A stretch of DNA of 47,162 nt from Candidatus Bathyarchaeota archaeon (GTDB taxonomy: Archaea > Thermoproteota > Bathyarchaeia > Bathyarchaeales > Bathycorpusculaceae). The stretch covers positions 1 through 47,162 of the forward strand of contig CAVZIW010000005.1 of the NCBI GenBank assembly GCA_963775465.1. Direction: 5' to 3'. A program made the translations under genes and the position numbers. A model generated the notes under the pieces. It was not told the DNA's origin. It was given only the letters and a program-made list of their open reading frames with translations, and did no database searches. This document shows, piece after piece, positions 1 to 47,162 of this stretch. Numbering within the stretch: position 1 is the first letter of the stretch; the number at the start of each line of letters is the position of its first letter.

Positions 1-82
1 CAAACTACTCTGTAATTATACGTTTGAGGCTAAGTTAGTTAAAGTTTAAAAGCCAAAAACCGTTTTCTCTCTTCCCAAGTGA

Positions 83-1358
83 ATGAGTATGGCTAAGTCA
101 TCAGTTATTTCAGGCTTCTACAAGCTTTCCCCTAAAGCACGCCTGGAAATAGTTGCCGATTTCGCGGGTTTAACAGCCGAAGAAGTCCAGTTTCTACAGC
201 AATCTTCATCCTTACCCGTTGAAGTAGCCGACCATATGGTGGAAAACTTAATCGGGGTATTTCCGGAGCCCATGGGAGTAGCCGTAAATTTTCAAGTCAA
301 CGGCAAAGATTACCTTATTCCAATGGCAACAGAGGAACCTAGCGTTATCGCAGCTGCCAGTTATGCGGCGAAAATGGTGCGAGACGGAGGAGGTTTTAAA
401 ACCAGCAGCACTTCCCCCGTTATGATAGGGCAAATTCAAGTTGTTAAAGTAGATGATGCTGAAAATTCAAAGAAGGCCATTCTTGGTGCCAAAGTTGAAA
501 TTCTCAAAAAAGCTAACGAGCAGGACCCTATCCTTAACAATTTTGGAGGAGGTGCAAGGATCTCGACGCTCGAGTTATTAACACCTCTATGGGAAAAATG
601 GTTATTGTGCATCTATATGTGGATTGTCGAGATGCTATGGGCGCCAACGCCGTTAACACAATGTGCGAAGCCGTTGCTCCAATGATTGAAATTCTTAGCG
701 GTGGACACGTTTATCTTCGCATCATATCTAACTTAGCAGTAAGACGTCTCGCTAAAGCCAAATGTACTGTGCCTAAAGAAGCAGTCGGTGGTGCTGAAGT
801 TGTTGAGGGGATAGTATACGCCTCAGCTTTTGCAGCGGCAGATCCATACCGGGCGGCTACCCATAATAAGGGCGCAATGAATGGCATGATAGCTGTGGTT
901 TTGGCAACAGGTAACGATCACCGCGCCATTGAAGCTGGGGGGCACGCATATGCCGCTTTAAATGGATCTTACACTACTTTTTCGAAGTGGACTAAAAATG
1001 CGTCCGGCGATTTGGATGGGGAAATCGAATTGCCCATGGCAGTTGGTTTGATCGGGGCGCTGTTAAAACTCATCCGATAGCCAAAATTGCCATGAAAATT
1101 TTAGATGTGAAAAGCGCCAATGAATTTGCCGAAGTTTTGGCTGCAGTAGGTTTGGCTCAAAACCTTGCAGCTTTGCGTGCACTTTCAAGCGAGGGGATTC
1201 AGCGTGGTCATATGTCCCTTCATGCTCGCAATATTGCAGTAAACGCAGGTGCAAAAGGCACGCAAATAGACTTGGTTGCGGAACGCATGGTTCGAGAGAA
1301 GAAAGTCCGGATGGATCATGCCAAAGAAATCTTGGATGAGTTAAACAGTAACAAGTAG
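83..1358 (+). CDS. hmgA: Class II hydroxymethylglutaryl-CoA reductase, split by two single-base indels (about 557 and 1055; probable sequencing errors)
   Basis: ORFs 83-685, 589-1080 and 1092-1358 carry consecutive class II HMGR motifs: ENLIG, PMATEEPSV, DAMGAN, ATHNKG, GLAQN, GIQRGHMSLH. Adding one A near 557 and one G near 1055 restores one frame. Confidence 0.93.
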
Positions 1359-1400
1359 TTTTTACTCTTGCAGGATCAATTTTTATTTTTTTCTTGTTAG
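1359..1400 (+). terminator. T-rich tract after hmgA, likely archaeal terminator
   Basis: Runs of T (tttttact, ttttatttttttctt) directly after the stop, between convergent genes. Confidence 0.45.
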
Positions 1401-1562
1401 GTATCCGCGATTCACGCAATAGTGTATTTGTGCACTTTTTCTGGTTGTTGCTTTGAGTTAATGATATTTAGGCGAATTTAGCCTCATTTGGTATTTAGGC
1501 TCCAGAAAAAGCGTTATCACATATGTATTTTAAAGGGAAGGGGGATCTCTTTTGAAGACAGC

Positions 1563-2258
1563 TTATTCCAGGATGATTCTTGCATCAACAGTTATTGCGC
1601 CTTTTGGGTATGCCATGACGGGGTTTAAGTCAAGTTCTTTGATTTCAGGGTATTTCATAATTAACCGTGATGTGTTGCAGAGTATGTTGATGAGTGCGTC
1701 TATGTCTGCTGGTTCTGCTCCACGGTATCCGTTTAGTAAAGGGTACGCCTTTAGTTTGGTTATCATTTCTTTTGCCTCCTCTGAGGTGAGGGGGGCAATA
1801 CGAAAATTCACATCTTTTAGAAGTTCCACAAAAATGCCTCCTAAACCGAACATTACTGTTTGGCCGAATTGAGGATCTTTAATTGCGCCGACGATGACTT
1901 CTATTCCCTGAGGGGCCATTTCCTGCACAAGAACACCAACAATTTTGGCGTCGGGTTTGTACTTTTTGGCGTTTTCAATTATTGTTCTGTAGGCTGTTTC
2001 AACTTCAGCCGCGGTTTTTAGGTTAACTTTGACGCCTCCAGCATCTGATTTATGGATGATGTCGGGAGAGACTATTTTGAGTACTATTGGATACCCGATT
2101 TGTTCTGCTTGTGCAGCGGCTTCCTTTTCGCTTTTGGCGAGGTTAAATTTGTTGACTGGGATCTTGTATTCTGCGCAGATGGTTTTTGCTTCAGTTTCCA
2201 GAAGTGCGTGTCGACCTTCGTTTTTGGCTTGGTTGATAATTTTTGTGGTTTGGTTCAC
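1563..2258 (-). CDS. acdB: ADP-forming acetate/acyl-CoA ligase beta subunit (ATP-grasp)
   Basis: GYPIVLKIVSPDIIHKSDAGGV, DPQFG, FGLGGIFVE, ELDLNP and VDARI motifs. Likely GTG start at 2258; the longer ORF-track N-terminus is low-complexity. Confidence 0.9.
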   Translation of the reverse strand: MNQTTKIINQAKNEGRHALLETEAKTICAEYKIPVNKFNLAKSEKEAAAQAEQIGYPIVLKIVSPDIIHKSDAGGVKVNLKTAAEVETAYRTIIENAKKYKPDAKIVGVLVQEMAPQGIEVIVGAIKDPQFGQTVMFGLGGIFVELLKDVNFRIAPLTSEEAKEMITKLKAYPLLNGYRGAEPADIDALINILCNTSRLIMKYPEIKELDLNPVMAYPKGAITVDARIILE

Positions 2259-2344
2259 ATTAATTCTTCCGTTGGCATGTGTTTGTTTATTGGATGTTTT
2301 GGGGGGTTTAAAAATCGTTTTGTTGTTGTTGCGTATTTTTGCTT

Positions 2345-2415
2345 GTTTTAGGTTCAGTTGTGTAGTTGTTGAACACATTACTTCCTTTGTTTATTGAGAC
2401 ATAATACTTAATAGT
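2345..2415 (+). promoter_or_regulatory. Promoter element, copy 1 (TTGTTGAACA-N19-TGAGACATAATACTTAATAGT)
   Basis: The 21-mer at 2395-2415 is identical to 4956-4976 and the 10-mer at 2366-2375 to 4927-4936, with the same spacing. Contains a TATA-like TTAATA. Confidence 0.7.
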
Positions 2416-2560
2416 GCTTCTTAGAAAAATAATATATCAGTCCCCCAAAACTGGCCACTGATCCTTTCAAATAACAATTCAAAATCAATTACAACAAAAC
2501 CTCCCAATAACGGTATCACCCAAAAAATCAAACCAAAAATAAAAAAACAGGTGAAAAATC

Positions 2561-4714
2561 ATGTTTAAAAAAATCCTGACAGCAGCAACCATATTTTTAG
2601 TGGTTATGTCTGCTTCTATGATGTTAAACTTAACTACTTTCGCAACAACAACTAAACCTATAGAATTAAAAATCTATGTTAGCCCAAGTAGCATACTCGC
2701 AGATAACAACACATACACCTGCATCTTTGTCCAATTATTAAATGCTGATGGAAATCCTGCCCGAGCAGAACAAGATACAATCATTGACCTATCATCTAGC
2801 GCTCCAGGCATAGGAATCGTAGACCTAACAACAACAATTCCCAAAAACTTCACATATGGGTCAGCCAACTTCACCTCAACCTATTTACCCGGCACAACAA
2901 CCATCACCGCCACAGCTCCAAACTACTCCACTGTAGCTTCAACTCTAACAACAATCGGACCTTACCCTTACCAAACAACTGTCTATGGGTTTCCCTCTGT
3001 TCTTCCGGCTGATGGGGGAACATATGATGCAGTAATGGTTCAATTACAAGATTCTAACGGTTTGCCTGCTAGGGCACCAAACGATGTTCAAGTATCGCTC
3101 TTCTGCTCAGACAATTCAGTTGGGTCGGTTACCCCATCGATTACAATTCTTCAAGGTCAAACTTTCGCTATAGCCAATTTTACTACGACCACAGCACCTG
3201 GAGATACTTACATAACTGCCGTAGGTCATGGATATGTTTCAACTCAGGAAACATTTGCTACATCACTACTTATCCTCCCCAGTAAAACTTTATATTTTTG
3301 AAGGTCCCCCTCAAGTCCTTGCTGATAATGGAGAATACAGACAAATCGCCATTGAATTGCAAGATTCTTCAGGTATACCCGCAACTCGTCTTTCAAACAC
3401 TACAGTGACAATAGCCTCCTCAGACAACAATATAGCTACGACAGATAATGAAATAACAATTCCAGCGGGTTCCACATATGCTGTGGCCAGCATTTATACT
3501 ACTTATAGGGCAGGCGAAGTAACAATAACAGCAGCAACTAACGGCTTGAATATTGACAGACGGACGTTAACTACTGTTGGTTATACTCCATCAAAATTGG
3601 CGGTTTTCTGTGCTCCGTCTAATTTGCCCGCAGATAACTTAACTTACTCCACAGTTCAGGTGCAGCTTCAAGATGCTCAGGGAAGACCTGCGAGAAATCC
3701 TGATTCAGGTACTATCTTGAAGTTGTTCTCTTCAGACCTATCGGTTGGGGACGTTTTCTCGCCCATAACAATTCCTCTGGGGCAAACACAGGCTACTAGC
3801 AATTTTTCTTTGACTTTGACCCCTGGTTCGTCTTCAATTACCGCCATAGCATCAAACTACACAACAGGGCAAGTTACCATAGCCTCATACTTTATCGATT
3901 ATCGTTCTATGCAGGTTACTTTAACAGTCAATCCAGATCAAGTTAATGGTGGAACGATCCTTGCACGTGTCAGCCTATTTGCGGGAGAGAGTAACCCACA
4001 TGACGGGCAAGTGTAACATTCACCTCAGATATCGGTGGAACTTTCGCAGCAGTACAGGAAGGAAACGGGTATTATAACACCACTTTCACGACTCCAAATT
4101 TTTCTCAAGAAGCGATTTGCACAATTACTGTGTATGCGTCGAAAACCGGATGGTTGGACGTGCGTTGAACCTCACAAGTAACTGTTGTATCCGTAGTATC
4201 TCCAACGACTGCTCCCACTGAAACTCCCGTTTCAACGGTAACCCCGACTCCGTCTCCGTCTCCAACAGTGACCTCTTCCCCTGCTTCTTCTACGGTTAAT
4301 CCAAGTTCACCCGGAACTGGAATGGCAATCCTCCAGTTATGGGTTAAAAATAGTGACGGTTTGTCTTTAAGCGGAATAAACGTAAAATCAACATCCCAGC
4401 CGGAGGACTCACCAGCATTATCCGCTAAGACAAACGCAACCGGATTCGTTACTTTCCAGAACGTGAAAGTTGGATCTTATACCTTCCAAATAAGTAGCGA
4501 AGGATACGAAAAAGTAAACCACACATTTGATGCTACAAACAAACAATTGACACATACAATTTTTCTAAACACCGATAATTCTGAAAGTACAGAACAAAAC
4601 AGCGTCTCATCGCCTTTTCTAGTCCCAGCTGTGATGGCGATAATCATTGTTGTGGCCGTGGTGAGTATTGTGCTTTTCGTTAGGCGTCATTGGAGCATAA
4701 GACTCTCCCTTTGA
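2561..4714 (+). CDS. Secreted, membrane-anchored surface protein with about 4 Ig-like (invasin/intimin-type) repeats, Pro/Thr linker and C-terminal TM; several frameshifts
   Basis: Signal peptide; repeated module resembling P..L.AD...Y..I.VQL.D..G.PAR across ORFs 2561-3301 and 3228-4016; coding continues in other frames over about 4010-4267 (VTFTSDIGGTF, PTETPVSTVTPTPSPSP); TM plus RRH at the end of 4268-4714. Confidence 0.75.
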
Positions 4715-4906
4715 TTTTTGTCCAATAATTAGGTAAACAGCATTGTAGCTGGTACTGGTTGTATTTTATCGCCTTGCGGTTGAATCTACTCAATAAGCTA
4801 TTATGAAAACCAATCATTTTAAACTCATTAAGGTAATTCTTCTACCGTTTTCTGTATGTTAAGTTAAAGAATCATTTTTGGTATTAGATTTAAGTTTGGC
4901 TTTTTC

Positions 4907-4976
4907 GTTTTAGGGGTGTTGTATTTTTGTTGAACAGGTTTACACTGACATTTAGTGAGACATAATACTTAATAGT
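4907..4976 (+). promoter_or_regulatory. Promoter element, copy 2, upstream of the pilus operon
   Basis: Matches 2345-2415 (gttttagg, ttgttgaaca, tgagacataatacttaatagt). Confidence 0.7.
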
Positions 4977-5005
4977 TGTATTCTGTGAAAATATGTAGGC
5001 TCAAA

Positions 5006-6832
5006 ATGCGAATCCCTCCTATCAAAGAATCTCTCAAACAATCAATCCAGAGATCATCCGCCAAATTAGCCCAAACTCTTACAAACATGAAAAATATCAA
5101 TAACAAAAATTTATTCCAAAAAAAACCGAAAGAAAAAATCAAAAAATCTTTAAAAAATAAATTATCAAAATTACCAAAACTTATCATTACACCAAAAGAG
5201 AAAAAAGAATCGACCCCTTCATCTAAAAAAAGCTTTTTTTCCAAAGTTTTTTCTAAAAAGGAGAAATCCGAACCTGAAACTGTAATTAGCCAAAAAGCTC
5301 TCCCCAAGGGCATAACAATTATTGAAAAATACCCGCTTTATGAGCCCTTCTCACAGGCTGTTATCGTGCAGGACCCAAAAACAGGTGAGCACAAATATAT
5401 TCTCGACGAGCTCCAGCTCGATCCAATGGAACGCGGAATATACAACCGTATCCTTGAGATTCTCCTCGCAGAAATCCAATCACCTAAAGAGGAACTCTCA
5501 GATCCTCGCCGTTTCTTTGCAGATGAAGCTAAGAAAATAGTGGATAAATACCGTATTAGCCTTGGCTGGCTTCCTGATGTTTCTTGGTACAAAATTCTCT
5601 ACCACGCCGAACGCGACTTAGTGGGTTTTGGAAAGATTGACCCGTTGATGCGGGACCCAAACATAGAAGACATTAGTTGTGATGGAGTCAGCAAATCCGT
5701 TTACATTTGGCATCGCACTCACGAAAGCATAGAAACAAATCTACAATTTGAAAGCGACGAAGATCTCGATAACCTCGTAGTTAAACTTGTTCATATGGCT
5801 GGGAAACACGTCAGCAGCGCTTTCCCAATAGTTGATGCTTCCTTGCCTGGGAAACACCGTCTCGCGATTGCATACCGGCGAGAAATCACCCCCTTCGGAA
5901 CCGCGTTTACTATTAGAAAATTCCGAGACGATCCTTACTCAATCATAGATCTCATCAACATCGGCACATTCACAGAGGAAATGGCGGCATACCTATGGAT
6001 TTGCTTAGAAAATCGTTCATCAGTAATGGTTCTTGGTGGAACAGCAGCTGGCAAAACCACCGCGCTAAACGCACTAGGGTGCCTCATAAAACCAGGCAGT
6101 AAAATAATGACTATTGAAGAAACAGCTGAGCTTAATCTTTCTCATGAGAACTGGGTGTCACTAATCGCCCGGCAAAGCTACGGTTTAGGTGGTAGTAGCG
6201 TAGGTGAGGTGGCGCTTTTTGATTTGGTTAAGACCTGTATGCGTCACCGACCCGATCTAATGATTGTTGGTGAAGTACGCGGTCAAGAAGCATATGTCCT
6301 CTTTCAGGCTTTGGCAACTGGTCACGGTGGTATGTGCACTATGCACGCAGAAAATGTGCAGTCAGCGGTTAGACGCCTCACGCAAAAACCAATGGACATC
6401 TCTCCTGGGTATATTCCATTGATGAACATCGTTATGTCTGTTCAGCGGGTGCATATGGTGAAGAATGGGCAGAAAAGGGCTTTCCGTCGTATGCTCTCGG
6501 TTAATGAAATTATGGACTTTGAAAAATATGTTAACCCCTTCAAATGGGATCCCATTAAAGATGAGCAAATCATTGATTTAGATTCCAGCTTCTTATTAAC
6601 GAACATCTCTGAACGTCTCGGTGTGAGCCGCGACCAACTCCTAACCGAGCTGAAGAAGCGAAGTGATGTTTTGCGTTGGATGCGCCAGCAAAATATTCGC
6701 AGCTACAAAGAAGTTGCTGCCATAATCGCCGAATACTATGCGCGACCTAAAGAAATTCTAGCGAAAATGGCGCCTACAGAACTGGAAGTTGCTGTAGGAA
6801 CAGAGGTAGATGAGATTGCCGTTACTAGATAA
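5006..6832 (+). CDS. Type IV pilus/archaellum-type secretion ATPase (PilB/FlaI/VirB11 family)
   Basis: EDISCDG, FTIRKF, Walker A GGTAAGKT, TIEETAEL, RHRPD, VGEVRG, TGHGGMCTMHA. Start uncertain because of the Lys-rich N-terminus. Confidence 0.95.
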   Translation: MRIPPIKESLKQSIQRSSAKLAQTLTNMKNINNKNLFQKKPKEKIKKSLKNKLSKLPKLIITPKEKKESTPSSKKSFFSKVFSKKEKSEPETVISQKALPKGITIIEKYPLYEPFSQAVIVQDPKTGEHKYILDELQLDPMERGIYNRILEILLAEIQSPKEELSDPRRFFADEAKKIVDKYRISLGWLPDVSWYKILYHAERDLVGFGKIDPLMRDPNIEDISCDGVSKSVYIWHRTHESIETNLQFESDEDLDNLVVKLVHMAGKHVSSAFPIVDASLPGKHRLAIAYRREITPFGTAFTIRKFRDDPYSIIDLINIGTFTEEMAAYLWICLENRSSVMVLGGTAAGKTTALNALGCLIKPGSKIMTIEETAELNLSHENWVSLIARQSYGLGGSSVGEVALFDLVKTCMRHRPDLMIVGEVRGQEAYVLFQALATGHGGMCTMHAENVQSAVRRLTQKPMDISPGYIPLMNIVMSVQRVHMVKNGQKRAFRRMLSVNEIMDFEKYVNPFKWDPIKDEQIIDLDSSFLLTNISERLGVSRDQLLTELKKRSDVLRWMRQQNIRSYKEVAAIIAEYYARPKEILAKMAPTELEVAVGTEVDEIAVTR

Positions 6833-8546
6833 ATTTGAAGCTCTCTCTTTCCGCCTCTTCGGCAAAATAGCGCCATATTTCCTAAGAAAAGTTTTTCCCT
6901 CTCTCAAAGGCGCTCTTGAACGGGGACGGGTTAAAATTTACCCTGAAACCTACATTTCTCTAATGTTCTTTGTCACGCTTCTGACGGTACCTTTTTCCGT
7001 TGTGGCGGTAATTTTCGCCCTTACGTTCAGTTTTTTGCCGCTTCTTATTCTGGCTTTTTTGCCACTTTTTATCATTGCAGGCTTCATTGTTGTGCCTATG
7101 AACAGCGCCAGTGACCGCTCCATTGGCTTAGAACGCGAATTGCCATTTGCAGCCGCATATATCAGTGTCATGTCGAGTGGAGGTATCGCACCCTACACTA
7201 GCTTCAAACGGCTAACAGAAGTTAACCTAATGCCTGCCATGAATAGAGAAGCTCGTGATGTAGTTAAAGACGTGGAAATTTTCGGCGTTGACCCGCTTTC
7301 AGCATTGGAAATGGCTGCTAAAAAGACTCCTCTTGATCTCTTCAAAGATTTCTTGGGAGGTTACGCATCCACAGTTATTATTGGTGGAGATATTGGGCAT
7401 TTTTTGGAACGTAAGGCCGAAGACATTTTTAAAGCCCGTGGGTTGCGCGTGAAAGCAGCAGCGGAACGACTCGGAATGTTATTGGAAACTTTCATCATCG
7501 TTGAGGTTATGATGTCGCTTTGCTTCTATATCCTCTTTGCAGTAAATAACCTTCAGACTGGTGCAGTGCCGACGGGGGCTCCCTCTGATCTGTCCCAATA
7601 CTCGGCGATGTTGCTGTATACTTTTATCTTTACACCTATGCTTTCCTTCATGTTCATCTATCTCGCCCATAATATGCAGACAAAAACTCCCACCTCTGAA
7701 AAAAGGCCCTACAAGATTTGGGCTATTAGTAGTGTTTTCGCAATATTCGCTTTTCTATTATTATCCAACTTTATGGGTTTCGTCCAGCTTCCTCTTTTTA
7801 CACAGCTTCAAGCCATAGGTCTTGATCTGCCTGTGGCAGTTGCAATTTCGCTTTTTATATCAGCTGCACCCCCCGCCATTATTCACATAAAGTTGTCTAA
7901 AACAAAATCCAGCATGGAACAGGGTGTGACTAATTTTCTACGCGATCTTACTGAGGTGCGCAAAACAGGACTTTCTCCTGAAAAATGCATCGAAAGTCTC
8001 TCCAAACGCGACTACGGAGCATTCACCAAGGAACTTCGCAAAATCAGTACTGACATCTCATGGGGAATCCCCATCAAGAAAGTTATGGTGGATTTTCTAC
8101 ACCGAACCCGAAGTTGGATGGTTCAAATTGTCATGTTCTTGCTTGTTGAAACTATCGACGTTGGTGGAGGCACCATTGCCATGATAGATTCCTTGGCACG
8201 GTTTAACAATATGACCCAGGAAGTTGAGAAAGAGAAGAAAATGAGTGTTCGTCCCTACGTTATGATGCCGTATTTAGCTTCGATTCTACTTGTGGCAACC
8301 ACAGTTATGATGATGGGCTTGACCACTGGTATCGCTGTACCTGGCATGGATTCCCCAGCCGGCCCCGACCCATTGATGGAAACCATATTCATTACTTCAG
8401 TGATTTTTCACAGCTTCCTGATTGGCATAGTGTCAGGCAAAATTAGCGATGACTCTGTCGCCTCAGGACTCAAACATGCAGCTATATTGGTGATAATTGC
8501 GGTAGTTGCAGCGAAGTTAATTCCACAGTTCATAAAACTAGCTTAG
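6810..8546 (+). CDS. Type II secretion F-family / TadC-FlaJ-like membrane platform protein (two T2SSF domains)
   Basis: Polytopic membrane protein, ERELPFA and FLRDLTE..KTG halves, overlaps the ATPase stop. Confidence 0.9.
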   Translation: MRLPLLDKFEALSFRLFGKIAPYFLRKVFPSLKGALERGRVKIYPETYISLMFFVTLLTVPFSVVAVIFALTFSFLPLLILAFLPLFIIAGFIVVPMNSASDRSIGLERELPFAAAYISVMSSGGIAPYTSFKRLTEVNLMPAMNREARDVVKDVEIFGVDPLSALEMAAKKTPLDLFKDFLGGYASTVIIGGDIGHFLERKAEDIFKARGLRVKAAAERLGMLLETFIIVEVMMSLCFYILFAVNNLQTGAVPTGAPSDLSQYSAMLLYTFIFTPMLSFMFIYLAHNMQTKTPTSEKRPYKIWAISSVFAIFAFLLLSNFMGFVQLPLFTQLQAIGLDLPVAVAISLFISAAPPAIIHIKLSKTKSSMEQGVTNFLRDLTEVRKTGLSPEKCIESLSKRDYGAFTKELRKISTDISWGIPIKKVMVDFLHRTRSWMVQIVMFLLVETIDVGGGTIAMIDSLARFNNMTQEVEKEKKMSVRPYVMMPYLASILLVATTVMMMGLTTGIAVPGMDSPAGPDPLMETIFITSVIFHSFLIGIVSGKISDDSVASGLKHAAILVIIAVVAAKLIPQFIKLA

Positions 8547-8557
8547 GAGGAGAAAAA

Positions 8558-9415
8558 ACGAAACAACACCGAAGTTTCCGGACGAATAAACATGGTATCA
8601 GCCCCGCCTTCTCCACCATGATACTAACTGCGGGTGTAATCGTTATGATACTAGTAGCCATGAGCTACGCAAGCAATATTATGAATCTTAAACTCGCGGA
8701 GAATGAGTTTGTCTCAACCAAGCAATTCATGTCGTCTACTGTCGAGCAAATGGATGATATAGCTTGGACGATTGAACGCACTCAAACGGTAACCTACGCC
8801 AGCAGATTCGGAGCCTTGAAATATCAGCCAGCCGCCATTACTTACGACCTTAGCATACATACAGCAGCAGGATGGGATAACCAGACCTTATCAGCCCAAA
8901 CTGGGATCCTTCTTTTCAACATACCCATAGGTTCTTACTCGATGGGCAACAACTACTTTGAGCGTGTACCCTTTTCCGCAAACGGCTCTTTTTTGCTATC
9001 CGGATCTTCTGCGCCTGTAGGTCAAGTTTTCTGCGAAGAGAAATTGCCAATGAATGACGGTAGCTATCTAAGAGTGGCACTTGTGCCTACTATGCGAGTT
9101 CTGTCCAACACCATAGAAAATGGACAGAACTATCTGAAATTTTACATGCCTAGTCTGGATAACGCCATCAGTTCCTATAACACTCAGGGTTTAACTTTGA
9201 GAGGCGCGGGGATCTCAAAGGTTACACATAGTGGCGTTGATTGCATAATTATAACTGCAAATTATCCTCTAGAAACTTCTGGTTTTGACAGTGATTTTTT
9301 CAACTTTGATCGCTCAACAATCATCTTAAACAGCTATTCCACGCCAAAACTCAGCTCAAATTCGGTTGTTGAATTCTACACAGGTCATGTGAATATTTCA
9401 ATTGGAGGATCATAA
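8558..9415 (+). CDS. Pilin-like protein with class III signal peptide
   Basis: In-frame extension upstream of ATG 8618 gives KQHRSFRTNKHG/ISPAFSTMILTAGVIV. AGGAGG at 8545-8550 precedes ACG at 8558. Confidence 0.8.
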   Translation, partial: TKQHRSFRTNKHGISPAFSTMILTAGVIVMILVAMSYASNIMNLKLAENEFVSTKQFMSSTVEQMDDIAWTIERTQTVTYASRFGALKYQPAAITYDLSIHTAAGWDNQTLSAQTGILLFNIPIGSYSMGNNYFERVPFSANGSFLLSGSSAPVGQVFCEEKLPMNDGSYLRVALVPTMRVLSNTIENGQNYLKFYMPSLDNAISSYNTQGLTLRGAGISKVTHSGVDCIIITANYPLETSGFDSDFFNFDRSTIILNSYSTPKLSSNSVVEFYTGHVNISIGGS

Positions 9416-9432
9416 CCTTTGGAGGCGATTTT

Positions 9433-9903
9433 TTGACCCAAGTAACCTTAGAATACATGATCATGATTCCTCTTCTAATATTGCAAATTTTTCTTTTCCC
9501 GCTAGTCGCCAACGCCGTTATGGATAGCTGGAACGATTCACGTCGAGATTTGCAGTTGCAAGAAACCGCAGCACATTTAGCTAGTACTATTCAGCAGCTC
9601 TATTATACTATTAATCATGCCTCGATGAACGGTTCTGTGACTATCCACCTTGATATTCCCTTAGCGATAGAGCAATACCCCTACAAGATATCGCTGAGTC
9701 ATGCACCGATGGTAACCGGTGGTTATGAGGTTATGAATGTTACACTGAATTTTATCTCTGTTGAAAGTGGTACTTCTACCATTGTTACCTTGGGCAACAA
9801 TGTAGATTGGCAAAACCTTAATTTCAATAGTACCCAAGCCAACCTAATATTAACTGCGGCCAAAACAGCAGACCAAATCATGCTAACGGCTGGAGGGGAT
9901 TGA
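9433..9903 (+). CDS. Minor pilin-like protein
   Basis: N-terminal QVTLEY plus hydrophobic helix; GGAGG before the TTG start; within the pilus operon. Confidence 0.7.
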   Translation: MTQVTLEYMIMIPLLILQIFLFPLVANAVMDSWNDSRRDLQLQETAAHLASTIQQLYYTINHASMNGSVTIHLDIPLAIEQYPYKISLSHAPMVTGGYEVMNVTLNFISVESGTSTIVTLGNNVDWQNLNFNSTQANLILTAAKTADQIMLTAGGD

Positions 9904-11123
9904 GTTTGGCAAGTGCCGCTTTGGATCATATGTTATCGCTCACAATCTTCATAGTTGCACTGCTCCTTTTTATTGCTCTATTCAGCAACACCATCCAAAG
10001 TGGCATTGCCTATCAACAGCATAACACTATGTCAACCAAGACTAGCGACCTCCTCGATACTATGCTGTTAAATCCTGGATTGCCATCTAACTGGTCAGTA
10101 AGTAATGGCGTGCCTATGGGTTTTGGAATGCAAGACCCTGAGTTTAGTCAATACAAACTTAGCTCTTTCTCGACTTTGCGGTTAGCCAGCGTCACCAAAA
10201 TTCCAGTTTATTATCCAAGAACGAACAACTACTATAGTAATTTGACTTCTGGTTTTGGTAGTTGCCTACTTACTCCTGTTACCCAAACAATCAATTACTC
10301 GGAGGCATCACGGTTATTGGGTATTAATGGTACATATGGTTTTCAGCTTAAACTAACTCCAACTGTGTCGATTGACATAAAGAAGACCAGTATTGGAGCA
10401 CCCTTGCAGTTTTCAGTTTCAGCAGCTGGAACAGGGTTTGTGATGGCAAACGCTAACGTGACCTACAATCTGATTCTGGTTAGCCAAGAAGGTTCCGAAT
10501 ATCCATCCTATAGTATTGTAAGTGGAAATGTGCAAGCTAACGAGGCGGGCATGGTGTCAGTTACTTTTAGTGGCGTGGACGGAGAAAGCCGTGCCTATGC
10601 GCTTATTGTCTATAGCTACCTATATGGACTCGTGGGTGTGGGGTACTTTGTGCATATGCCACAAGGGTTCACAGATACTATCATTCCGATGGTGGATAAC
10701 TTCGAGAACCGGACCATTGCTTTGGTCCATAGTGATTCTATTGGGGGGTTCCAAAATCCTGCTTATCGTCAGCTTAGCTACAACTCAACATTCGTAATCT
10801 TGACCGAGGAGTACAAGTTACGCGAAGTCATTTTAGATCAGACCAGTGCCACATCAAAAATAGATGTTAACCAACCTTTTGCATCGCTGGTTGTGCCTAA
10901 TAACGCAGGTATCTTAATTGTCGCTTACAAAGGTTCAGCGGCAGGCGAGGTTGGGTTGCTTTTGGTGCCTTGGGGTCTTGGTGCTCTGGCGTATCCCATA
11001 ACATTTGGTGGTGAATCTGGGGTACATAATTGGGTTACTACAGACATTCGCCAAGTAACTATAGGCGGTTTAGCCTATCAGGCGCAACTGGCGCTTTGGA
11101 ATTTGCAGGGGAATTCTGCATGA
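9900..11123 (+). CDS. Minor pilin-like / pilus accessory protein
   Basis: Single N-terminal hydrophobic helix (LDHMLSLTIFIVALLLF), PG.P.NW motif, 4-nt overlaps with both neighbours. Confidence 0.7.
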   Translation: MSLASAALDHMLSLTIFIVALLLFIALFSNTIQSGIAYQQHNTMSTKTSDLLDTMLLNPGLPSNWSVSNGVPMGFGMQDPEFSQYKLSSFSTLRLASVTKIPVYYPRTNNYYSNLTSGFGSCLLTPVTQTINYSEASRLLGINGTYGFQLKLTPTVSIDIKKTSIGAPLQFSVSAAGTGFVMANANVTYNLILVSQEGSEYPSYSIVSGNVQANEAGMVSVTFSGVDGESRAYALIVYSYLYGLVGVGYFVHMPQGFTDTIIPMVDNFENRTIALVHSDSIGGFQNPAYRQLSYNSTFVILTEEYKLREVILDQTSATSKIDVNQPFASLVVPNNAGILIVAYKGSAAGEVGLLLVPWGLGALAYPITFGGESGVHNWVTTDIRQVTIGGLAYQAQLALWNLQGNSA

Positions 11124-12427
11124 TTCGAACCATTGAAGTACTTTTTGTCATCATTATCCTTTCAGGTGCGTTTATCGCCGCCAGTTATTTTGCTATTTTA
11201 CCCTCGCCACGTGAGGTTTCTCCAGTTAACCTGCGACGCCTTTCTTTCACAACTCTTCAAATGCTTGACTCTAACTACGACTTGAGTCGGGCTACCTTTG
11301 AGACCGATAATGCTGAGGTTTGGGGAGGTCTACAAGTAGCGATTTCCGCTTCGCTGCCTTCTAACGTAATTTATAATTTAACGGTATATGACATCAATGA
11401 TGAAGGTGAACAGCTCTACCAGTTTGTGGATTCTATTTCAAACTCCCAAAGTATGGTTGCAACCAGTGATGTCTCCTCCTATACCGTAGCTTCCTCTAAC
11501 GTGACTTTTAACGTGACACCCCAGAAAATCGGAGAATCCAGCGGTAGTACACTGTACATACTTAACTGTAGCGACGCCAACGGTTGGTGGATTACCGGCT
11601 ACACAGCGCAAACATTGGCTCAGGACCTCTATGATTTGCTCTCTCCTTACTTTGTCCATACAGTTATGATACAAAGCACAAATCAACTTGCGCAAATCTT
11701 GAGTGGTTCGCCGCTTCAGGGCGAGACATTGCAGAACGCTGTGATAATAAATACCTGCGGAGAAGCCGTTCCAATACCAAGTGCCTTCTGTCAGTCTCCA
11801 TATTCTCAGAATTCTTATGCTTACTATAGCTACTATCTAGGTCAACGAGTAAACCAGTACAATTGGACCTGGGCAAGTATAGTTGGCTATCCATTCTATT
11901 ATGTAAGCAACACTGCTGCATTTGCTAACCAGCAGAACACTTTCGGCATCTACGGAATGCAGAGTACTGGACCAGCGGGGTCACGGGCGTTTTTGGAGGG
12001 CCTCAACAACCAAGCTTATGCCTACAACAGTAACGGTATCTCTGACAGTGCAGATCGCCAAGTCACTTTTACTCAAAACGTTCAGGACAGCTGCAACTAC
12101 TATGGCATTTATCCCTCTTCCTCGCAGACTTCCACACGGGCTCTATCCAACTCAACCCTTGCAAGCTATAACCTCAAAGTTGGACTATGTGTATTCAACC
12201 CCTCAGGTGACTACCTCGCAGGCGCCCTATACAATCACTATGCGACGGGACAGCAGAATATAACGGGCTCATTTTTAGCGCTAGGGCTAACTCGAACCCC
12301 TGATATTCGAGTCACCGCTCTTAGCCTACTTTCATATTATTTACCTCGAGTTTACGCTTCCGAATTTAAAGCAACTGGAACATCTCGACTTGTTGTGTTA
12401 CAACTTGGATTAGCAGGAGGTACTTAG
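11120..12427 (+). CDS. Minor pilin-like / pilus accessory protein
   Basis: ATGA overlap at 11120-11123 defines start MIRTIEVLFVIIIL; N-terminal TM followed by a soluble domain. Confidence 0.7.
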   Translation: MIRTIEVLFVIIILSGAFIAASYFAILPSPREVSPVNLRRLSFTTLQMLDSNYDLSRATFETDNAEVWGGLQVAISASLPSNVIYNLTVYDINDEGEQLYQFVDSISNSQSMVATSDVSSYTVASSNVTFNVTPQKIGESSGSTLYILNCSDANGWWITGYTAQTLAQDLYDLLSPYFVHTVMIQSTNQLAQILSGSPLQGETLQNAVIINTCGEAVPIPSAFCQSPYSQNSYAYYSYYLGQRVNQYNWTWASIVGYPFYYVSNTAAFANQQNTFGIYGMQSTGPAGSRAFLEGLNNQAYAYNSNGISDSADRQVTFTQNVQDSCNYYGIYPSSSQTSTRALSNSTLASYNLKVGLCVFNPSGDYLAGALYNHYATGQQNITGSFLALGLTRTPDIRVTALSLLSYYLPRVYASEFKATGTSRLVVLQLGLAGGT

Positions 12428-15400
12428 ATGAATAACAAAGGTCAGTTCTCTATCATAGCTGCGCTGCTAGTAGCGGTTGTTTTGGTTGCTGCTGTTGCCA
12501 CAACCTACTCAGGTATGCGTTATGGTTCACCCGAAAAGCAACCCCAAATCCTCAGTGCCATAGATGAAACAAACCTTGGGCTAAAAGAAATCTTGGGATT
12601 CACAGTAGGGTACTACGGTTCTGTACTAAAGGTTACAGGTAACATGACCTATGCCCAACAGCTATCTACTAACTATCTAAAAAGTGGCTTAAACAATATG
12701 GGCGATGTCCATCCTGAATGGGGTGCAATCTTCAATTTGACTAATCTTGATTTGGCTGCAAGCTGGTTCACTAATAACAGCTACAGCCAAGGTAAATTAA
12801 ACGTAAACTACAACTTAACCGGGCTAGGCATCTATGGGATAAGCTATGCGACTTCAACCCGGCTAAATGTTCAAATACAGAAATCATCTGAATCGAGCCA
12901 GGCTCAGCTCATTATTTTGCGGGATGAAGGTGAGCCAATGATCAACCTCGGCAAGAGTGACCTCAAATTCTACAGCTATAATTATCAAATCTCGACGTGG
13001 AACCTAACTGCTCCCTCAAAAATTGCCTCTTATGCAAATGGCACCTACATATTAGATCTCCCACAAAATATGACAAGCAGTGCATATGTTATTCAAGTTG
13101 AGGATACGCGAGGACTTATGGTTTTAGCTTCCTCTTACACCCAATTTGTCACTACGATGCTTTGGAACAGCACGGCTTATCGCGAAGGCGTAGACTACAT
13201 TGATGAAGCAAACCAAGAAGTTGTCGGAACCCACAGCAACTTTCCCGCTCAACAGGATGCTCCTAACGAAGAATATGACACCCTGACTGAAGGGGTCTTG
13301 GGAACATTCGATACAAATAATTATCCGACTAATTGGAGCCCTATCGGTTCAACTAATATCGTTGGTGGTGACCTAACGGATTTACAAAGCGACAATGCCG
13401 AATATATGCAATTAGAAAGTTATCCTACGGCCTTCTCATCATCATACAACACAATTGGTGTCGATAGCCAAAACAGTGTTGTTTTGACAAATCAAGCTAA
13501 TTCTATGTCTTGGTCTCATACGACGGGTATAGCAGGTAGTGATAAAATTTTGTTGGTATCAATTGATATTTTTCGAAGTAATAACAATCCAACTACTATA
13601 ACAAGTATAACATATGACGGAATGACTTTCACTCAGCTAGCTTCTGACCTATATAATAGTAACCCGCGAGTTCGTAGTTATGTTTTCTACATCCTTAATC
13701 CATCACCAGGGACAAAAACGATTGACGTGCATTTCGCTAGTTCGACCTATGCAATAGGCGGTTCCCTTACTTACACAAATGTTAACCAGACCCTGCCTTT
13801 TCTAGCAATTAATACATCGACGGGCTCAAGCTCAGCGGCATCTGTTGGTGTTTCAGCTTCAGGTAGCAACACCAAAGTTCTTTTTGGGCATTTAGGCTGT
13901 TATAGAACGAATAATTACTTCGTAACAGATGCTCAGACGACACATTGGTCTGAGAATAGTCAACAGTACAAAGGATTCGGAAGCGACAAAACCGTGACAA
14001 ATGGGTCAGTTTCTACATCATGGACAGCTTCTTCAACTGCAAGTTGGGTTGCAATAGGTGCTCTTCTCCAACCTACTCAAATTGGTACCTCTTTCTCTTG
14101 CAGTGCAGAATTCACGGGAGTTTCAAATATTGATGTTTGGAACAACTTAACTTGGACTATTGCTGCTTCAACCAACGTCAACGGAATAGGTGTGACCTAT
14201 CAACTTTACAATTATAATATTGGAAATTATGTAATAGTAGATGATGGTTTTCTAAACGATACGTTAGGAATATCTGATTCCTCCAAAAGTCAAACAATAT
14301 CAACCGCTTACATGAATTTTCGAGATTTAGCAGGGAACTGGAGAATAAAAGTTAATGCTACCGCAGCAACAACAGCACCGTTTTACTTAAAATTTGACTT
14401 AGTTAGATATAGCATCAATGAAAACAACTATGGTTTAAATCTTGAAGAACAATGGCTAAACATTAATTCAACAATTCTCCGCCAAGCTCTTTGCATTAAA
14501 ACTGGGAGTCTGGGATCTGAACAGTTACTTGTACAGGTTTTCCATGGGGGGTCATGGTCAACTGTGATGAGACTTGTGCCAAACTATTTCAACAATGTGT
14601 CTTTGGCTGGCTATATTGATACTTCGACGTTGACTATACGCCTTTTTGGAGGTAACGAAACAAACGACATAATCCCTGATAGTTACCAAATAGACTGTAT
14701 CTACCTTAAAGATGAACCCGACATTTCATATCTTGCAAGCCATCAACAGTCCAGTTTCACACTAGAAATGTTGCAAAACGGGACCATGCGCTGGCTGGGA
14801 CAGAACATGGATGCAACAACACAAACCATACCCATTCCACCTATACCCGTCAAAGCTATTCATGTAAACCAAACTATTGGCGATGTCAACCAAGAAGTAC
14901 CTTTCCAAATTGAAGACTGGGCATCTTCCTACCAAATTCCCTTGGGCTTAACCAGCAATACCACAGTTTTTAGTAATCGTCAAATACTTGTTTTTATTCT
15001 TGATCGACAAGTTACGGATTTCACGGTTTGGTGGGATGGGCGCGATAACGCAACCCAAACTTCAATGGGTTATACTAATCGGTACTTCACTGCCGATAAC
15101 CCATCAGCATCAACACTTAGCAACGGAAACGTTACTTTGCAATTCAATAATGGTGCAATTAAATCCACCGTCTCAGGCACAACCACCTATAGCACTGCAA
15201 CTTTTATGCGGATTAATGGTGAAGCAAGTACCTATGGCGCAGGGTTTTCTTATGTAATTCATCACGGGATTGTTCGCGATATCGTTCAAGAAGAAGCTGA
15301 ATTCAATACGGGTGCTCCCAACTGTCCCAACGTTTACGCTAACATCATCGTGACTTTGCCTGCAAACACAAACTACTACACTTATCAGCTTCGGCTTATG

Positions 15401-15904
15401 TTCACTGCAACTTCTCAGCAGCGATCACTAACAGATTTGAACCCAATCAAGTTGGTGCCTAATCCAACTGCAGTGCAGACACAGACAGAAAATGGAACTT
15501 TAATTGGTTTTCCTATAGTCGAAAATGGCACAGGTACCTTCTCTAACTTGGCAGTTAGCGGCTGGACAGAACATCACTTCAGCCAGTTCATTTCAGGAAC
15601 TGGCAAAGGTTCAGGCATCATGTTCAGAAGTATTCAGAACCAGAAGCTCTATTCTTTTGACTCCATTGCACCTCAGCACACAGGGGCTTTAAAGGCAACA
15701 GTAGGTTCACCACTAATTGAGTTTTTGCCTGTGACTTTGACTCAGGCCACTTTTAACTATGCCTATGACGTAACATGGGTAGGCGCAGTTGCTACTTTCG
15801 ATGGTTCAACGCCTATTTGTAGTCTGTATGAGAACACAACTCCAATGGGGCTATGGATTTTAGCGGAGTATCCACCCACTTTGAGTTTGATTCCTAAAAA
15901 CTAA
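12428..15904 (+). CDS. Large (1158 aa) pilin-like adhesin with class III signal peptide
   Basis: MNNKG/QFSIIAALLVAVVLV; Ser/Thr/Asn-rich, beta-rich body with many N-x-S/T sequons. Confidence 0.8.
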   Translation: MNNKGQFSIIAALLVAVVLVAAVATTYSGMRYGSPEKQPQILSAIDETNLGLKEILGFTVGYYGSVLKVTGNMTYAQQLSTNYLKSGLNNMGDVHPEWGAIFNLTNLDLAASWFTNNSYSQGKLNVNYNLTGLGIYGISYATSTRLNVQIQKSSESSQAQLIILRDEGEPMINLGKSDLKFYSYNYQISTWNLTAPSKIASYANGTYILDLPQNMTSSAYVIQVEDTRGLMVLASSYTQFVTTMLWNSTAYREGVDYIDEANQEVVGTHSNFPAQQDAPNEEYDTLTEGVLGTFDTNNYPTNWSPIGSTNIVGGDLTDLQSDNAEYMQLESYPTAFSSSYNTIGVDSQNSVVLTNQANSMSWSHTTGIAGSDKILLVSIDIFRSNNNPTTITSITYDGMTFTQLASDLYNSNPRVRSYVFYILNPSPGTKTIDVHFASSTYAIGGSLTYTNVNQTLPFLAINTSTGSSSAASVGVSASGSNTKVLFGHLGCYRTNNYFVTDAQTTHWSENSQQYKGFGSDKTVTNGSVSTSWTASSTASWVAIGALLQPTQIGTSFSCSAEFTGVSNIDVWNNLTWTIAASTNVNGIGVTYQLYNYNIGNYVIVDDGFLNDTLGISDSSKSQTISTAYMNFRDLAGNWRIKVNATAATTAPFYLKFDLVRYSINENNYGLNLEEQWLNINSTILRQALCIKTGSLGSEQLLVQVFHGGSWSTVMRLVPNYFNNVSLAGYIDTSTLTIRLFGGNETNDIIPDSYQIDCIYLKDEPDISYLASHQQSSFTLEMLQNGTMRWLGQNMDATTQTIPIPPIPVKAIHVNQTIGDVNQEVPFQIEDWASSYQIPLGLTSNTTVFSNRQILVFILDRQVTDFTVWWDGRDNATQTSMGYTNRYFTADNPSASTLSNGNVTLQFNNGAIKSTVSGTTTYSTATFMRINGEASTYGAGFSYVIHHGIVRDIVQEEAEFNTGAPNCPNVYANIIVTLPANTNYYTYQLRLMFTATSQQRSLTDLNPIKLVPNPTAVQTQTENGTLIGFPIVENGTGTFSNLAVSGWTEHHFSQFISGTGKGSGIMFRSIQNQKLYSFDSIAPQHTGALKATVGSPLIEFLPVTLTQATFNYAYDVTWVGAVATFDGSTPICSLYENTTPMGLWILAEYPPTLSLIPKN

Positions 15905-16005
15905 CATTGTTATGTATTGATATTACCGACAAAATCTTATATTGCAAGTTCATACGCTAATCCCATACAGGAGGCACACGTAACATCCAGACTCTACAGG
16001 CTGTT

Positions 16006-16803
16006 TTGATGGCATCAAGTATAGTGGTTTCTTTAGCTGTGTTTGTTTATGCATCTTGGCGGGATTATGTTTGTCGGGAAGTAAGCAATAAAGTCTGGGC
16101 CGTTTATGCACCTATCGCGTTAGCCTTAACTCTCTCCCAATTGGTTCTGTTCGATTCAAGTCTGTTGCTTCTCTACGGTTTAAGCTTTGGTGTGACCAGT
16201 GCTATTGCATTGGTGCTATTTTATACAGGTGGTTTTGGCGGAGCAGATTCCAAGGCTTTTATGTGCATCGCCCTCGCCCTGCCTTTTGCACCCATTGCTC
16301 TTTTCACACCCCTAATTGCAGAAGCTATTTCTCCTCAATCTCAGTTGCTTTTCCCTATAACAATTTTTGGAAATTCTGTGTTATTTGCAGCGGCAACTGG
16401 CATCTATATGATATTGCGTAATATTATGTGGCACAGAAAAACTAAAACCACCATGTTTGCAGGGTCTTTGAAGTCAGAGTCATGGGGAAAAAAACTCCTT
16501 ATCCTTATTACAGGTTACAAAATGAACATCGGCAAGCTCAAAGAGAAATGGCATATATTCCCCATGGAGGATATCGATGATAGTAATGCGGAAAAAAGTC
16601 GGCGCTTGATTGTGGTTCCAAATGAAGAAGGTCGAGATAAAATAGTGGAGCGCCTCTCAGACGCCGTAGCATCAGGGAAAATCGACTCTTATGTTTGGGC
16701 CACGCCAGGGTTGCCTATGTTGATTTTTGTTACATTGGGGCTTATTGTTGCTTTGGTCTTTGGTGACATGGTGTGGCTACTTGTACGCTTTATTATCGGT
16801 TAA
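16006..16803 (+). CDS. Prepilin/preflagellin peptidase (A24, FlaK/PibD-like)
   Basis: Catalytic Asp motifs SWRD...REV.N and GGAD; C-terminal VWATPGLPM. Confidence 0.92.
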   Translation: MMASSIVVSLAVFVYASWRDYVCREVSNKVWAVYAPIALALTLSQLVLFDSSLLLLYGLSFGVTSAIALVLFYTGGFGGADSKAFMCIALALPFAPIALFTPLIAEAISPQSQLLFPITIFGNSVLFAAATGIYMILRNIMWHRKTKTTMFAGSLKSESWGKKLLILITGYKMNIGKLKEKWHIFPMEDIDDSNAEKSRRLIVVPNEEGRDKIVERLSDAVASGKIDSYVWATPGLPMLIFVTLGLIVALVFGDMVWLLVRFIIG

Positions 16804-17030
16804 ACTTGAGGTAATATATTTTTGTTTTTCTTTGAATAGGAAACCGAGGCAGTGAGCATGGAAGCTGAGCCGACTCCGACAAAGGCAAGCGCAATACCCC
16901 TGTATGGGTAAGAAAGTGTCAGGCTCAGAACGGTGCCATCTCCTGCGGGCTGATAGCTATAGCAGAACATGGCAATCGAGAATAATGTTATAGATAAAAT
17001 TAATAGGCAAACCTCAACTTTAAACTTCAA
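16800..17030 (-). CDS. Small two-TM membrane protein
   Basis: Two hydrophobic helices, YPYR linker, basic tail, purine-rich RBS-like upstream sequence. Confidence 0.65.
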   Translation of the reverse strand: MKFKVEVCLLILSITLFSIAMFCYSYQPAGDGTVLSLTLSYPYRGIALAFVGVGSASMLTASVSYSKKNKNILPQV

Positions 17031-17096
17031 CTTCTGCCCTCTCCTTTCTAACCCTTGTAGCTACACCTTTAAATCAAAAGGTTATTTTAGCCTTTT

Positions 17097-17131
17097 GGAA
17101 AGAATACTTTTCTAGCGGAAAGAATACTTTT
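17097..17131 (+). repeat. 15-bp perfect direct repeat GGAAAGAATACTTTT x2 abutting the integrase stop
   Basis: 17097-17111 and 17117-17131, 5-bp spacer. Confidence 0.85.
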
Positions 17132-17132
17132 A

Positions 17133-18368
17133 TCAAGTTTTCAGTCGTCGATAAAGATGTACACCAGCGATTTCATCGTATTTGCTGTAGCCTATCTTAG
17201 CTAATGCCTCGGCTTCTTCCACTGTTGTAGCTCGTGCCGTCTCCCAATCCAAGTCGTTGAAAACCACCGTGTTAGTGTATCGATCCGTACTTACACTGGA
17301 TTTGTGTCCGAGTTTCTGCTGAACCTCTTTTTGCGGTTTTAACTGCTTAATTAGCCTATGAGCGAAGCCGTATCTGAAGGTGTGAATATGAATTAGTCTT
17401 AGTCGGTCTGCTTCTCCGGGGTTATGTCGGCAAACTTTTTTTCGTAACTTTTGGAATTGGACGGTGTGAGCGTTGGGGTTAGGGTTGAATATATACGGGT
17501 CGTACTTGCGATCTATTGATTGTATTCGGGCTATAGTTGCTTCTTGAACTTTTATTGTTCTTGCTTTGCTGCCCTTCTCAGGCATATTGATGCTGATTGT
17601 ACAGTTTGCCGTGTTAACGTCGCATCGTTTGATGTGTGCAACTTCTCCTCGTCTTGCGCCTGTGTCATGCACTGCTTGAAGGTATGCGCCAAATCTTGGA
17701 CCTGCGCTGTTAACGTAGAGTTTTAGCTCGTCAGGGGTAGCTATGAAGGCCTCTTTAGTTTCGTAGTTTACTTTGATTGGTTCCCAGAAAATCTTTAGAG
17801 CTTTGCAATAACTTAAGTATGCTTTTACTGTGTTGAATTTCTTGGAGGGTTTCTCTTTATCGTTATATTCTGGTTCAGTCGCCAGGACCGTTTCGACACT
17901 ATTGGGATTGTTGAGGTCTGCGCCTTTTGCTATGAGTTTGCTTAGCCATGAACAGTTAGTTCCTATTGTGCCGTCGCCGACGCCTTTCTTTTTCTTTCGC
18001 CAAGCGTATTCTATTAGGTTTGCTTCCTTTACACCCGCAACAGTCTTTGTTTCTGTTGCAGTCGCCAAATTTTTCGAGTTCTCCTCGCATATTCGACGCT
18101 TAGAAAGTAAGGCGCTTTGATTATTTAATTGCCACTTTAAACTTTCTTTTAATGGTTTAGGTCGGCTGGGGTCAGAGAAGCGGTGTCCATATTTCTTGCA
18201 AAACCAAAGTTGAACCACACGTCCATCAGCAAGACGGCGCACTCCATACCGGACTGTTTTAGCTAAGTGACATCGCGGGCATAGGGGGTTGGTGCTGGCG
18301 GAGTCCTCAAAATCCGACTTCCCTACAGTTTCACCAGCTTCGTCGAATATGCGGTTAACGGAAGCCAA
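17133..18368 (-). CDS. Tyrosine recombinase/integrase with N-terminal Zn-ribbon
   Basis: TGARRGEV (R), KGS (K), HTFR (H-x-x-R), LGH and TDRY (Y). TTG at 18368 follows GGGAGGGAGAGG. Confidence 0.92.
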   Translation of the reverse strand: MASVNRIFDEAGETVGKSDFEDSASTNPLCPRCHLAKTVRYGVRRLADGRVVQLWFCKKYGHRFSDPSRPKPLKESLKWQLNNQSALLSKRRICEENSKNLATATETKTVAGVKEANLIEYAWRKKKKGVGDGTIGTNCSWLSKLIAKGADLNNPNSVETVLATEPEYNDKEKPSKKFNTVKAYLSYCKALKIFWEPIKVNYETKEAFIATPDELKLYVNSAGPRFGAYLQAVHDTGARRGEVAHIKRCDVNTANCTISINMPEKGSKARTIKVQEATIARIQSIDRKYDPYIFNPNPNAHTVQFQKLRKKVCRHNPGEADRLRLIHIHTFRYGFAHRLIKQLKPQKEVQQKLGHKSSVSTDRYTNTVVFNDLDWETARATTVEEAEALAKIGYSKYDEIAGVHLYRRLKT

Positions 18369-18382
18369 CCTCTCCCTCCCCT

Positions 18383-18598
18383 TTATCTCAACCTGTCTTT
18401 CACTTTTGTATCCTCTTCTTTGATTGGTGCCTCGTAAACGGCGAGATAAACTCCCAACTCGGCTACAAACACCAAAGCCCTCACCACCGGATTCACAGCC
18501 GTATGCTCCCGCCGACAAGCCTCTGCACGTGCAACAGCTAAGACAGAACCAAAATCAACCGTACGCTCATTAGGAGAAATCACGATTGCCTTGAACAT
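18383..18598 (-). CDS. Small hypothetical protein between the Rep-like gene and the integrase
   Basis: Fills the gap between co-oriented genes, overlaps the upstream gene end and stops just before the integrase RBS. Confidence 0.55.
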   Translation of the reverse strand: MFKAIVISPNERTVDFGSVLAVARAEACRREHTAVNPVVRALVFVAELGVYLAVYEAPIKEEDTKVKDRLR

Positions 18599-19527
18599 TG
18601 AGGACACCTTCCACAACAGAAATTTAATTTACTAGCGATAACTTCTTGCAGCGTTTTTTTCGGGGTTTCAGTAACTTCCCATCTAATTTTGCGAGAACGA
18701 TCTTGCTCATGAACATAAATCCTTGCAAGCTCCCCACACCACATCTTAAAAGTGATGTTAAATGCCTCTCCACTGAACTCTTGAGCGGAATCCTTTCCAT
18801 AATGCCACATAACAACCTTCCAAACCTCAACAGCAGGAATACTCTTCTCAGTTAACTTTTCATCAACTATCCTGCATGTATTGAGAAGTTGGTTACGAAC
18901 ACCGCCGATAAATGCAGCCATGCTTACAAAACCTACGGCACTTGCCTCTACAGGGCAATTTCCACAATTTAAAACAAAAGTAACCGTCCCGTTGCAGTGT
19001 AGTGTAACTTGAACTGATTGATATTTAGACCATCCAAAAGAGCCGAAGGAAATATCTTTAGACGACACTTGTGGCGTGTATTTACCAGTACTTAAGAGAA
19101 GCTCGTAAAGCTGGTCAGCGACAAAAGCTAATCTAACATCATGAACTCTACAGAGTTCTTCCGCAGGTAAAGACTCTAGCAACGCTAAAAGATCAATCTT
19201 GACACTCCTAAGTCCGTTACCCCCCATACGGGATACTGTCATTACTTTTTTAATTTTAGACCTATCAACAGATTTCAGGTTATAAAATGCGTATCTTGAC
19301 CTACAATATAATCCGATTATTCCATGTCTATTTAGTTTACAGATGATGTTTCTTGCTGTTCCTTTTGACCGTATCCCAGCTGAATCCATTAAATCTCCCG
19401 AACAAAAAGGTCGTGTTGGATCAATCATTATCCACCTCAATGCTTTCATTTCGACCGGGGACAGCAAGCCCGTCCAATGCTCCAACCCACCCCAATGCTC
19501 CAAAGTGTCATTGTCACTGGTTACCAA
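18580..19527 (-). CDS. wHTH-containing protein, candidate replication initiator of the element
   Basis: N-terminal wHTH pattern (KGTARNIICKLNRHGII), HDVRL motif, C-terminal RIY...IRWE; AAGGTGA before TTG. Function inferred. Confidence 0.55.
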   Translation of the reverse strand: MVTSDNDTLEHWGGLEHWTGLLSPVEMKALRWIMIDPTRPFCSGDLMDSAGIRSKGTARNIICKLNRHGIIGLYCRSRYAFYNLKSVDRSKIKKVMTVSRMGGNGLRSVKIDLLALLESLPAEELCRVHDVRLAFVADQLYELLLSTGKYTPQVSSKDISFGSFGWSKYQSVQVTLHCNGTVTFVLNCGNCPVEASAVGFVSMAAFIGGVRNQLLNTCRIVDEKLTEKSIPAVEVWKVVMWHYGKDSAQEFSGEAFNITFKMWCGELARIYVHEQDRSRKIRWEVTETPKKTLQEVIASKLNFCCGRCPQCSRQS

Positions 19528-19772
19528 GCGATGTCACCTTTTTGATGGGTTCAAGAATTATGCGTTCCTTATCATCCAGCTTAACTATGAAGAGATCAGT
19601 ATTTTCTTCACCCAGCTTAAGTCTTAGCTTTTTTGGAATAACAATGATTTTCGAGTTATCAGTTAGGTATGCCTTACATGTTGTAATTATTGTCTCCATT
19701 AAGTGCATCCTCGCAATTATTGACAAAATAGATATGTTAGTTGGATACCATGGGGTATTTTGGTGGCTTCGT

Positions 19773-20903
19773 ATGGAAAGTACAGACAAGTTAGATGTTG
19801 GTGACTATGCTTGTTTTACATGGAAAAAAACAGACGGTTCAGCGATAGGGGCAAGTGAGGGTCTTTTTCTTGGATGTTTTGGCGATGAAATTTCAGGAGA
19901 ATTCTTGGTATTTGACAGGAGTTGTTATAAGGATTCCTTTAAAACTGGCGTTTTTTCACTGGGAATCCATGACCTAAAAATTGTCCCTGCTAACGAAATA
20001 AACAGCGTTAATAGGCGCTGGTTAAGAGACCGCCCGCCTAACCAATCCGAGAAGTTTAGTTTCTTAGTTGATGCTTTCTATTATTCTAACATTGATTATA
20101 AAGCCACATATGACTTCATCCAAAACATAAATCATTCATTAAAATTAAAGATCATCGGCAATTCAAAGGCTGAATATGGGATAAATATCAAAGCGATTCC
20201 TTCCGCTTCAGAAGCATCTATTAACATAACTTGCAAAGGTAAAATCCAAATCACTTGTCAACAGGCAAATATGGATAAATGCATCAATTGGCTGGAAAAT
20301 ATTGTAAAATTACCTGAAAACCAAAAGAGGTTTGTTCTGTTCCCCAAACAAATTGCTTATCGAGTTTTTGATTCCTTTAAAGAAAAGTCCGTTCCCCCTG
20401 AAACTCTTATTGAACAAATCGGCTCAATCGAAGGTTCAGCAATTATAGTGCCCCTTGGCTGGGAACAAAAGTTCCTAAAAGAATCAGACCGCAATGCCTT
20501 GTCTGATATTTTGAATAATGATTATCCGAATACTGCACAAAATAGCAGTTATTTAAGACATCAAGAGCAAGGAAGCAAAAGTGGATTGACCGTTGAGAAA
20601 TACATTGGAAATAGAACGCCTTGTATGAGATTGATAGGTCAAATCTTGAAACAAGAGGATGAAGATGGACTCCTAAGAATGTGGGAGGAGTCACGTTCGG
20701 ATGTTAGTCAAGTTTTTGATACTGGAACTTCAAATGGAGAACAAATTAAGGCACATGTATTGATACATGATCTGGTAATTGACAAAAAAACAGGTCGCTA
20801 TAAAGTATTAATTCGATCATATTATGATAATCAATTTAATAATATATCACCTAAAAAGAACATAACCTCCAAACTTAAAACCAATCACTCAAACACAGTA
20901 TAG
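19773..20903 (+). CDS. Hypothetical protein (376 aa)
   Basis: Long open frame; ATG 19773 avoids overlap with the divergent gene. Confidence 0.65.
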   Translation: MESTDKLDVGDYACFTWKKTDGSAIGASEGLFLGCFGDEISGEFLVFDRSCYKDSFKTGVFSLGIHDLKIVPANEINSVNRRWLRDRPPNQSEKFSFLVDAFYYSNIDYKATYDFIQNINHSLKLKIIGNSKAEYGINIKAIPSASEASINITCKGKIQITCQQANMDKCINWLENIVKLPENQKRFVLFPKQIAYRVFDSFKEKSVPPETLIEQIGSIEGSAIIVPLGWEQKFLKESDRNALSDILNNDYPNTAQNSSYLRHQEQGSKSGLTVEKYIGNRTPCMRLIGQILKQEDEDGLLRMWEESRSDVSQVFDTGTSNGEQIKAHVLIHDLVIDKKTGRYKVLIRSYYDNQFNNISPKKNITSKLKTNHSNTV

Positions 20904-20995
20904 GTGATTAATCGTAGAATAAGATTCAGTCTGAGTGTAGTCTCTAAAGGCTTATTTGCTAAACGTATGTAGTTATTCTTTGATCAGAGAGTGTA

Positions 20996-21210
20996 GTGTT
21001 GGCTAAGCAATTAGGATTAAATGGAAAACCTGTTAACGGTAATGGTGCTAATGTTGGTTTTGAGGATAAACTCTGGAAAGCCTCTGACAAAATGCCCAAC
21101 AACATGGACGCAGCCGAGTACAAGCATGTAGTTTTGGGTTTGATTTTCTAAAATATATCTCTGATGCATTCAAAGAAGTTTATGAAGAAGTAAAAAGTGA
21201 CCCCCGAGAA
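20996..21210 (+). pseudogene. hsdM: 5' remnant of type I restriction-modification methyltransferase
   Basis: Manual translation [35 protein letters not shown]-(frameshift)-KYISDAFKEVYEE matches the HsdM N-terminal motif; the rest of the gene is absent. Confidence 0.85.
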
Positions 21211-21316
21211 ACTATCTGACCTTATCGGTTAATTGCTCTGTACTCAGATACACTCTAAAGAAAAGATTTTATAATGTGTTATCGATAAGGTCGAATAGAG
21301 ATTAGGAAGGTAAGAT

Positions 21317-21812
21317 ATGACCGACGACAACGATAAAATCGCAAAATTTGTTGTTGACGGAGAACAAATCATTCTTATTGATTCTGCAGAAACTGATGAT
21401 TATGTTAGCGGTAAATTAGTGCTTACATCAAAACGGTTATTCCTTTGTGGTGCAAAAAGTACTTTTAATCGTGATTATGTTATCAAAAAAGAGTTAGAAT
21501 TGAAAGAAATCGCAAATGTTCAAGGCGACTTTGGAAAGACTAGTATTTTGGGTGTGGCTGGTACTTCAGAGTTAATTATCGAGCCTAAGATTGGAGAGAA
21601 TCTTGTGTTATCGTTAGATGTGGGTTCGATGGCAATTTGGGATTATAATAATGCAGCAGCCATGCAAATGACTAAAGTTACTAATTGGATTAATTCAATT
21701 AAGTTAGAGTTGCTCAAAGTTAGAAGTGGATTTTAAGTTGTGTGTCAAATGTGGAAAAAAGCTACCTAAAGGTAATTTTGGGTTTTGTCCCTTCTGCGGA
21801 AATTCACTTTAG
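21317..21812 (+). CDS. PH/GRAM-like domain protein with a C-terminal Zn-ribbon in a shifted frame
   Basis: GKLVLTSKRLF motif; overlapping frame encodes CVKCGKKLPKGNFGFCPFCGNSL* ending at 21812. Confidence 0.65.
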
Positions 21813-22178
21813 CCATAAACCCCCTTGAAAAAAACTTGCTTTTTGTTGGTGTTCTACTTTAGACAAAAACGTCGAACAACTGGACTTATGTGCTTAAAAG
21901 CATGAAAAATGTTTTGAACAAAAAGACAGGGCGTATATCAGTCCCGCATTATGAAGGATTAAAATTTAATCTTTTTCCCCCTCTTCTTCATTAACAACTA
22001 CTACTTCTTCTTCTACTTCTTCTATCCTCTCGCTCACCTTACTCACTCTACTTACTCACTCGCAAAAACAAAGGCAAAACAAACAGACAGACAGCCACAG
22101 ACAACAAACAGACAAATTCGTTACAACAAAATCTTAAAAGGCAAATGCACATAGAGAATCACATTTGGCGTATCAGTA

Positions 22179-24095
22179 TTGGATGACATTACAATCGACA
22201 CGGAACCCTACCAAGAACAAACCGAATTGAAACATAAGGTAATTGGAGATTATTTTGATAAATGGGTGAAAATACTTGGCGTTGGATTTGGGGGAAAAAT
22301 AAACTACGTTGATGGTTTTGCAGGTTTGGGCGCTTACAAGAAGGAAGACGAAATATTTTATGGTTCACCCATTATTGCATCGGAAGTAATTGAAAAAAAT
22401 CTCAAATTCATAAAAAGCGTACAAATGATTCTAATCGACAAAGATGAAAAAGTACTTTCAAATTTAAAAAATGTATTTGTGTCCAAAAACTTACTAAACC
22501 GCCCTTATCTTAATGTTCAGTTTATTCACGAAGATTTTAACAAAGCAATGGTAGAATATTTAGAAAATGGAAAACTCAACTACGCGCCAACCTTTGCTTT
22601 CATTGACCCCTTTGGGTTTGAGGCTGTTCATTTTGATACAATTAAAAGAATAATGCAAAATAACAATCGCTCAGAATTTGTCATTAACTTCATGTTTAAT
22701 GCAGTCAGCAGGTTTCTCAGAAGAGAAGACCTCACAGAAACATTCAACCGTTTTTTTGGAACGAACGACTGGAAGGAAACCACATCTAATGTTGAGAATA
22801 GAGAGGAAATCCTAGTCAACTACTACGTATCACGACTAAAAGAAATTTCCAAAATAGTCGTTCCTTACAGATTGAGATTCCCTGACAAAAATAGAACCTA
22901 TTACTACCTTATTCATCTTACAAACCATCCGCTTGGAGCCACAATAATGAAAAGTAGCTTTGCAAAATATTGTCAAGGTCGAAACGTCTGGCTAGGACAT
23001 GACTCAGTGCAAAGCAGTTTGGAAGAGATTCTAGGGATACGAAGTTCCGAAGTCAAAGATTTGCTCTTGAAAAAATACAAAGGTAAATGCATCTCTTACG
23101 AACAAATAATTATTGACAACATAGGTGATACATGTTATCTAGATACTCATTTCAAGAATGCAATCTTGGAACTCGAGAAAGAAAATAAGGTGTTTATTGA
23201 TAGGTACCCCAAAATCGGAGAAAGCGGAAGACCGCTGAAAAGTATCCAATTTAATACAAAATTGTATTTTGAGAGTTTCCCAAGTATAGAAAGAAAAACA
23301 TTGCTTTACGAAACTAAGGTGGAATATGGGAATTTTACGATAAATCACGTGTTTGGTTGCTCTCATGGTTGTAAGTATCCTTGCTACGCTTTTTTATTGG
23401 CGAGAAGGTATGGTAGAGTTCAAGAATATGAACAATGGTTACATCCAAAGATAGTATCTAATGCTCTCGAGTTATTGGATAAAGAGATTCCACAATATAA
23501 GAAGAAAATAGACTTTGTTCATCTATCTTTCACAACAGACCCATTCATGTTTGACTCGCTTAACCTAAGAGTTTTTCCAGCCATAAGTGAGCTTACTCTA
23601 AAAATAATTCAGAAACTAAACAAGGAAGGCATAAAAGTCACAGTATTAACAAAGGGAGTATTTCCAAAAGACCTTTTAGATATAAACCAATTCAACCCAG
23701 CTAATGAATACGGAATAACACTGGTATCGCTCGACAAAAAATTTTGGAAGGAGTATGAACCATATTCCGCACCGCCTGAAGAAAGAATAAAGTCATTGGA
23801 ATTATTGCATAAAAGCGGACTTAAAACTTGGGTAAGTATTGAACCTTATCCGACTCCTAACATAATTAAGCAGAACCTAACCTCAATCCTCGAAAAGATA
23901 AATTTTGCGGATAAAATAATCTTTGGCAAGATGAATTACAATAAAAGAGTATCTGATTTTGACAAAGGAGAAGAATTCTTTGCTAATTGCTCAAACACGG
24001 TTATTGAGTTCTGCAGGAAAAACATCAAGCAATATCACATAAAGAAAGGCACCCCTAACAACTCATCCGAAACTGCAGAAATATTTGGCAAATAA
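22179..24095 (+). CDS. tcmP: Fusion of TcmP-family (three-Cys-motif partner) domain and SPL-like radical SAM domain
   Basis: N-half TELKH, YVDGFAGLG, GSP, FIDPFG, EFVINFM. C-half INHVFGCSHGCKYPCYA, SFTTDP, LTKG, EP..ERI, TWVSIEP. Confidence 0.85.
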   Translation: MDDITIDTEPYQEQTELKHKVIGDYFDKWVKILGVGFGGKINYVDGFAGLGAYKKEDEIFYGSPIIASEVIEKNLKFIKSVQMILIDKDEKVLSNLKNVFVSKNLLNRPYLNVQFIHEDFNKAMVEYLENGKLNYAPTFAFIDPFGFEAVHFDTIKRIMQNNNRSEFVINFMFNAVSRFLRREDLTETFNRFFGTNDWKETTSNVENREEILVNYYVSRLKEISKIVVPYRLRFPDKNRTYYYLIHLTNHPLGATIMKSSFAKYCQGRNVWLGHDSVQSSLEEILGIRSSEVKDLLLKKYKGKCISYEQIIIDNIGDTCYLDTHFKNAILELEKENKVFIDRYPKIGESGRPLKSIQFNTKLYFESFPSIERKTLLYETKVEYGNFTINHVFGCSHGCKYPCYAFLLARRYGRVQEYEQWLHPKIVSNALELLDKEIPQYKKKIDFVHLSFTTDPFMFDSLNLRVFPAISELTLKIIQKLNKEGIKVTVLTKGVFPKDLLDINQFNPANEYGITLVSLDKKFWKEYEPYSAPPEERIKSLELLHKSGLKTWVSIEPYPTPNIIKQNLTSILEKINFADKIIFGKMNYNKRVSDFDKGEEFFANCSNTVIEFCRKNIKQYHIKKGTPNNSSETAEIFGK

Positions 24096-24097
24096 GA

Positions 24098-24460
24098 TTA
24101 AGCACTCACTAACCTCGGAATCCATCGTTCTTTTTCATGTCGTAGGAACTTTGCAAATAATAATGCTTCTTCGCCAATCAACGTATCAATTGTTTGTCTT
24201 TTGCCAACTTTGATTCTCTCTACATCGACAAAGCGGTCAAAGAAAGCGGTTAAATCCTCAGCTAAACTATCGGTTTCATACTCTTTGAGATGTATTTTCT
24301 TGCCCATCTTAAGATGTATCATAAAGTCAGTTACCAGCACGAAATCTTTTTTGCGTAGTTTTTGGCATCGTTCAATCAAGAAATCATCAATCAAATATCT
24401 GTATAGCTCTTGGAAATCGCATACTAAACTGGGTTTTGCCATGTTGAACAGAGTGAAGGA
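24098..24460 (-). pseudogene. cas1: 3' remnant of a solo Cas1 (casposase-like) gene
   Basis: LHSVQHGK-(one extra A)-PSLVCDFQELYRYLIDDFL matches the Cas1 G-F-L-H...SL..D..E..R..ID region; the N-terminal part is missing. Confidence 0.82.
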
Positions 24461-24740
24461 GTTCAAAATTGTGTGTTGATGTTTTAATTTGAATGGTTAA
24501 AGCTTTGCAGTACTACCAATACTGAATTGAACGATATTTTGCTAACAGAGCTTGAGGGAAAAGACAGCGCACTACAGGACTTTACGAGCGTCTTTGGAAT
24601 AGTGATAAAGCTGACAGAAAATTCAATTAGTTCCCTATTTATCCCAATTTGGGAGATATCCACGATAAAACACTATATAACAACGTTATATTTATTATGG
24701 GGTGCCCATAAGTATTACCTAAACACAATTGGTGATTTTT

Positions 24741-25103
24741 TTGAAAGATGAAAAATTTATTTTGTACGTGCAAACCAGCGACAACCCAGAAAGACAATAC
24801 TCTCCATTAGTCTTGGCCCAGACCGCCAAAGCTATGGGTTTAAATCCGAAAGTATACTTTTTAGGTCAAGGCTTAAGAGTGCTTCTACCAGGAGCAGCTG
24901 AAAAAATTAAACTTGGAGCATTCCCCAGTGTTGCAGAAATGCTACAAAAAACAATGCAGATGGGCATAGAGATCGATGTTTGCGAAGCTTCCAAACAAAT
25001 GCTCGGATGGGACAAAGTAACCCTAATCCCGGGAGTAAAAATCGTTGGAGCAGCAACCCTAAACGACTTAGCACTAAGGTCAAATGCCACCATGTGGTTC
25101 TAA
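24741..25103 (+). CDS. DsrE/DsrF-like family protein
   Basis: VYFLGQG, IDVCEAS, IVGAATL; GGTGA before TTG. Confidence 0.85.
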   Translation: MKDEKFILYVQTSDNPERQYSPLVLAQTAKAMGLNPKVYFLGQGLRVLLPGAAEKIKLGAFPSVAEMLQKTMQMGIEIDVCEASKQMLGWDKVTLIPGVKIVGAATLNDLALRSNATMWF

Positions 25104-25156
25104 AAAAACCACAATTCACAATTAAATAAAAATGTACGTTGATTGAAGAGGATTCT

Positions 25157-25393
25157 ATGACTGCTAATATTGACAAAAAACTAGATACTGTGGGATTATC
25201 TTGCCCTGAACCAGTCTTTAGGACCAGATTAACCCTCGATGATATGGAAATAGGTCAAACTTTGGAGATTATTGCTGACGACCCCGCCGCAGAATCAGAC
25301 ATTCAAAGTCTTGCAAAACATTTAGAACAGGAGTTGGTTTCCAGCTCCAAAGAAGGCAATATTATAAGAATTTTAATTAAAAAAATAAAATAA
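25157..25393 (+). CDS. tusA: TusA/SirA-family sulfur carrier
   Basis: LDTVGLSCPEP and DDPAAESDI motifs. Confidence 0.9.
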   Translation: MTANIDKKLDTVGLSCPEPVFRTRLTLDDMEIGQTLEIIADDPAAESDIQSLAKHLEQELVSSSKEGNIIRILIKKIK

Positions 25394-25468
25394 TGGAGGA
25401 AAACGACACTAAGCTTACTTCCATATCCCATGAACCTTATTCTTATTTTAGAGCCTTATTGAAAGATT

Positions 25469-25795
25469 TCAGGGAAGATACATATTGGTCCTGCTCGTGG
25501 GTTTTGCCTTTAGAATTGAACTAGAAATATGTTTGCCTGTTTTAACATCTAATAACCAATAGCCATTTTCATCACACGATTCAATTAAAAACTCTTTTTC
25601 ACCCAATAATTCATCATCATTCAACCTCACAAAAGTTAAGCCGTTAAATTTCATAACGAACTCATCTGTTATCGGTTCTGTAAATTTCGCCTCAGGAAAT
25701 AATTCCGACAGCTTTTCCCAGCTTAAACTTTTCCCAACACATACTTCAATGGTTTTGATCTCTAAACCAGTGGAGACAAAATGGCAAAGAATCAA
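25469..25795 (-). CDS. Hypothetical protein (start uncertain)
   Basis: Open frame with protein-like composition; 5' end overlaps the divergent ORF. Confidence 0.4.
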   Translation of the reverse strand: MILCHFVSTGLEIKTIEVCVGKSLSWEKLSELFPEAKFTEPITDEFVMKFNGLTFVRLNDDELLGEKEFLIESCDENGYWLLDVKTGKHISSSILKAKPTSRTNMYLP

Positions 25796-26032
25796 GAAAT
25801 TAGTTTCGCTTCACGCAAAGACGCCACACATCGAAAAGGAATGCCTACAATTAGATGCGTGTGCGGGTTAAAAATTTTGATAGTTCCCGATTTGAAAGCT
25901 ATGAACCGCGCAATAAAGAATCATGTAGCCGAACACAGGCGAGTGAATTATGGTTTGGCGTTTGATTCGTTGGAGGAGTTTTTGACAGAGCAGATTCTGA
26001 TGGTGACAAGCGAAAGAGTTTGCCAAATGTAA
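25781..26032 (+). CDS. Small CxC...HxxxH putative Zn-binding protein
   Basis: IRCVCGLKILIVPDLKAMNRAIKNHVAEH; paralogue at 34862. Confidence 0.7.
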   Translation: MAKNQEISFASRKDATHRKGMPTIRCVCGLKILIVPDLKAMNRAIKNHVAEHRRVNYGLAFDSLEEFLTEQILMVTSERVCQM

Positions 26033-26187
26033 GTTAGGGAGAAACGTTTTCCAAGACCTTCCAAAATCTGGTCCAGGAATTTATAGCAAAAAAGATCTGA
26101 TCTTTTGTAAAAGCGATAACTTGAGCTTTCTACTATCTGCGTTTCAAGTAGAGCTGGCACATATATTTTAAAAGAAATTAGTAGCTG

Positions 26188-26406
26188 TTATTGCTTGAAA
26201 ATTACCAAATATTTACGTTCTTTATCTTCTGTTATTTTTAATCCATGTTTTTTGGCGTGGGCTTCTATTTTTGGCTTGTTGTAATCGCATTTTATTTGAA
26301 TCTGGTAATTTTTTGAATCTAATTGAACCATCGATACATATGAGGGTTCAACTAAATCATTATCAACTAGATCTTTTAGCATAGCTAAAGCTTCAAGTCT
26401 ATTCAA
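26188..26406 (-). CDS. Small hypothetical protein
   Basis: Compact ORF, probable TTG start at 26406. Confidence 0.55.
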   Translation of the reverse strand: MNRLEALAMLKDLVDNDLVEPSYVSMVQLDSKNYQIQIKCDYNKPKIEAHAKKHGLKITEDKERKYLVIFKQ

Positions 26407-26900
26407 GAGTGCCCACTTAATAAAAGTTTGAAGAAGCCTCATATAAGATTTTAGTATAATCAAGCAAGACAGGGCTAAAACCTAAGATCAGCTAAAATTA
26501 AGATATTGTAACCTTTGGTCAACAACGATTTTTTTATGGAGATTTTCTAAAACTGTTCATTCTCTTAATAGGAGAGACATTCTTCTTCAAAAGGAAAAAA
26601 TAATTTATCCCCAGGATTTAAAGCGGATTTTTCCACATTTCTTGCATTCAATCAAAACTTGCCCCTCCATTACCCTAAAGACAGCAAGTTCGCAACCGCA
26701 ATTACACTCATTAACAACAACCGACACTCCAACATGCCTCCGAAAACCAACTAAAAAATAATTATTTTTTCAGATAATTAACTTTTATTATGAAAAATGA
26801 CATATCAAACAAACTAAACACCCTTCGGGCATTCAATGAAAGATAAATCAAGAACAAATAAACTAAAAGGAAAACTAGAAAAAAAGGGTTTGTGTTTGGT

Positions 26901-27197
26901 TTATCTTGCCCAGCAAGGACTATAACCATAGCCGTATGCGTTGCCGTAGCCGCCTTGAATGGGTGCAGGCGCTGGAACGGAGCCGCCAGTTGGTGCCTGA
27001 GGCGCACTGTACTGGTTTGCGTAGGCGTGGTTTGCTCCATATCCAAAGCAGTTGCCTATCCATCCCCAAAATCCATCATTGGGCACTGTTTCGGGGTTTG
27101 TTTGGTTAGTGCTTATTTGGGCTGCTGCTAATCCAACAAGAGCCAAAGTCAACGCAGCAACAGCGACCAAGGCAATTACGATTTTAGTTTTTGTCAT
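26901..27197 (-). CDS. Small secreted Gly/Tyr/Pro-rich protein
   Basis: Signal peptide MTKTKIVIALVAVAAL, GGTGA RBS, C-terminal GYGNAYGYGYSPCW. Confidence 0.75.
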   Translation of the reverse strand: MTKTKIVIALVAVAALTLALVGLAAAQISTNQTNPETVPNDGFWGWIGNCFGYGANHAYANQYSAPQAPTGGSVPAPAPIQGGYGNAYGYGYSPCWAR

Positions 27198-27247
27198 GTG
27201 TTTATCACCATATACTAATATGGTCATGGAGGCTTATGGTAGTTGCC

Positions 27248-27295
27248 TGAAACAAAACTGAAACAAACATGAAACACAACAAATTGAAATGAAAC
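27248..27295. promoter_or_regulatory. Phased TGAAACA repeats (11-bp period), candidate regulator sites
   Basis: TGAAACA at 27248, 27259 and 27270; partial copies at 27285 and 27290. Confidence 0.5.
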
Positions 27296-27518
27296 CCTCA
27301 CAGAGAAGGGACAATTTGAAAGAAACGAGGGCAGACTGAAGCTATTTTAGTTCTGTTCGTGGAAATATCTTATTTTTTGGTGACGTTCGAGTTTTTCTCT
27401 GTTTTACTTGGATATATGATAAGCTTATAAACAATAAAGAATTCATAAATGCTTTTGTGGTCAAGGCATTTTTAATTTTAGACAATCCTTGATCTACAAA
27501 TAATAGGAGAAAGAAAAA

Positions 27519-30068
27519 TTGCAAAACAACAAAAATAAAACTATGGCTATTTTAATTATAGTATTGCTAACAACTTCAATGACAGCTACAATTACCTTTC
27601 TGCCAACTGTAGATGCACACACACCAGAATGGAAAATTTCTACTTATGCTTATGTCAATGTCGCACCAGACCGTGTAGGTCTTGGTCAGAGAGTATTTCT
27701 TACGATGTGGGCTTACTTCCTTTTGCCCGGCGCAGCCATACCAAACGACATTCGAATGACCCAATACAAACTGAACATAACCAAACCCGATGGAACAACA
27801 GAAATACTTGGTCCATTTACAGGCGATACCACAAACACCATCTACACAACATACTCGCCAGACCAACTTGGAACATACTCAGTACAACTATTTTACCCTG
27901 ATTTGGTCTACAACTGGGGTGGCAGCTATCAAGACGATACATTCCTAGGCGCAACAAGCAAAACTACCTACTTTACCGTACAGCAAGATCCACTGCCAGA
28001 CATAGCTGAATATCCACTTCCAACAGAATACTGGTCTCGCCCCATAGAAGGGCAAAACTCTGACTGGGCAACAATTGCCTCAAATTGGCTTGGCACAGGA
28101 TCACCTCAAATCGGAACAACTAACTTCCAAAAAGACGGTACAGCCCCAAATAGCCCACACATAATGTGGACCAAACCAATACAAAACGGAGGCGTCGTCG
28201 GAGGAAGCAACGTTGGAATCGAAGGCAACACATTCTATCAAGGAGGATCATACAACCACCGATTCGCCAACCCAATAATAATGTATGGAAGACTCTTCTA
28301 CACTGAACCCCTCGGACTCTCAGGAACCGCAGGAGATACAGTCTGCGTTGATCTACGCACAGGAAACGAACTCTGGCGAATACCAGATATGCCCAATCTA
28401 TCATTTGGATACTATTACGATGCAGACACACCCAACCAACACGGTGTCTTCTACGAAGGCATACTATTCACAAATAACTTTGGTCAAGCATTTGACCCAC
28501 GCACAGGAAATCAACTCTTTACCGTAACCAATGTTCCGTCAGGTACATCATCTATTGGCGAACACGGAGAAGTCCTACGATACGTCATTACCAACGCAGG
28601 CAACAATTCCAATCCAGATTGGCGTTTGAAACAATGGAACTCATCTAAATTATGGAACTTGGCTTCAAACACCCCAACAATACAATCAACAGTGGATGCA
28701 AGCACACCCGACCGATTTGATTGGGATGTCCCAATATCATGGCGCAATGGCATGTCTTCAGTTAGCGTACAAGCAGGTTACACAAATGATTTACTACTAG
28801 GTAGCAACGGCACGCTACCCGCATGGAGTAATACAAATACAGAATATACAATGTGGGCAGTAAGTCTTAAGCCAGAATCAGCAGGGCACCTTCTATGGAT
28901 GAAAACCTATCAAGCACCCCCAGGAAACATTAGCATCATAATTAGACCAGAAACAGTTGATCCACAATCACGAATATTCACCATATACGAAAAAGAAACA
29001 ATGAACTGGTACGGTTACAACCTAGACACCGGAGACAACCTATGGGGACCAGTCGAAAACCTAAGACCATTTGACACTTTCAGCGGCTCAGTAACAACAG
29101 AAAACACAGGATCACATCACGTAGCCTACGGCAACCTATACGTTAGCGGCTATGGAGGACTACTCTACTGCATCAACGCAACAACCGGCGAACGCCAATG
29201 GACCTACGGCGGAGACAATCCAGACGGCAACAATACATTCAGCGGCTTAGCATCTCCATGGGGATACTGGCCAATTTTCATCGGAGCCATTGCAGACGGC
29301 AAAATTTACATGTTCACCAACGAGCACTCTCCAAACACACCCCAATACAAAGGCGCATTAATTCGCTGCCTTAATGCAACAACAGGCGAAGAACTCTGGA
29401 CACTAACAGGATGGGGCGAAGGCGGTTCATTTATGAGCAACAACGGAGCCATCGCAGATCAACAATACACATACCTAAACACTTACGACATGCAAATATA
29501 TTCAGTCGGCAAAGGACCCAGTGCAGTTACAGTTTCTGCTCCACAAATAGGCGTTCCAACTGGATCATCAATCACCATACAAGGCACAGTAACCGACATC
29601 TCATCTGGAACAACACAAACTGAACAAGCAGCAAGATTCCCAAACGGCGTCCCAGCGGTCTCTGACGCAAGCATGAAGGGCTGGATGGAATACGTCTACA
29701 TGCAAAAACCACGTCCAATGGACACGACAGGGGTTCAAATCGTTCTTAGCGTTGTTGATGCTAACGGAAACTATCGCGACATAGGAACAACAACAAGCAA
29801 CGACGGATTCTTTAGCTTCAACTGGGTGCCTGACATTGAAGGTCAATACACTCTATATGCTTCCTTTGAGGGCTCTGAATCCTACTGGCCATCACACGCT
29901 ATTACAGCCTTCAGCGTTGATCCACAAGCACCAACAGCAACACCATCTGAAGCACCTCCACAATCTGCAGCTGATATGTACTTTGTTCCCGCAATCGCTG
30001 GACTGTTCATTTTGATCGTAGCAGTGCTGATCTTGGTAGTATTGCTAACTTTCAAAAAACGACCATAG
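27519..30068 (+). CDS. PQQ-like beta-propeller repeat surface protein with C-terminal TM anchor
   Basis: Signal peptide, repeated D/N..TG..LW blade motifs, PLPTEYWSRP, C-terminal Ig-like domain, TM plus KKRP. Confidence 0.88.
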   Translation: MQNNKNKTMAILIIVLLTTSMTATITFLPTVDAHTPEWKISTYAYVNVAPDRVGLGQRVFLTMWAYFLLPGAAIPNDIRMTQYKLNITKPDGTTEILGPFTGDTTNTIYTTYSPDQLGTYSVQLFYPDLVYNWGGSYQDDTFLGATSKTTYFTVQQDPLPDIAEYPLPTEYWSRPIEGQNSDWATIASNWLGTGSPQIGTTNFQKDGTAPNSPHIMWTKPIQNGGVVGGSNVGIEGNTFYQGGSYNHRFANPIIMYGRLFYTEPLGLSGTAGDTVCVDLRTGNELWRIPDMPNLSFGYYYDADTPNQHGVFYEGILFTNNFGQAFDPRTGNQLFTVTNVPSGTSSIGEHGEVLRYVITNAGNNSNPDWRLKQWNSSKLWNLASNTPTIQSTVDASTPDRFDWDVPISWRNGMSSVSVQAGYTNDLLLGSNGTLPAWSNTNTEYTMWAVSLKPESAGHLLWMKTYQAPPGNISIIIRPETVDPQSRIFTIYEKETMNWYGYNLDTGDNLWGPVENLRPFDTFSGSVTTENTGSHHVAYGNLYVSGYGGLLYCINATTGERQWTYGGDNPDGNNTFSGLASPWGYWPIFIGAIADGKIYMFTNEHSPNTPQYKGALIRCLNATTGEELWTLTGWGEGGSFMSNNGAIADQQYTYLNTYDMQIYSVGKGPSAVTVSAPQIGVPTGSSITIQGTVTDISSGTTQTEQAARFPNGVPAVSDASMKGWMEYVYMQKPRPMDTTGVQIVLSVVDANGNYRDIGTTTSNDGFFSFNWVPDIEGQYTLYASFEGSESYWPSHAITAFSVDPQAPTATPSEAPPQSAADMYFVPAIAGLFILIVAVLILVVLLTFKKRP

Positions 30069-30267
30069 AAAACAACAACATCTCCCTTTTTTTGTATCCA
30101 AAATGAATTATCAGTTAATAACAAGCTCAAACTGCTATTGATAAAATATGGCATATGACTAAATCTAGTTAAGAGTTGATCAAGTTTGGCTTTTAAGGGG
30201 TAGCATTGATTTTTTCACGCTTTTTGTTTATCTCTTTTTGTACCGATTTTTTTCTCATCCACTTATC

Positions 30268-31092
30268 TTAAGTGAATCCCTGGCTCCAAAGTAATCCAAA
30301 ATATGCTTTGCATAAAGCGGAGAAGACAGGATTATTTGTAATCAAGTAAGGAGACATTTTGGTCAGTTGTAGACAAGCTGTTTCTATGCAAATTGCATGT
30401 TTGTCAAAAAGAATCATTATACATTCCACGGGGTTAGGAACATATCTATATTCAAAGTTGGCATGTTTGAGCAAGTAATTTGAAGTAGGAATCTCAAAAG
30501 AAAACTCAGACAGTGTTTTTAGATTTTCTGGTTTTTCTAATATCATCCTGAATTTCACGCCGCGCTCAGCAGCGTAGTACATCTCATTTATCCATTCAGT
30601 TAAGCCTGTCTCGTTGAAAGCTGTAGAAAATAACGGGTATCTTGTTGTGAAATCAAGTGTTTGTTTGGTGTTCCTGATGAGTCTAATTAAATTGGAATCA
30701 ACACCCGTCTTGTTATCACGATAGACGACCACTGTTTTCTCTTCTTCAACAACCTTTGAAATCAACTCGGAATAGCATGAATGTAAAAATTCATTGGCGT
30801 TGTCCTTAAGCTGTACATTTTCCTCTTCTCGTCGGCAAAGAAGAATTTTTATTGCCTCGTCGGGAGGGATAGCCTCATACTTTGCGGGAGTATTAAGGTA
30901 TTTTCTCACCAAACCTAATTCTTGAAGGGCAGGCAAAACACGGTATACATCTTCTCGTCCAACAACAGAGTTTTTTGCAATAATTTTTGCAGTAGCTATT
31001 CCTGTCTTTAAAGTACCAAGATAAACTTTGGCTTCGTTTGGGGAAAGACCAAGTTTTACAAGTGTTTCTGTATGCTGCCCAAGAGATACCAT
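30268..31092 (-). CDS. TrmB-family transcriptional regulator
   Basis: LGLSPNEAKVY, REDVYRVL..LQELGLV, PAKYEAIPP wHTH plus effector domain. Confidence 0.9.
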   Translation of the reverse strand: MVSLGQHTETLVKLGLSPNEAKVYLGTLKTGIATAKIIAKNSVVGREDVYRVLPALQELGLVRKYLNTPAKYEAIPPDEAIKILLCRREEENVQLKDNANEFLHSCYSELISKVVEEEKTVVVYRDNKTGVDSNLIRLIRNTKQTLDFTTRYPLFSTAFNETGLTEWINEMYYAAERGVKFRMILEKPENLKTLSEFSFEIPTSNYLLKHANFEYRYVPNPVECIMILFDKHAICIETACLQLTKMSPYLITNNPVFSALCKAYFGLLWSQGFT

Positions 31093-31266
31093 ATACTATA
31101 ATTTATCAGTTTTATTTATAACATTTTTCTTGATTATTTTGTTATGTATGTGTGGTTATCATCTACTAGATATTAAATATAGAAAAAATCTATGTAAACC
31201 TGTTTGATTAGAGTAATTTTATTAAATTTACTCTATTCAAAACAAAAATAAATGGGATAAAAAAAA

Positions 31267-33825
31267 ATGAAAAAAGCGATAAACAAAAAAATAACACTTT
31301 TTGCTATTTTACTACTATTATCTTCAGTATTTACAATGATTACTATTACACCAGTAGAAGCACAACTTGCACCTGAACAACCGGTCAGTGGACCATTACC
31401 GTCAGGCGTAACAGTTGATGTTATGGCTGATTCTGCAGCTTTTTTAAGCATTAGACCAAACCCAGTTGGCATAGGCCAGCAATTCTTAATCAACATGTGG
31501 ATTAATCCTCCACCGCACGCTTATCGACAATATCTTGATTTGGAACTCACTGTAACTAAGCCAGATGGAACCAAAGATGTGTACGTTGTGGATTCTTATG
31601 TTGCTGATGGGACGGCTTGGATGGAACTGATAGCAGATCAACTTGGCGACTGGAAATTCCAGTTAGAGTTTCCAGGCATCTACTTCCCTGCAGGACGGTA
31701 TTTGGACGGGCATTCTATAATAGAAAACACTGGCGGATCAGTCTACAGCGCAGTCTACGTTAAACCAAGCATTTCACCCGTTACAACACTGACCGTGCAA
31801 CAAGACATGGTATATGGATACCCCGAATACCCTCTCCCAACCGATTACTGGTCACGACCAGTCAATCAAGAACTAAGAGACTGGTGGCCTATTCTAGGCA
31901 ACTATCCATGGTTCGGAGTCGGCGGCGGAGAAAAATGGGATGAACTCTATCCCAACACGAATCCATATGCTAACCAAGGACAAAACTTCATACCCTGGGT
32001 TCAGGGACCTGACAGTGCCCATATTGTATGGAAGCGAGAAGGTGCCCTCGGAGGAATTGTTGGCGGCGATAACACTGACAACAGTGTTTATTGGCCAATC
32101 ACAGGGTGGAAAAATGCACCAACTGTAATACTTTGGGGACGAGGTTACCATACAGTAACCAAGCCAAGCATAGATGGTCCAAGCGAAACAACTTGGTGGC
32201 AATGCTACGACATACGGACGGGTGAACTATTCTGGGAAAGACCATTATATCCTGGTGAATCAGAGCCAAACTTAATTGAATACGGCGCAACGGCTGTTCC
32301 ACCAGTACCAGGTGTAAGCATAAAGCCAGACACACCATATCTACTTTCAATAAGTAATGGTTACCTATGCAAATACGACGCATTCAGTGGAGCAATGTTC
32401 GCCAACATCTCGATTTCTCCCTTGACAGGTAACGGGGGAACTTACTACATGAACGGATACGTCTTAGGTATCCAAAATCTTGGGACGGGAGCAGGAGCAG
32501 ATCAATATCGATTAATAAACTGGACCACACTAGGAAGCAGTAGCTCCTTTATTTCAAGAGTGGTTAGTAACACAACATACAGTAGTAGCAGGTTATTAGG
32601 CTCTGCAAACATTGACTGGAACGTAATGTTAGGTGCAACTGCAACCAATTACATGTCAGGTGGCATTAGTACACACACAATTGTACAAGGATTCGACATA
32701 TTAACTGGACAATCACTGTGGAATAAAACTATTCAAGAGCCTCTCTTTAGCGGAAGTGCATGTGTTGCAGATCATGGAAAATTCGTAATAATTACAACAA
32801 GAGGATACGCCTACGCGTTTGACTTAAGAACGGGTGAGATTGCATGGAAAACCGAGCAATTTGACTATCCATATGACGCTACAGGTTGGGGAAGCTACTC
32901 TACTATAAGTGGTTATGGTAACTTCTACTGGCTTGCACAAACTGGAGTCTACTCTATAGATTGGGCGACTGGAAAAATCAACTGGAAATTTGAGAAACCA
33001 ATGGAGTACCAATACGAAGGAGCATTCACAGGAGTAGACGGAGAAACAGTGTATCCAAACCACGCCCCCGGAATACTAGCCGATGGCACACTATTCATAC
33101 CCTCAAGCCTACACTCTCCTGAATCGCCATACTACAGAGGACTTAAAACATTTGCAATCGACGCTATCACAGGTGAAGAGAAATGGAGTTTAGGCATCTC
33201 AGTTGCAGGGCAACACACCCGAAGCAGTTTGCAGCTACGAGTCGCTGATGGATACTTAACAATTGGAGCCAGAGACGGATACATGTATGTTGTGGGCAAA
33301 GGACAAAGTTCAACGATGGTTTCAGCGCCTCAAACAGAGGTTCAAGTGGGACAGAAATTCACAATCACAGGAACCGTCTTTGATATGTCACCAGCTCAAC
33401 CTGGAACCGGTGCCATAGCCGATGAATACATGGATTCCTGGATGCAATACATACATCTACAGCTTCCAAAGCCGACCGATGCAAAAGGAGTTACAGTAAA
33501 CCTAACCGCGATTGACCCTAACGGCAACCTAATAACCATAGGCCAAGCCACATGCGACACTAATGGTGTATTCGGTTTCACTTGGTCTCCTGAGGTTCCA
33601 GGTCTCTATACGGTCGTTGCTTCATTTGCTGGGACAAATTCCTACGGCAGTTCAATGGCAAGCACATACTTCAGTGCAGTTGACGCACCAGTAAATACTC
33701 CACAGCCAACCACAGCAATCCAAACAACATCAGACATGTACTTCATTCCAGCAGTCGTTGGCATAATCGTCGCCATAGCCATAGTCGGCGCGACAATAAT
33801 TCTTGTGCTTCGTAAGCGACCATAA
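31267..33825 (+). CDS. Second PQQ-like beta-propeller repeat surface protein
   Basis: Same architecture as 27519-30068 (PLPTDYWSRP, DIRTGELFW, DLRTGEIAW, TM plus RKRP). Confidence 0.88.
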   Translation: MKKAINKKITLFAILLLLSSVFTMITITPVEAQLAPEQPVSGPLPSGVTVDVMADSAAFLSIRPNPVGIGQQFLINMWINPPPHAYRQYLDLELTVTKPDGTKDVYVVDSYVADGTAWMELIADQLGDWKFQLEFPGIYFPAGRYLDGHSIIENTGGSVYSAVYVKPSISPVTTLTVQQDMVYGYPEYPLPTDYWSRPVNQELRDWWPILGNYPWFGVGGGEKWDELYPNTNPYANQGQNFIPWVQGPDSAHIVWKREGALGGIVGGDNTDNSVYWPITGWKNAPTVILWGRGYHTVTKPSIDGPSETTWWQCYDIRTGELFWERPLYPGESEPNLIEYGATAVPPVPGVSIKPDTPYLLSISNGYLCKYDAFSGAMFANISISPLTGNGGTYYMNGYVLGIQNLGTGAGADQYRLINWTTLGSSSSFISRVVSNTTYSSSRLLGSANIDWNVMLGATATNYMSGGISTHTIVQGFDILTGQSLWNKTIQEPLFSGSACVADHGKFVIITTRGYAYAFDLRTGEIAWKTEQFDYPYDATGWGSYSTISGYGNFYWLAQTGVYSIDWATGKINWKFEKPMEYQYEGAFTGVDGETVYPNHAPGILADGTLFIPSSLHSPESPYYRGLKTFAIDAITGEEKWSLGISVAGQHTRSSLQLRVADGYLTIGARDGYMYVVGKGQSSTMVSAPQTEVQVGQKFTITGTVFDMSPAQPGTGAIADEYMDSWMQYIHLQLPKPTDAKGVTVNLTAIDPNGNLITIGQATCDTNGVFGFTWSPEVPGLYTVVASFAGTNSYGSSMASTYFSAVDAPVNTPQPTTAIQTTSDMYFIPAVVGIIVAIAIVGATIILVLRKRP

Positions 33826-33889
33826 ATAAAAGTATAAAACCAAAATCCTTCCCCTTTTTTAGTTTAAGAATGCATTGGAAAAAATAGAG

Positions 33890-33981
33890 GCTGAGAGGGC
33901 TTTGGGTAAAATTCACACGTCCCATGCGGTGACGAGTGCTGCTCCTTACCTTTTCTCCTAAACTTGGTCCAAAGCCCCAGC
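33890..33981. other. Intergenic inverted repeat, candidate structured RNA or DNA site
   Basis: GGGCTTTGG (33897-33905) pairs with CCAAAGCCC (33969-33977), extended by GCTG/CAGC. Confidence 0.4.
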
Positions 33982-34042
33982 AAACCCTGCTAAACTAAAA
34001 TATAGAAAAATTTCCGAGAACAACCCTATAATGTTCTGAGAA

Positions 34043-34354
34043 TTAAAATTCGCGAACTAAAGTTGCAGTTACCCTATTTCTACTAAGGCTTTCTCGAAGC
34101 TCTTTGTTGATCTGTGTGTCTCCTCGTCCTCTGCCGGCATGGCCAAATCTATTAATTTTCCATCCGTTAAGATTTTCTAGAATAAGTTGTGGGTTGCTTG
34201 TGATTATTAGAAAGGGGAGTTTTGTCTGTGCGCCATATAGGTCAGCTATGAGGTTAAGAAGTCGTTTACCCACGCCTATGCCTTGGTAATCTGGCAGTAC
34301 CATTAACCGACTTACGCGGTAGTACTTTGTTCTCATTCTTACGCAGGCAACGGC
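34043..34354 (-). pseudogene. 5'-truncated GNAT acetyltransferase, paralogue of 36511-36915
   Basis: AVACVRM..KYYRVSRL.VLPDYQG.GVGKR...TSNPQLI aligns with the upstream copy; similarity stops at about 34354. Confidence 0.8.
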
Positions 34355-34521
34355 TCGAAGCTCTCTAAGTCTAGCATCCTGCTCCATTTATCTTCAACCT
34401 GATGCTTGCCAAAAGATAACTTGTTGCAGGCAAAAACCAATCACCTCTAAGCAGTGAATAAGAATGAGTAAAGTTTGCTACGATGAAAGGAAGTCTAAGA
34501 GAGTCTGGAAATTAATTCGAC

Positions 34522-34686
34522 TTACGCTCGTATGTACTGCATAGAACGGTGATTCGGTTTCGACTTAGACTACGTCTTATTTCGTTGTTTATTCTTGTGT
34601 TTGCCTTTTCCTTTGTTTGCATGACCTAAACAGGTTATCTTCCAATGCTTCATACCTTCGATGATTAACTGAAGATTACTTGTCAC
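34522..34686 (-). pseudogene. Third, degenerate 3' fragment of the same GNAT gene
   Basis: Manual translation VTSNLQLIIEGMKHWKITCLGHANKGKG-(fs)-NTRINNEIRRSLSRNRITV-(fs)-SMQYIRA* parallels LTSNPQLIRGNLKNWKITRFGHASKGKENSKINSEIKTSLSRKRITVSLQYKP. Confidence 0.8.
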
Positions 34687-34861
34687 CTTCGCATGGGTTG
34701 CGGACTTTGGAGCATTGCTATACCATATTTTTACTGGGCACCCATTATCAATTTTGCAACTAAAGTTGCTTTTTACTATTCTGAATTATTCTTGCTTTAG
34801 GAATATGACTCTTAAGCTTTCTTTCTGAGTATTAGCTAAAAGAGATTTGGTCGTGAGTTAA

Positions 34862-35086
34862 ATACCAGAGGTTAACATTAGAAAAGAAGGTGGAACTTTC
34901 ATTGAATGTGAATGTGGTTTTAGAATCCTGTTGGTTCCCGATTTGGAGATGATGACTAAGGCTATTGAAGCCCACGTTGCTCAACATGGGGAAAAAGAAA
35001 AAGACCCTGCAAAAGCTGTTTCTGAGCAAAAACGAATCGAAAATGATTTAGTTGCCCAGACTTTAAAGGCGGCAACTGAAATTTAA
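34862..35086 (+). CDS. Small CxC...HxxxH protein missed by the ORF track (no canonical start)
   Basis: IPEVNIRKEGGTFIECECGFRILLVPDLEMMTKAIEAHVAQH... is a clear paralogue of 25781-26032; the frame opens at ATA right after TAA. Confidence 0.65.
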   Translation: MPEVNIRKEGGTFIECECGFRILLVPDLEMMTKAIEAHVAQHGEKEKDPAKAVSEQKRIENDLVAQTLKAATEI

Positions 35087-35349
35087 TGAAAATAAGCACA
35101 ATAACATAAAATTTTATCAAGACTCTCAATTCTTCCCTCGGTACCTCAAAGAAGCGGTCATGCGTTTTCTACTAAGGCTGCTTCTGATTTCGTTATTTAT
35201 TCTAGTATTACTCGTCCCTTGCTTGCGTTTCCAAAACGGGTTATTTTCTAGGCTTTCATATCGCATTACGCAGTAGGTTATTTGTATATCGCTGAACTAA
35301 TCACATTAGGGAACGCACACTTACCACATAAAATACGAAGTTGGAATCA

Positions 35350-36477
35350 ATGGTTGAAAAAAAGAATTACTACGAGAATTTAGGCATTCCAAAGGATGCA
35401 TCCAAAGACGCGATAAAAGACGCCTACAGAAAACTAGCCATGCAATATCATCCAGACAGAAACAAGTCTCCGGAAGCTGAAGAGAAGTTCAAAGAAATAT
35501 CGGAAGCCTACGCAGTGCTGTCAGACGATGAGAAACGCCAACAATATGACAATTTAGGTAGTAATGGATTTGATCAAAGGTATAGTCGAGAGGACATTTT
35601 CCGAGGGGCCGACTTTGACTCGATATTTCGCGACATGGGTGTCAGTTCCGGCTTTGATGATCTTTTCAGTGTTTTCTTTGGGGGACGAGGCTTTGAAGGA
35701 AGACAAAGAGCAATCCGTGGACGAGATTTGGGCTACGAAGTATACATAACCCTTGAAGAAGCAGAGCGCGGTGTTGAAAAAGAAATTGAGGTCCCAAGAA
35801 TTGAGCGTTGCCCAGTTTGTGGGGGTTCTGGAGCTACTCCTGGTTCTTCACTGCAAACTTGCCCAGTATGCAAAGGTTCTGGAAAAGTCCAAAACACAAT
35901 AAGAAAACGTTCTGGCACGTTTATACAAATCGCGCAATGCTCTGCTTGCAACGGCACAGGACAAAAAATTATTTCCCCATGCAGAAACTGCAACGGAAAA
36001 GGCCTCATAAAAAGGGAAAGAAAAATCACGGTTAAGATACCAGTTGGAATAAATGAAGGAAACCAGCTTAGGCTTGAAGGACAAGGAGACGCAGCCCAGG
36101 ACGGAGGTCCCTCAGGAGATTTATACATAATGATTCACCTGATGCCTCATCAATACTTCAAAAGAGAAGGCGACGATCTCTTGTACAATCTATACATCGG
36201 CATTACGCAAGCATCATTAGGTGCGGAAGTCACGCTACCTGCAATCGAAGGGAAAGCTACACTGAGAATTCATCCTGGAACACAACCTGGACAGATTCTA
36301 ATAGTCAGAGGCAGAGGAATGCCGAGAATGGGCGGATATGGCAGAGGCGATCTGCGCGTCCGTGTGAATGTGGTTGTTCCCAAAAAGCTAACTCAGCGCC
36401 AAAGTGCCCTTCTGGAAGAGCTGGCCAAAGAACTAGACCAGAATATCGATGAAAGAGCGAAAGCCAATGTACTATAA
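35350..36477 (+). CDS. dnaJ: Class A molecular chaperone DnaJ
   Basis: J domain with HPD, G/F-rich region, four CxxCxGxG repeats, C-terminal domain. Confidence 0.97.
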
Positions 36478-36510
36478 ACGCATTGATAGGATAGTTGCCT
36501 TAAATTATTT

Positions 36511-36915
36511 TTAAGGTTTGTATTGAAGAGAAACCGTTATTCGTTTACGACTTAAACTAGTTTTAATTTCTGAGTTAATTTTCGAGTTTTCTTTTCCTTT
36601 GCTTGCGTGACCAAAACGGGTAATCTTCCAATTTTTGAGATTGCCTCTGATTAACTGTGGGTTGCTTGTTAGAATGTAGAAGGGCGTTTTTGTTTGGGAA
36701 GAGTAGAGTTCAGCGATAAAGTTTAGGAACCGTTTGCCAACTCCGACTCCTTGATAGTCCGGTAGCACAACTAGTCGGCTTACTCTGTAGTATTTTGCTT
36801 TCATTCTTACGCATGCGACAGCTATGAATGCTATGGGTTTCTCTTTATAGACTGCCGCGTAACACCGAACACCGGCACCCAAAGAACCGTTTAGATAATG
36901 ATGCTGCCGAAACAT
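36511..36915 (-). CDS. GNAT-fold acetyltransferase (phage-type), probably the C-terminal half of an ABC-ATPase-GNAT fusion
   Basis: FRQHHYL and RLVVLPDYQGVGVG; the frame stays open upstream to the A9 run at 36971-36979. Confidence 0.82.
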   Translation of the reverse strand: MFRQHHYLNGSLGAGVRCYAAVYKEKPIAFIAVACVRMKAKYYRVSRLVVLPDYQGVGVGKRFLNFIAELYSSQTKTPFYILTSNPQLIRGNLKNWKITRFGHASKGKENSKINSEIKTSLSRKRITVSLQYKP

Positions 36916-36952
36916 CTTCCAAAGGGATGCGCCGCACCGATAAACGCTGAGG

Positions 36953-37570
36953 TTAACGGCGGCCGACTTCTTTTTTTTTGCTAAACTCCATTGTATCGGT
37001 GGAGAAAACCCAGTCAGGATCTAACCAATCAACCACATCATAGTGACAAGTAACAGCAATGAATTTCTTTGCGCTTCTGCGAACTGCCTTGCTGATGGCA
37101 AAGGCGCTGACTTTAGCTATTTCTCGATCGACAACGCTTGTGAACTCATCAAAAACGATCAAAGGCTGCTCAAGACACAATGCTCTTGCGATGTCTACCC
37201 GCATCTTTTCTCCCTGACTCAAACAATCATAACCTTTTAGCCAGTCCGGTGGACTAGCAAACCCGACACTACAAAGTATCTTTGTAATCTCACCAGTTTC
37301 AAGCTCTTGGGGAAAATCATCAAGAACACACTTACCGTTGTAATCAAATTCTCGGATGTAGGCTTCCGGGAAAAGCTGCTTAGCTATGCTGGTTTTGCCT
37401 GAACCGCTGCGCCCAACAATGACGCCGACTTGCCAATCAAAAGTTTCCAGTGGCAAATTGCCCTTAAACCGTTTCTCCAACTTTACGTCGTTTAGGGTGT
37501 AGCTGCCCACGACGCTCTGGGCTCGGAAGCTGTCGGATTCTTCCCATTTTTTTACTATGTCAAAATCCAT
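36953..37570 (-). CDS. Non-transporter ABC ATPase
   Basis: Walker A GRSGSGKT, signature LSQGEK, Walker B IVFDEFTS, H-loop VTCH; no permease nearby. Confidence 0.88.
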   Translation of the reverse strand: MDFDIVKKWEESDSFRAQSVVGSYTLNDVKLEKRFKGNLPLETFDWQVGVIVGRSGSGKTSIAKQLFPEAYIREFDYNGKCVLDDFPQELETGEITKILCSVGFASPPDWLKGYDCLSQGEKMRVDIARALCLEQPLIVFDEFTSVVDREIAKVSAFAISKAVRRSAKKFIAVTCHYDVVDWLDPDWVFSTDTMEFSKKKEVGRR

Positions 37571-37584
37571 TCTTGTCAGCTCCG

Positions 37585-38160
37585 CTAAAGTGTTAGGATT
37601 CTTAGTTTGAACCCCTGGGCTTTTAACTTCTCAAAATATTCTTTTTGTTGTGCCTCTGATTTACATTCAATTATGAGCTCGTAGGTTTCAGGAACCGAAA
37701 AAGAGACCTCTCGATCATCTACCTCTATAGGAAGCTTTTCGCCCACCGATTGAAGAAACAACTTTAATTCCTCTTTCTCTCCCTCGTCAATTATGCGCAG
37801 GTACTCGGCACTATCCATCTCCCTGTTATGTTTGCCCCGTAGCTTGTTTAGCACCTGCCGAAGCAAACGGCGATCAACATCCTTAACTGGCAAGCGAATG
37901 ACGCTGCACTCAGTCATACCAAGCTCCTTCATAGCCGTAACACGCTGCTGACCATCAGCCACCAAAAGCTCACTGTTAGTGACGACTGGAACGATGTCGC
38001 CCCATCGCTTAATTGAAGATTTTAAGCGGTCAAGCTGCATAAGAGTTAATCTGTTAGGGTTGTCTTGGTCAAACTTTAGTTCGCTGATTCTTACTCGCTC
38101 CGACATTGGAATTGGAATTTCTTTTTCATTTTCCACTGATTCTCTGCTAAGTACGCTCAT
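37585..38160 (-). CDS. ParB/sulfiredoxin N-terminal domain protein (phage type)
   Basis: NPN...LKSSIKRWG..PVV...VADGQQRV.A...LG and LNKLRG; no HTH. Confidence 0.85.
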   Translation of the reverse strand: MSVLSRESVENEKEIPIPMSERVRISELKFDQDNPNRLTLMQLDRLKSSIKRWGDIVPVVTNSELLVADGQQRVTAMKELGMTECSVIRLPVKDVDRRLLRQVLNKLRGKHNREMDSAEYLRIIDEGEKEELKLFLQSVGEKLPIEVDDREVSFSVPETYELIIECKSEAQQKEYFEKLKAQGFKLRILTL

Positions 38161-38222
38161 ATTTTCAAACTCTCCCTAAATGTTAATTGACAAATTTGGT
38201 CATTTTCCGATTTTTTCATAAA

Positions 38223-38939
38223 CTAGTCGCACTTTTCAGCACATGTTGGACATTTCTCTTTAAGGTAACGTGCATTAAGTGCGTCACACTCCGCGTTCTC
38301 CGCTTGTTCTTGCTGTTCTTCTAATTCTTCCACCCTTGCTTGCTCAGCTGTCCTGTTAGCAGTTAACTGTTGAATATTCTGGGTTGTTTTGAAAACGTTA
38401 TGTGCTTCACAGAAGCGATTAAAACTCTCAGGAGTAAATAAGTCATGGTTCCAAGCCGCATAGACGGGGGCTAAGAGTCTTTCTTGTTCACCTTCACATA
38501 GTTTCCAATATCCAGGGGTTTTAAAGACTGCTATTTCTGCGTCGAATTGTTTTTTGAATTTGCGGGTTTCTTCTATTAGCCAATAGAATCGTGTGTAGAA
38601 GACCCAGTTGGCCATGGGGTCTTTTAGCGTAACAAAAGCATCTGTGAAGACTTGAAAAATCTCAAATACTCTAGCCATAAACCGGCGGTTAGCTGCATCT
38701 ACGATTGCTTGATCATCTGGTGACAGGGGGGTACAGGTGGTTTCTCCCCGATCGGCTGCTTGCTGCAATTCTTCTCCATAAGCCTCCAAGATATGGCTCG
38801 CTCGTCTATGTAACTCGTTTTCAGCTCGATCTAACTCTATGTCACCGTTGTCCCATGTTATCTTTGTAGTGCCTTCTTGGGGAAGTTCAGGCAACACATT
38901 TTTTTCTAATAAATGCAGTTTCCTACTTAAAATGTTCAT
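38223..38939 (-). CDS. Hypothetical protein with C-terminal Cys cluster
   Basis: ATGA-coupled to the upstream gene; ends CPTCAEKCD. Confidence 0.7.
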   Translation of the reverse strand: MNILSRKLHLLEKNVLPELPQEGTTKITWDNGDIELDRAENELHRRASHILEAYGEELQQAADRGETTCTPLSPDDQAIVDAANRRFMARVFEIFQVFTDAFVTLKDPMANWVFYTRFYWLIEETRKFKKQFDAEIAVFKTPGYWKLCEGEQERLLAPVYAAWNHDLFTPESFNRFCEAHNVFKTTQNIQQLTANRTAEQARVEELEEQQEQAENAECDALNARYLKEKCPTCAEKCD

Positions 38940-39232
38940 TTCCGCTTATCCTCCGGTTTAGGTATTAAGATGCTGTTTTTGAGCTGCTCCTCTAAGGTTA
39001 TCACCCGAAGCTCCAACTCCTCATCCTTTAGCAAGGGACCATAGGCTGAGACTGCTGAGACTAAAACTCTCGCCCAACCCAGCTTAGCTTTGTCGCTGTT
39101 TCCTTCAGAGTGAATTTTTTTGTGGGATAGGCTTAAAACTCCGTCTAATACGCGAAATAGCGTGTTTCTACGCTCCTTTGTTGAACGGTTTGATGATGGT
39201 TTCTTAACGGTTTCAGCTTCAACGTTGCCCAA
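38936..39232 (-). CDS. Small helical hypothetical protein
   Basis: First gene of the minus-strand run; ELELRVITLEEQLK coiled segment. Confidence 0.7.
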   Translation of the reverse strand: MGNVEAETVKKPSSNRSTKERRNTLFRVLDGVLSLSHKKIHSEGNSDKAKLGWARVLVSAVSAYGPLLKDEELELRVITLEEQLKNSILIPKPEDKRK

Positions 39233-39461
39233 GCTCTACTGTGCCTTCCTGAGTTTAACTCCAACACCTGGAGAATAGACAACAAAGCGAGTTAACACTC
39301 AAGACAACACAAAACAAGACATCAATTAACTTGTATTGATTCTAAGAAATATAATTATTGGTTTCAGAGGCTGTGGCTAAGAGTATGTCGTCAAATTGAC
39401 GTTTTCAGGTTCCAAAGTTTGCTTAAAATTTTTTGAAAAAATGAGGGGGGTGTGAGTTTTC

Positions 39462-39647
39462 TTATTCTTTTGCTTCCACTATTTTTGCAATTGACGCGTT
39501 CTTTTTTACTGATTCTATTCCTTTTACACATGCTTCTTTGGAATTGTAGGCTTCGCTGACCGCAATTATTTCTCCATTAGCAGCTTTGAGTCTGAACCTG
39601 AACTTTGCTGATTTGTCACAATACCATTCAAAAACTGGCTCTGCCAT
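39462..39647 (-). CDS. YegP/DUF1508-family protein
   Basis: FRFRLKAANGEIIAVSEAY....C.KGIESVKKNA signature. Confidence 0.9.
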   Translation of the reverse strand: MAEPVFEWYCDKSAKFRFRLKAANGEIIAVSEAYNSKEACVKGIESVKKNASIAKIVEAKE

Positions 39648-39825
39648 AAAATCACTAGATACAACTATTTATAGAAGCACAATTAAACAGTTTGTGAGTA
39701 CATCTTCTTACAACTAAGAAGAAAAACCACAGAATAAGAAGATAATTCAGTTTCAAGAAATCCGCGCATAGTTATTTTTGTTAACGAATAAAATAATATA
39801 TCTTGTTGAATAAAGACTACATCAT

Positions 39826-40098
39826 ATGGAACTCTTAGATGTACTATTAAGAATAGCACTGATAGCTGCAACAGGATTCCTCTTCACAATTGTATTATTA
39901 TCATACATAAGAGTCAGGAGCAAAAGACTCCTATTCATTGCATCAGGATTCGCTGTATTTCTCTTCCACTCTATTCTGTATATGCCTGAACTCTTGTTTC
40001 AGTCTATAACGTTGGAATTCTCAGATACTGTACACATTTTTCTCAACCTATTAGCCCTGCTTCTAATAGCCATAGGAATAATCCGTGAAGAAAAATGA
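39826..40098 (+). CDS. Small three-TM membrane protein coupled to a wHTH regulator
   Basis: Three hydrophobic helices; ATGA overlap with the next gene. Confidence 0.75.
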   Translation: MELLDVLLRIALIAATGFLFTIVLLSYIRVRSKRLLFIASGFAVFLFHSILYMPELLFQSITLEFSDTVHIFLNLLALLLIAIGIIREEK

Positions 40099-40640
40099 AC
40101 ACCGTGGAAAAGGTTCTCGAGAACGAACACCGAAGAGCAATTTACAACTTCGTGAAGGAAAACCCTGGTTTACATATGCGAGAGCTTCAACGAAGACTCA
40201 AAATACCTCTCAGCACTTTAGAATACCATTTGGATTATCTCGAAAAGAAAGAAATACTGTCTCTTGAAGATGATCGGAGATATTGCCGATATTTCGCCGA
40301 GAACCATTCACGTGAGGAAAAAAATCTTTTATCAGCCCTCCGCCAAAAAAGACTCCGGGAAATAATATTACTTGTGCTTAGTGAAGACCTAGTTTGCTTT
40401 AAGGAATTATCCCGTGAATTAATGATCTCTGATTCTACTTTGTCCCACTATCTATGTTTTCTGGTTGAGAAAGATATCTTGGCTAAGGAAAGAATTGCTG
40501 CAGAGACTTGCTATAGGGTAAAATCTGAGAAAACTGTTGTGAGGTCCTTGCTTTGTTACAAGTCAAGTTTTGTTGATAAAATGGTAGACAATGTTCTAGC
40601 AGTGTTCCTCGATTTTAATTATAAGAAGAAGCTTCGATGA
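40095..40640 (+). CDS. Double winged-helix (ArsR-like) transcriptional regulator
   Basis: RRAIYNFVKENPGLHMREL...STLEYHL..LEK plus a second HTH (STLSHYL). Confidence 0.88.
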   Translation: MNTVEKVLENEHRRAIYNFVKENPGLHMRELQRRLKIPLSTLEYHLDYLEKKEILSLEDDRRYCRYFAENHSREEKNLLSALRQKRLREIILLVLSEDLVCFKELSRELMISDSTLSHYLCFLVEKDILAKERIAAETCYRVKSEKTVVRSLLCYKSSFVDKMVDNVLAVFLDFNYKKKLR

Positions 40641-40715
40641 TTGTACTAGATTAGTACTATGTTTGTGTTATGCCCCTTATATGCCTATATTCAAAATATT
40701 ATAGTGGAGAAAAAA

Positions 40716-41348
40716 ATGAAGAGAAATATTTTGCATACCATAATCTTTAGCACAATAGTAGTGGGTCTAATTCTAATAATTACTACCCCCACGATTGCAT
40801 CTGCCCATACTATCTCATATAAGCACCACGAAAAGGTCGCCACAGTCGAACTCCCCCTAGTAACAGCTTGGTATGATGGAAAAATAGGCTATTACATCCA
40901 AACTGAAGCATCAGACCCAGCAGTTGCTATGGACCAAGGTGTGAACTTAGTACCAAAACTCACTGACGCTATTGCTGCAGGAGTCACCGATGATATCTAC
41001 GTCGTCACCAATTATGAACAAGCAAACATAATACCTTCAGCACCAATTCCGACTGGTCCAAACAACGCAGACCCAGAATACACACCACTCTGGCAAGTAG
41101 ATTTAGTAACATGGAACGCTGGAGCAACACCATACACACTACGTTCAGAAGATGATGTTAATGCAGCCGAAGCAGCTGGCGACATAACGATCACACAAAC
41201 AACTATCGTAGTGAACTGCCCAGTAATTTACACTCGACAAGGAGGAACACTCCCAACAGCAGACATAGATATCTCATACTCGATCCACAACTACTTTCAG
41301 CATTACCGATGGCTTCACTGTTCAAGATCGTTCTTCTTGAATCGATAA
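40716..41348 (+). CDS. Secreted protein with YTPLW...VVNCPV motif
   Basis: Signal peptide from ATG 40716 after GGAG; YYIQTEASD, YTPLWQV, VVNCPV. Confidence 0.7.
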   Translation: MKRNILHTIIFSTIVVGLILIITTPTIASAHTISYKHHEKVATVELPLVTAWYDGKIGYYIQTEASDPAVAMDQGVNLVPKLTDAIAAGVTDDIYVVTNYEQANIIPSAPIPTGPNNADPEYTPLWQVDLVTWNAGATPYTLRSEDDVNAAEAAGDITITQTTIVVNCPVIYTRQGGTLPTADIDISYSIHNYFQHYRWLHCSRSFFLNR

Positions 41349-41972
41349 ATAACGTTGATCCAAACAAAGCCATAATTCACTCCTTATTTTTTCTATTTTT
41401 TTGTTTCATGCGTGAATCTTTATTTTGAGAACAGTCTAACTTAGGCATTAAAGGAGGTTTCTTGTGGACTTAGAACATGTTAGGGTAGCTGGAAAATCAG
41501 ATATGTTCCGAATATCTTTTCTATCCTTTATCCTATCCTTATACTATATACTATAGCTTTTAGCTTTGGAAACAATACTCTTGCACTTGCCCCTCTTTGG
41601 GGCACTAATGCTTGATTGTTGGGGGCAAAAACCAAAAACTACCTAATCAAGTACCGTTGCTTAAGCTGCTCTTTGTCCAATTGTGGTGGTAAGATAGAGG
41701 GAAATAATGAAGGATTGGGTCTCCTTTCATTGATCAATTCTTATAGTTCACACCAGTTTCCCCTACTTGAGATATTAAAGCACCTCATAGATATTATTTG
41801 CATAATTTCACAGTATACTAAGATAATGTGAAAAATCGGTTGATGCCTTTTTCTTTTCTAAAATAATTTAAAGTTCTACAATGTCTCCAAAAAGAAAAAA
41901 GGGATATGATGCGGGTGATGTCCCCAATAGCTATTAATCCTTTTGGAAAATACACTCTATAGGAGCTTTTCG

Positions 41973-43052
41973 ATGTCAACAGCATGCAAGCGGGAACTTC
42001 AGGACTTTCTGGAACAGCCAAAGCAAAAGGAATGTCACTTAGTAGTTGCCCCAGATTTCTTCCTCGATCGCATAGTCACTCTACCTTGGCACGCCTCAGA
42101 ATTCTCGGAGTTATTAGCGAGAGTTGCAGCGCGGAAAGGAGGTAGCTTAGATGGTATTTCTCAAAATGACCTACGAGGAGGAAACGCCATAAATGTTGCA
42201 TCAGGCCTCACTAAGCTAGGAGTCACCGTTACGCCAATTGTATGTACCAGCAATTATGGGCTGGAACAAATTAAGTATCATCTAAAGCAATCTGTTGACC
42301 TTTCCCATATCAAAATCCGAAGCAAAGCATCCATCACAACTGCGCTAGAATTAAAAGGGCAACACGGGAAAACCAATGTTATGCTTCGTGACTTGGCTTC
42401 TCTGGCGGATTTTGGTCCAGACGATTTGGAAGAATCTGATTATGAATTACTTGAGCAAGCAGATTATATTTGCCTTTTTAACTGGGCAGGCACTCTGAAT
42501 CATGGAACTGAGTTTGCCCAGATAATTTTCAGTCGCGCCAAGCGAGGAAAAGGTAAAACTTACTATGATACTGCTGATCCAACCCCAAATAAAACGGGCA
42601 TCGCTGATTTAGTAAAGAACGTTCTTAAAACCCAGCAGGTGGATATCTTGAGCTTAAACGAAAACGAAGCCGTCATTTACGCAAGCTTCCTTGACGCGGA
42701 TTTAGCAGCAGCTAAACAAAATAGTTTGGGCGTTTCGGATTTGGCAATGGAGGCCGCAAGGGTTTTGACTAAATATTTCTCCTCGCGAATTGATTTGCAT
42801 ACCACAGATTTTTCAGCCACTCTAAAAGGCACAAATGAAGTAGTAGTTCCCACGTTTAACATTAAGTCGTTGCGAGCAACCGGCGCAGGAGACGCTTGGT
42901 GCGCAGGCAACTTATTCGGCTATCATAACTCTATTAATGAAGAATGCCGTTTAATGCTTGCAAACGCAGTTTCTGCCTGTTACCTTTCGGAAGAAAATGG
43001 GTCGCACCCAACCAAAGCTAAAGTACTTAGCTTTCTCAAAAAGCAAATGTAG
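41973..43052 (+). CDS. PfkB/ribokinase-family carbohydrate kinase
   Basis: GGNAINVA, LNENEA, ATGAGDAW; AGGAG before the ATG. Confidence 0.9.
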   Translation: MSTACKRELQDFLEQPKQKECHLVVAPDFFLDRIVTLPWHASEFSELLARVAARKGGSLDGISQNDLRGGNAINVASGLTKLGVTVTPIVCTSNYGLEQIKYHLKQSVDLSHIKIRSKASITTALELKGQHGKTNVMLRDLASLADFGPDDLEESDYELLEQADYICLFNWAGTLNHGTEFAQIIFSRAKRGKGKTYYDTADPTPNKTGIADLVKNVLKTQQVDILSLNENEAVIYASFLDADLAAAKQNSLGVSDLAMEAARVLTKYFSSRIDLHTTDFSATLKGTNEVVVPTFNIKSLRATGAGDAWCAGNLFGYHNSINEECRLMLANAVSACYLSEENGSHPTKAKVLSFLKKQM

Positions 43053-43113
43053 TGTTAATCCAAATTATTTAAAGCCCTCTATCACCTATGCAACATACAA
43101 CTAGGTGCTCAAT

Positions 43114-44472
43114 ATGGCTAAACTGTTTGGAAGCTCTGGAGTTCGAGGCTTAGCAAACATTGATTTAACGCCACTTCTTGCATGCAAAGTGGCTTCCGCT
43201 GTGGCGACTCATGCGAAGGCTAAAAAAGCCGTTGTAGCTAAAGATACACGCGTTTCAGGCGACATGATTGAGGAAGCGATAGTTTCAGGTTTATTATCCT
43301 GTGGCGTTGCTGTGTCTCTATTAGGGATGGTTCCCACGCCAGTTTGTGCTTATGCTGCTAAAGTACTAAATGCTGACATCGGTTTTATGCTTACGGCTTC
43401 TCATAATCCGCCCCAGTATAACGGAATCAAAGTATTCAATGGTAACAGCCTATCATATACCGACGCTGACCAGAACAAAGTGGAAAATATCGTTGCAGAA
43501 GGACGGTTTGCATTGGCGAATTGGCAGGGGTTAGGAAATACCACAATGGTTGATGCCACTGAAAATTATTTGGATATGGTGAAGAGAAATGTTTCCCTTA
43601 AGAAGCATTGGCGCGTAGTAGTTGACCCTGGATGCGGTGCTGCTTTCAGTGTTGCTCCTAGAATGCTCAAAGCTTTAGGCTGCAACGTCACGGCTCTTAA
43701 CGCTCAGGCCGATGGCTATTTTCCAGCCAGAAAATCCGAGCCTAATGCTGAGTCCCTAAAGGATTTGGCGGGAGCAGTCAAAGCTTTGGAAGCAGATATT
43801 GGTATCGCGTTTGATGGTGACGCAGATAGAGTTGCATTTATTGATGAAAATGGTATTTTTGTTAACTTTGACCGTGCTTTGGCCGCCTATGGGGGATTTG
43901 CCCTTAGATGCAGCGGTGGGGGTGTCATTGTGACTAATGTGGAAGCTTCGATGTGCGTCGAGACGGTGGCGCATAGGTTTGGGGGTAAAGTTGTGCGCAC
44001 TCGTGTCGGTGATATTTACGTTTCTGAAGCAATTGGGAAACACAGTGGCGTGTTTGGAGGGGAACCTTGCGGTGCTTGGGTCCATCCAAGGCAACATCTG
44101 TGTCCTGATGGACCATTATCGGCCGCACTGTTTTTGGCGGCGCTTGAAGAGGCAAACAAAAGCGTTTCTGAGTTTGTTTCTGAGGCCCCCACATATATCA
44201 CTAAACGTGATAACATTCCTTGCCCAAATTCTGTAAAATATAGGATAGTGGAACAGTTAGGTGATGCATTGAAAGTTGCATTCCCCCACTTTTCTGATTT
44301 CTCCATGATAGACGGTGTACGTTTAGCTCTCAAAAACGGGTGGCTTCTTATTCGTGCCTCCGGTACTGAACCTCTTATCCGCTTAACAGTTGAAGGCGAA
44401 TCAGAGGCGGTAACAAAAGATATAACCGCAAAAGCAACAGAATTAATTTGTAAACGAATCGAGGCACCATAG
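43114..44472 (+). CDS. glmM: Phosphoglucosamine mutase / phosphohexomutase
   Basis: LFGSSGVRG, TASHNP, FDGDADR, IRASGTEP. Confidence 0.93.
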   Translation: MAKLFGSSGVRGLANIDLTPLLACKVASAVATHAKAKKAVVAKDTRVSGDMIEEAIVSGLLSCGVAVSLLGMVPTPVCAYAAKVLNADIGFMLTASHNPPQYNGIKVFNGNSLSYTDADQNKVENIVAEGRFALANWQGLGNTTMVDATENYLDMVKRNVSLKKHWRVVVDPGCGAAFSVAPRMLKALGCNVTALNAQADGYFPARKSEPNAESLKDLAGAVKALEADIGIAFDGDADRVAFIDENGIFVNFDRALAAYGGFALRCSGGGVIVTNVEASMCVETVAHRFGGKVVRTRVGDIYVSEAIGKHSGVFGGEPCGAWVHPRQHLCPDGPLSAALFLAALEEANKSVSEFVSEAPTYITKRDNIPCPNSVKYRIVEQLGDALKVAFPHFSDFSMIDGVRLALKNGWLLIRASGTEPLIRLTVEGESEAVTKDITAKATELICKRIEAP

Positions 44473-45756
44473 ATGAAAGCAGTAATATTGGCGGCAGGCG
44501 CAGGCGAAAGACTTCAACCTATCACTGCAACTCGCCCTAAACATCTTATTAAACTCGGCGGGAAACCGATTATGCAGTTCTGCCTGGAAGCGGCGAAACA
44601 CGCGGGCATTGAGGACGTTATAATTGTAACTCATTACATGGGTGAAAAAATTCGTTCCTACTTCGGTGACGGTTCGGCATATGGCTTGAAGCTGGGATAT
44701 GTGGAGCAGCCAAAGATTTTGGGCACAGGCAATGCGGCTGCGAGTGCGGAGCCTTACTTGGATGGCGATTTTGTTTTAATATACGGCGATTTGCTATTTG
44801 GGGAAAATGCCGTTTCAGAAGTCCTTTCAAAGTTCAAAGCTGGCGAAACCGCAGCGGTTATGGCAGTTGTGCCAGTTGACTGTCCTGAAAACTATGGCAT
44901 AATCGAACTATCTGAAGATGGTCATGTTAAAGGAATCATAGAGAAACCATCCGTCGAAAACGCCCCTTCAAACCTTGCCAACGCAGGAATTTATGTTTTC
45001 TCCAAAGAAGTCTTTGACAAAATCAAAAAAACCACAACATCTGTTCGGGGGGAATGTGAACTCACGGATGCTATAACTTTACTTGCTCAAGAAGGTAAAA
45101 CTGTTTTAGCTGCAGAGCTAAGAAAAGACGATTGGTTTGATGTAGGTAGACCTTGGGATTTACTTGATGCTAACGTTTGGGTTCTCAAACGCATGAATCA
45201 CCGTGTTTTGGGCACAGTTGAACAGGGAGCTCATATAATTGGACCTGTTACTGTGGCAAAAACGGCGCGGATACGTTCAGGTGCCTACATTGAAGGGCCT
45301 ACTTTTATTGATGAGGAAGCTGATGTTGGTCCCAATTGCTACATCCGAAGTTGTACCAGTCTGGGCAGAAAAACACGTGTGGGGAATGCGGTAGAAGTCA
45401 AAAATAGCATCATTATGGATGGTACTCATATTGGGCATCTTAGCTATGTTGGTGATAGTGTGTTTGGGGAGAAATGCAATCTCGGCGCAGGCACCATTAT
45501 GGCGAATTTGCGGTTTGATGATAGCAATATCAAAATGGTCATCAAAGACAAGCTCATAGACACTGGTAGACGTAAACTCGGTTCAATTCTTGGCGATAAT
45601 GTGAAGACTGGCATCAAAGCCTCATTTATGCCTGGTGTCAAAGTTGCCGCGAATACATGGGTAGACGCAAATCTAAGTGTGGAACGTGATTTACCAGCTG
45701 GGAGCATTATCTTTGAGCAGAAAAGCAAACATACTGGATCTAAAATAACTTCTTAA
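44473..45756 (+). CDS. glmU: Bifunctional sugar-1-phosphate nucleotidyltransferase/acetyltransferase
   Basis: LAAGAGERL...PK, EKP, hexapeptide repeats, HLSYVGDS. Confidence 0.92.
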   Translation: MKAVILAAGAGERLQPITATRPKHLIKLGGKPIMQFCLEAAKHAGIEDVIIVTHYMGEKIRSYFGDGSAYGLKLGYVEQPKILGTGNAAASAEPYLDGDFVLIYGDLLFGENAVSEVLSKFKAGETAAVMAVVPVDCPENYGIIELSEDGHVKGIIEKPSVENAPSNLANAGIYVFSKEVFDKIKKTTTSVRGECELTDAITLLAQEGKTVLAAELRKDDWFDVGRPWDLLDANVWVLKRMNHRVLGTVEQGAHIIGPVTVAKTARIRSGAYIEGPTFIDEEADVGPNCYIRSCTSLGRKTRVGNAVEVKNSIIMDGTHIGHLSYVGDSVFGEKCNLGAGTIMANLRFDDSNIKMVIKDKLIDTGRRKLGSILGDNVKTGIKASFMPGVKVAANTWVDANLSVERDLPAGSIIFEQKSKHTGSKITS

Positions 45757-45806
45757 TTAGAGAAAAATTCCTTCAGGAACATAAATTAGGAGTAGAAAAG
45801 AGAAAG

Positions 45807-46775
45807 TTAGGGTATTCCAGACTCGCATTTTTGGAGTAATTTTGCCCAGCGTTCATCGGTTCGCTGTTGGATTTCGTTGATGATGTGGCTGTTTTGTGGT
45901 GTGAAGAGGTGCCGGAATCTGCCTTGTCCTTGTAGGTATTCTTTGACGGGTTTTTTCTTTTGCGGTGCAAGAGCAATAATTTTACTGGGGATTGAAAGCT
46001 CTCGTTTGCCGTTGACTGCTTCCCAGATTGGAAACACACAGGATTCAACTCCGAGTTTGGCGTATTCCATTGTTTTGGCGGGATCGCTTCTCCAACCTCG
46101 CGGGCAGGGCGCGAAGACGTGAAGAAATGCGGGTCCTTTGACTTCTAATCCTTTGCGGACTTTAGTAAGCATGTCTTTCCAGTAGTAAGGTGAGGCGGTA
46201 GCGACGTATTCCATTTCATGTGCTAGCATGATTTCGGTTATAGGTTTTTTCTTTTCGAGTTTACCTGGATAACCTTCCCGGCGGGTGTTGTGGTTGTTGC
46301 TGCTCCAGTAGGAGTTCCGCCACTGCGTTGGATGCCTGTATTCATGTAGCCTTCATTATCATAGAGTATAAAGAGAAAATCGTGTCCACGTTCAACTGCG
46401 CCTGATAGTGCCTGCAAGCCGATATCAAATGTACCACCATCGCCTGCAATTGCGATAACGTCAATGTGTTCTTTTAGTTGGCCTTTATTTTCCAAAGCTT
46501 TAAGTGCGGCATCGATTCCTGAAGCGTTTGCTGCGGCATTTTCAAATGCTGTGTGTAGCCAAGGTACAGCCCAAGATGTATATGGGTATATTGAGGAAAC
46601 TACTTCCATGCAACCTGTTGCCTCGGTCACGATTGTTGGTCCGCGGGTAGCTTTCATTATCAAACGTAACACGGATGCCGGACCACAGCCTGCGCATGCA
46701 CGGTGACCTGATTGAAAACATGTAAGGTTTTGCTGCAATTTCCTTTGCGGTGAATTTCCATTCTTCTGTCGTCAT
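45807..46775 (-). CDS. porB: Pyruvate/2-oxoacid:ferredoxin oxidoreductase beta subunit, two probable sequencing indels
   Basis: [17 protein letters not shown]...[15 protein letters not shown] across three ORFs; indels near 46716 and 46267. Confidence 0.92.
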
Positions 46776-46787
46776 TTTGTTTTACTC

Positions 46788-47162
46788 CTACTCCCTTAGC
46801 CCCAAGTAATGCACTTTAATGTTAGCATTACCTGTTTTAACAATTGACATGAGGTACTCGAAGACTTTGCGGAGTTCATGCGGGCTATAATCTCTTCCGC
46901 CTAAACCGTAAATGAAGTTGACTATGAGTGGATTTGGGTGAATGTCATAGAGCGTGTGGCGCACCTCATGGAAAACTGCCCCGCCGAACCCGCCAAAACT
47001 AATGCTCTTGTCCATTACTGCAACTGCCTTGGCATTTTTTAATGCATTCTGTAACTCTTCAACTGGCAGAGGTCTGAAAGTCCTTAATCGCAGTAGTCCA
47101 GCTTTAATGCCTTCACTGCGTAGTTCATCCACTATGACTTTAAGTGTGCCGGAAGTTGAGCC
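46788..47162 (-). CDS. porA: Pyruvate/2-oxoacid:ferredoxin oxidoreductase alpha subunit, C-terminal part (runs off the window)
   Basis: LRTFRP, VAVMDK, YGLGGRD; directly upstream of porB. Confidence 0.9.
   Translation of the reverse strand, partial: GSTSGTLKVIVDELRSEGIKAGLLRLRTFRPLPVEELQNALKNAKAVAVMDKSISFGGFGGAVFHEVRHTLYDIHPNPLIVNFIYGLGGRDYSPHELRKVFEYLMSIVKTGNANIKVHYLGLRE

Follow-up and report, generated by a model that had tools for sequence, protein, structure and literature searches.

A 24.8-kb inserted island in Bathyarchaeia, probably one copy of an undescribed mobile-element family with a virus-like ParB-ABC-GNAT module

PICI and other phage satellites of bacteria lack capsid genes. 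They carry an integrase at one end, with divergent small regulators adjoining it, and at the opposite end a packaging-region module derived from the helper. Temperate siphoviruses, including Streptococcus phage 315.4 and Pseudoalteromonas phage SL25, contain a ParB-N and ABC-like ATPase(-GNAT) gene pair (phrog_11143). In the 25 phage records listed, the ABC ATPase shows 41-51% identity, and both of the phage records inspected have the pair upstream of genes for the large terminase and the portal. In archaea, cryptic integrated elements (CIE) were defined for Thaumarchaeota; the sections of PMC6563490 that describe them list a tyrosine integrase of the XerC/XerD type, short direct repeats on the flanks, and cargo of type I restriction-modification (R-M) and other defense or metabolic genes, with Cas1 among the recurrent genes; hallmark genes of viruses or of conjugation are absent. 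Head-tailed viruses and proviruses of Bathyarchaeia are described in PMC10848311 and PMC11705971. In the main text of the former, supplementary gene tables aside, ParB and acetyltransferase have 0 occurrences.

The window, a 47,162-nt stretch of a Bathyarchaeia contig, contains an inserted block of 24,848 bp (17102-41949) that is probably one integrated copy of an undescribed, Bathyarchaeia-specific family of mobile elements. It resembles the CIE in each of the features given in those sections but belongs to a different host class. Its core (AbrB-like gene, orf315, 77-aa ORF, integrase) is also distinct, with no Pfam family of its own, and it carries a virus-derived ParB-ABC-GNAT module and only a fragment of Cas1. 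The family would carry defense and surface-protein cargo along with a three-gene module captured from head-tailed viruses.

The island lies between a prepilin peptidase gene and pfkB. In 26 of 30 congeners these two genes are neighbors separated by 300-599 nt, as they are in the paralogous copy on contig C6, whereas the distance in the window contig is 25.2 kb. An 11-nt direct repeat, CCTTTTGGAAA, marks each breakpoint and has no further copy in the window or inside the island, and homology to the C6 paralogue and to a metagenomic empty site stops at attL. The empty site is a single 608-nt soil-metagenome contig in which the flanks are joined exactly at the repeat; it differs from 16640-17101 at 11 positions and then runs on into the sequence after 41949. 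It represents another strain, with a flank differing by 2.4%, and is not proof of excision. Between close strains, the whole 24.8-kb block is present or absent as one unit. Because the flanks are adjacent in most congeners and in the C6 paralogue, and because the metagenome junction falls at the repeat, the block is far beyond chance. With the insertion, the repeat, and the empty allele all directly seen, the integrase would have catalyzed the event by recombining an element site with a host site sharing the 11-mer in the pfkB promoter region. At 11 nt, the att core is short; no terminal inverted repeats were seen at the island ends, and neither a circular junction, a circular contig, nor RNA evidence of the element was obtained. 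The window contig (C5) may derive from a co-binned congener.

The original prediction placed an integrative element at 17133-39232. The island is real, but this right end was too narrow, and the genes at 39462-41348 lie inside the island beyond it. All of the genes listed at that time are present, on the strands and in the order given (Table 1). No capsid, terminase, conjugation, or PolB family was found among 31 island ORFs with Pfam, nor among 10 island ORFs scanned with PHROGs, NCBIfam, and PADLOC. The defining genes of proviruses, ICEs, and casposons are each missing, in line with the proposal that the element fits none of the three.

Table 1. Features of the island and its boundaries in the window
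Feature	Position	Strand	Match or remark
attL core, CCTTTTGGAAA	17091-17101		1 of 2 window copies
Tyrosine integrase, N-terminal Zn ribbon	17133-18518	minus	PF00589, phrog_1
77-aa ORF, conserved	18383-18616	minus	between orf315 and integrase
orf315	18580-19527	minus	signature gene of the element family
AbrB/MazE-like small DNA-binding protein	19514-19705	minus	PF04014 E 6.5e-7, above cut-off
367-aa gene, divergent	~19800-20903	plus	real part of a 516-aa ORF
HsdM N-terminal stub, 51 aa (type I R-M)	20996-21151	plus	PF12161 E 2.3e-5
TcmP fused to three-Cys radical-SAM-like domain (cargo)	22179-24095	plus	TIGR04474, PF04055
Cas1 C-terminal third, frame open	24098-24466	minus	PF01867 19 bits, PADLOC Cas1 E 8e-7
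dsrE and tusA (cargo)	24729-25393	plus	PF02635 E 1.6e-14, PF01206 E 1.2e-20
Small secreted protein	26901-27227	minus	
Propeller surface protein 1	27519-30068	plus	PQQ_2 match
TrmB regulator	30268-31092	minus	TrmB match
Propeller surface protein 2	31267-33825	plus	PQQ_2 match
Three GNAT 3' stubs	34043-34387, 34530-34683, 35126-35266	minus	
Extra dnaJ (cargo)	35341-36477	plus	DnaJ, DnaJ_C, CXXCXGXG domains
GNAT	36511-36915	minus	putative virus-derived trio member
ABC ATPase	36953-37570	minus	putative virus-derived trio member
ParB-N	37585-38160	minus	putative virus-derived trio member
orf238, all-helical	38223-38939	minus	accompanies trio in element copies where found
orf98	38936-39232	minus	accompanies trio in element copies where found
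DUF1508, 90-aa membrane ORF, double-wHTH regulator, DUF7482	39462-41348		
attR core, CCTTTTGGAAA	41939-41949		second copy, at right breakpoint

The element core would consist of orf315, the 77-aa ORF, and the tyrosine integrase, with the AbrB-like gene in some copies and the integrase always last before the host junction. The integrase is intact, matches PF00589 (E 6e-13, 49.4 bits) and phrog_1 (E 9e-21), and carries the motifs ARRGE, HTFRY, and DRYT at residues 288, 379, and 412. Its true start is probably a TTG at 18368, and it ends 31 nt from attL. The 77-aa ORF has no family match and, by position, is a candidate regulator or excision factor. It follows orf315 in 13 of 28 informative loci, as well as on C6 and C1. 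The AbrB/MazE-like gene is kept in L014, L015, L016, L020, and G099; the 516-aa ORF on the plus strand runs antisense to it over its first ~150 codons. The 367-aa gene that this ORF contains has no family match, and its homologues adjoin orf315 on C6 and in the same five copies.

All 50 homologues of orf315 are hypothetical proteins with no Pfam domain. Its AF2 model (pLDDT 74.7) matches a winged helix-turn-helix (Z 9.6) and has a weak likeness to TBP (E 6.9e-4, TM 0.27/0.41), which suggests a winged helix joined to an alpha/beta domain that is weakly TBP-like. The earlier label Rep-like is not supported: searches gave no match to Rep, primase, or helicase families. The element as a whole has no identified replication gene.

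The order orf315, 77-aa ORF, integrase is conserved in Bathyarchaeia loci, for which 39 orf315 loci (31 non-redundant) were collected. By tblastn, an integrase lies no more than 3 kb downstream of orf315 in 14 of 22 informative loci, or 17 if a second, divergent tyrosine-recombinase type is included. Spread is sporadic (orf315 in 2/60 other congeners, orf238 in 1/40 relatives). Integrase-proximal junctions are typical, falling at tRNA-Leu (L014), tRNA-Ala (L019), and SMC (L017 and L020), and no att repeat could be found at other orf315 loci. Outside the window, the clearest co-occurrence of the backbone genes is in L017, from one MAG, where a compact element holds the complete backbone within 8.2 kb in unchanged order: orf98, orf238, ParB, ABC, GNAT, Cas1 C-terminal piece, orf315, small ORF, integrase. 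Comparison with seven relatives did not fix its left boundary. The proposal of an integrative element with recognizable backbone and variable cargo is borne out. Of the genes originally assigned to that backbone, the core recurs, while the ParB-ABC-GNAT module and the Cas1 piece are recurrent accessories and not universal. Of 13 informative orf315 loci, 5 carry the module and 8 yielded none, and it was not found in the stretches fetched from two congeners with orf315 either; for this reason, the backbone may amount to a core plus a frequent accessory.

The island also shows decay. Three GNAT 3' stubs stand beside one intact GNAT, with a Zn-ribbon mini-gene remnant between the stubs. Like the HsdM stub and the Cas1 piece, they are marks of decay, and the island may no longer move. 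Its blocks are shared piecemeal with C3, C8, C1, C10, and C7, and GC drops to 0.35 only in 20-27 kb of the window. Such features would fit several dead elements piled up at one hotspot by successive insertions and deletions. In that case the orf315 family would account for just the few kb nearest the integrase, and no part would still be mobile as a unit. The shortage of the module among orf315 loci and the variable region upstream of SMC among seven relatives of the L017 genome point the same way. This alternative, which the original prediction had also raised, is partly right, since the signs of decay and the paralogous blocks are there, but as a full account it is possible though doubtful. 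The island has a single att pair and a single integrase, and the 11-mer does not recur within it; what the empty-site contig lacks is the block as a whole; and the order of its parts is collinear with the C6 island and compact L017. The island is a mosaic, built up by accretion and decayed in part, with one att pair still marking its ends.

At the far end of the element stand orf98, orf238, ParB-N, the ABC ATPase, and GNAT, the last three of which appear to have been captured once from head-tailed viruses and then to have spread within elements. The trio matches phrog_11143 (E 7e-59 and 7e-26) and phrog_620 (E 1e-14), has the gene order of the siphovirus pair, and by sequence is a virus packaging-region module; its role would be packaging-site recognition or maintenance. 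The ABC protein is 69-81% identical to viral-contig copies. Among the closest IMG/VR contigs, ABC and GNAT occur together in 25/25, with ParB upstream as well in 24/25. Downstream genes were scanned in three viral contigs, and there the trio is followed by TerL, portal, and major-capsid (HK97-type) matches in L069, by TerL and portal in L075, and by portal in L080. In the tree, five element copies group as a single clade (97/90 support) that falls within the viral rows; in L024, the trio is fused into one ORF. The element probably shares its host class with the described head-tailed viruses of Bathyarchaeia but lacks TerL, portal, and capsid genes. Unlike the siphovirus pair, the island trio stands without a terminase and is preceded by orf98 and orf238, neither of which was found in the viral contigs carrying the trio, and in genome G000 a convergent surface-protein gene follows it.

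A provirus origin for the trio could extend to the whole island, as the remnant of a head-tailed provirus stripped of its structural genes: an integrase is present, and the IMG/VR contigs begin at gene starts, like trimmed proviruses. This is very unlikely, however, given that 11 viral queries found no trace of TerL, portal, capsid, or tail genes in G000 or the orf315 loci, that four element copies end cleanly after GNAT, and that the element trios form their own clade. Moreover, IMG/VR yielded neither orf315 nor orf238, and the 25 viral contigs had no integrase of the element kind at full length.

The same module invites comparison with satellites. By analogy to PICI, the element could be a satellite of head-tailed Bathyarchaeia viruses that uses its helper's ParB-ABC-GNAT for packaging into helper capsids. 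The integrase at one end, the divergent regulators, and the virus-derived module at the other recall a PICI, as do the compact form of about 8-10 kb and the several copies per genome. The closeness of the ABC protein to viral copies upstream of structural genes, the matching pair upstream of TerL in bacterial phages, the single capture followed by spread within elements that themselves have no TerL, portal, or capsid genes, and an hth132 homologue common to element and viral contigs are likewise consistent with a satellite. Yet it is an unlikely reading. A packaging role for the trio is an analogy, most orf315 loci yielded no module, orf315 was not seen in IMG/VR, and no helper provirus was found in G000 (92% complete). 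The element also differs from PICI in having no identified primase or replicase and no known helper, in having captured ParB-ABC-GNAT and not TerS or capsid-size factors, and in the 24.8-kb size of the window copy.

Under the preferred reading of one integrated element, exchangeable cargo would lie between the two ends: TcmP-rSAM, the type I R-M stub, the Cas1 piece, dsrE/tusA, two surface propeller proteins with a TrmB regulator, and the extra dnaJ. The Cas1 piece, previously reported as a solo Cas1, is only the last third of the protein; it aligns to residues ~216-341 of a 344-aa Cas1 (46%) and scores below the PF01867 cut-off of 22.3 bits. Although a Cas1-derived ORF recurs inside elements, a casposon or other Cas1-driven element is scarcely credible: only the last ~125 Cas1 residues are present, no full-length Cas1 was found in G000, PolB and terminal inverted repeats were not seen in the island, and the flanking direct repeat with a tyrosine integrase explains the insertion.

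Cargo varies between copies, with a NERD protein in L019. The position of the HsdM stub holds a full HsdM/S/R system in L014, ORFs homologous to all three in L015, and an HsdM homologue in L020. Paralogues of dsrE/tusA occur on C3 (92%) and C8 (84%), the propeller block (26901-33825) is 85% identical in nucleotides to C6:14664-17203, and a dnaK-linked dnaJ copy lies on C1. The two DNA-modification modules proposed earlier are unproven, the ParB-ABC-GNAT trio being of the viral packaging-region type. TcmP-rSAM matches TIGR04474 (E 4.9e-56) and PF04055 (E 9e-10) and, in PADLOC, PDC-M30A (E 7e-27), PDC-M41A, and M41B, which are themselves only candidate systems, making it a defense candidate.

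The block between the prepilin peptidase gene and pfkB is a site-specific integrative element, of the kind called a tyrosine-integrase genomic island or archaeal CIE. It has a tyrosine recombinase, direct repeats at its breakpoints, and an empty site in relatives. The window contains the 11-mer CCTTTTGGAAA at exactly two places (attL and attR), and both breakpoints coincide with these copies; the repeat and the breakpoints at 17101 and 41949 thus define an island of 24,848 bp. The window spans contig C5 from end to end; the source genome has 15 contigs (2.42 Mb, 92% complete, 3.45% contamination), and homologues of its genes carry Bathyarchaeia names.

The empty site is present in 26 of 30 congeners, where the two flanking genes lie 300-599 nt apart on one contig, as well as in a paralogous locus on contig C6 and in a metagenome contig. 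In the remaining four congeners, at least one of the genes was not found, or the two lie on separate contigs, and in the window the distance is 25.2 kb. Window positions 1564-17111 and 42132-45698 match C6:291793-304108 and C6:304280-307839, respectively; since these stretches of C6 adjoin, the flanks are contiguous there, and the C6 empty site holds a single copy of a sequence related to the att 11-mer. The metagenome contig (608 nt) matches 16640-17101 with 11 differences and continues with 146 letters of the sequence following 41949. It is an empty-site allele joined at the 11-nt repeat, found at low depth (about 5x) in one of four soil-metagenome runs of a single study, searched as assembled contigs, and it comes from another strain than the window.

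GC content is 0.401 in the island versus 0.432 in the flanks, the integrase stop codon lies 31 nt from attL, and there is no tRNA gene in the window. The repeat search alone ranked the true att site only as a 23-nt, 78% pair, and the pair was accepted because synteny and the metagenome contig pointed to the repeat. The island has one integrase only, and the att core does not recur inside it. Fuzzy searching near the other copies in the source genome gave no convincing match to the core, comparison of the integrase-proximal junction with upstream DNA found no exact repeat of at least 12 nt upstream of the element in loci L014, L017, L019, L020, L024, L026, and L032, and a terminal-overlap check of the orf315 loci found no circular contigs. 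In soil run X4, the att region at 17067-17101 is matched by a contig of 117 nt in which the 82 letters preceding 17067 are unrelated, which places the att region in another context as well. A type IV pilus locus of 17 kb, together with the sugar-nucleotide genes that follow it, is present twice in the bin at 65-72% nucleotide identity (window 1564-17111 and 42132-45698 against C6:291793-307839). This doubling is either an old segmental duplication or the mark of a co-binned congener, to which C5 may belong.

Features of the island and its flanks (window positions)
Feature	Position	Strand	Remarks
T2SSE/T2SSF pilus genes	4976-8546		outside the island, in the pilus locus
Prepilin peptidase gene	16006-16803		flank
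attL, 11-nt repeat	17091-17101
Tyrosine integrase	17133-18518	minus	PF00589, 49.4 bits (cut-off 27.1); R, HxxR, and Y motifs present
77-aa ORF	18383-18616	minus
orf315	18580-19527	minus
AbrB/MazE-like gene	19514-19705		absent from the original prediction
HsdM N-terminal stub, 51 aa	20996-21151		absent from the original prediction
Cas1 C-terminal piece	24098-24466	minus
Two ~850-aa propeller surface proteins	27519-33825	plus	cargo
GNAT 3' stubs, three	34043-35266		absent from the original prediction
dnaJ	35341-36477	plus	cargo
GNAT	36511-36915	minus	phrog_11143, E 7e-26
ABC-type ATPase	36953-37570	minus	phrog_11143, E 7e-59
ParB-N protein	37585-38160	minus	phrog_620, E 1e-14
orf238	38223-38939	minus
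orf98	38936-39232	minus
attR, 11-nt repeat	41939-41949
pfkB	41973-43052		flank
TcmP + three-Cys radical-SAM fusion		plus	TIGR04474, E 5e-56; PADLOC defence candidates PDC-M30A, PDC-M41A/B
dsrE + tusA		plus	cargo

Gene calls and family scans of the window recover every backbone and cargo gene of the original prediction on the strand assigned to it. The cargo includes a TcmP domain fused with a three-Cys radical-SAM-like protein, the combination that defines the TcmP/three-Cys-motif pair; TIGR04474 matches residues 13-264 with 190.6 bits (cut-off 53), Radical_SAM matches residues 388-554, and weak DUF5131 and PDC-M41B matches begin at residue 378. The available portions of the literature mention TcmP only in passing. 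The island dnaJ is an extra stand-alone copy, 82% identical to one on C12, and the dnaK-dnaJ pair lies at C1:228709-232409. Judged from matches to defence candidates and restriction-modification systems, the cargo probably protects the host.

The propeller-type surface proteins combine a signal peptide, propeller, Ig domain, and TM anchor, and have dozens of paralogous regions (about 50 by eye) on source-genome contigs C1, C3, C4, C6, C7, C8, C10, C12, C14, and C15. A conserved part of the HsdM stub (21093-21126) is the only section matched by contigs of three of the four soil runs (X1, X2, and X4), with unlike sequence on both sides; these contigs appear to be HsdM genes of other organisms rather than the island locus.

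That the element fits neither provirus, integrative conjugative element, nor casposon holds, as the defining genes of each were not found in the island. None of its 31 ORFs encodes the large terminase, portal, or HK97 capsid of a Caudoviricetes provirus, and none belongs to the VirB4/VirD4-type families of transfer ATPases; the T2SSE/T2SSF genes belong to the pilus locus, whose C6 paralogue runs up to the empty site. A casposon would carry a full-length Cas1 casposase, PolB, and terminal inverted repeats, and the island has only Cas1 residues ~216-341, with PF01867 below its cut-off genome-wide; no PolB was found, and its ends lack inverted repeats. The element has no recognisable replication gene. 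The closest described category, by the available part of its description, is the archaeal cryptic integrated element (PMC6563490). In the accessible portions of the literature on Bathyarchaeia mobile elements, ParB-terminase, and satellites, no description was found of an orf315-integrase core or of the ParB-ABC-GNAT trio in an archaeal element.

The orf315 protein, previously called Rep-like, has no match in Pfam, NCBIfam, PHROG, or PADLOC. Its AF2 model (mean pLDDT 74.7) contains an N-terminal winged helix with a Z-score of up to 9.6 in VIA-align, where the matches were taken up by this wHTH and the C-terminal domain was barely probed; a PDB profile search likewise gave only wHTH (E 0.014). 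The best Foldseek match of the C-terminal alpha/beta domain is TBP (E 6.9e-4, TM 0.27/0.41), and a Rep_trans chain appears only at rank 17 (E 1e-2). A Rep role is not supported, and on its predicted fold orf315 is read as a putative DNA-binding protein.

The orf315 gene defines a wider family. It has 50 homologues in a protein collection, all unnamed and none with a Pfam domain, and no match in IMG/VR. Four loci in species-representative genomes, all Bathyarchaeia MAGs, and 35 in metagenomes make 39 loci, 31 of them non-redundant. Presence was scored by tblastn with few queries at loci with enough flanking sequence, so the counts are lower bounds, and loci from related populations are not mutually independent. 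On this basis, a tyrosine integrase lies within 3 kb downstream of orf315 in 14 of 22 loci, or 17 of 22 when a second, divergent recombinase type is included (PF00589, E 6e-7). The 77-aa ORF follows orf315 in 13 of 28 loci, and a divergent gene for the 367-aa protein or a MarR-like protein lies upstream in 12 of 23. The ParB/ABC/GNAT module occurs within 10 kb upstream in 5 of 13 loci, and the Cas1 C-terminal piece in four loci.

The clearest case of the recurring backbone is locus L017, which within 8.2 kb carries orf98, orf238, ParB, ABC, GNAT, four small genes, the Cas1 piece, a MarR-like gene, orf315, the small ORF, and the integrase; a host SMC gene begins 133 nt past the integrase. Locus L020 has the same junction with SMC and other cargo (an HsdM homologue beside orf516, the ORF of the 367-aa protein). 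The left boundary of L017 was sought in seven relatives, and the upstream ORFs of L017 and L020 do not reappear ahead of SMC, save for an integrase fragment in L058. At two further loci, tRNA-Leu (L014) and tRNA-Ala (L019) lie within 60 nt after the integrase.

Within the source genome, the five-gene module (orf98 and orf238 plus the trio) has copies on C5, C4, C6 (frameshifted), C1 (decayed), and C12 (partial). C6 and C1 also hold copies of orf315 and/or the small ORF and integrase in the same relative order as the window. The distribution of orf315 and the module is sporadic: orf315 occurs in two of 60 other congeners, with no module in the 9-15 kb of upstream sequence of either, and orf238 occurs in one of 40 relatives. 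The backbone genes co-occur elsewhere, as in L017, so their grouping as one element family is not refuted; the module and the Cas1 piece, however, are frequent accessories of a smaller core rather than fixed parts of it. The orf238 protein has a best protein-atlas score of 0.80, an all-helical AF2 model (pLDDT 82.7) with no PDB match at E 0.001, and no match in an IMG/VR search reaching close relatives only.

Island blocks shared with the C6 island are 68-85% identical in nucleotide sequence with their order largely kept, dsrE/tusA of the island has counterparts on C3 and C8, and small genes of the island have counterparts on C1, C10, and C7. The supposed solo Cas1 proves to be a C-terminal piece that matches residues 216-341 of a Cas1 of 344 aa with 46% identity and scores below the Pfam cut-off (PF01867), and the source genome has no full Cas1. 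Comparable pieces lie in L017 (8852-9241) and L057 (4687-5046). All three have an open frame, stem from different lineages, and start at about the same residue (~216-224 of 344) though they are only 45-58% identical to one another. Many full-length Cas1 proteins share 82-86% identity with the L017 piece. That this piece is a copy of the Cas1 resident in the L017 genome was rejected, as the resident full-length protein is only 28% identical to the Cas1 type that the fragments resemble. Shorter Cas1 3' pieces of ~200 nt occur at C2:62591, C3:309750, and C4:41146 without flanking homology.

GNAT 3' stubs also occur in rows: the three in the window have a Zn-ribbon mini-gene and dnaJ between, and another MAG has three (L016 344-2987). 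Such rows look like repeated recombination or insertion at the module end, and the three in the window point to a minimum of two or three previous copies of the module. A convergent propeller-type gene comes next after GNAT in all four module copies with sequence beyond GNAT. As a bolder extension of the satellite reading given below, the recurring 3' stubs of cas1 and GNAT could mark secondary attachment sites where such elements or cassettes insert.

The trio has viral homologues. Its ABC and GNAT proteins together match phrog_11143, a viral family of fused proteins. In a phage collection, 80 records match the ABC protein, with 41-51% identity among the 25 listed, and in both records inspected the large terminase and portal genes are downstream of the ABC-containing pair. 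Of 163 matching stretches in IMG/VR, the best 80 were retained. The 25 closest viral contigs (best of 163) are 69-81% identical and carry ABC and GNAT in every case, with ParB upstream in 24; the 25th begins at the ABC gene. These contigs begin at gene starts like trimmed proviruses, so their ends say nothing on genome termini. Downstream, seven of ten ORFs scanned in four viral contigs match viral hallmark families, namely large terminase (phrog_2, E 6e-44), portal, major head protein, and tail protein. The 25 contigs lack orf98, orf238, orf315, and a full-length integrase of the island kind; in one of them, 36 aa match the Zn ribbon of the integrase.

An unrooted ABC tree of 42 sequences, drawn with a midpoint root only (36 of the 80 viral loci and six element copies, with L024 and C6 left out for want of a long alignment), nests the copies of C5, C4, C1, L017, and L019 among viral rows as one clade (97/90 support) and places C12 outside it on a long branch. 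In L024 (1912-3735), ParB, ABC, and GNAT are fused into a single 607-aa ORF beside orf315 and the integrase.

It is established that the block is bounded by the 11-nt repeat, carries an intact tyrosine integrase at its edge, and has an empty allele in nature. The integrase would recombine attP with attB at the 11-nt core, a reaction that the AbrB-like protein, orf315, and the 77-aa ORF may control or direct. By homology, the virus-derived trio would recognise or process DNA as it may do upstream of the terminase, a role compatible both with maintenance and with the hijacking of packaging by a helper. It is conceivable, if rather unlikely, that orf315-integrase elements with the module are satellites of head-tailed Bathyarchaeia viruses that acquired the helper's pre-terminase module in a single capture and exploit it to get their own DNA packaged. 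What is shown of the trio in this respect is its homology to the viral copies and their position in viruses; its role in packaging is putative. Eleven viral TerL, portal, capsid, and tail queries had no match in the source genome or the orf315 loci, and no helper virus was found in that genome.

According to the available part of a 2025 preprint, the archaeal satellites described before its own spindle-virus satellites were pSSVi and pSSVx alone; by this account, all described satellites of archaeal viruses belong to spindle-shaped ones. The satellite reading, if true, would therefore give tailed archaeal viruses their first satellite system, and it would assign a packaging-recognition role to the widespread, uncharacterised phage ParB-ABC-GNAT genes. 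No literature was found on a ParB-like protein with large terminase, acetyltransferase, and ABC. The link between this terminase-adjacent phage trio and a non-viral element offers a way to learn its function and to probe for satellites of tailed archaeal viruses. Although sediments and soils are rich in Bathyarchaeia, hardly any of their non-viral mobile elements have been described. The family shows defence and surface-protein genes moved around in Bathyarchaeia, and offers a precise att site, a testable integrase, and orf315 as a marker gene for finding further copies.

Two minor observations concern neighbouring genes. A 132-aa helix-turn-helix-like protein is paired with a ParA/MinD ATPase at L017 2625-3823 and C1:28251-29404; it lies beside the module in L017, near the integrase on C1, and after GNAT in four viral contigs (L079, L080, L083, and L085). 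Beside the C1 integrase copy, C1:35584-39999 has ORFs exceeding 1200 aa in several frames of both strands and is probably repetitive or compositionally biased DNA.

Follow-up and report, generated by a model that had tools for sequence, protein, structure and literature searches.

Described systems closest to the TcmP and radical SAM locus

A partnership with a three-Cys-motif protein is the naming feature of the TcmP family (NCBIfam TIGR04474). The closest systems described are TcmP and three-Cys pairs, in which a TIGR04474 protein accompanies either a DUF5131 (PF07505) protein or a radical SAM protein similar to spore photoproduct lyase, and the PADLOC systems PDC-M30 and PDC-M41, the 'PDC' systems of PADLOC being candidate systems. 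Our literature search found no paper testing the PDC-M30/PDC-M41 candidates, and none stating the function of the TcmP/radical SAM cassette. The archaeal locus analyzed here shares with these systems the TcmP model, the three-Cys partner and the mobile context. It differs in that the archaeal protein is one chain, and in that the Cys enzyme is not DUF5131 but belongs to a separate Cx3Cx3C subfamily. The three-Cys partner was fused to TcmP in this protein; elsewhere the two lay side by side, at 53 of 80 loci in genomes and 63 of 72 on viral contigs. The archaeal fusion is a variant of an already catalogued, uncharacterised cassette.

Spore photoproduct lyase is a radical SAM enzyme whose site of action in duplex DNA is flipped out. 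It was the best structural match of residues 328-623 of the archaeal protein, and the likeness extends to Tyr residues on both sides of the last cluster Cys. The sequence identity was, however, 13-14%, the spacing of the cluster motif is Cx3Cx3C here and Cx3Cx2C in the lyase, and the archaeal/TcmP family is mobile, has an obligatory methyltransferase-fold partner and shows no link to sporulation. According to the accessible part of PMC8989533, the lyase, with the cluster motif CMGHCHYC, repairs DNA, and phage M6 gp53, which has the same fold, isomerises a DNA base modification; these two were the only radical SAM enzymes acting on DNA known to the authors. Like the protein studied here, gp53 of the thymidine hypermodification pathway is an enzyme of this fold in a mobile genome, and it acts on a DNA base modification after replication. 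As described in that part of the source, it is set apart by its canonical motif CTVGCAFC and by its partners, which are a kinase, an amino-acid transferase and a PLP enzyme acting on 5-hmdU instead of TcmP. The Ophion radical SAM defence system, viperin-like according to the accessible part of its description, was set aside as unrelated.

On the methyltransferase side, the whole domain resembled RlmJ, the 23S rRNA m6A2030 methyltransferase (4blv, 7p9o), and the DUF519 protein LPL1258 (2oo3), with Z values of 17.9 and 17.7, respectively. The TcmP domain has a conserved Lys in the first helix and a D-P-aromatic motif IV that may correspond to those of RlmJ, and hhalign aligned a GSP motif with RlmJ. 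In contrast to RlmJ, the TcmP domain has DPFG in place of DPPY, its motif I is a classical DxFAGxG, and a radical SAM enzyme accompanies it as a fused or separate partner; nor does its gene belong to the core set for ribosome biogenesis. The sequence relation was marginal (E 0.015). K18 and D164 of the DPPY motif (motif IV) were essential in RlmJ, whose active site was likened by its authors to those of m6A DNA methyltransferases (PMC3814359, accessible part). Among NCBIfam radical SAM models, the best matches were Rv2578c/PA0069 (COG1533) with E about 1e-11, which have the core GCxHxC..CYA in common with the archaeal protein; canonical examples in related archaea read GCEHKCVYCYARF. The TcmP-linked family differs from them by a Pro inserted before the third Cys and by its tie to TcmP, and the scores stayed far below the cut-offs of these models (NF038135, 43.6 vs 430 bits; NF033668, 42.8 vs 360 bits).

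A single-chain TcmP, winged-helix and radical SAM protein

The window, meaning the whole stretch of archaeal DNA that was analyzed, comprises 47,162 nucleotides. The gene and its parts are located in it as follows.

22179..24095, + strand: TcmP-wHTH-radical SAM fusion gene with a TTG start, stop codon included (ORF, domains and full-length homologues)
22215..22970, + strand: TcmP domain with an RlmJ-like class I methyltransferase fold, aa 13-264 (TIGR04474; fold match to 7p9o)
22311..22331, + strand: SAM-binding motif I, D45-G-F-A-G49-L-G51 (alignment of fused homologues; TcmP domains)
22605..22616, + strand: motif IV-like D143-P-F-G146, compare DPPY of RlmJ (conservation in TcmP domains; presumed, not residue-aligned, equivalence to RlmJ)
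23031..23213, + strand: winged-helix domain, aa 285-345 (weak GMT-wHTH match; AF2 model)
23214..23333, + strand: conserved beta-rich linker leading into the radical SAM barrel, aa 346-385 (53% mean pairwise identity)
23334..24092, + strand: spore-photoproduct-lyase-like radical SAM domain, aa 386-638 (PF04055; fold match to 4fhc)
23358..23384, + strand: cluster motif C394-S-H-G-C398-K-Y-P-C402 (Cx3Cx3C), aa 394-402 (homologue alignment; run contig)

The ORF listing gave an uninterrupted frame of 638 aa at 22179-24095, and the TIGR04474 and Pfam Radical_SAM matches within it bore out the preliminary description of one continuous TcmP/radical SAM frame. The order of the domains in the chain is TcmP, winged helix and radical SAM. 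Just 8 more codons are open upstream of the TTG start (open frame of 646 aa), and the homologue alignments begin at residue 1-2 of the 638-aa protein. The AF2 model of this protein had a pLDDT of 90.2 and a pTM of 0.87.

If two separate genes had been joined by an assembly or indel error, the outcome by which the fusion was to be refuted, this would agree with the two-gene form of most relatives and with the nearest relative, L002, which is encoded in two overlapping frames. The probability of such an artefact is nevertheless negligible. Both domains are found in one chain and in the same order in 105 of the 120 best listed database clusters, with a conserved linker; the identical 638-aa protein is recorded on 3 contigs; and contigs of two public runs, one of which may be the source sample, match 23243-23418 and 22758-23108 without gaps, covering parts of the gene. 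The former contig includes the codons of the Cys motif and showed no difference. L002 itself looks like a decaying copy, because its first cluster Cys is replaced by Trp. An indel origin is thus very unlikely, and the gene is a true one-chain form of the mobile cassette in which tcmP and a radical SAM gene are paired. The fusion is not rare enough to be called singular, since at least 105 fused clusters exist (the figure of 105 of 120 refers to the clusters listed) and these proteins are simply named 'TcmP' at NCBI. Bacteria have fused homologues too, an example being P0052 of Deferribacter abyssi.

The N part exceeded the curated cut-off of TIGR04474 with 190.6 bits vs 53 (aa 13-264, E 4.9e-56), and the same protein scored 193.3 bits in the genome search. 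When the AF2 model was compared with solved structures, its residues 4-319 matched RlmJ 7p9o (VIA; Z 17.9, rmsd 3.2, 217 aligned residues), followed by LPL1258 (Z 17.7) and Trm1 (Z 15.1). The closest solved folds of this domain, RlmJ and Trm1, are those of RNA methyltransferases, not DNA ones. The DxFAG motif mentioned in the preliminary description was present as D45-G-F-A-G49-L-G51, of which D45, G49 and G51 were invariant in the 48 fused homologues aligned. The domain also retains an acidic motif II residue, a motif IV-like DP[YF] and the Lys of the first helix. These positions are conserved in a set of 108 TcmP domains: K18 and D45 in 106 each, G51 in 107, an acidic residue at position 87 in 104, D143 and P144 in all 108, R178 in 106, and Y or F at position 145 in 90. 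Given the fold similarity and the conservation of K18 and D143, these residues may be equivalent to K18 and D164 of RlmJ, an equivalence that is presumed and not residue-aligned. The hhalign comparison with E. coli RlmJ was marginal (E 0.015, probability 2.9%), and Pfam gave no match to the RlmJ family PF04378 at E 0.01 or below in the 638-aa protein. The sequence-profile search of the PDB returned no relevant relative, and the search of viral folds in BFVD returned generic methyltransferase and radical SAM matches and nothing more specific.

The region between the two catalytic parts is predicted to form a winged helix. The match to Pfam GMT-wHTH at aa 290-338 was weak and below the cut-off (E 0.0055); GMT-wHTH is also precomputed on several homologues, and the AF2 model at aa 285-345 consists of helices and strands with pLDDT above 90. 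Among the split forms, the wHTH is joined to either partner, varying from one to another. The linker that follows (aa 346-385) falls within the stretch aligning with spore photoproduct lyase (model residues 328-623). A tie to Gamma-Mobile-Trio elements, considered on account of the name GMT-wHTH, was rejected, as the accessible part of the source describes that trio as recombinases plus a StbA-like protein.

The C part passed the gathering threshold of Pfam Radical_SAM PF04055 (39.4 bits vs 29.5, aa 388-554), and the AF2 model has the partial TIM barrel of radical SAM folds. The structural match to spore photoproduct lyase 4fhc (VIA) gave Z 19.3 and rmsd 3.8 with 249/340 residues aligned over model residues 328-623; the next radical SAM folds scored about 15, namely pyruvate formate-lyase activating enzyme (Z 15.0), NifB (Z 14.8) and viperin (Z 14.6). 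Pfam SPL PF20903 gave no match at E 0.01 or below in the 638-aa protein. The same family is present on relatives (P0117 and ESM Atlas clusters), and the nearest ESM Atlas cluster consists of 678-aa proteins, 98% of which carry Pfam SPL. DUF5131 PF07505 (Gp37/Gp68) reached 16.5 bits against a cut-off of 28.9, with profile positions 1-47 alone matching.

The three cluster Cys are present, with a spacing one residue longer (Pro401) than the canonical Cx3Cx2C; relative to the related canonical GCxHxCxYCYA enzymes, Cx3Cx3C corresponds to the insertion of a single Pro. C394, H396, G397, C398, P401, C402, Y403 and A404 were invariant in the 48 fused forms aligned. The motif CSHGCKYPC was thus found as first reported, but it is not peculiar to the fusion, since Cx3Cx3C occurred in 118 of the 120 best listed homologue clusters, split forms included, and marks the whole radical SAM subfamily, with C-x-H-G-C-x-[YF]-P-C as the family-specific motif. 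Since the motif had served as the seed of the locus scans, motif counts on loci involve some circularity. Neither Pfam nor NCBIfam has a subfamily model that captures this Cx3Cx3C subfamily. In the accessible parts of the literature searched for Cx3Cx3C in radical SAM enzymes, there was no described family and no documented cluster binding; the matches were a phrase on NifB in a review and a motif of the thuricin peptide, and were rejected as not representing such a family.

Fused and split forms and their genomic neighbours

The cassette was found in at least 584 stretches of species-representative genomes and on 72 viral contigs. In these loci the split pair is the commoner form: the best 80 species-genome loci contained 53 split adjacent pairs and 10 fusions, in line with the earlier statement that TcmP usually sits beside a separate three-Cys protein, and the 72 viral loci contained 63 split adjacent pairs and 0 fusions. 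The tcmP gene was directly upstream on the same strand in 51 of the 80 genome loci and 62 of the 72 viral loci. The strict adjacency of the partners (53/80 and 63/72 loci) together with the recurrent fusions supports that the two parts belong together. Neither a third conserved gene beside the cassette, the best neighbour family occurring in 4 loci, nor a conserved cognate nuclease or reader was found among the neighbours.

In the archaeal chromosome, the fusion gene is carried as cargo by an island of approximately 7 kb that bears an integrase, and lies at its end; the components of this island are given below.

17105..24100, no strand: island of about 7 kb with approximate ends (same-genus matches end at 17104 and resume near 24115)
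17133..18518, - strand: tyrosine integrase at the left island end (PF00589, 49.4 bits; phrog_1 integrase, E 8.9e-21)
21062..21148, + strand: remnant of an HsdM N-terminal domain, 29 residues (PF12161, 23.5 bits, below the cut-off of 24.5; E 1.2e-4)
24098..24466, - strand: ORF of a Cas1 C-terminal fragment, 122 aa, convergent with the fusion gene and 2 bp from its stop codon

Five genomes of the same genus lacked matches to the island save for three short stretches, two in the integrase gene and one over the HsdM_N remnant, and the fusion gene was not found in 20 related genomes. The G+C content was 0.35-0.36 at 20-24 kb vs 0.43-0.45 at 10-19 kb, lower in the right part of the island. A search for attachment sites found none; the window has no tRNA gene, and the island is flanked by no more than short, imperfect direct repeats. 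The gene had been placed between hsdM and cas1 remnants. An HsdM_N fragment does lie upstream and a Cas1 fragment downstream, but the former falls short of its cut-off and no N6_Mtase domain was found in the window. The Cas1 assignment agrees with a 147-aa homologue in a same-genus genome, which passes Pfam Cas_Cas1 with 43.9 bits vs 22.3.

DNA methylases or restriction genes occurred within two genes of the cassette in 7 of 43 genome loci, including all three other long-form fused loci with flanks (L001, L004 and L005). The remaining 36 of 43 had no restriction-modification neighbour within two genes, and many of the neighbours were housekeeping genes. On viral contigs the pair is set among integrases, repressors and DNA methyltransferases, and a methyltransferase neighbour was seen in 10 of 29 viral loci, which are not independent observations because the loci are partly copies of one element family. 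Some genome loci have tRNA-related neighbours, such as TsaE and TsaD (L016) and tRNA synthetases (L034, L037 and L046). Along with the RNA methyltransferase folds nearest to the N domain (RlmJ, LPL1258 and Trm1, with the Z values given above), these neighbours would suit a modifier of tRNA or rRNA, in which the RlmJ/Trm1-like domain recognises structured RNA and a second modification comes from the radical SAM domain, either in a housekeeping-like role or as a toxin of the mobile element. This is rather improbable to us, as the gene is strain-specific, borne on an island and was not found in the 20 relatives searched, the cassette occurs on prophage-like contigs and next to genes for restriction and DNA methylation, a DNA enzyme is the nearest fold match of the radical SAM domain, and the active site of RlmJ resembles m6A DNA methyltransferases according to its authors (PMC3814359, accessible part).

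The PADLOC A models matched the N part (PDC-M30A, 7.3e-27; PDC-M41A, 1.3e-11), while the sole B-model match was PDC-M41B (2.2e-4, aa 378-454) and no PDC-M30 B model matched. The A-model matches are what speaks for an anti-phage effector that leaves no mark on self DNA, together with the position of the fusion gene among remnants of defence genes and the relatives that adjoin restriction-modification, TOTE and toxin-like genes. Such an effector would use its radical SAM part to damage or block invading nucleic acid, or to deplete or change a nucleotide, with TcmP as a sensor or targeting module. We give it a similarly low likelihood: the PDC systems are candidates for which no paper with a test was found, the strictly kept methyltransferase-type catalytic residues fit a writer better than a sensor, and the pair is also frequent among viral contigs (72 loci), and there a mark protecting self would be just as plausible.

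Proposed function of the two-domain protein

On the basis of sequence, structural models and analogy, the protein is most likely a two-activity enzyme of mobile elements that modifies nucleic acid, probably DNA. The coupled two-step enzyme for DNA base modification or antiviral defence suggested beforehand is supported in part: a nucleic-acid role in the biology of conflict or mobile elements fits the modelled folds (RlmJ and spore photoproduct lyase), the integrase island, the 7/43 genome loci with a DNA methylase or restriction neighbour and the 10/29 viral loci with a methyltransferase neighbour. The HsdM_N remnant upstream, the PADLOC A-model matches and the precedent of two enzymes of the lyase fold that act on DNA, spore photoproduct lyase and gp53, also count in favour of a DNA-modifying enzyme. 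The 36/43 genome loci lacking a restriction-modification neighbour within two genes, the RNA methyltransferase folds of the N domain and the weak sequence link to RlmJ count against a DNA-modification enzyme. Taken as a whole, the best explanation, which we regard as evenly poised between true and false, would be a single-chain mobile cassette carried as island cargo, which writes or rewrites a complex base modification serving the mobile element in conflicts.

In the proposed mechanism, substrate binding would fall to the winged helix and the TcmP domain. The substrate would be nucleic acid, duplex DNA being the likeliest kind, and a base flipped out by these two domains would probably be methylated on an exocyclic amine. 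The radical SAM domain would hold a [4Fe-4S] cluster through C394, C398 and C402, cleave a second SAM, and direct the resulting 5'-deoxyadenosyl radical at that nucleotide or at one next to it. Acting together, the domains would write, or rewrite, a complex modification of the base. Such a mark could serve the mobile element against restriction or defence, being either protective on its own DNA or part of a defence. We also propose, tentatively and with more doubt than belief, a radical-chemistry DNA writer, in which the methyltransferase-fold module would select and flip a base at a chosen sequence and the Cx3Cx3C lyase-like module would make a DNA base modification not yet described.

If the protein were such a DNA writer, the cassette would represent an epigenetic or self-marking system widely distributed among the mobile elements of archaea, bacteria and phages, and the single-chain form would be the simplest enzyme to demonstrate it. 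The fused form is direct 'Rosetta stone' evidence for two proteins working as one machine, and makes a single polypeptide available for expression work, spectroscopy and mass spectrometry of nucleosides. If the motif were shown to bind a cluster, the family-wide Cx3Cx3C would add one variant to the known cluster sites of radical SAM enzymes.

The two parts evolve at different rates, the mean pairwise identity among fused homologues being 38.7% (minimum 17.6) in the N domain vs 61.4% (minimum 49.6) in the C domain. This difference bears on the reading of the protein as a DNA repair enzyme, which would reverse a cross-link or an alkylation adduct by radical chemistry while TcmP binds and flips the damaged base without methyl transfer. 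Spore photoproduct lyase as the best structural match of the C domain, the Tyr residues flanking the third Cys, and the name 'DNA repair photolyase' given by JGI to some stand-alone homologues are in its favour. Lesion recognition would not, however, call for a fast-evolving partner, that partner keeps its SAM-binding and motif IV residues, and one would look for a repair gene in the core genome, whereas this cassette is patchy, mobile and also virus-borne, all of which makes repair a distinctly poor candidate. If the protein is instead a modifier with two activities that belongs to mobile elements, the choice of target would lie with the fast-evolving TcmP part, and the slowly evolving radical SAM part would provide the constant chemical engine.

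The single-chain gene and its reading frame

The gene encodes TcmP, winged-helix and radical SAM parts in a single chain, as listed below.

Fusion gene and its product (window coordinates for the gene, residues for the product)
22179..24095, +: TcmP-winged helix-radical SAM fusion gene; 638-aa open frame, TTG start
aa 13-264: TcmP domain; NCBIfam TIGR04474, 190.6 bits against a cut-off of 53
aa 290-338: winged-helix module; weak GMT-wHTH match (Pfam)
aa 388-554: radical SAM domain; Pfam Radical_SAM, 39.4 bits against 29.5
C394-S-H-G-C398-K-Y-P-C402: cluster motif

The open frame extends eight codons upstream of the TTG start and no further, and the alignments of homologues began at residue 1 or 2. 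DUF5131 gave a weak match confined to the Cys-motif region. The preliminary description had reported both domains in one uninterrupted frame together with the motif C-SHG-C-KYP-C; as the frame, the domain matches and the motif were all found as described, its account of the sequence was correct.

It had also proposed a search for other full-length fusions, and had named an indel error as a possible origin of the fusion. A collection of 5.8 billion proteins, searched within lengths of 350 to 1117 residues, yielded 260 relatives. Among the best 120 clusters examined, 105 carried TcmP and radical SAM in one chain (56 with the winged helix and 49 without), 14 had the winged helix and radical SAM alone, and one had radical SAM alone; stand-alone radical SAM proteins (approximately 255-290 aa) were absent from this list because of the length range. 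Source names of the fused form included Thermoplasmatales, Helarchaeota, Elusimicrobiota, Deferribacter abyssi, Poribacteria and Defluviitoga. The fusion gene is not unique among database proteins. Furthermore, the interdomain linker showed 53% mean pairwise identity among fused homologues, and the identical protein sequence was recorded on three contigs. A contig from a public run, covering the gene in part only (23243-23418, motif codons included), showed neither differences nor gaps, and this run may represent the source sample. A second run contig over 22758-23108 had five substitutions and no gaps. The recurrence of fused chains, the kept linker, the three identical records and the gap-free run contigs make an indel error very unlikely.

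The Cx3Cx3C motif and the fused and split forms

The pattern C-x-H-G-C-x-[YF]-P-C was present in 118 of the 120 listed proteins, including one (P0034) with D where the motif has G. The remaining two were a fragment and P0051, whose length and name match the radical SAM frame of L002, a locus in a Thermoproteota MAG (L002:7366-9277). The motif also occurred in 137 of the 138 distinct radical SAM domains taken from loci in genomes and viral contigs, a partly circular count given that the motif itself had served as the seed of the scans. The sole exception was again L002, whose radical SAM domain is the one closest to the window's (64% identity). There, Trp replaces the first Cys and the gene is divided between two overlapping frames; judged from these features, it looks like a decaying copy. 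In 48 fused forms, C394, H396, G397, C398, P401, C402, Y403 and A404 were invariant. The motif had been called atypical; the Cx3Cx3C spacing is real, but it marks the whole family rather than the fusion. In genomes of related archaea, the closest radical SAM proteins (33-34% identity) bear the motifs GCEHKCVYCYARF, GCEHKCIYCYARF and GCQHSCVYCYARY, and Cx3Cx3C thus corresponds to the canonical motif with a Pro before the third Cys. In the literature searched, no radical SAM family was found to be described with such a spacing. Two published mentions of Cx3Cx3C were rejected, as one was a loose spelling for NifB and the other referred to a peptide.

The scan of one genome per species gave at least 600 pattern matches, 584 of them confirmed, and the best 80 loci were classified with HMMs built from our own alignment. 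The genes were fused at 10 loci, one of which (L042) retained merely a 355-aa remnant, and tcmP lay immediately upstream on the same strand at 51. At the others, the partner was on the opposite strand (2 loci), TcmP was not recognisable despite sufficient room (8), the contig edge intervened (8), or an intact radical SAM frame was missing (1). On viral contigs, 63 of 72 loci were split pairs and none was fused. These counts agreed with the earlier statement that TcmP and its three-Cys partner are usually separate.

In a quick IQ-TREE analysis (LG+G4) of 145 radical SAM domains, from which the fused loci L001, L004 and L025 had been dropped by the length filter, all eight fused rows fell inside one supported clade of 16 rows, together with five split and three undetermined rows. 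At least two changes between fused and split states were needed, most simply three, and none of 500 label shuffles matched so few. The radical SAM part kept 52-59% identity in both fused architectures, while the TcmP part of the short fused form, which has no winged helix, was 21-24% identical to that of the window's protein. Among fused homologues, the TcmP part changes fast and the radical SAM part slowly, a contrast in rate that fits a target-selecting TcmP module attached to a constant radical SAM catalytic engine. In split forms, the winged helix belongs to either partner, TcmP or the radical SAM protein, depending on the locus.

Predicted structure, cassette neighbours and proposed function

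The AlphaFold2 model, built from an alignment of 48 fused homologues, had a mean pLDDT of 90.2 and a pTM of 0.87. No PDB relative of the protein was found by sequence.

Nearest solved structures of the model (VIA-align)
Residues 4-319: RlmJ 7p9o, Z 17.9, rmsd 3.2, 217 aligned; LPL1258 2oo3, Z 17.7; Trm1 3axs, Z 15.1; generic methyltransferases, Z near 14
Residues 328-623: spore photoproduct lyase 4fhc, Z 19.3, rmsd 3.8, 249 aligned; viperin-like enzyme, Z 15.3; pyruvate formate-lyase activase, Z 15.0; NifB, Z 14.8

Foldseek returned the same families, and the ESM Atlas neighbours were 678-aa proteins with Pfam SPL on 98% and GMT-wHTH on 36%. Alignment with E. coli RlmJ by hhalign was marginal (E 0.015), with the GSP motif region alone aligned. 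Trm1 has a DPFG motif. In a set of 108 distinct TcmP domains, covering fused and split forms and both cellular and viral loci, D143 and P144 were kept in all, G51 in 107, K18, D45 and R178 in 106 each, an acidic residue at 87 in 104, and Y or F at 145 in 90. From superposition of the whole domain, K18 and D143 are inferred to be the structural equivalents of K18 (first helix) and D164 (DPPY motif) of RlmJ, which are essential in that enzyme, whose active site was likened by its authors to those of m6A DNA methyltransferases (PMC3814359).

The neighbouring proteins examined, all within two genes of the cassette, were the first 120 of a prepared 215 and came from 43 genome loci. Seven loci (L001, L004, L005, L012, L021, L026 and L027) had DNA methylases or restriction subunits, a set that takes in all three other long-form fused loci having flanks. 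Integrases were found at two loci, and phage terminases, a TnpB-like protein and a TOTE conflict-system primase domain at one each; many other loci had housekeeping neighbours. At 29 viral loci (150 of 294 prepared proteins), DNA methyltransferases occurred at 10 and integrases or transposases at nine, although many of these loci are close relatives and the counts are not independent. Repressors were also frequent, and in the viral setting the pair sits in the lysogeny and accessory region of prophage-like elements. No third conserved gene was found beside the cassette, the commonest neighbour family occurring at four loci. At one viral locus (L105:4866-5750), the gene 5' of the Cx3Cx3C radical SAM gene encodes a second radical SAM protein instead of TcmP (phrog_9298, E 3.4e-87). 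This arrangement is reminiscent of the 'radical SAM mobile pair' families, to which the protein of the window shows weak matches.

The TcmP and radical SAM domains would act in sequence or in concert on nucleic acid. The target is most likely DNA, because a winged helix is part of the protein, because genes for DNA methylases and restriction are repeatedly found near the cassette, and because the two enzymes with this fold for which a described function was found, spore photoproduct lyase and gp53 of phage M6, both act on DNA (PMC8989533). The substrate may instead be RNA, as the nearest solved folds of the N-terminal domain are RNA enzymes. The product may either shield the element's own DNA or harm invaders.

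The cassette was already catalogued, as TIGR04474 and as the PADLOC candidates PDC-M30 and PDC-M41. No study of the TcmP/radical SAM pair was found in the literature, where TcmP appeared only in gene tables, as a differentially expressed gene adjoining the Hna defence gene in Sinorhizobium and in a prophage gene list; DUF5131 appeared in a table row of RadicalSAM.org. The fusion gene is a single-chain variant of this catalogued, functionally uncharacterised cassette. It makes the cassette testable with one polypeptide.

The island and its surroundings

The window is archaeal, with an archaeal-type prepilin peptidase, a type IV pilus ATPase and membrane protein, and a TrmB regulator. The fusion gene is part of an island.

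Island and right border (window coordinates)
About 17105-24100: island, with the fusion gene as its last gene
17133-18518, -: tyrosine integrase, opening the island
18580-21736: three ORFs (315, 516 and 139 aa) without family match
21062-21148: HsdM_N fragment of 29 residues, just under the cut-off
24098-24466, -: Cas1 C-terminal fragment ORF, 122 aa, converging on the fusion gene

In five same-genus genomes, DNA matches ended at 17104 and restarted from about 24115, and the only island DNA to match was two short segments within the integrase gene and 21018-21222. The fused gene did not turn up in any of the 20 relatives examined (12 from the same genus and eight from the same order), whose matches to the protein (27-34% identity) were restricted to the radical SAM part. 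The right part of the island was lower in G+C (0.35-0.36 at 20-24 kb versus 0.43-0.45 at 10-19 kb). Within the scans run on each, the three ORFs matched nothing in Pfam, NCBIfam, PADLOC or PHROGs, and they did not recur beside the cassette at other loci. The fusion was shown to be real and recurrent, joining a methyltransferase-fold domain to a lyase-like radical SAM domain, both conserved, on mobile DNA.

The gene had been placed between hsdM and cas1 remnants. The Cas1 fragment and an HsdM_N piece do exist, but the latter scored below the cut-off and no N6_Mtase domain was found within the window. The Cas1 fragment ORF is one member of a family with multiple copies in the genus, at least three of them in one same-genus genome (76-82% nucleotide identity). 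One copy (L169:2933-3376) is a 147-aa ORF matching Pfam Cas_Cas1 at 43.9 bits versus 22.3, over profile positions 201-282 of 283. No full cas1 was found in the window's genome, and the copies may be the ends of decayed casposon-like elements.

A low-complexity stretch rich in CAGACA is located at 22080-22125, about 55-100 bp 5' of the fusion gene start. At 4976-16803 is an archaeal type IV pilus locus with a T2SSE-type ATPase, a T2SSF membrane protein, the archaeal prepilin peptidase and four large ORFs without family match, one of 1158 aa; its end is kept in same-genus genomes as far as the island border. Two surface proteins of approximately 850 aa with PQQ-like beta-propeller repeats are encoded at 27519-30068 and 31267-33825, and the DNA of the former had matches at numerous positions across the five same-genus genomes searched, indicating a large paralogous family.
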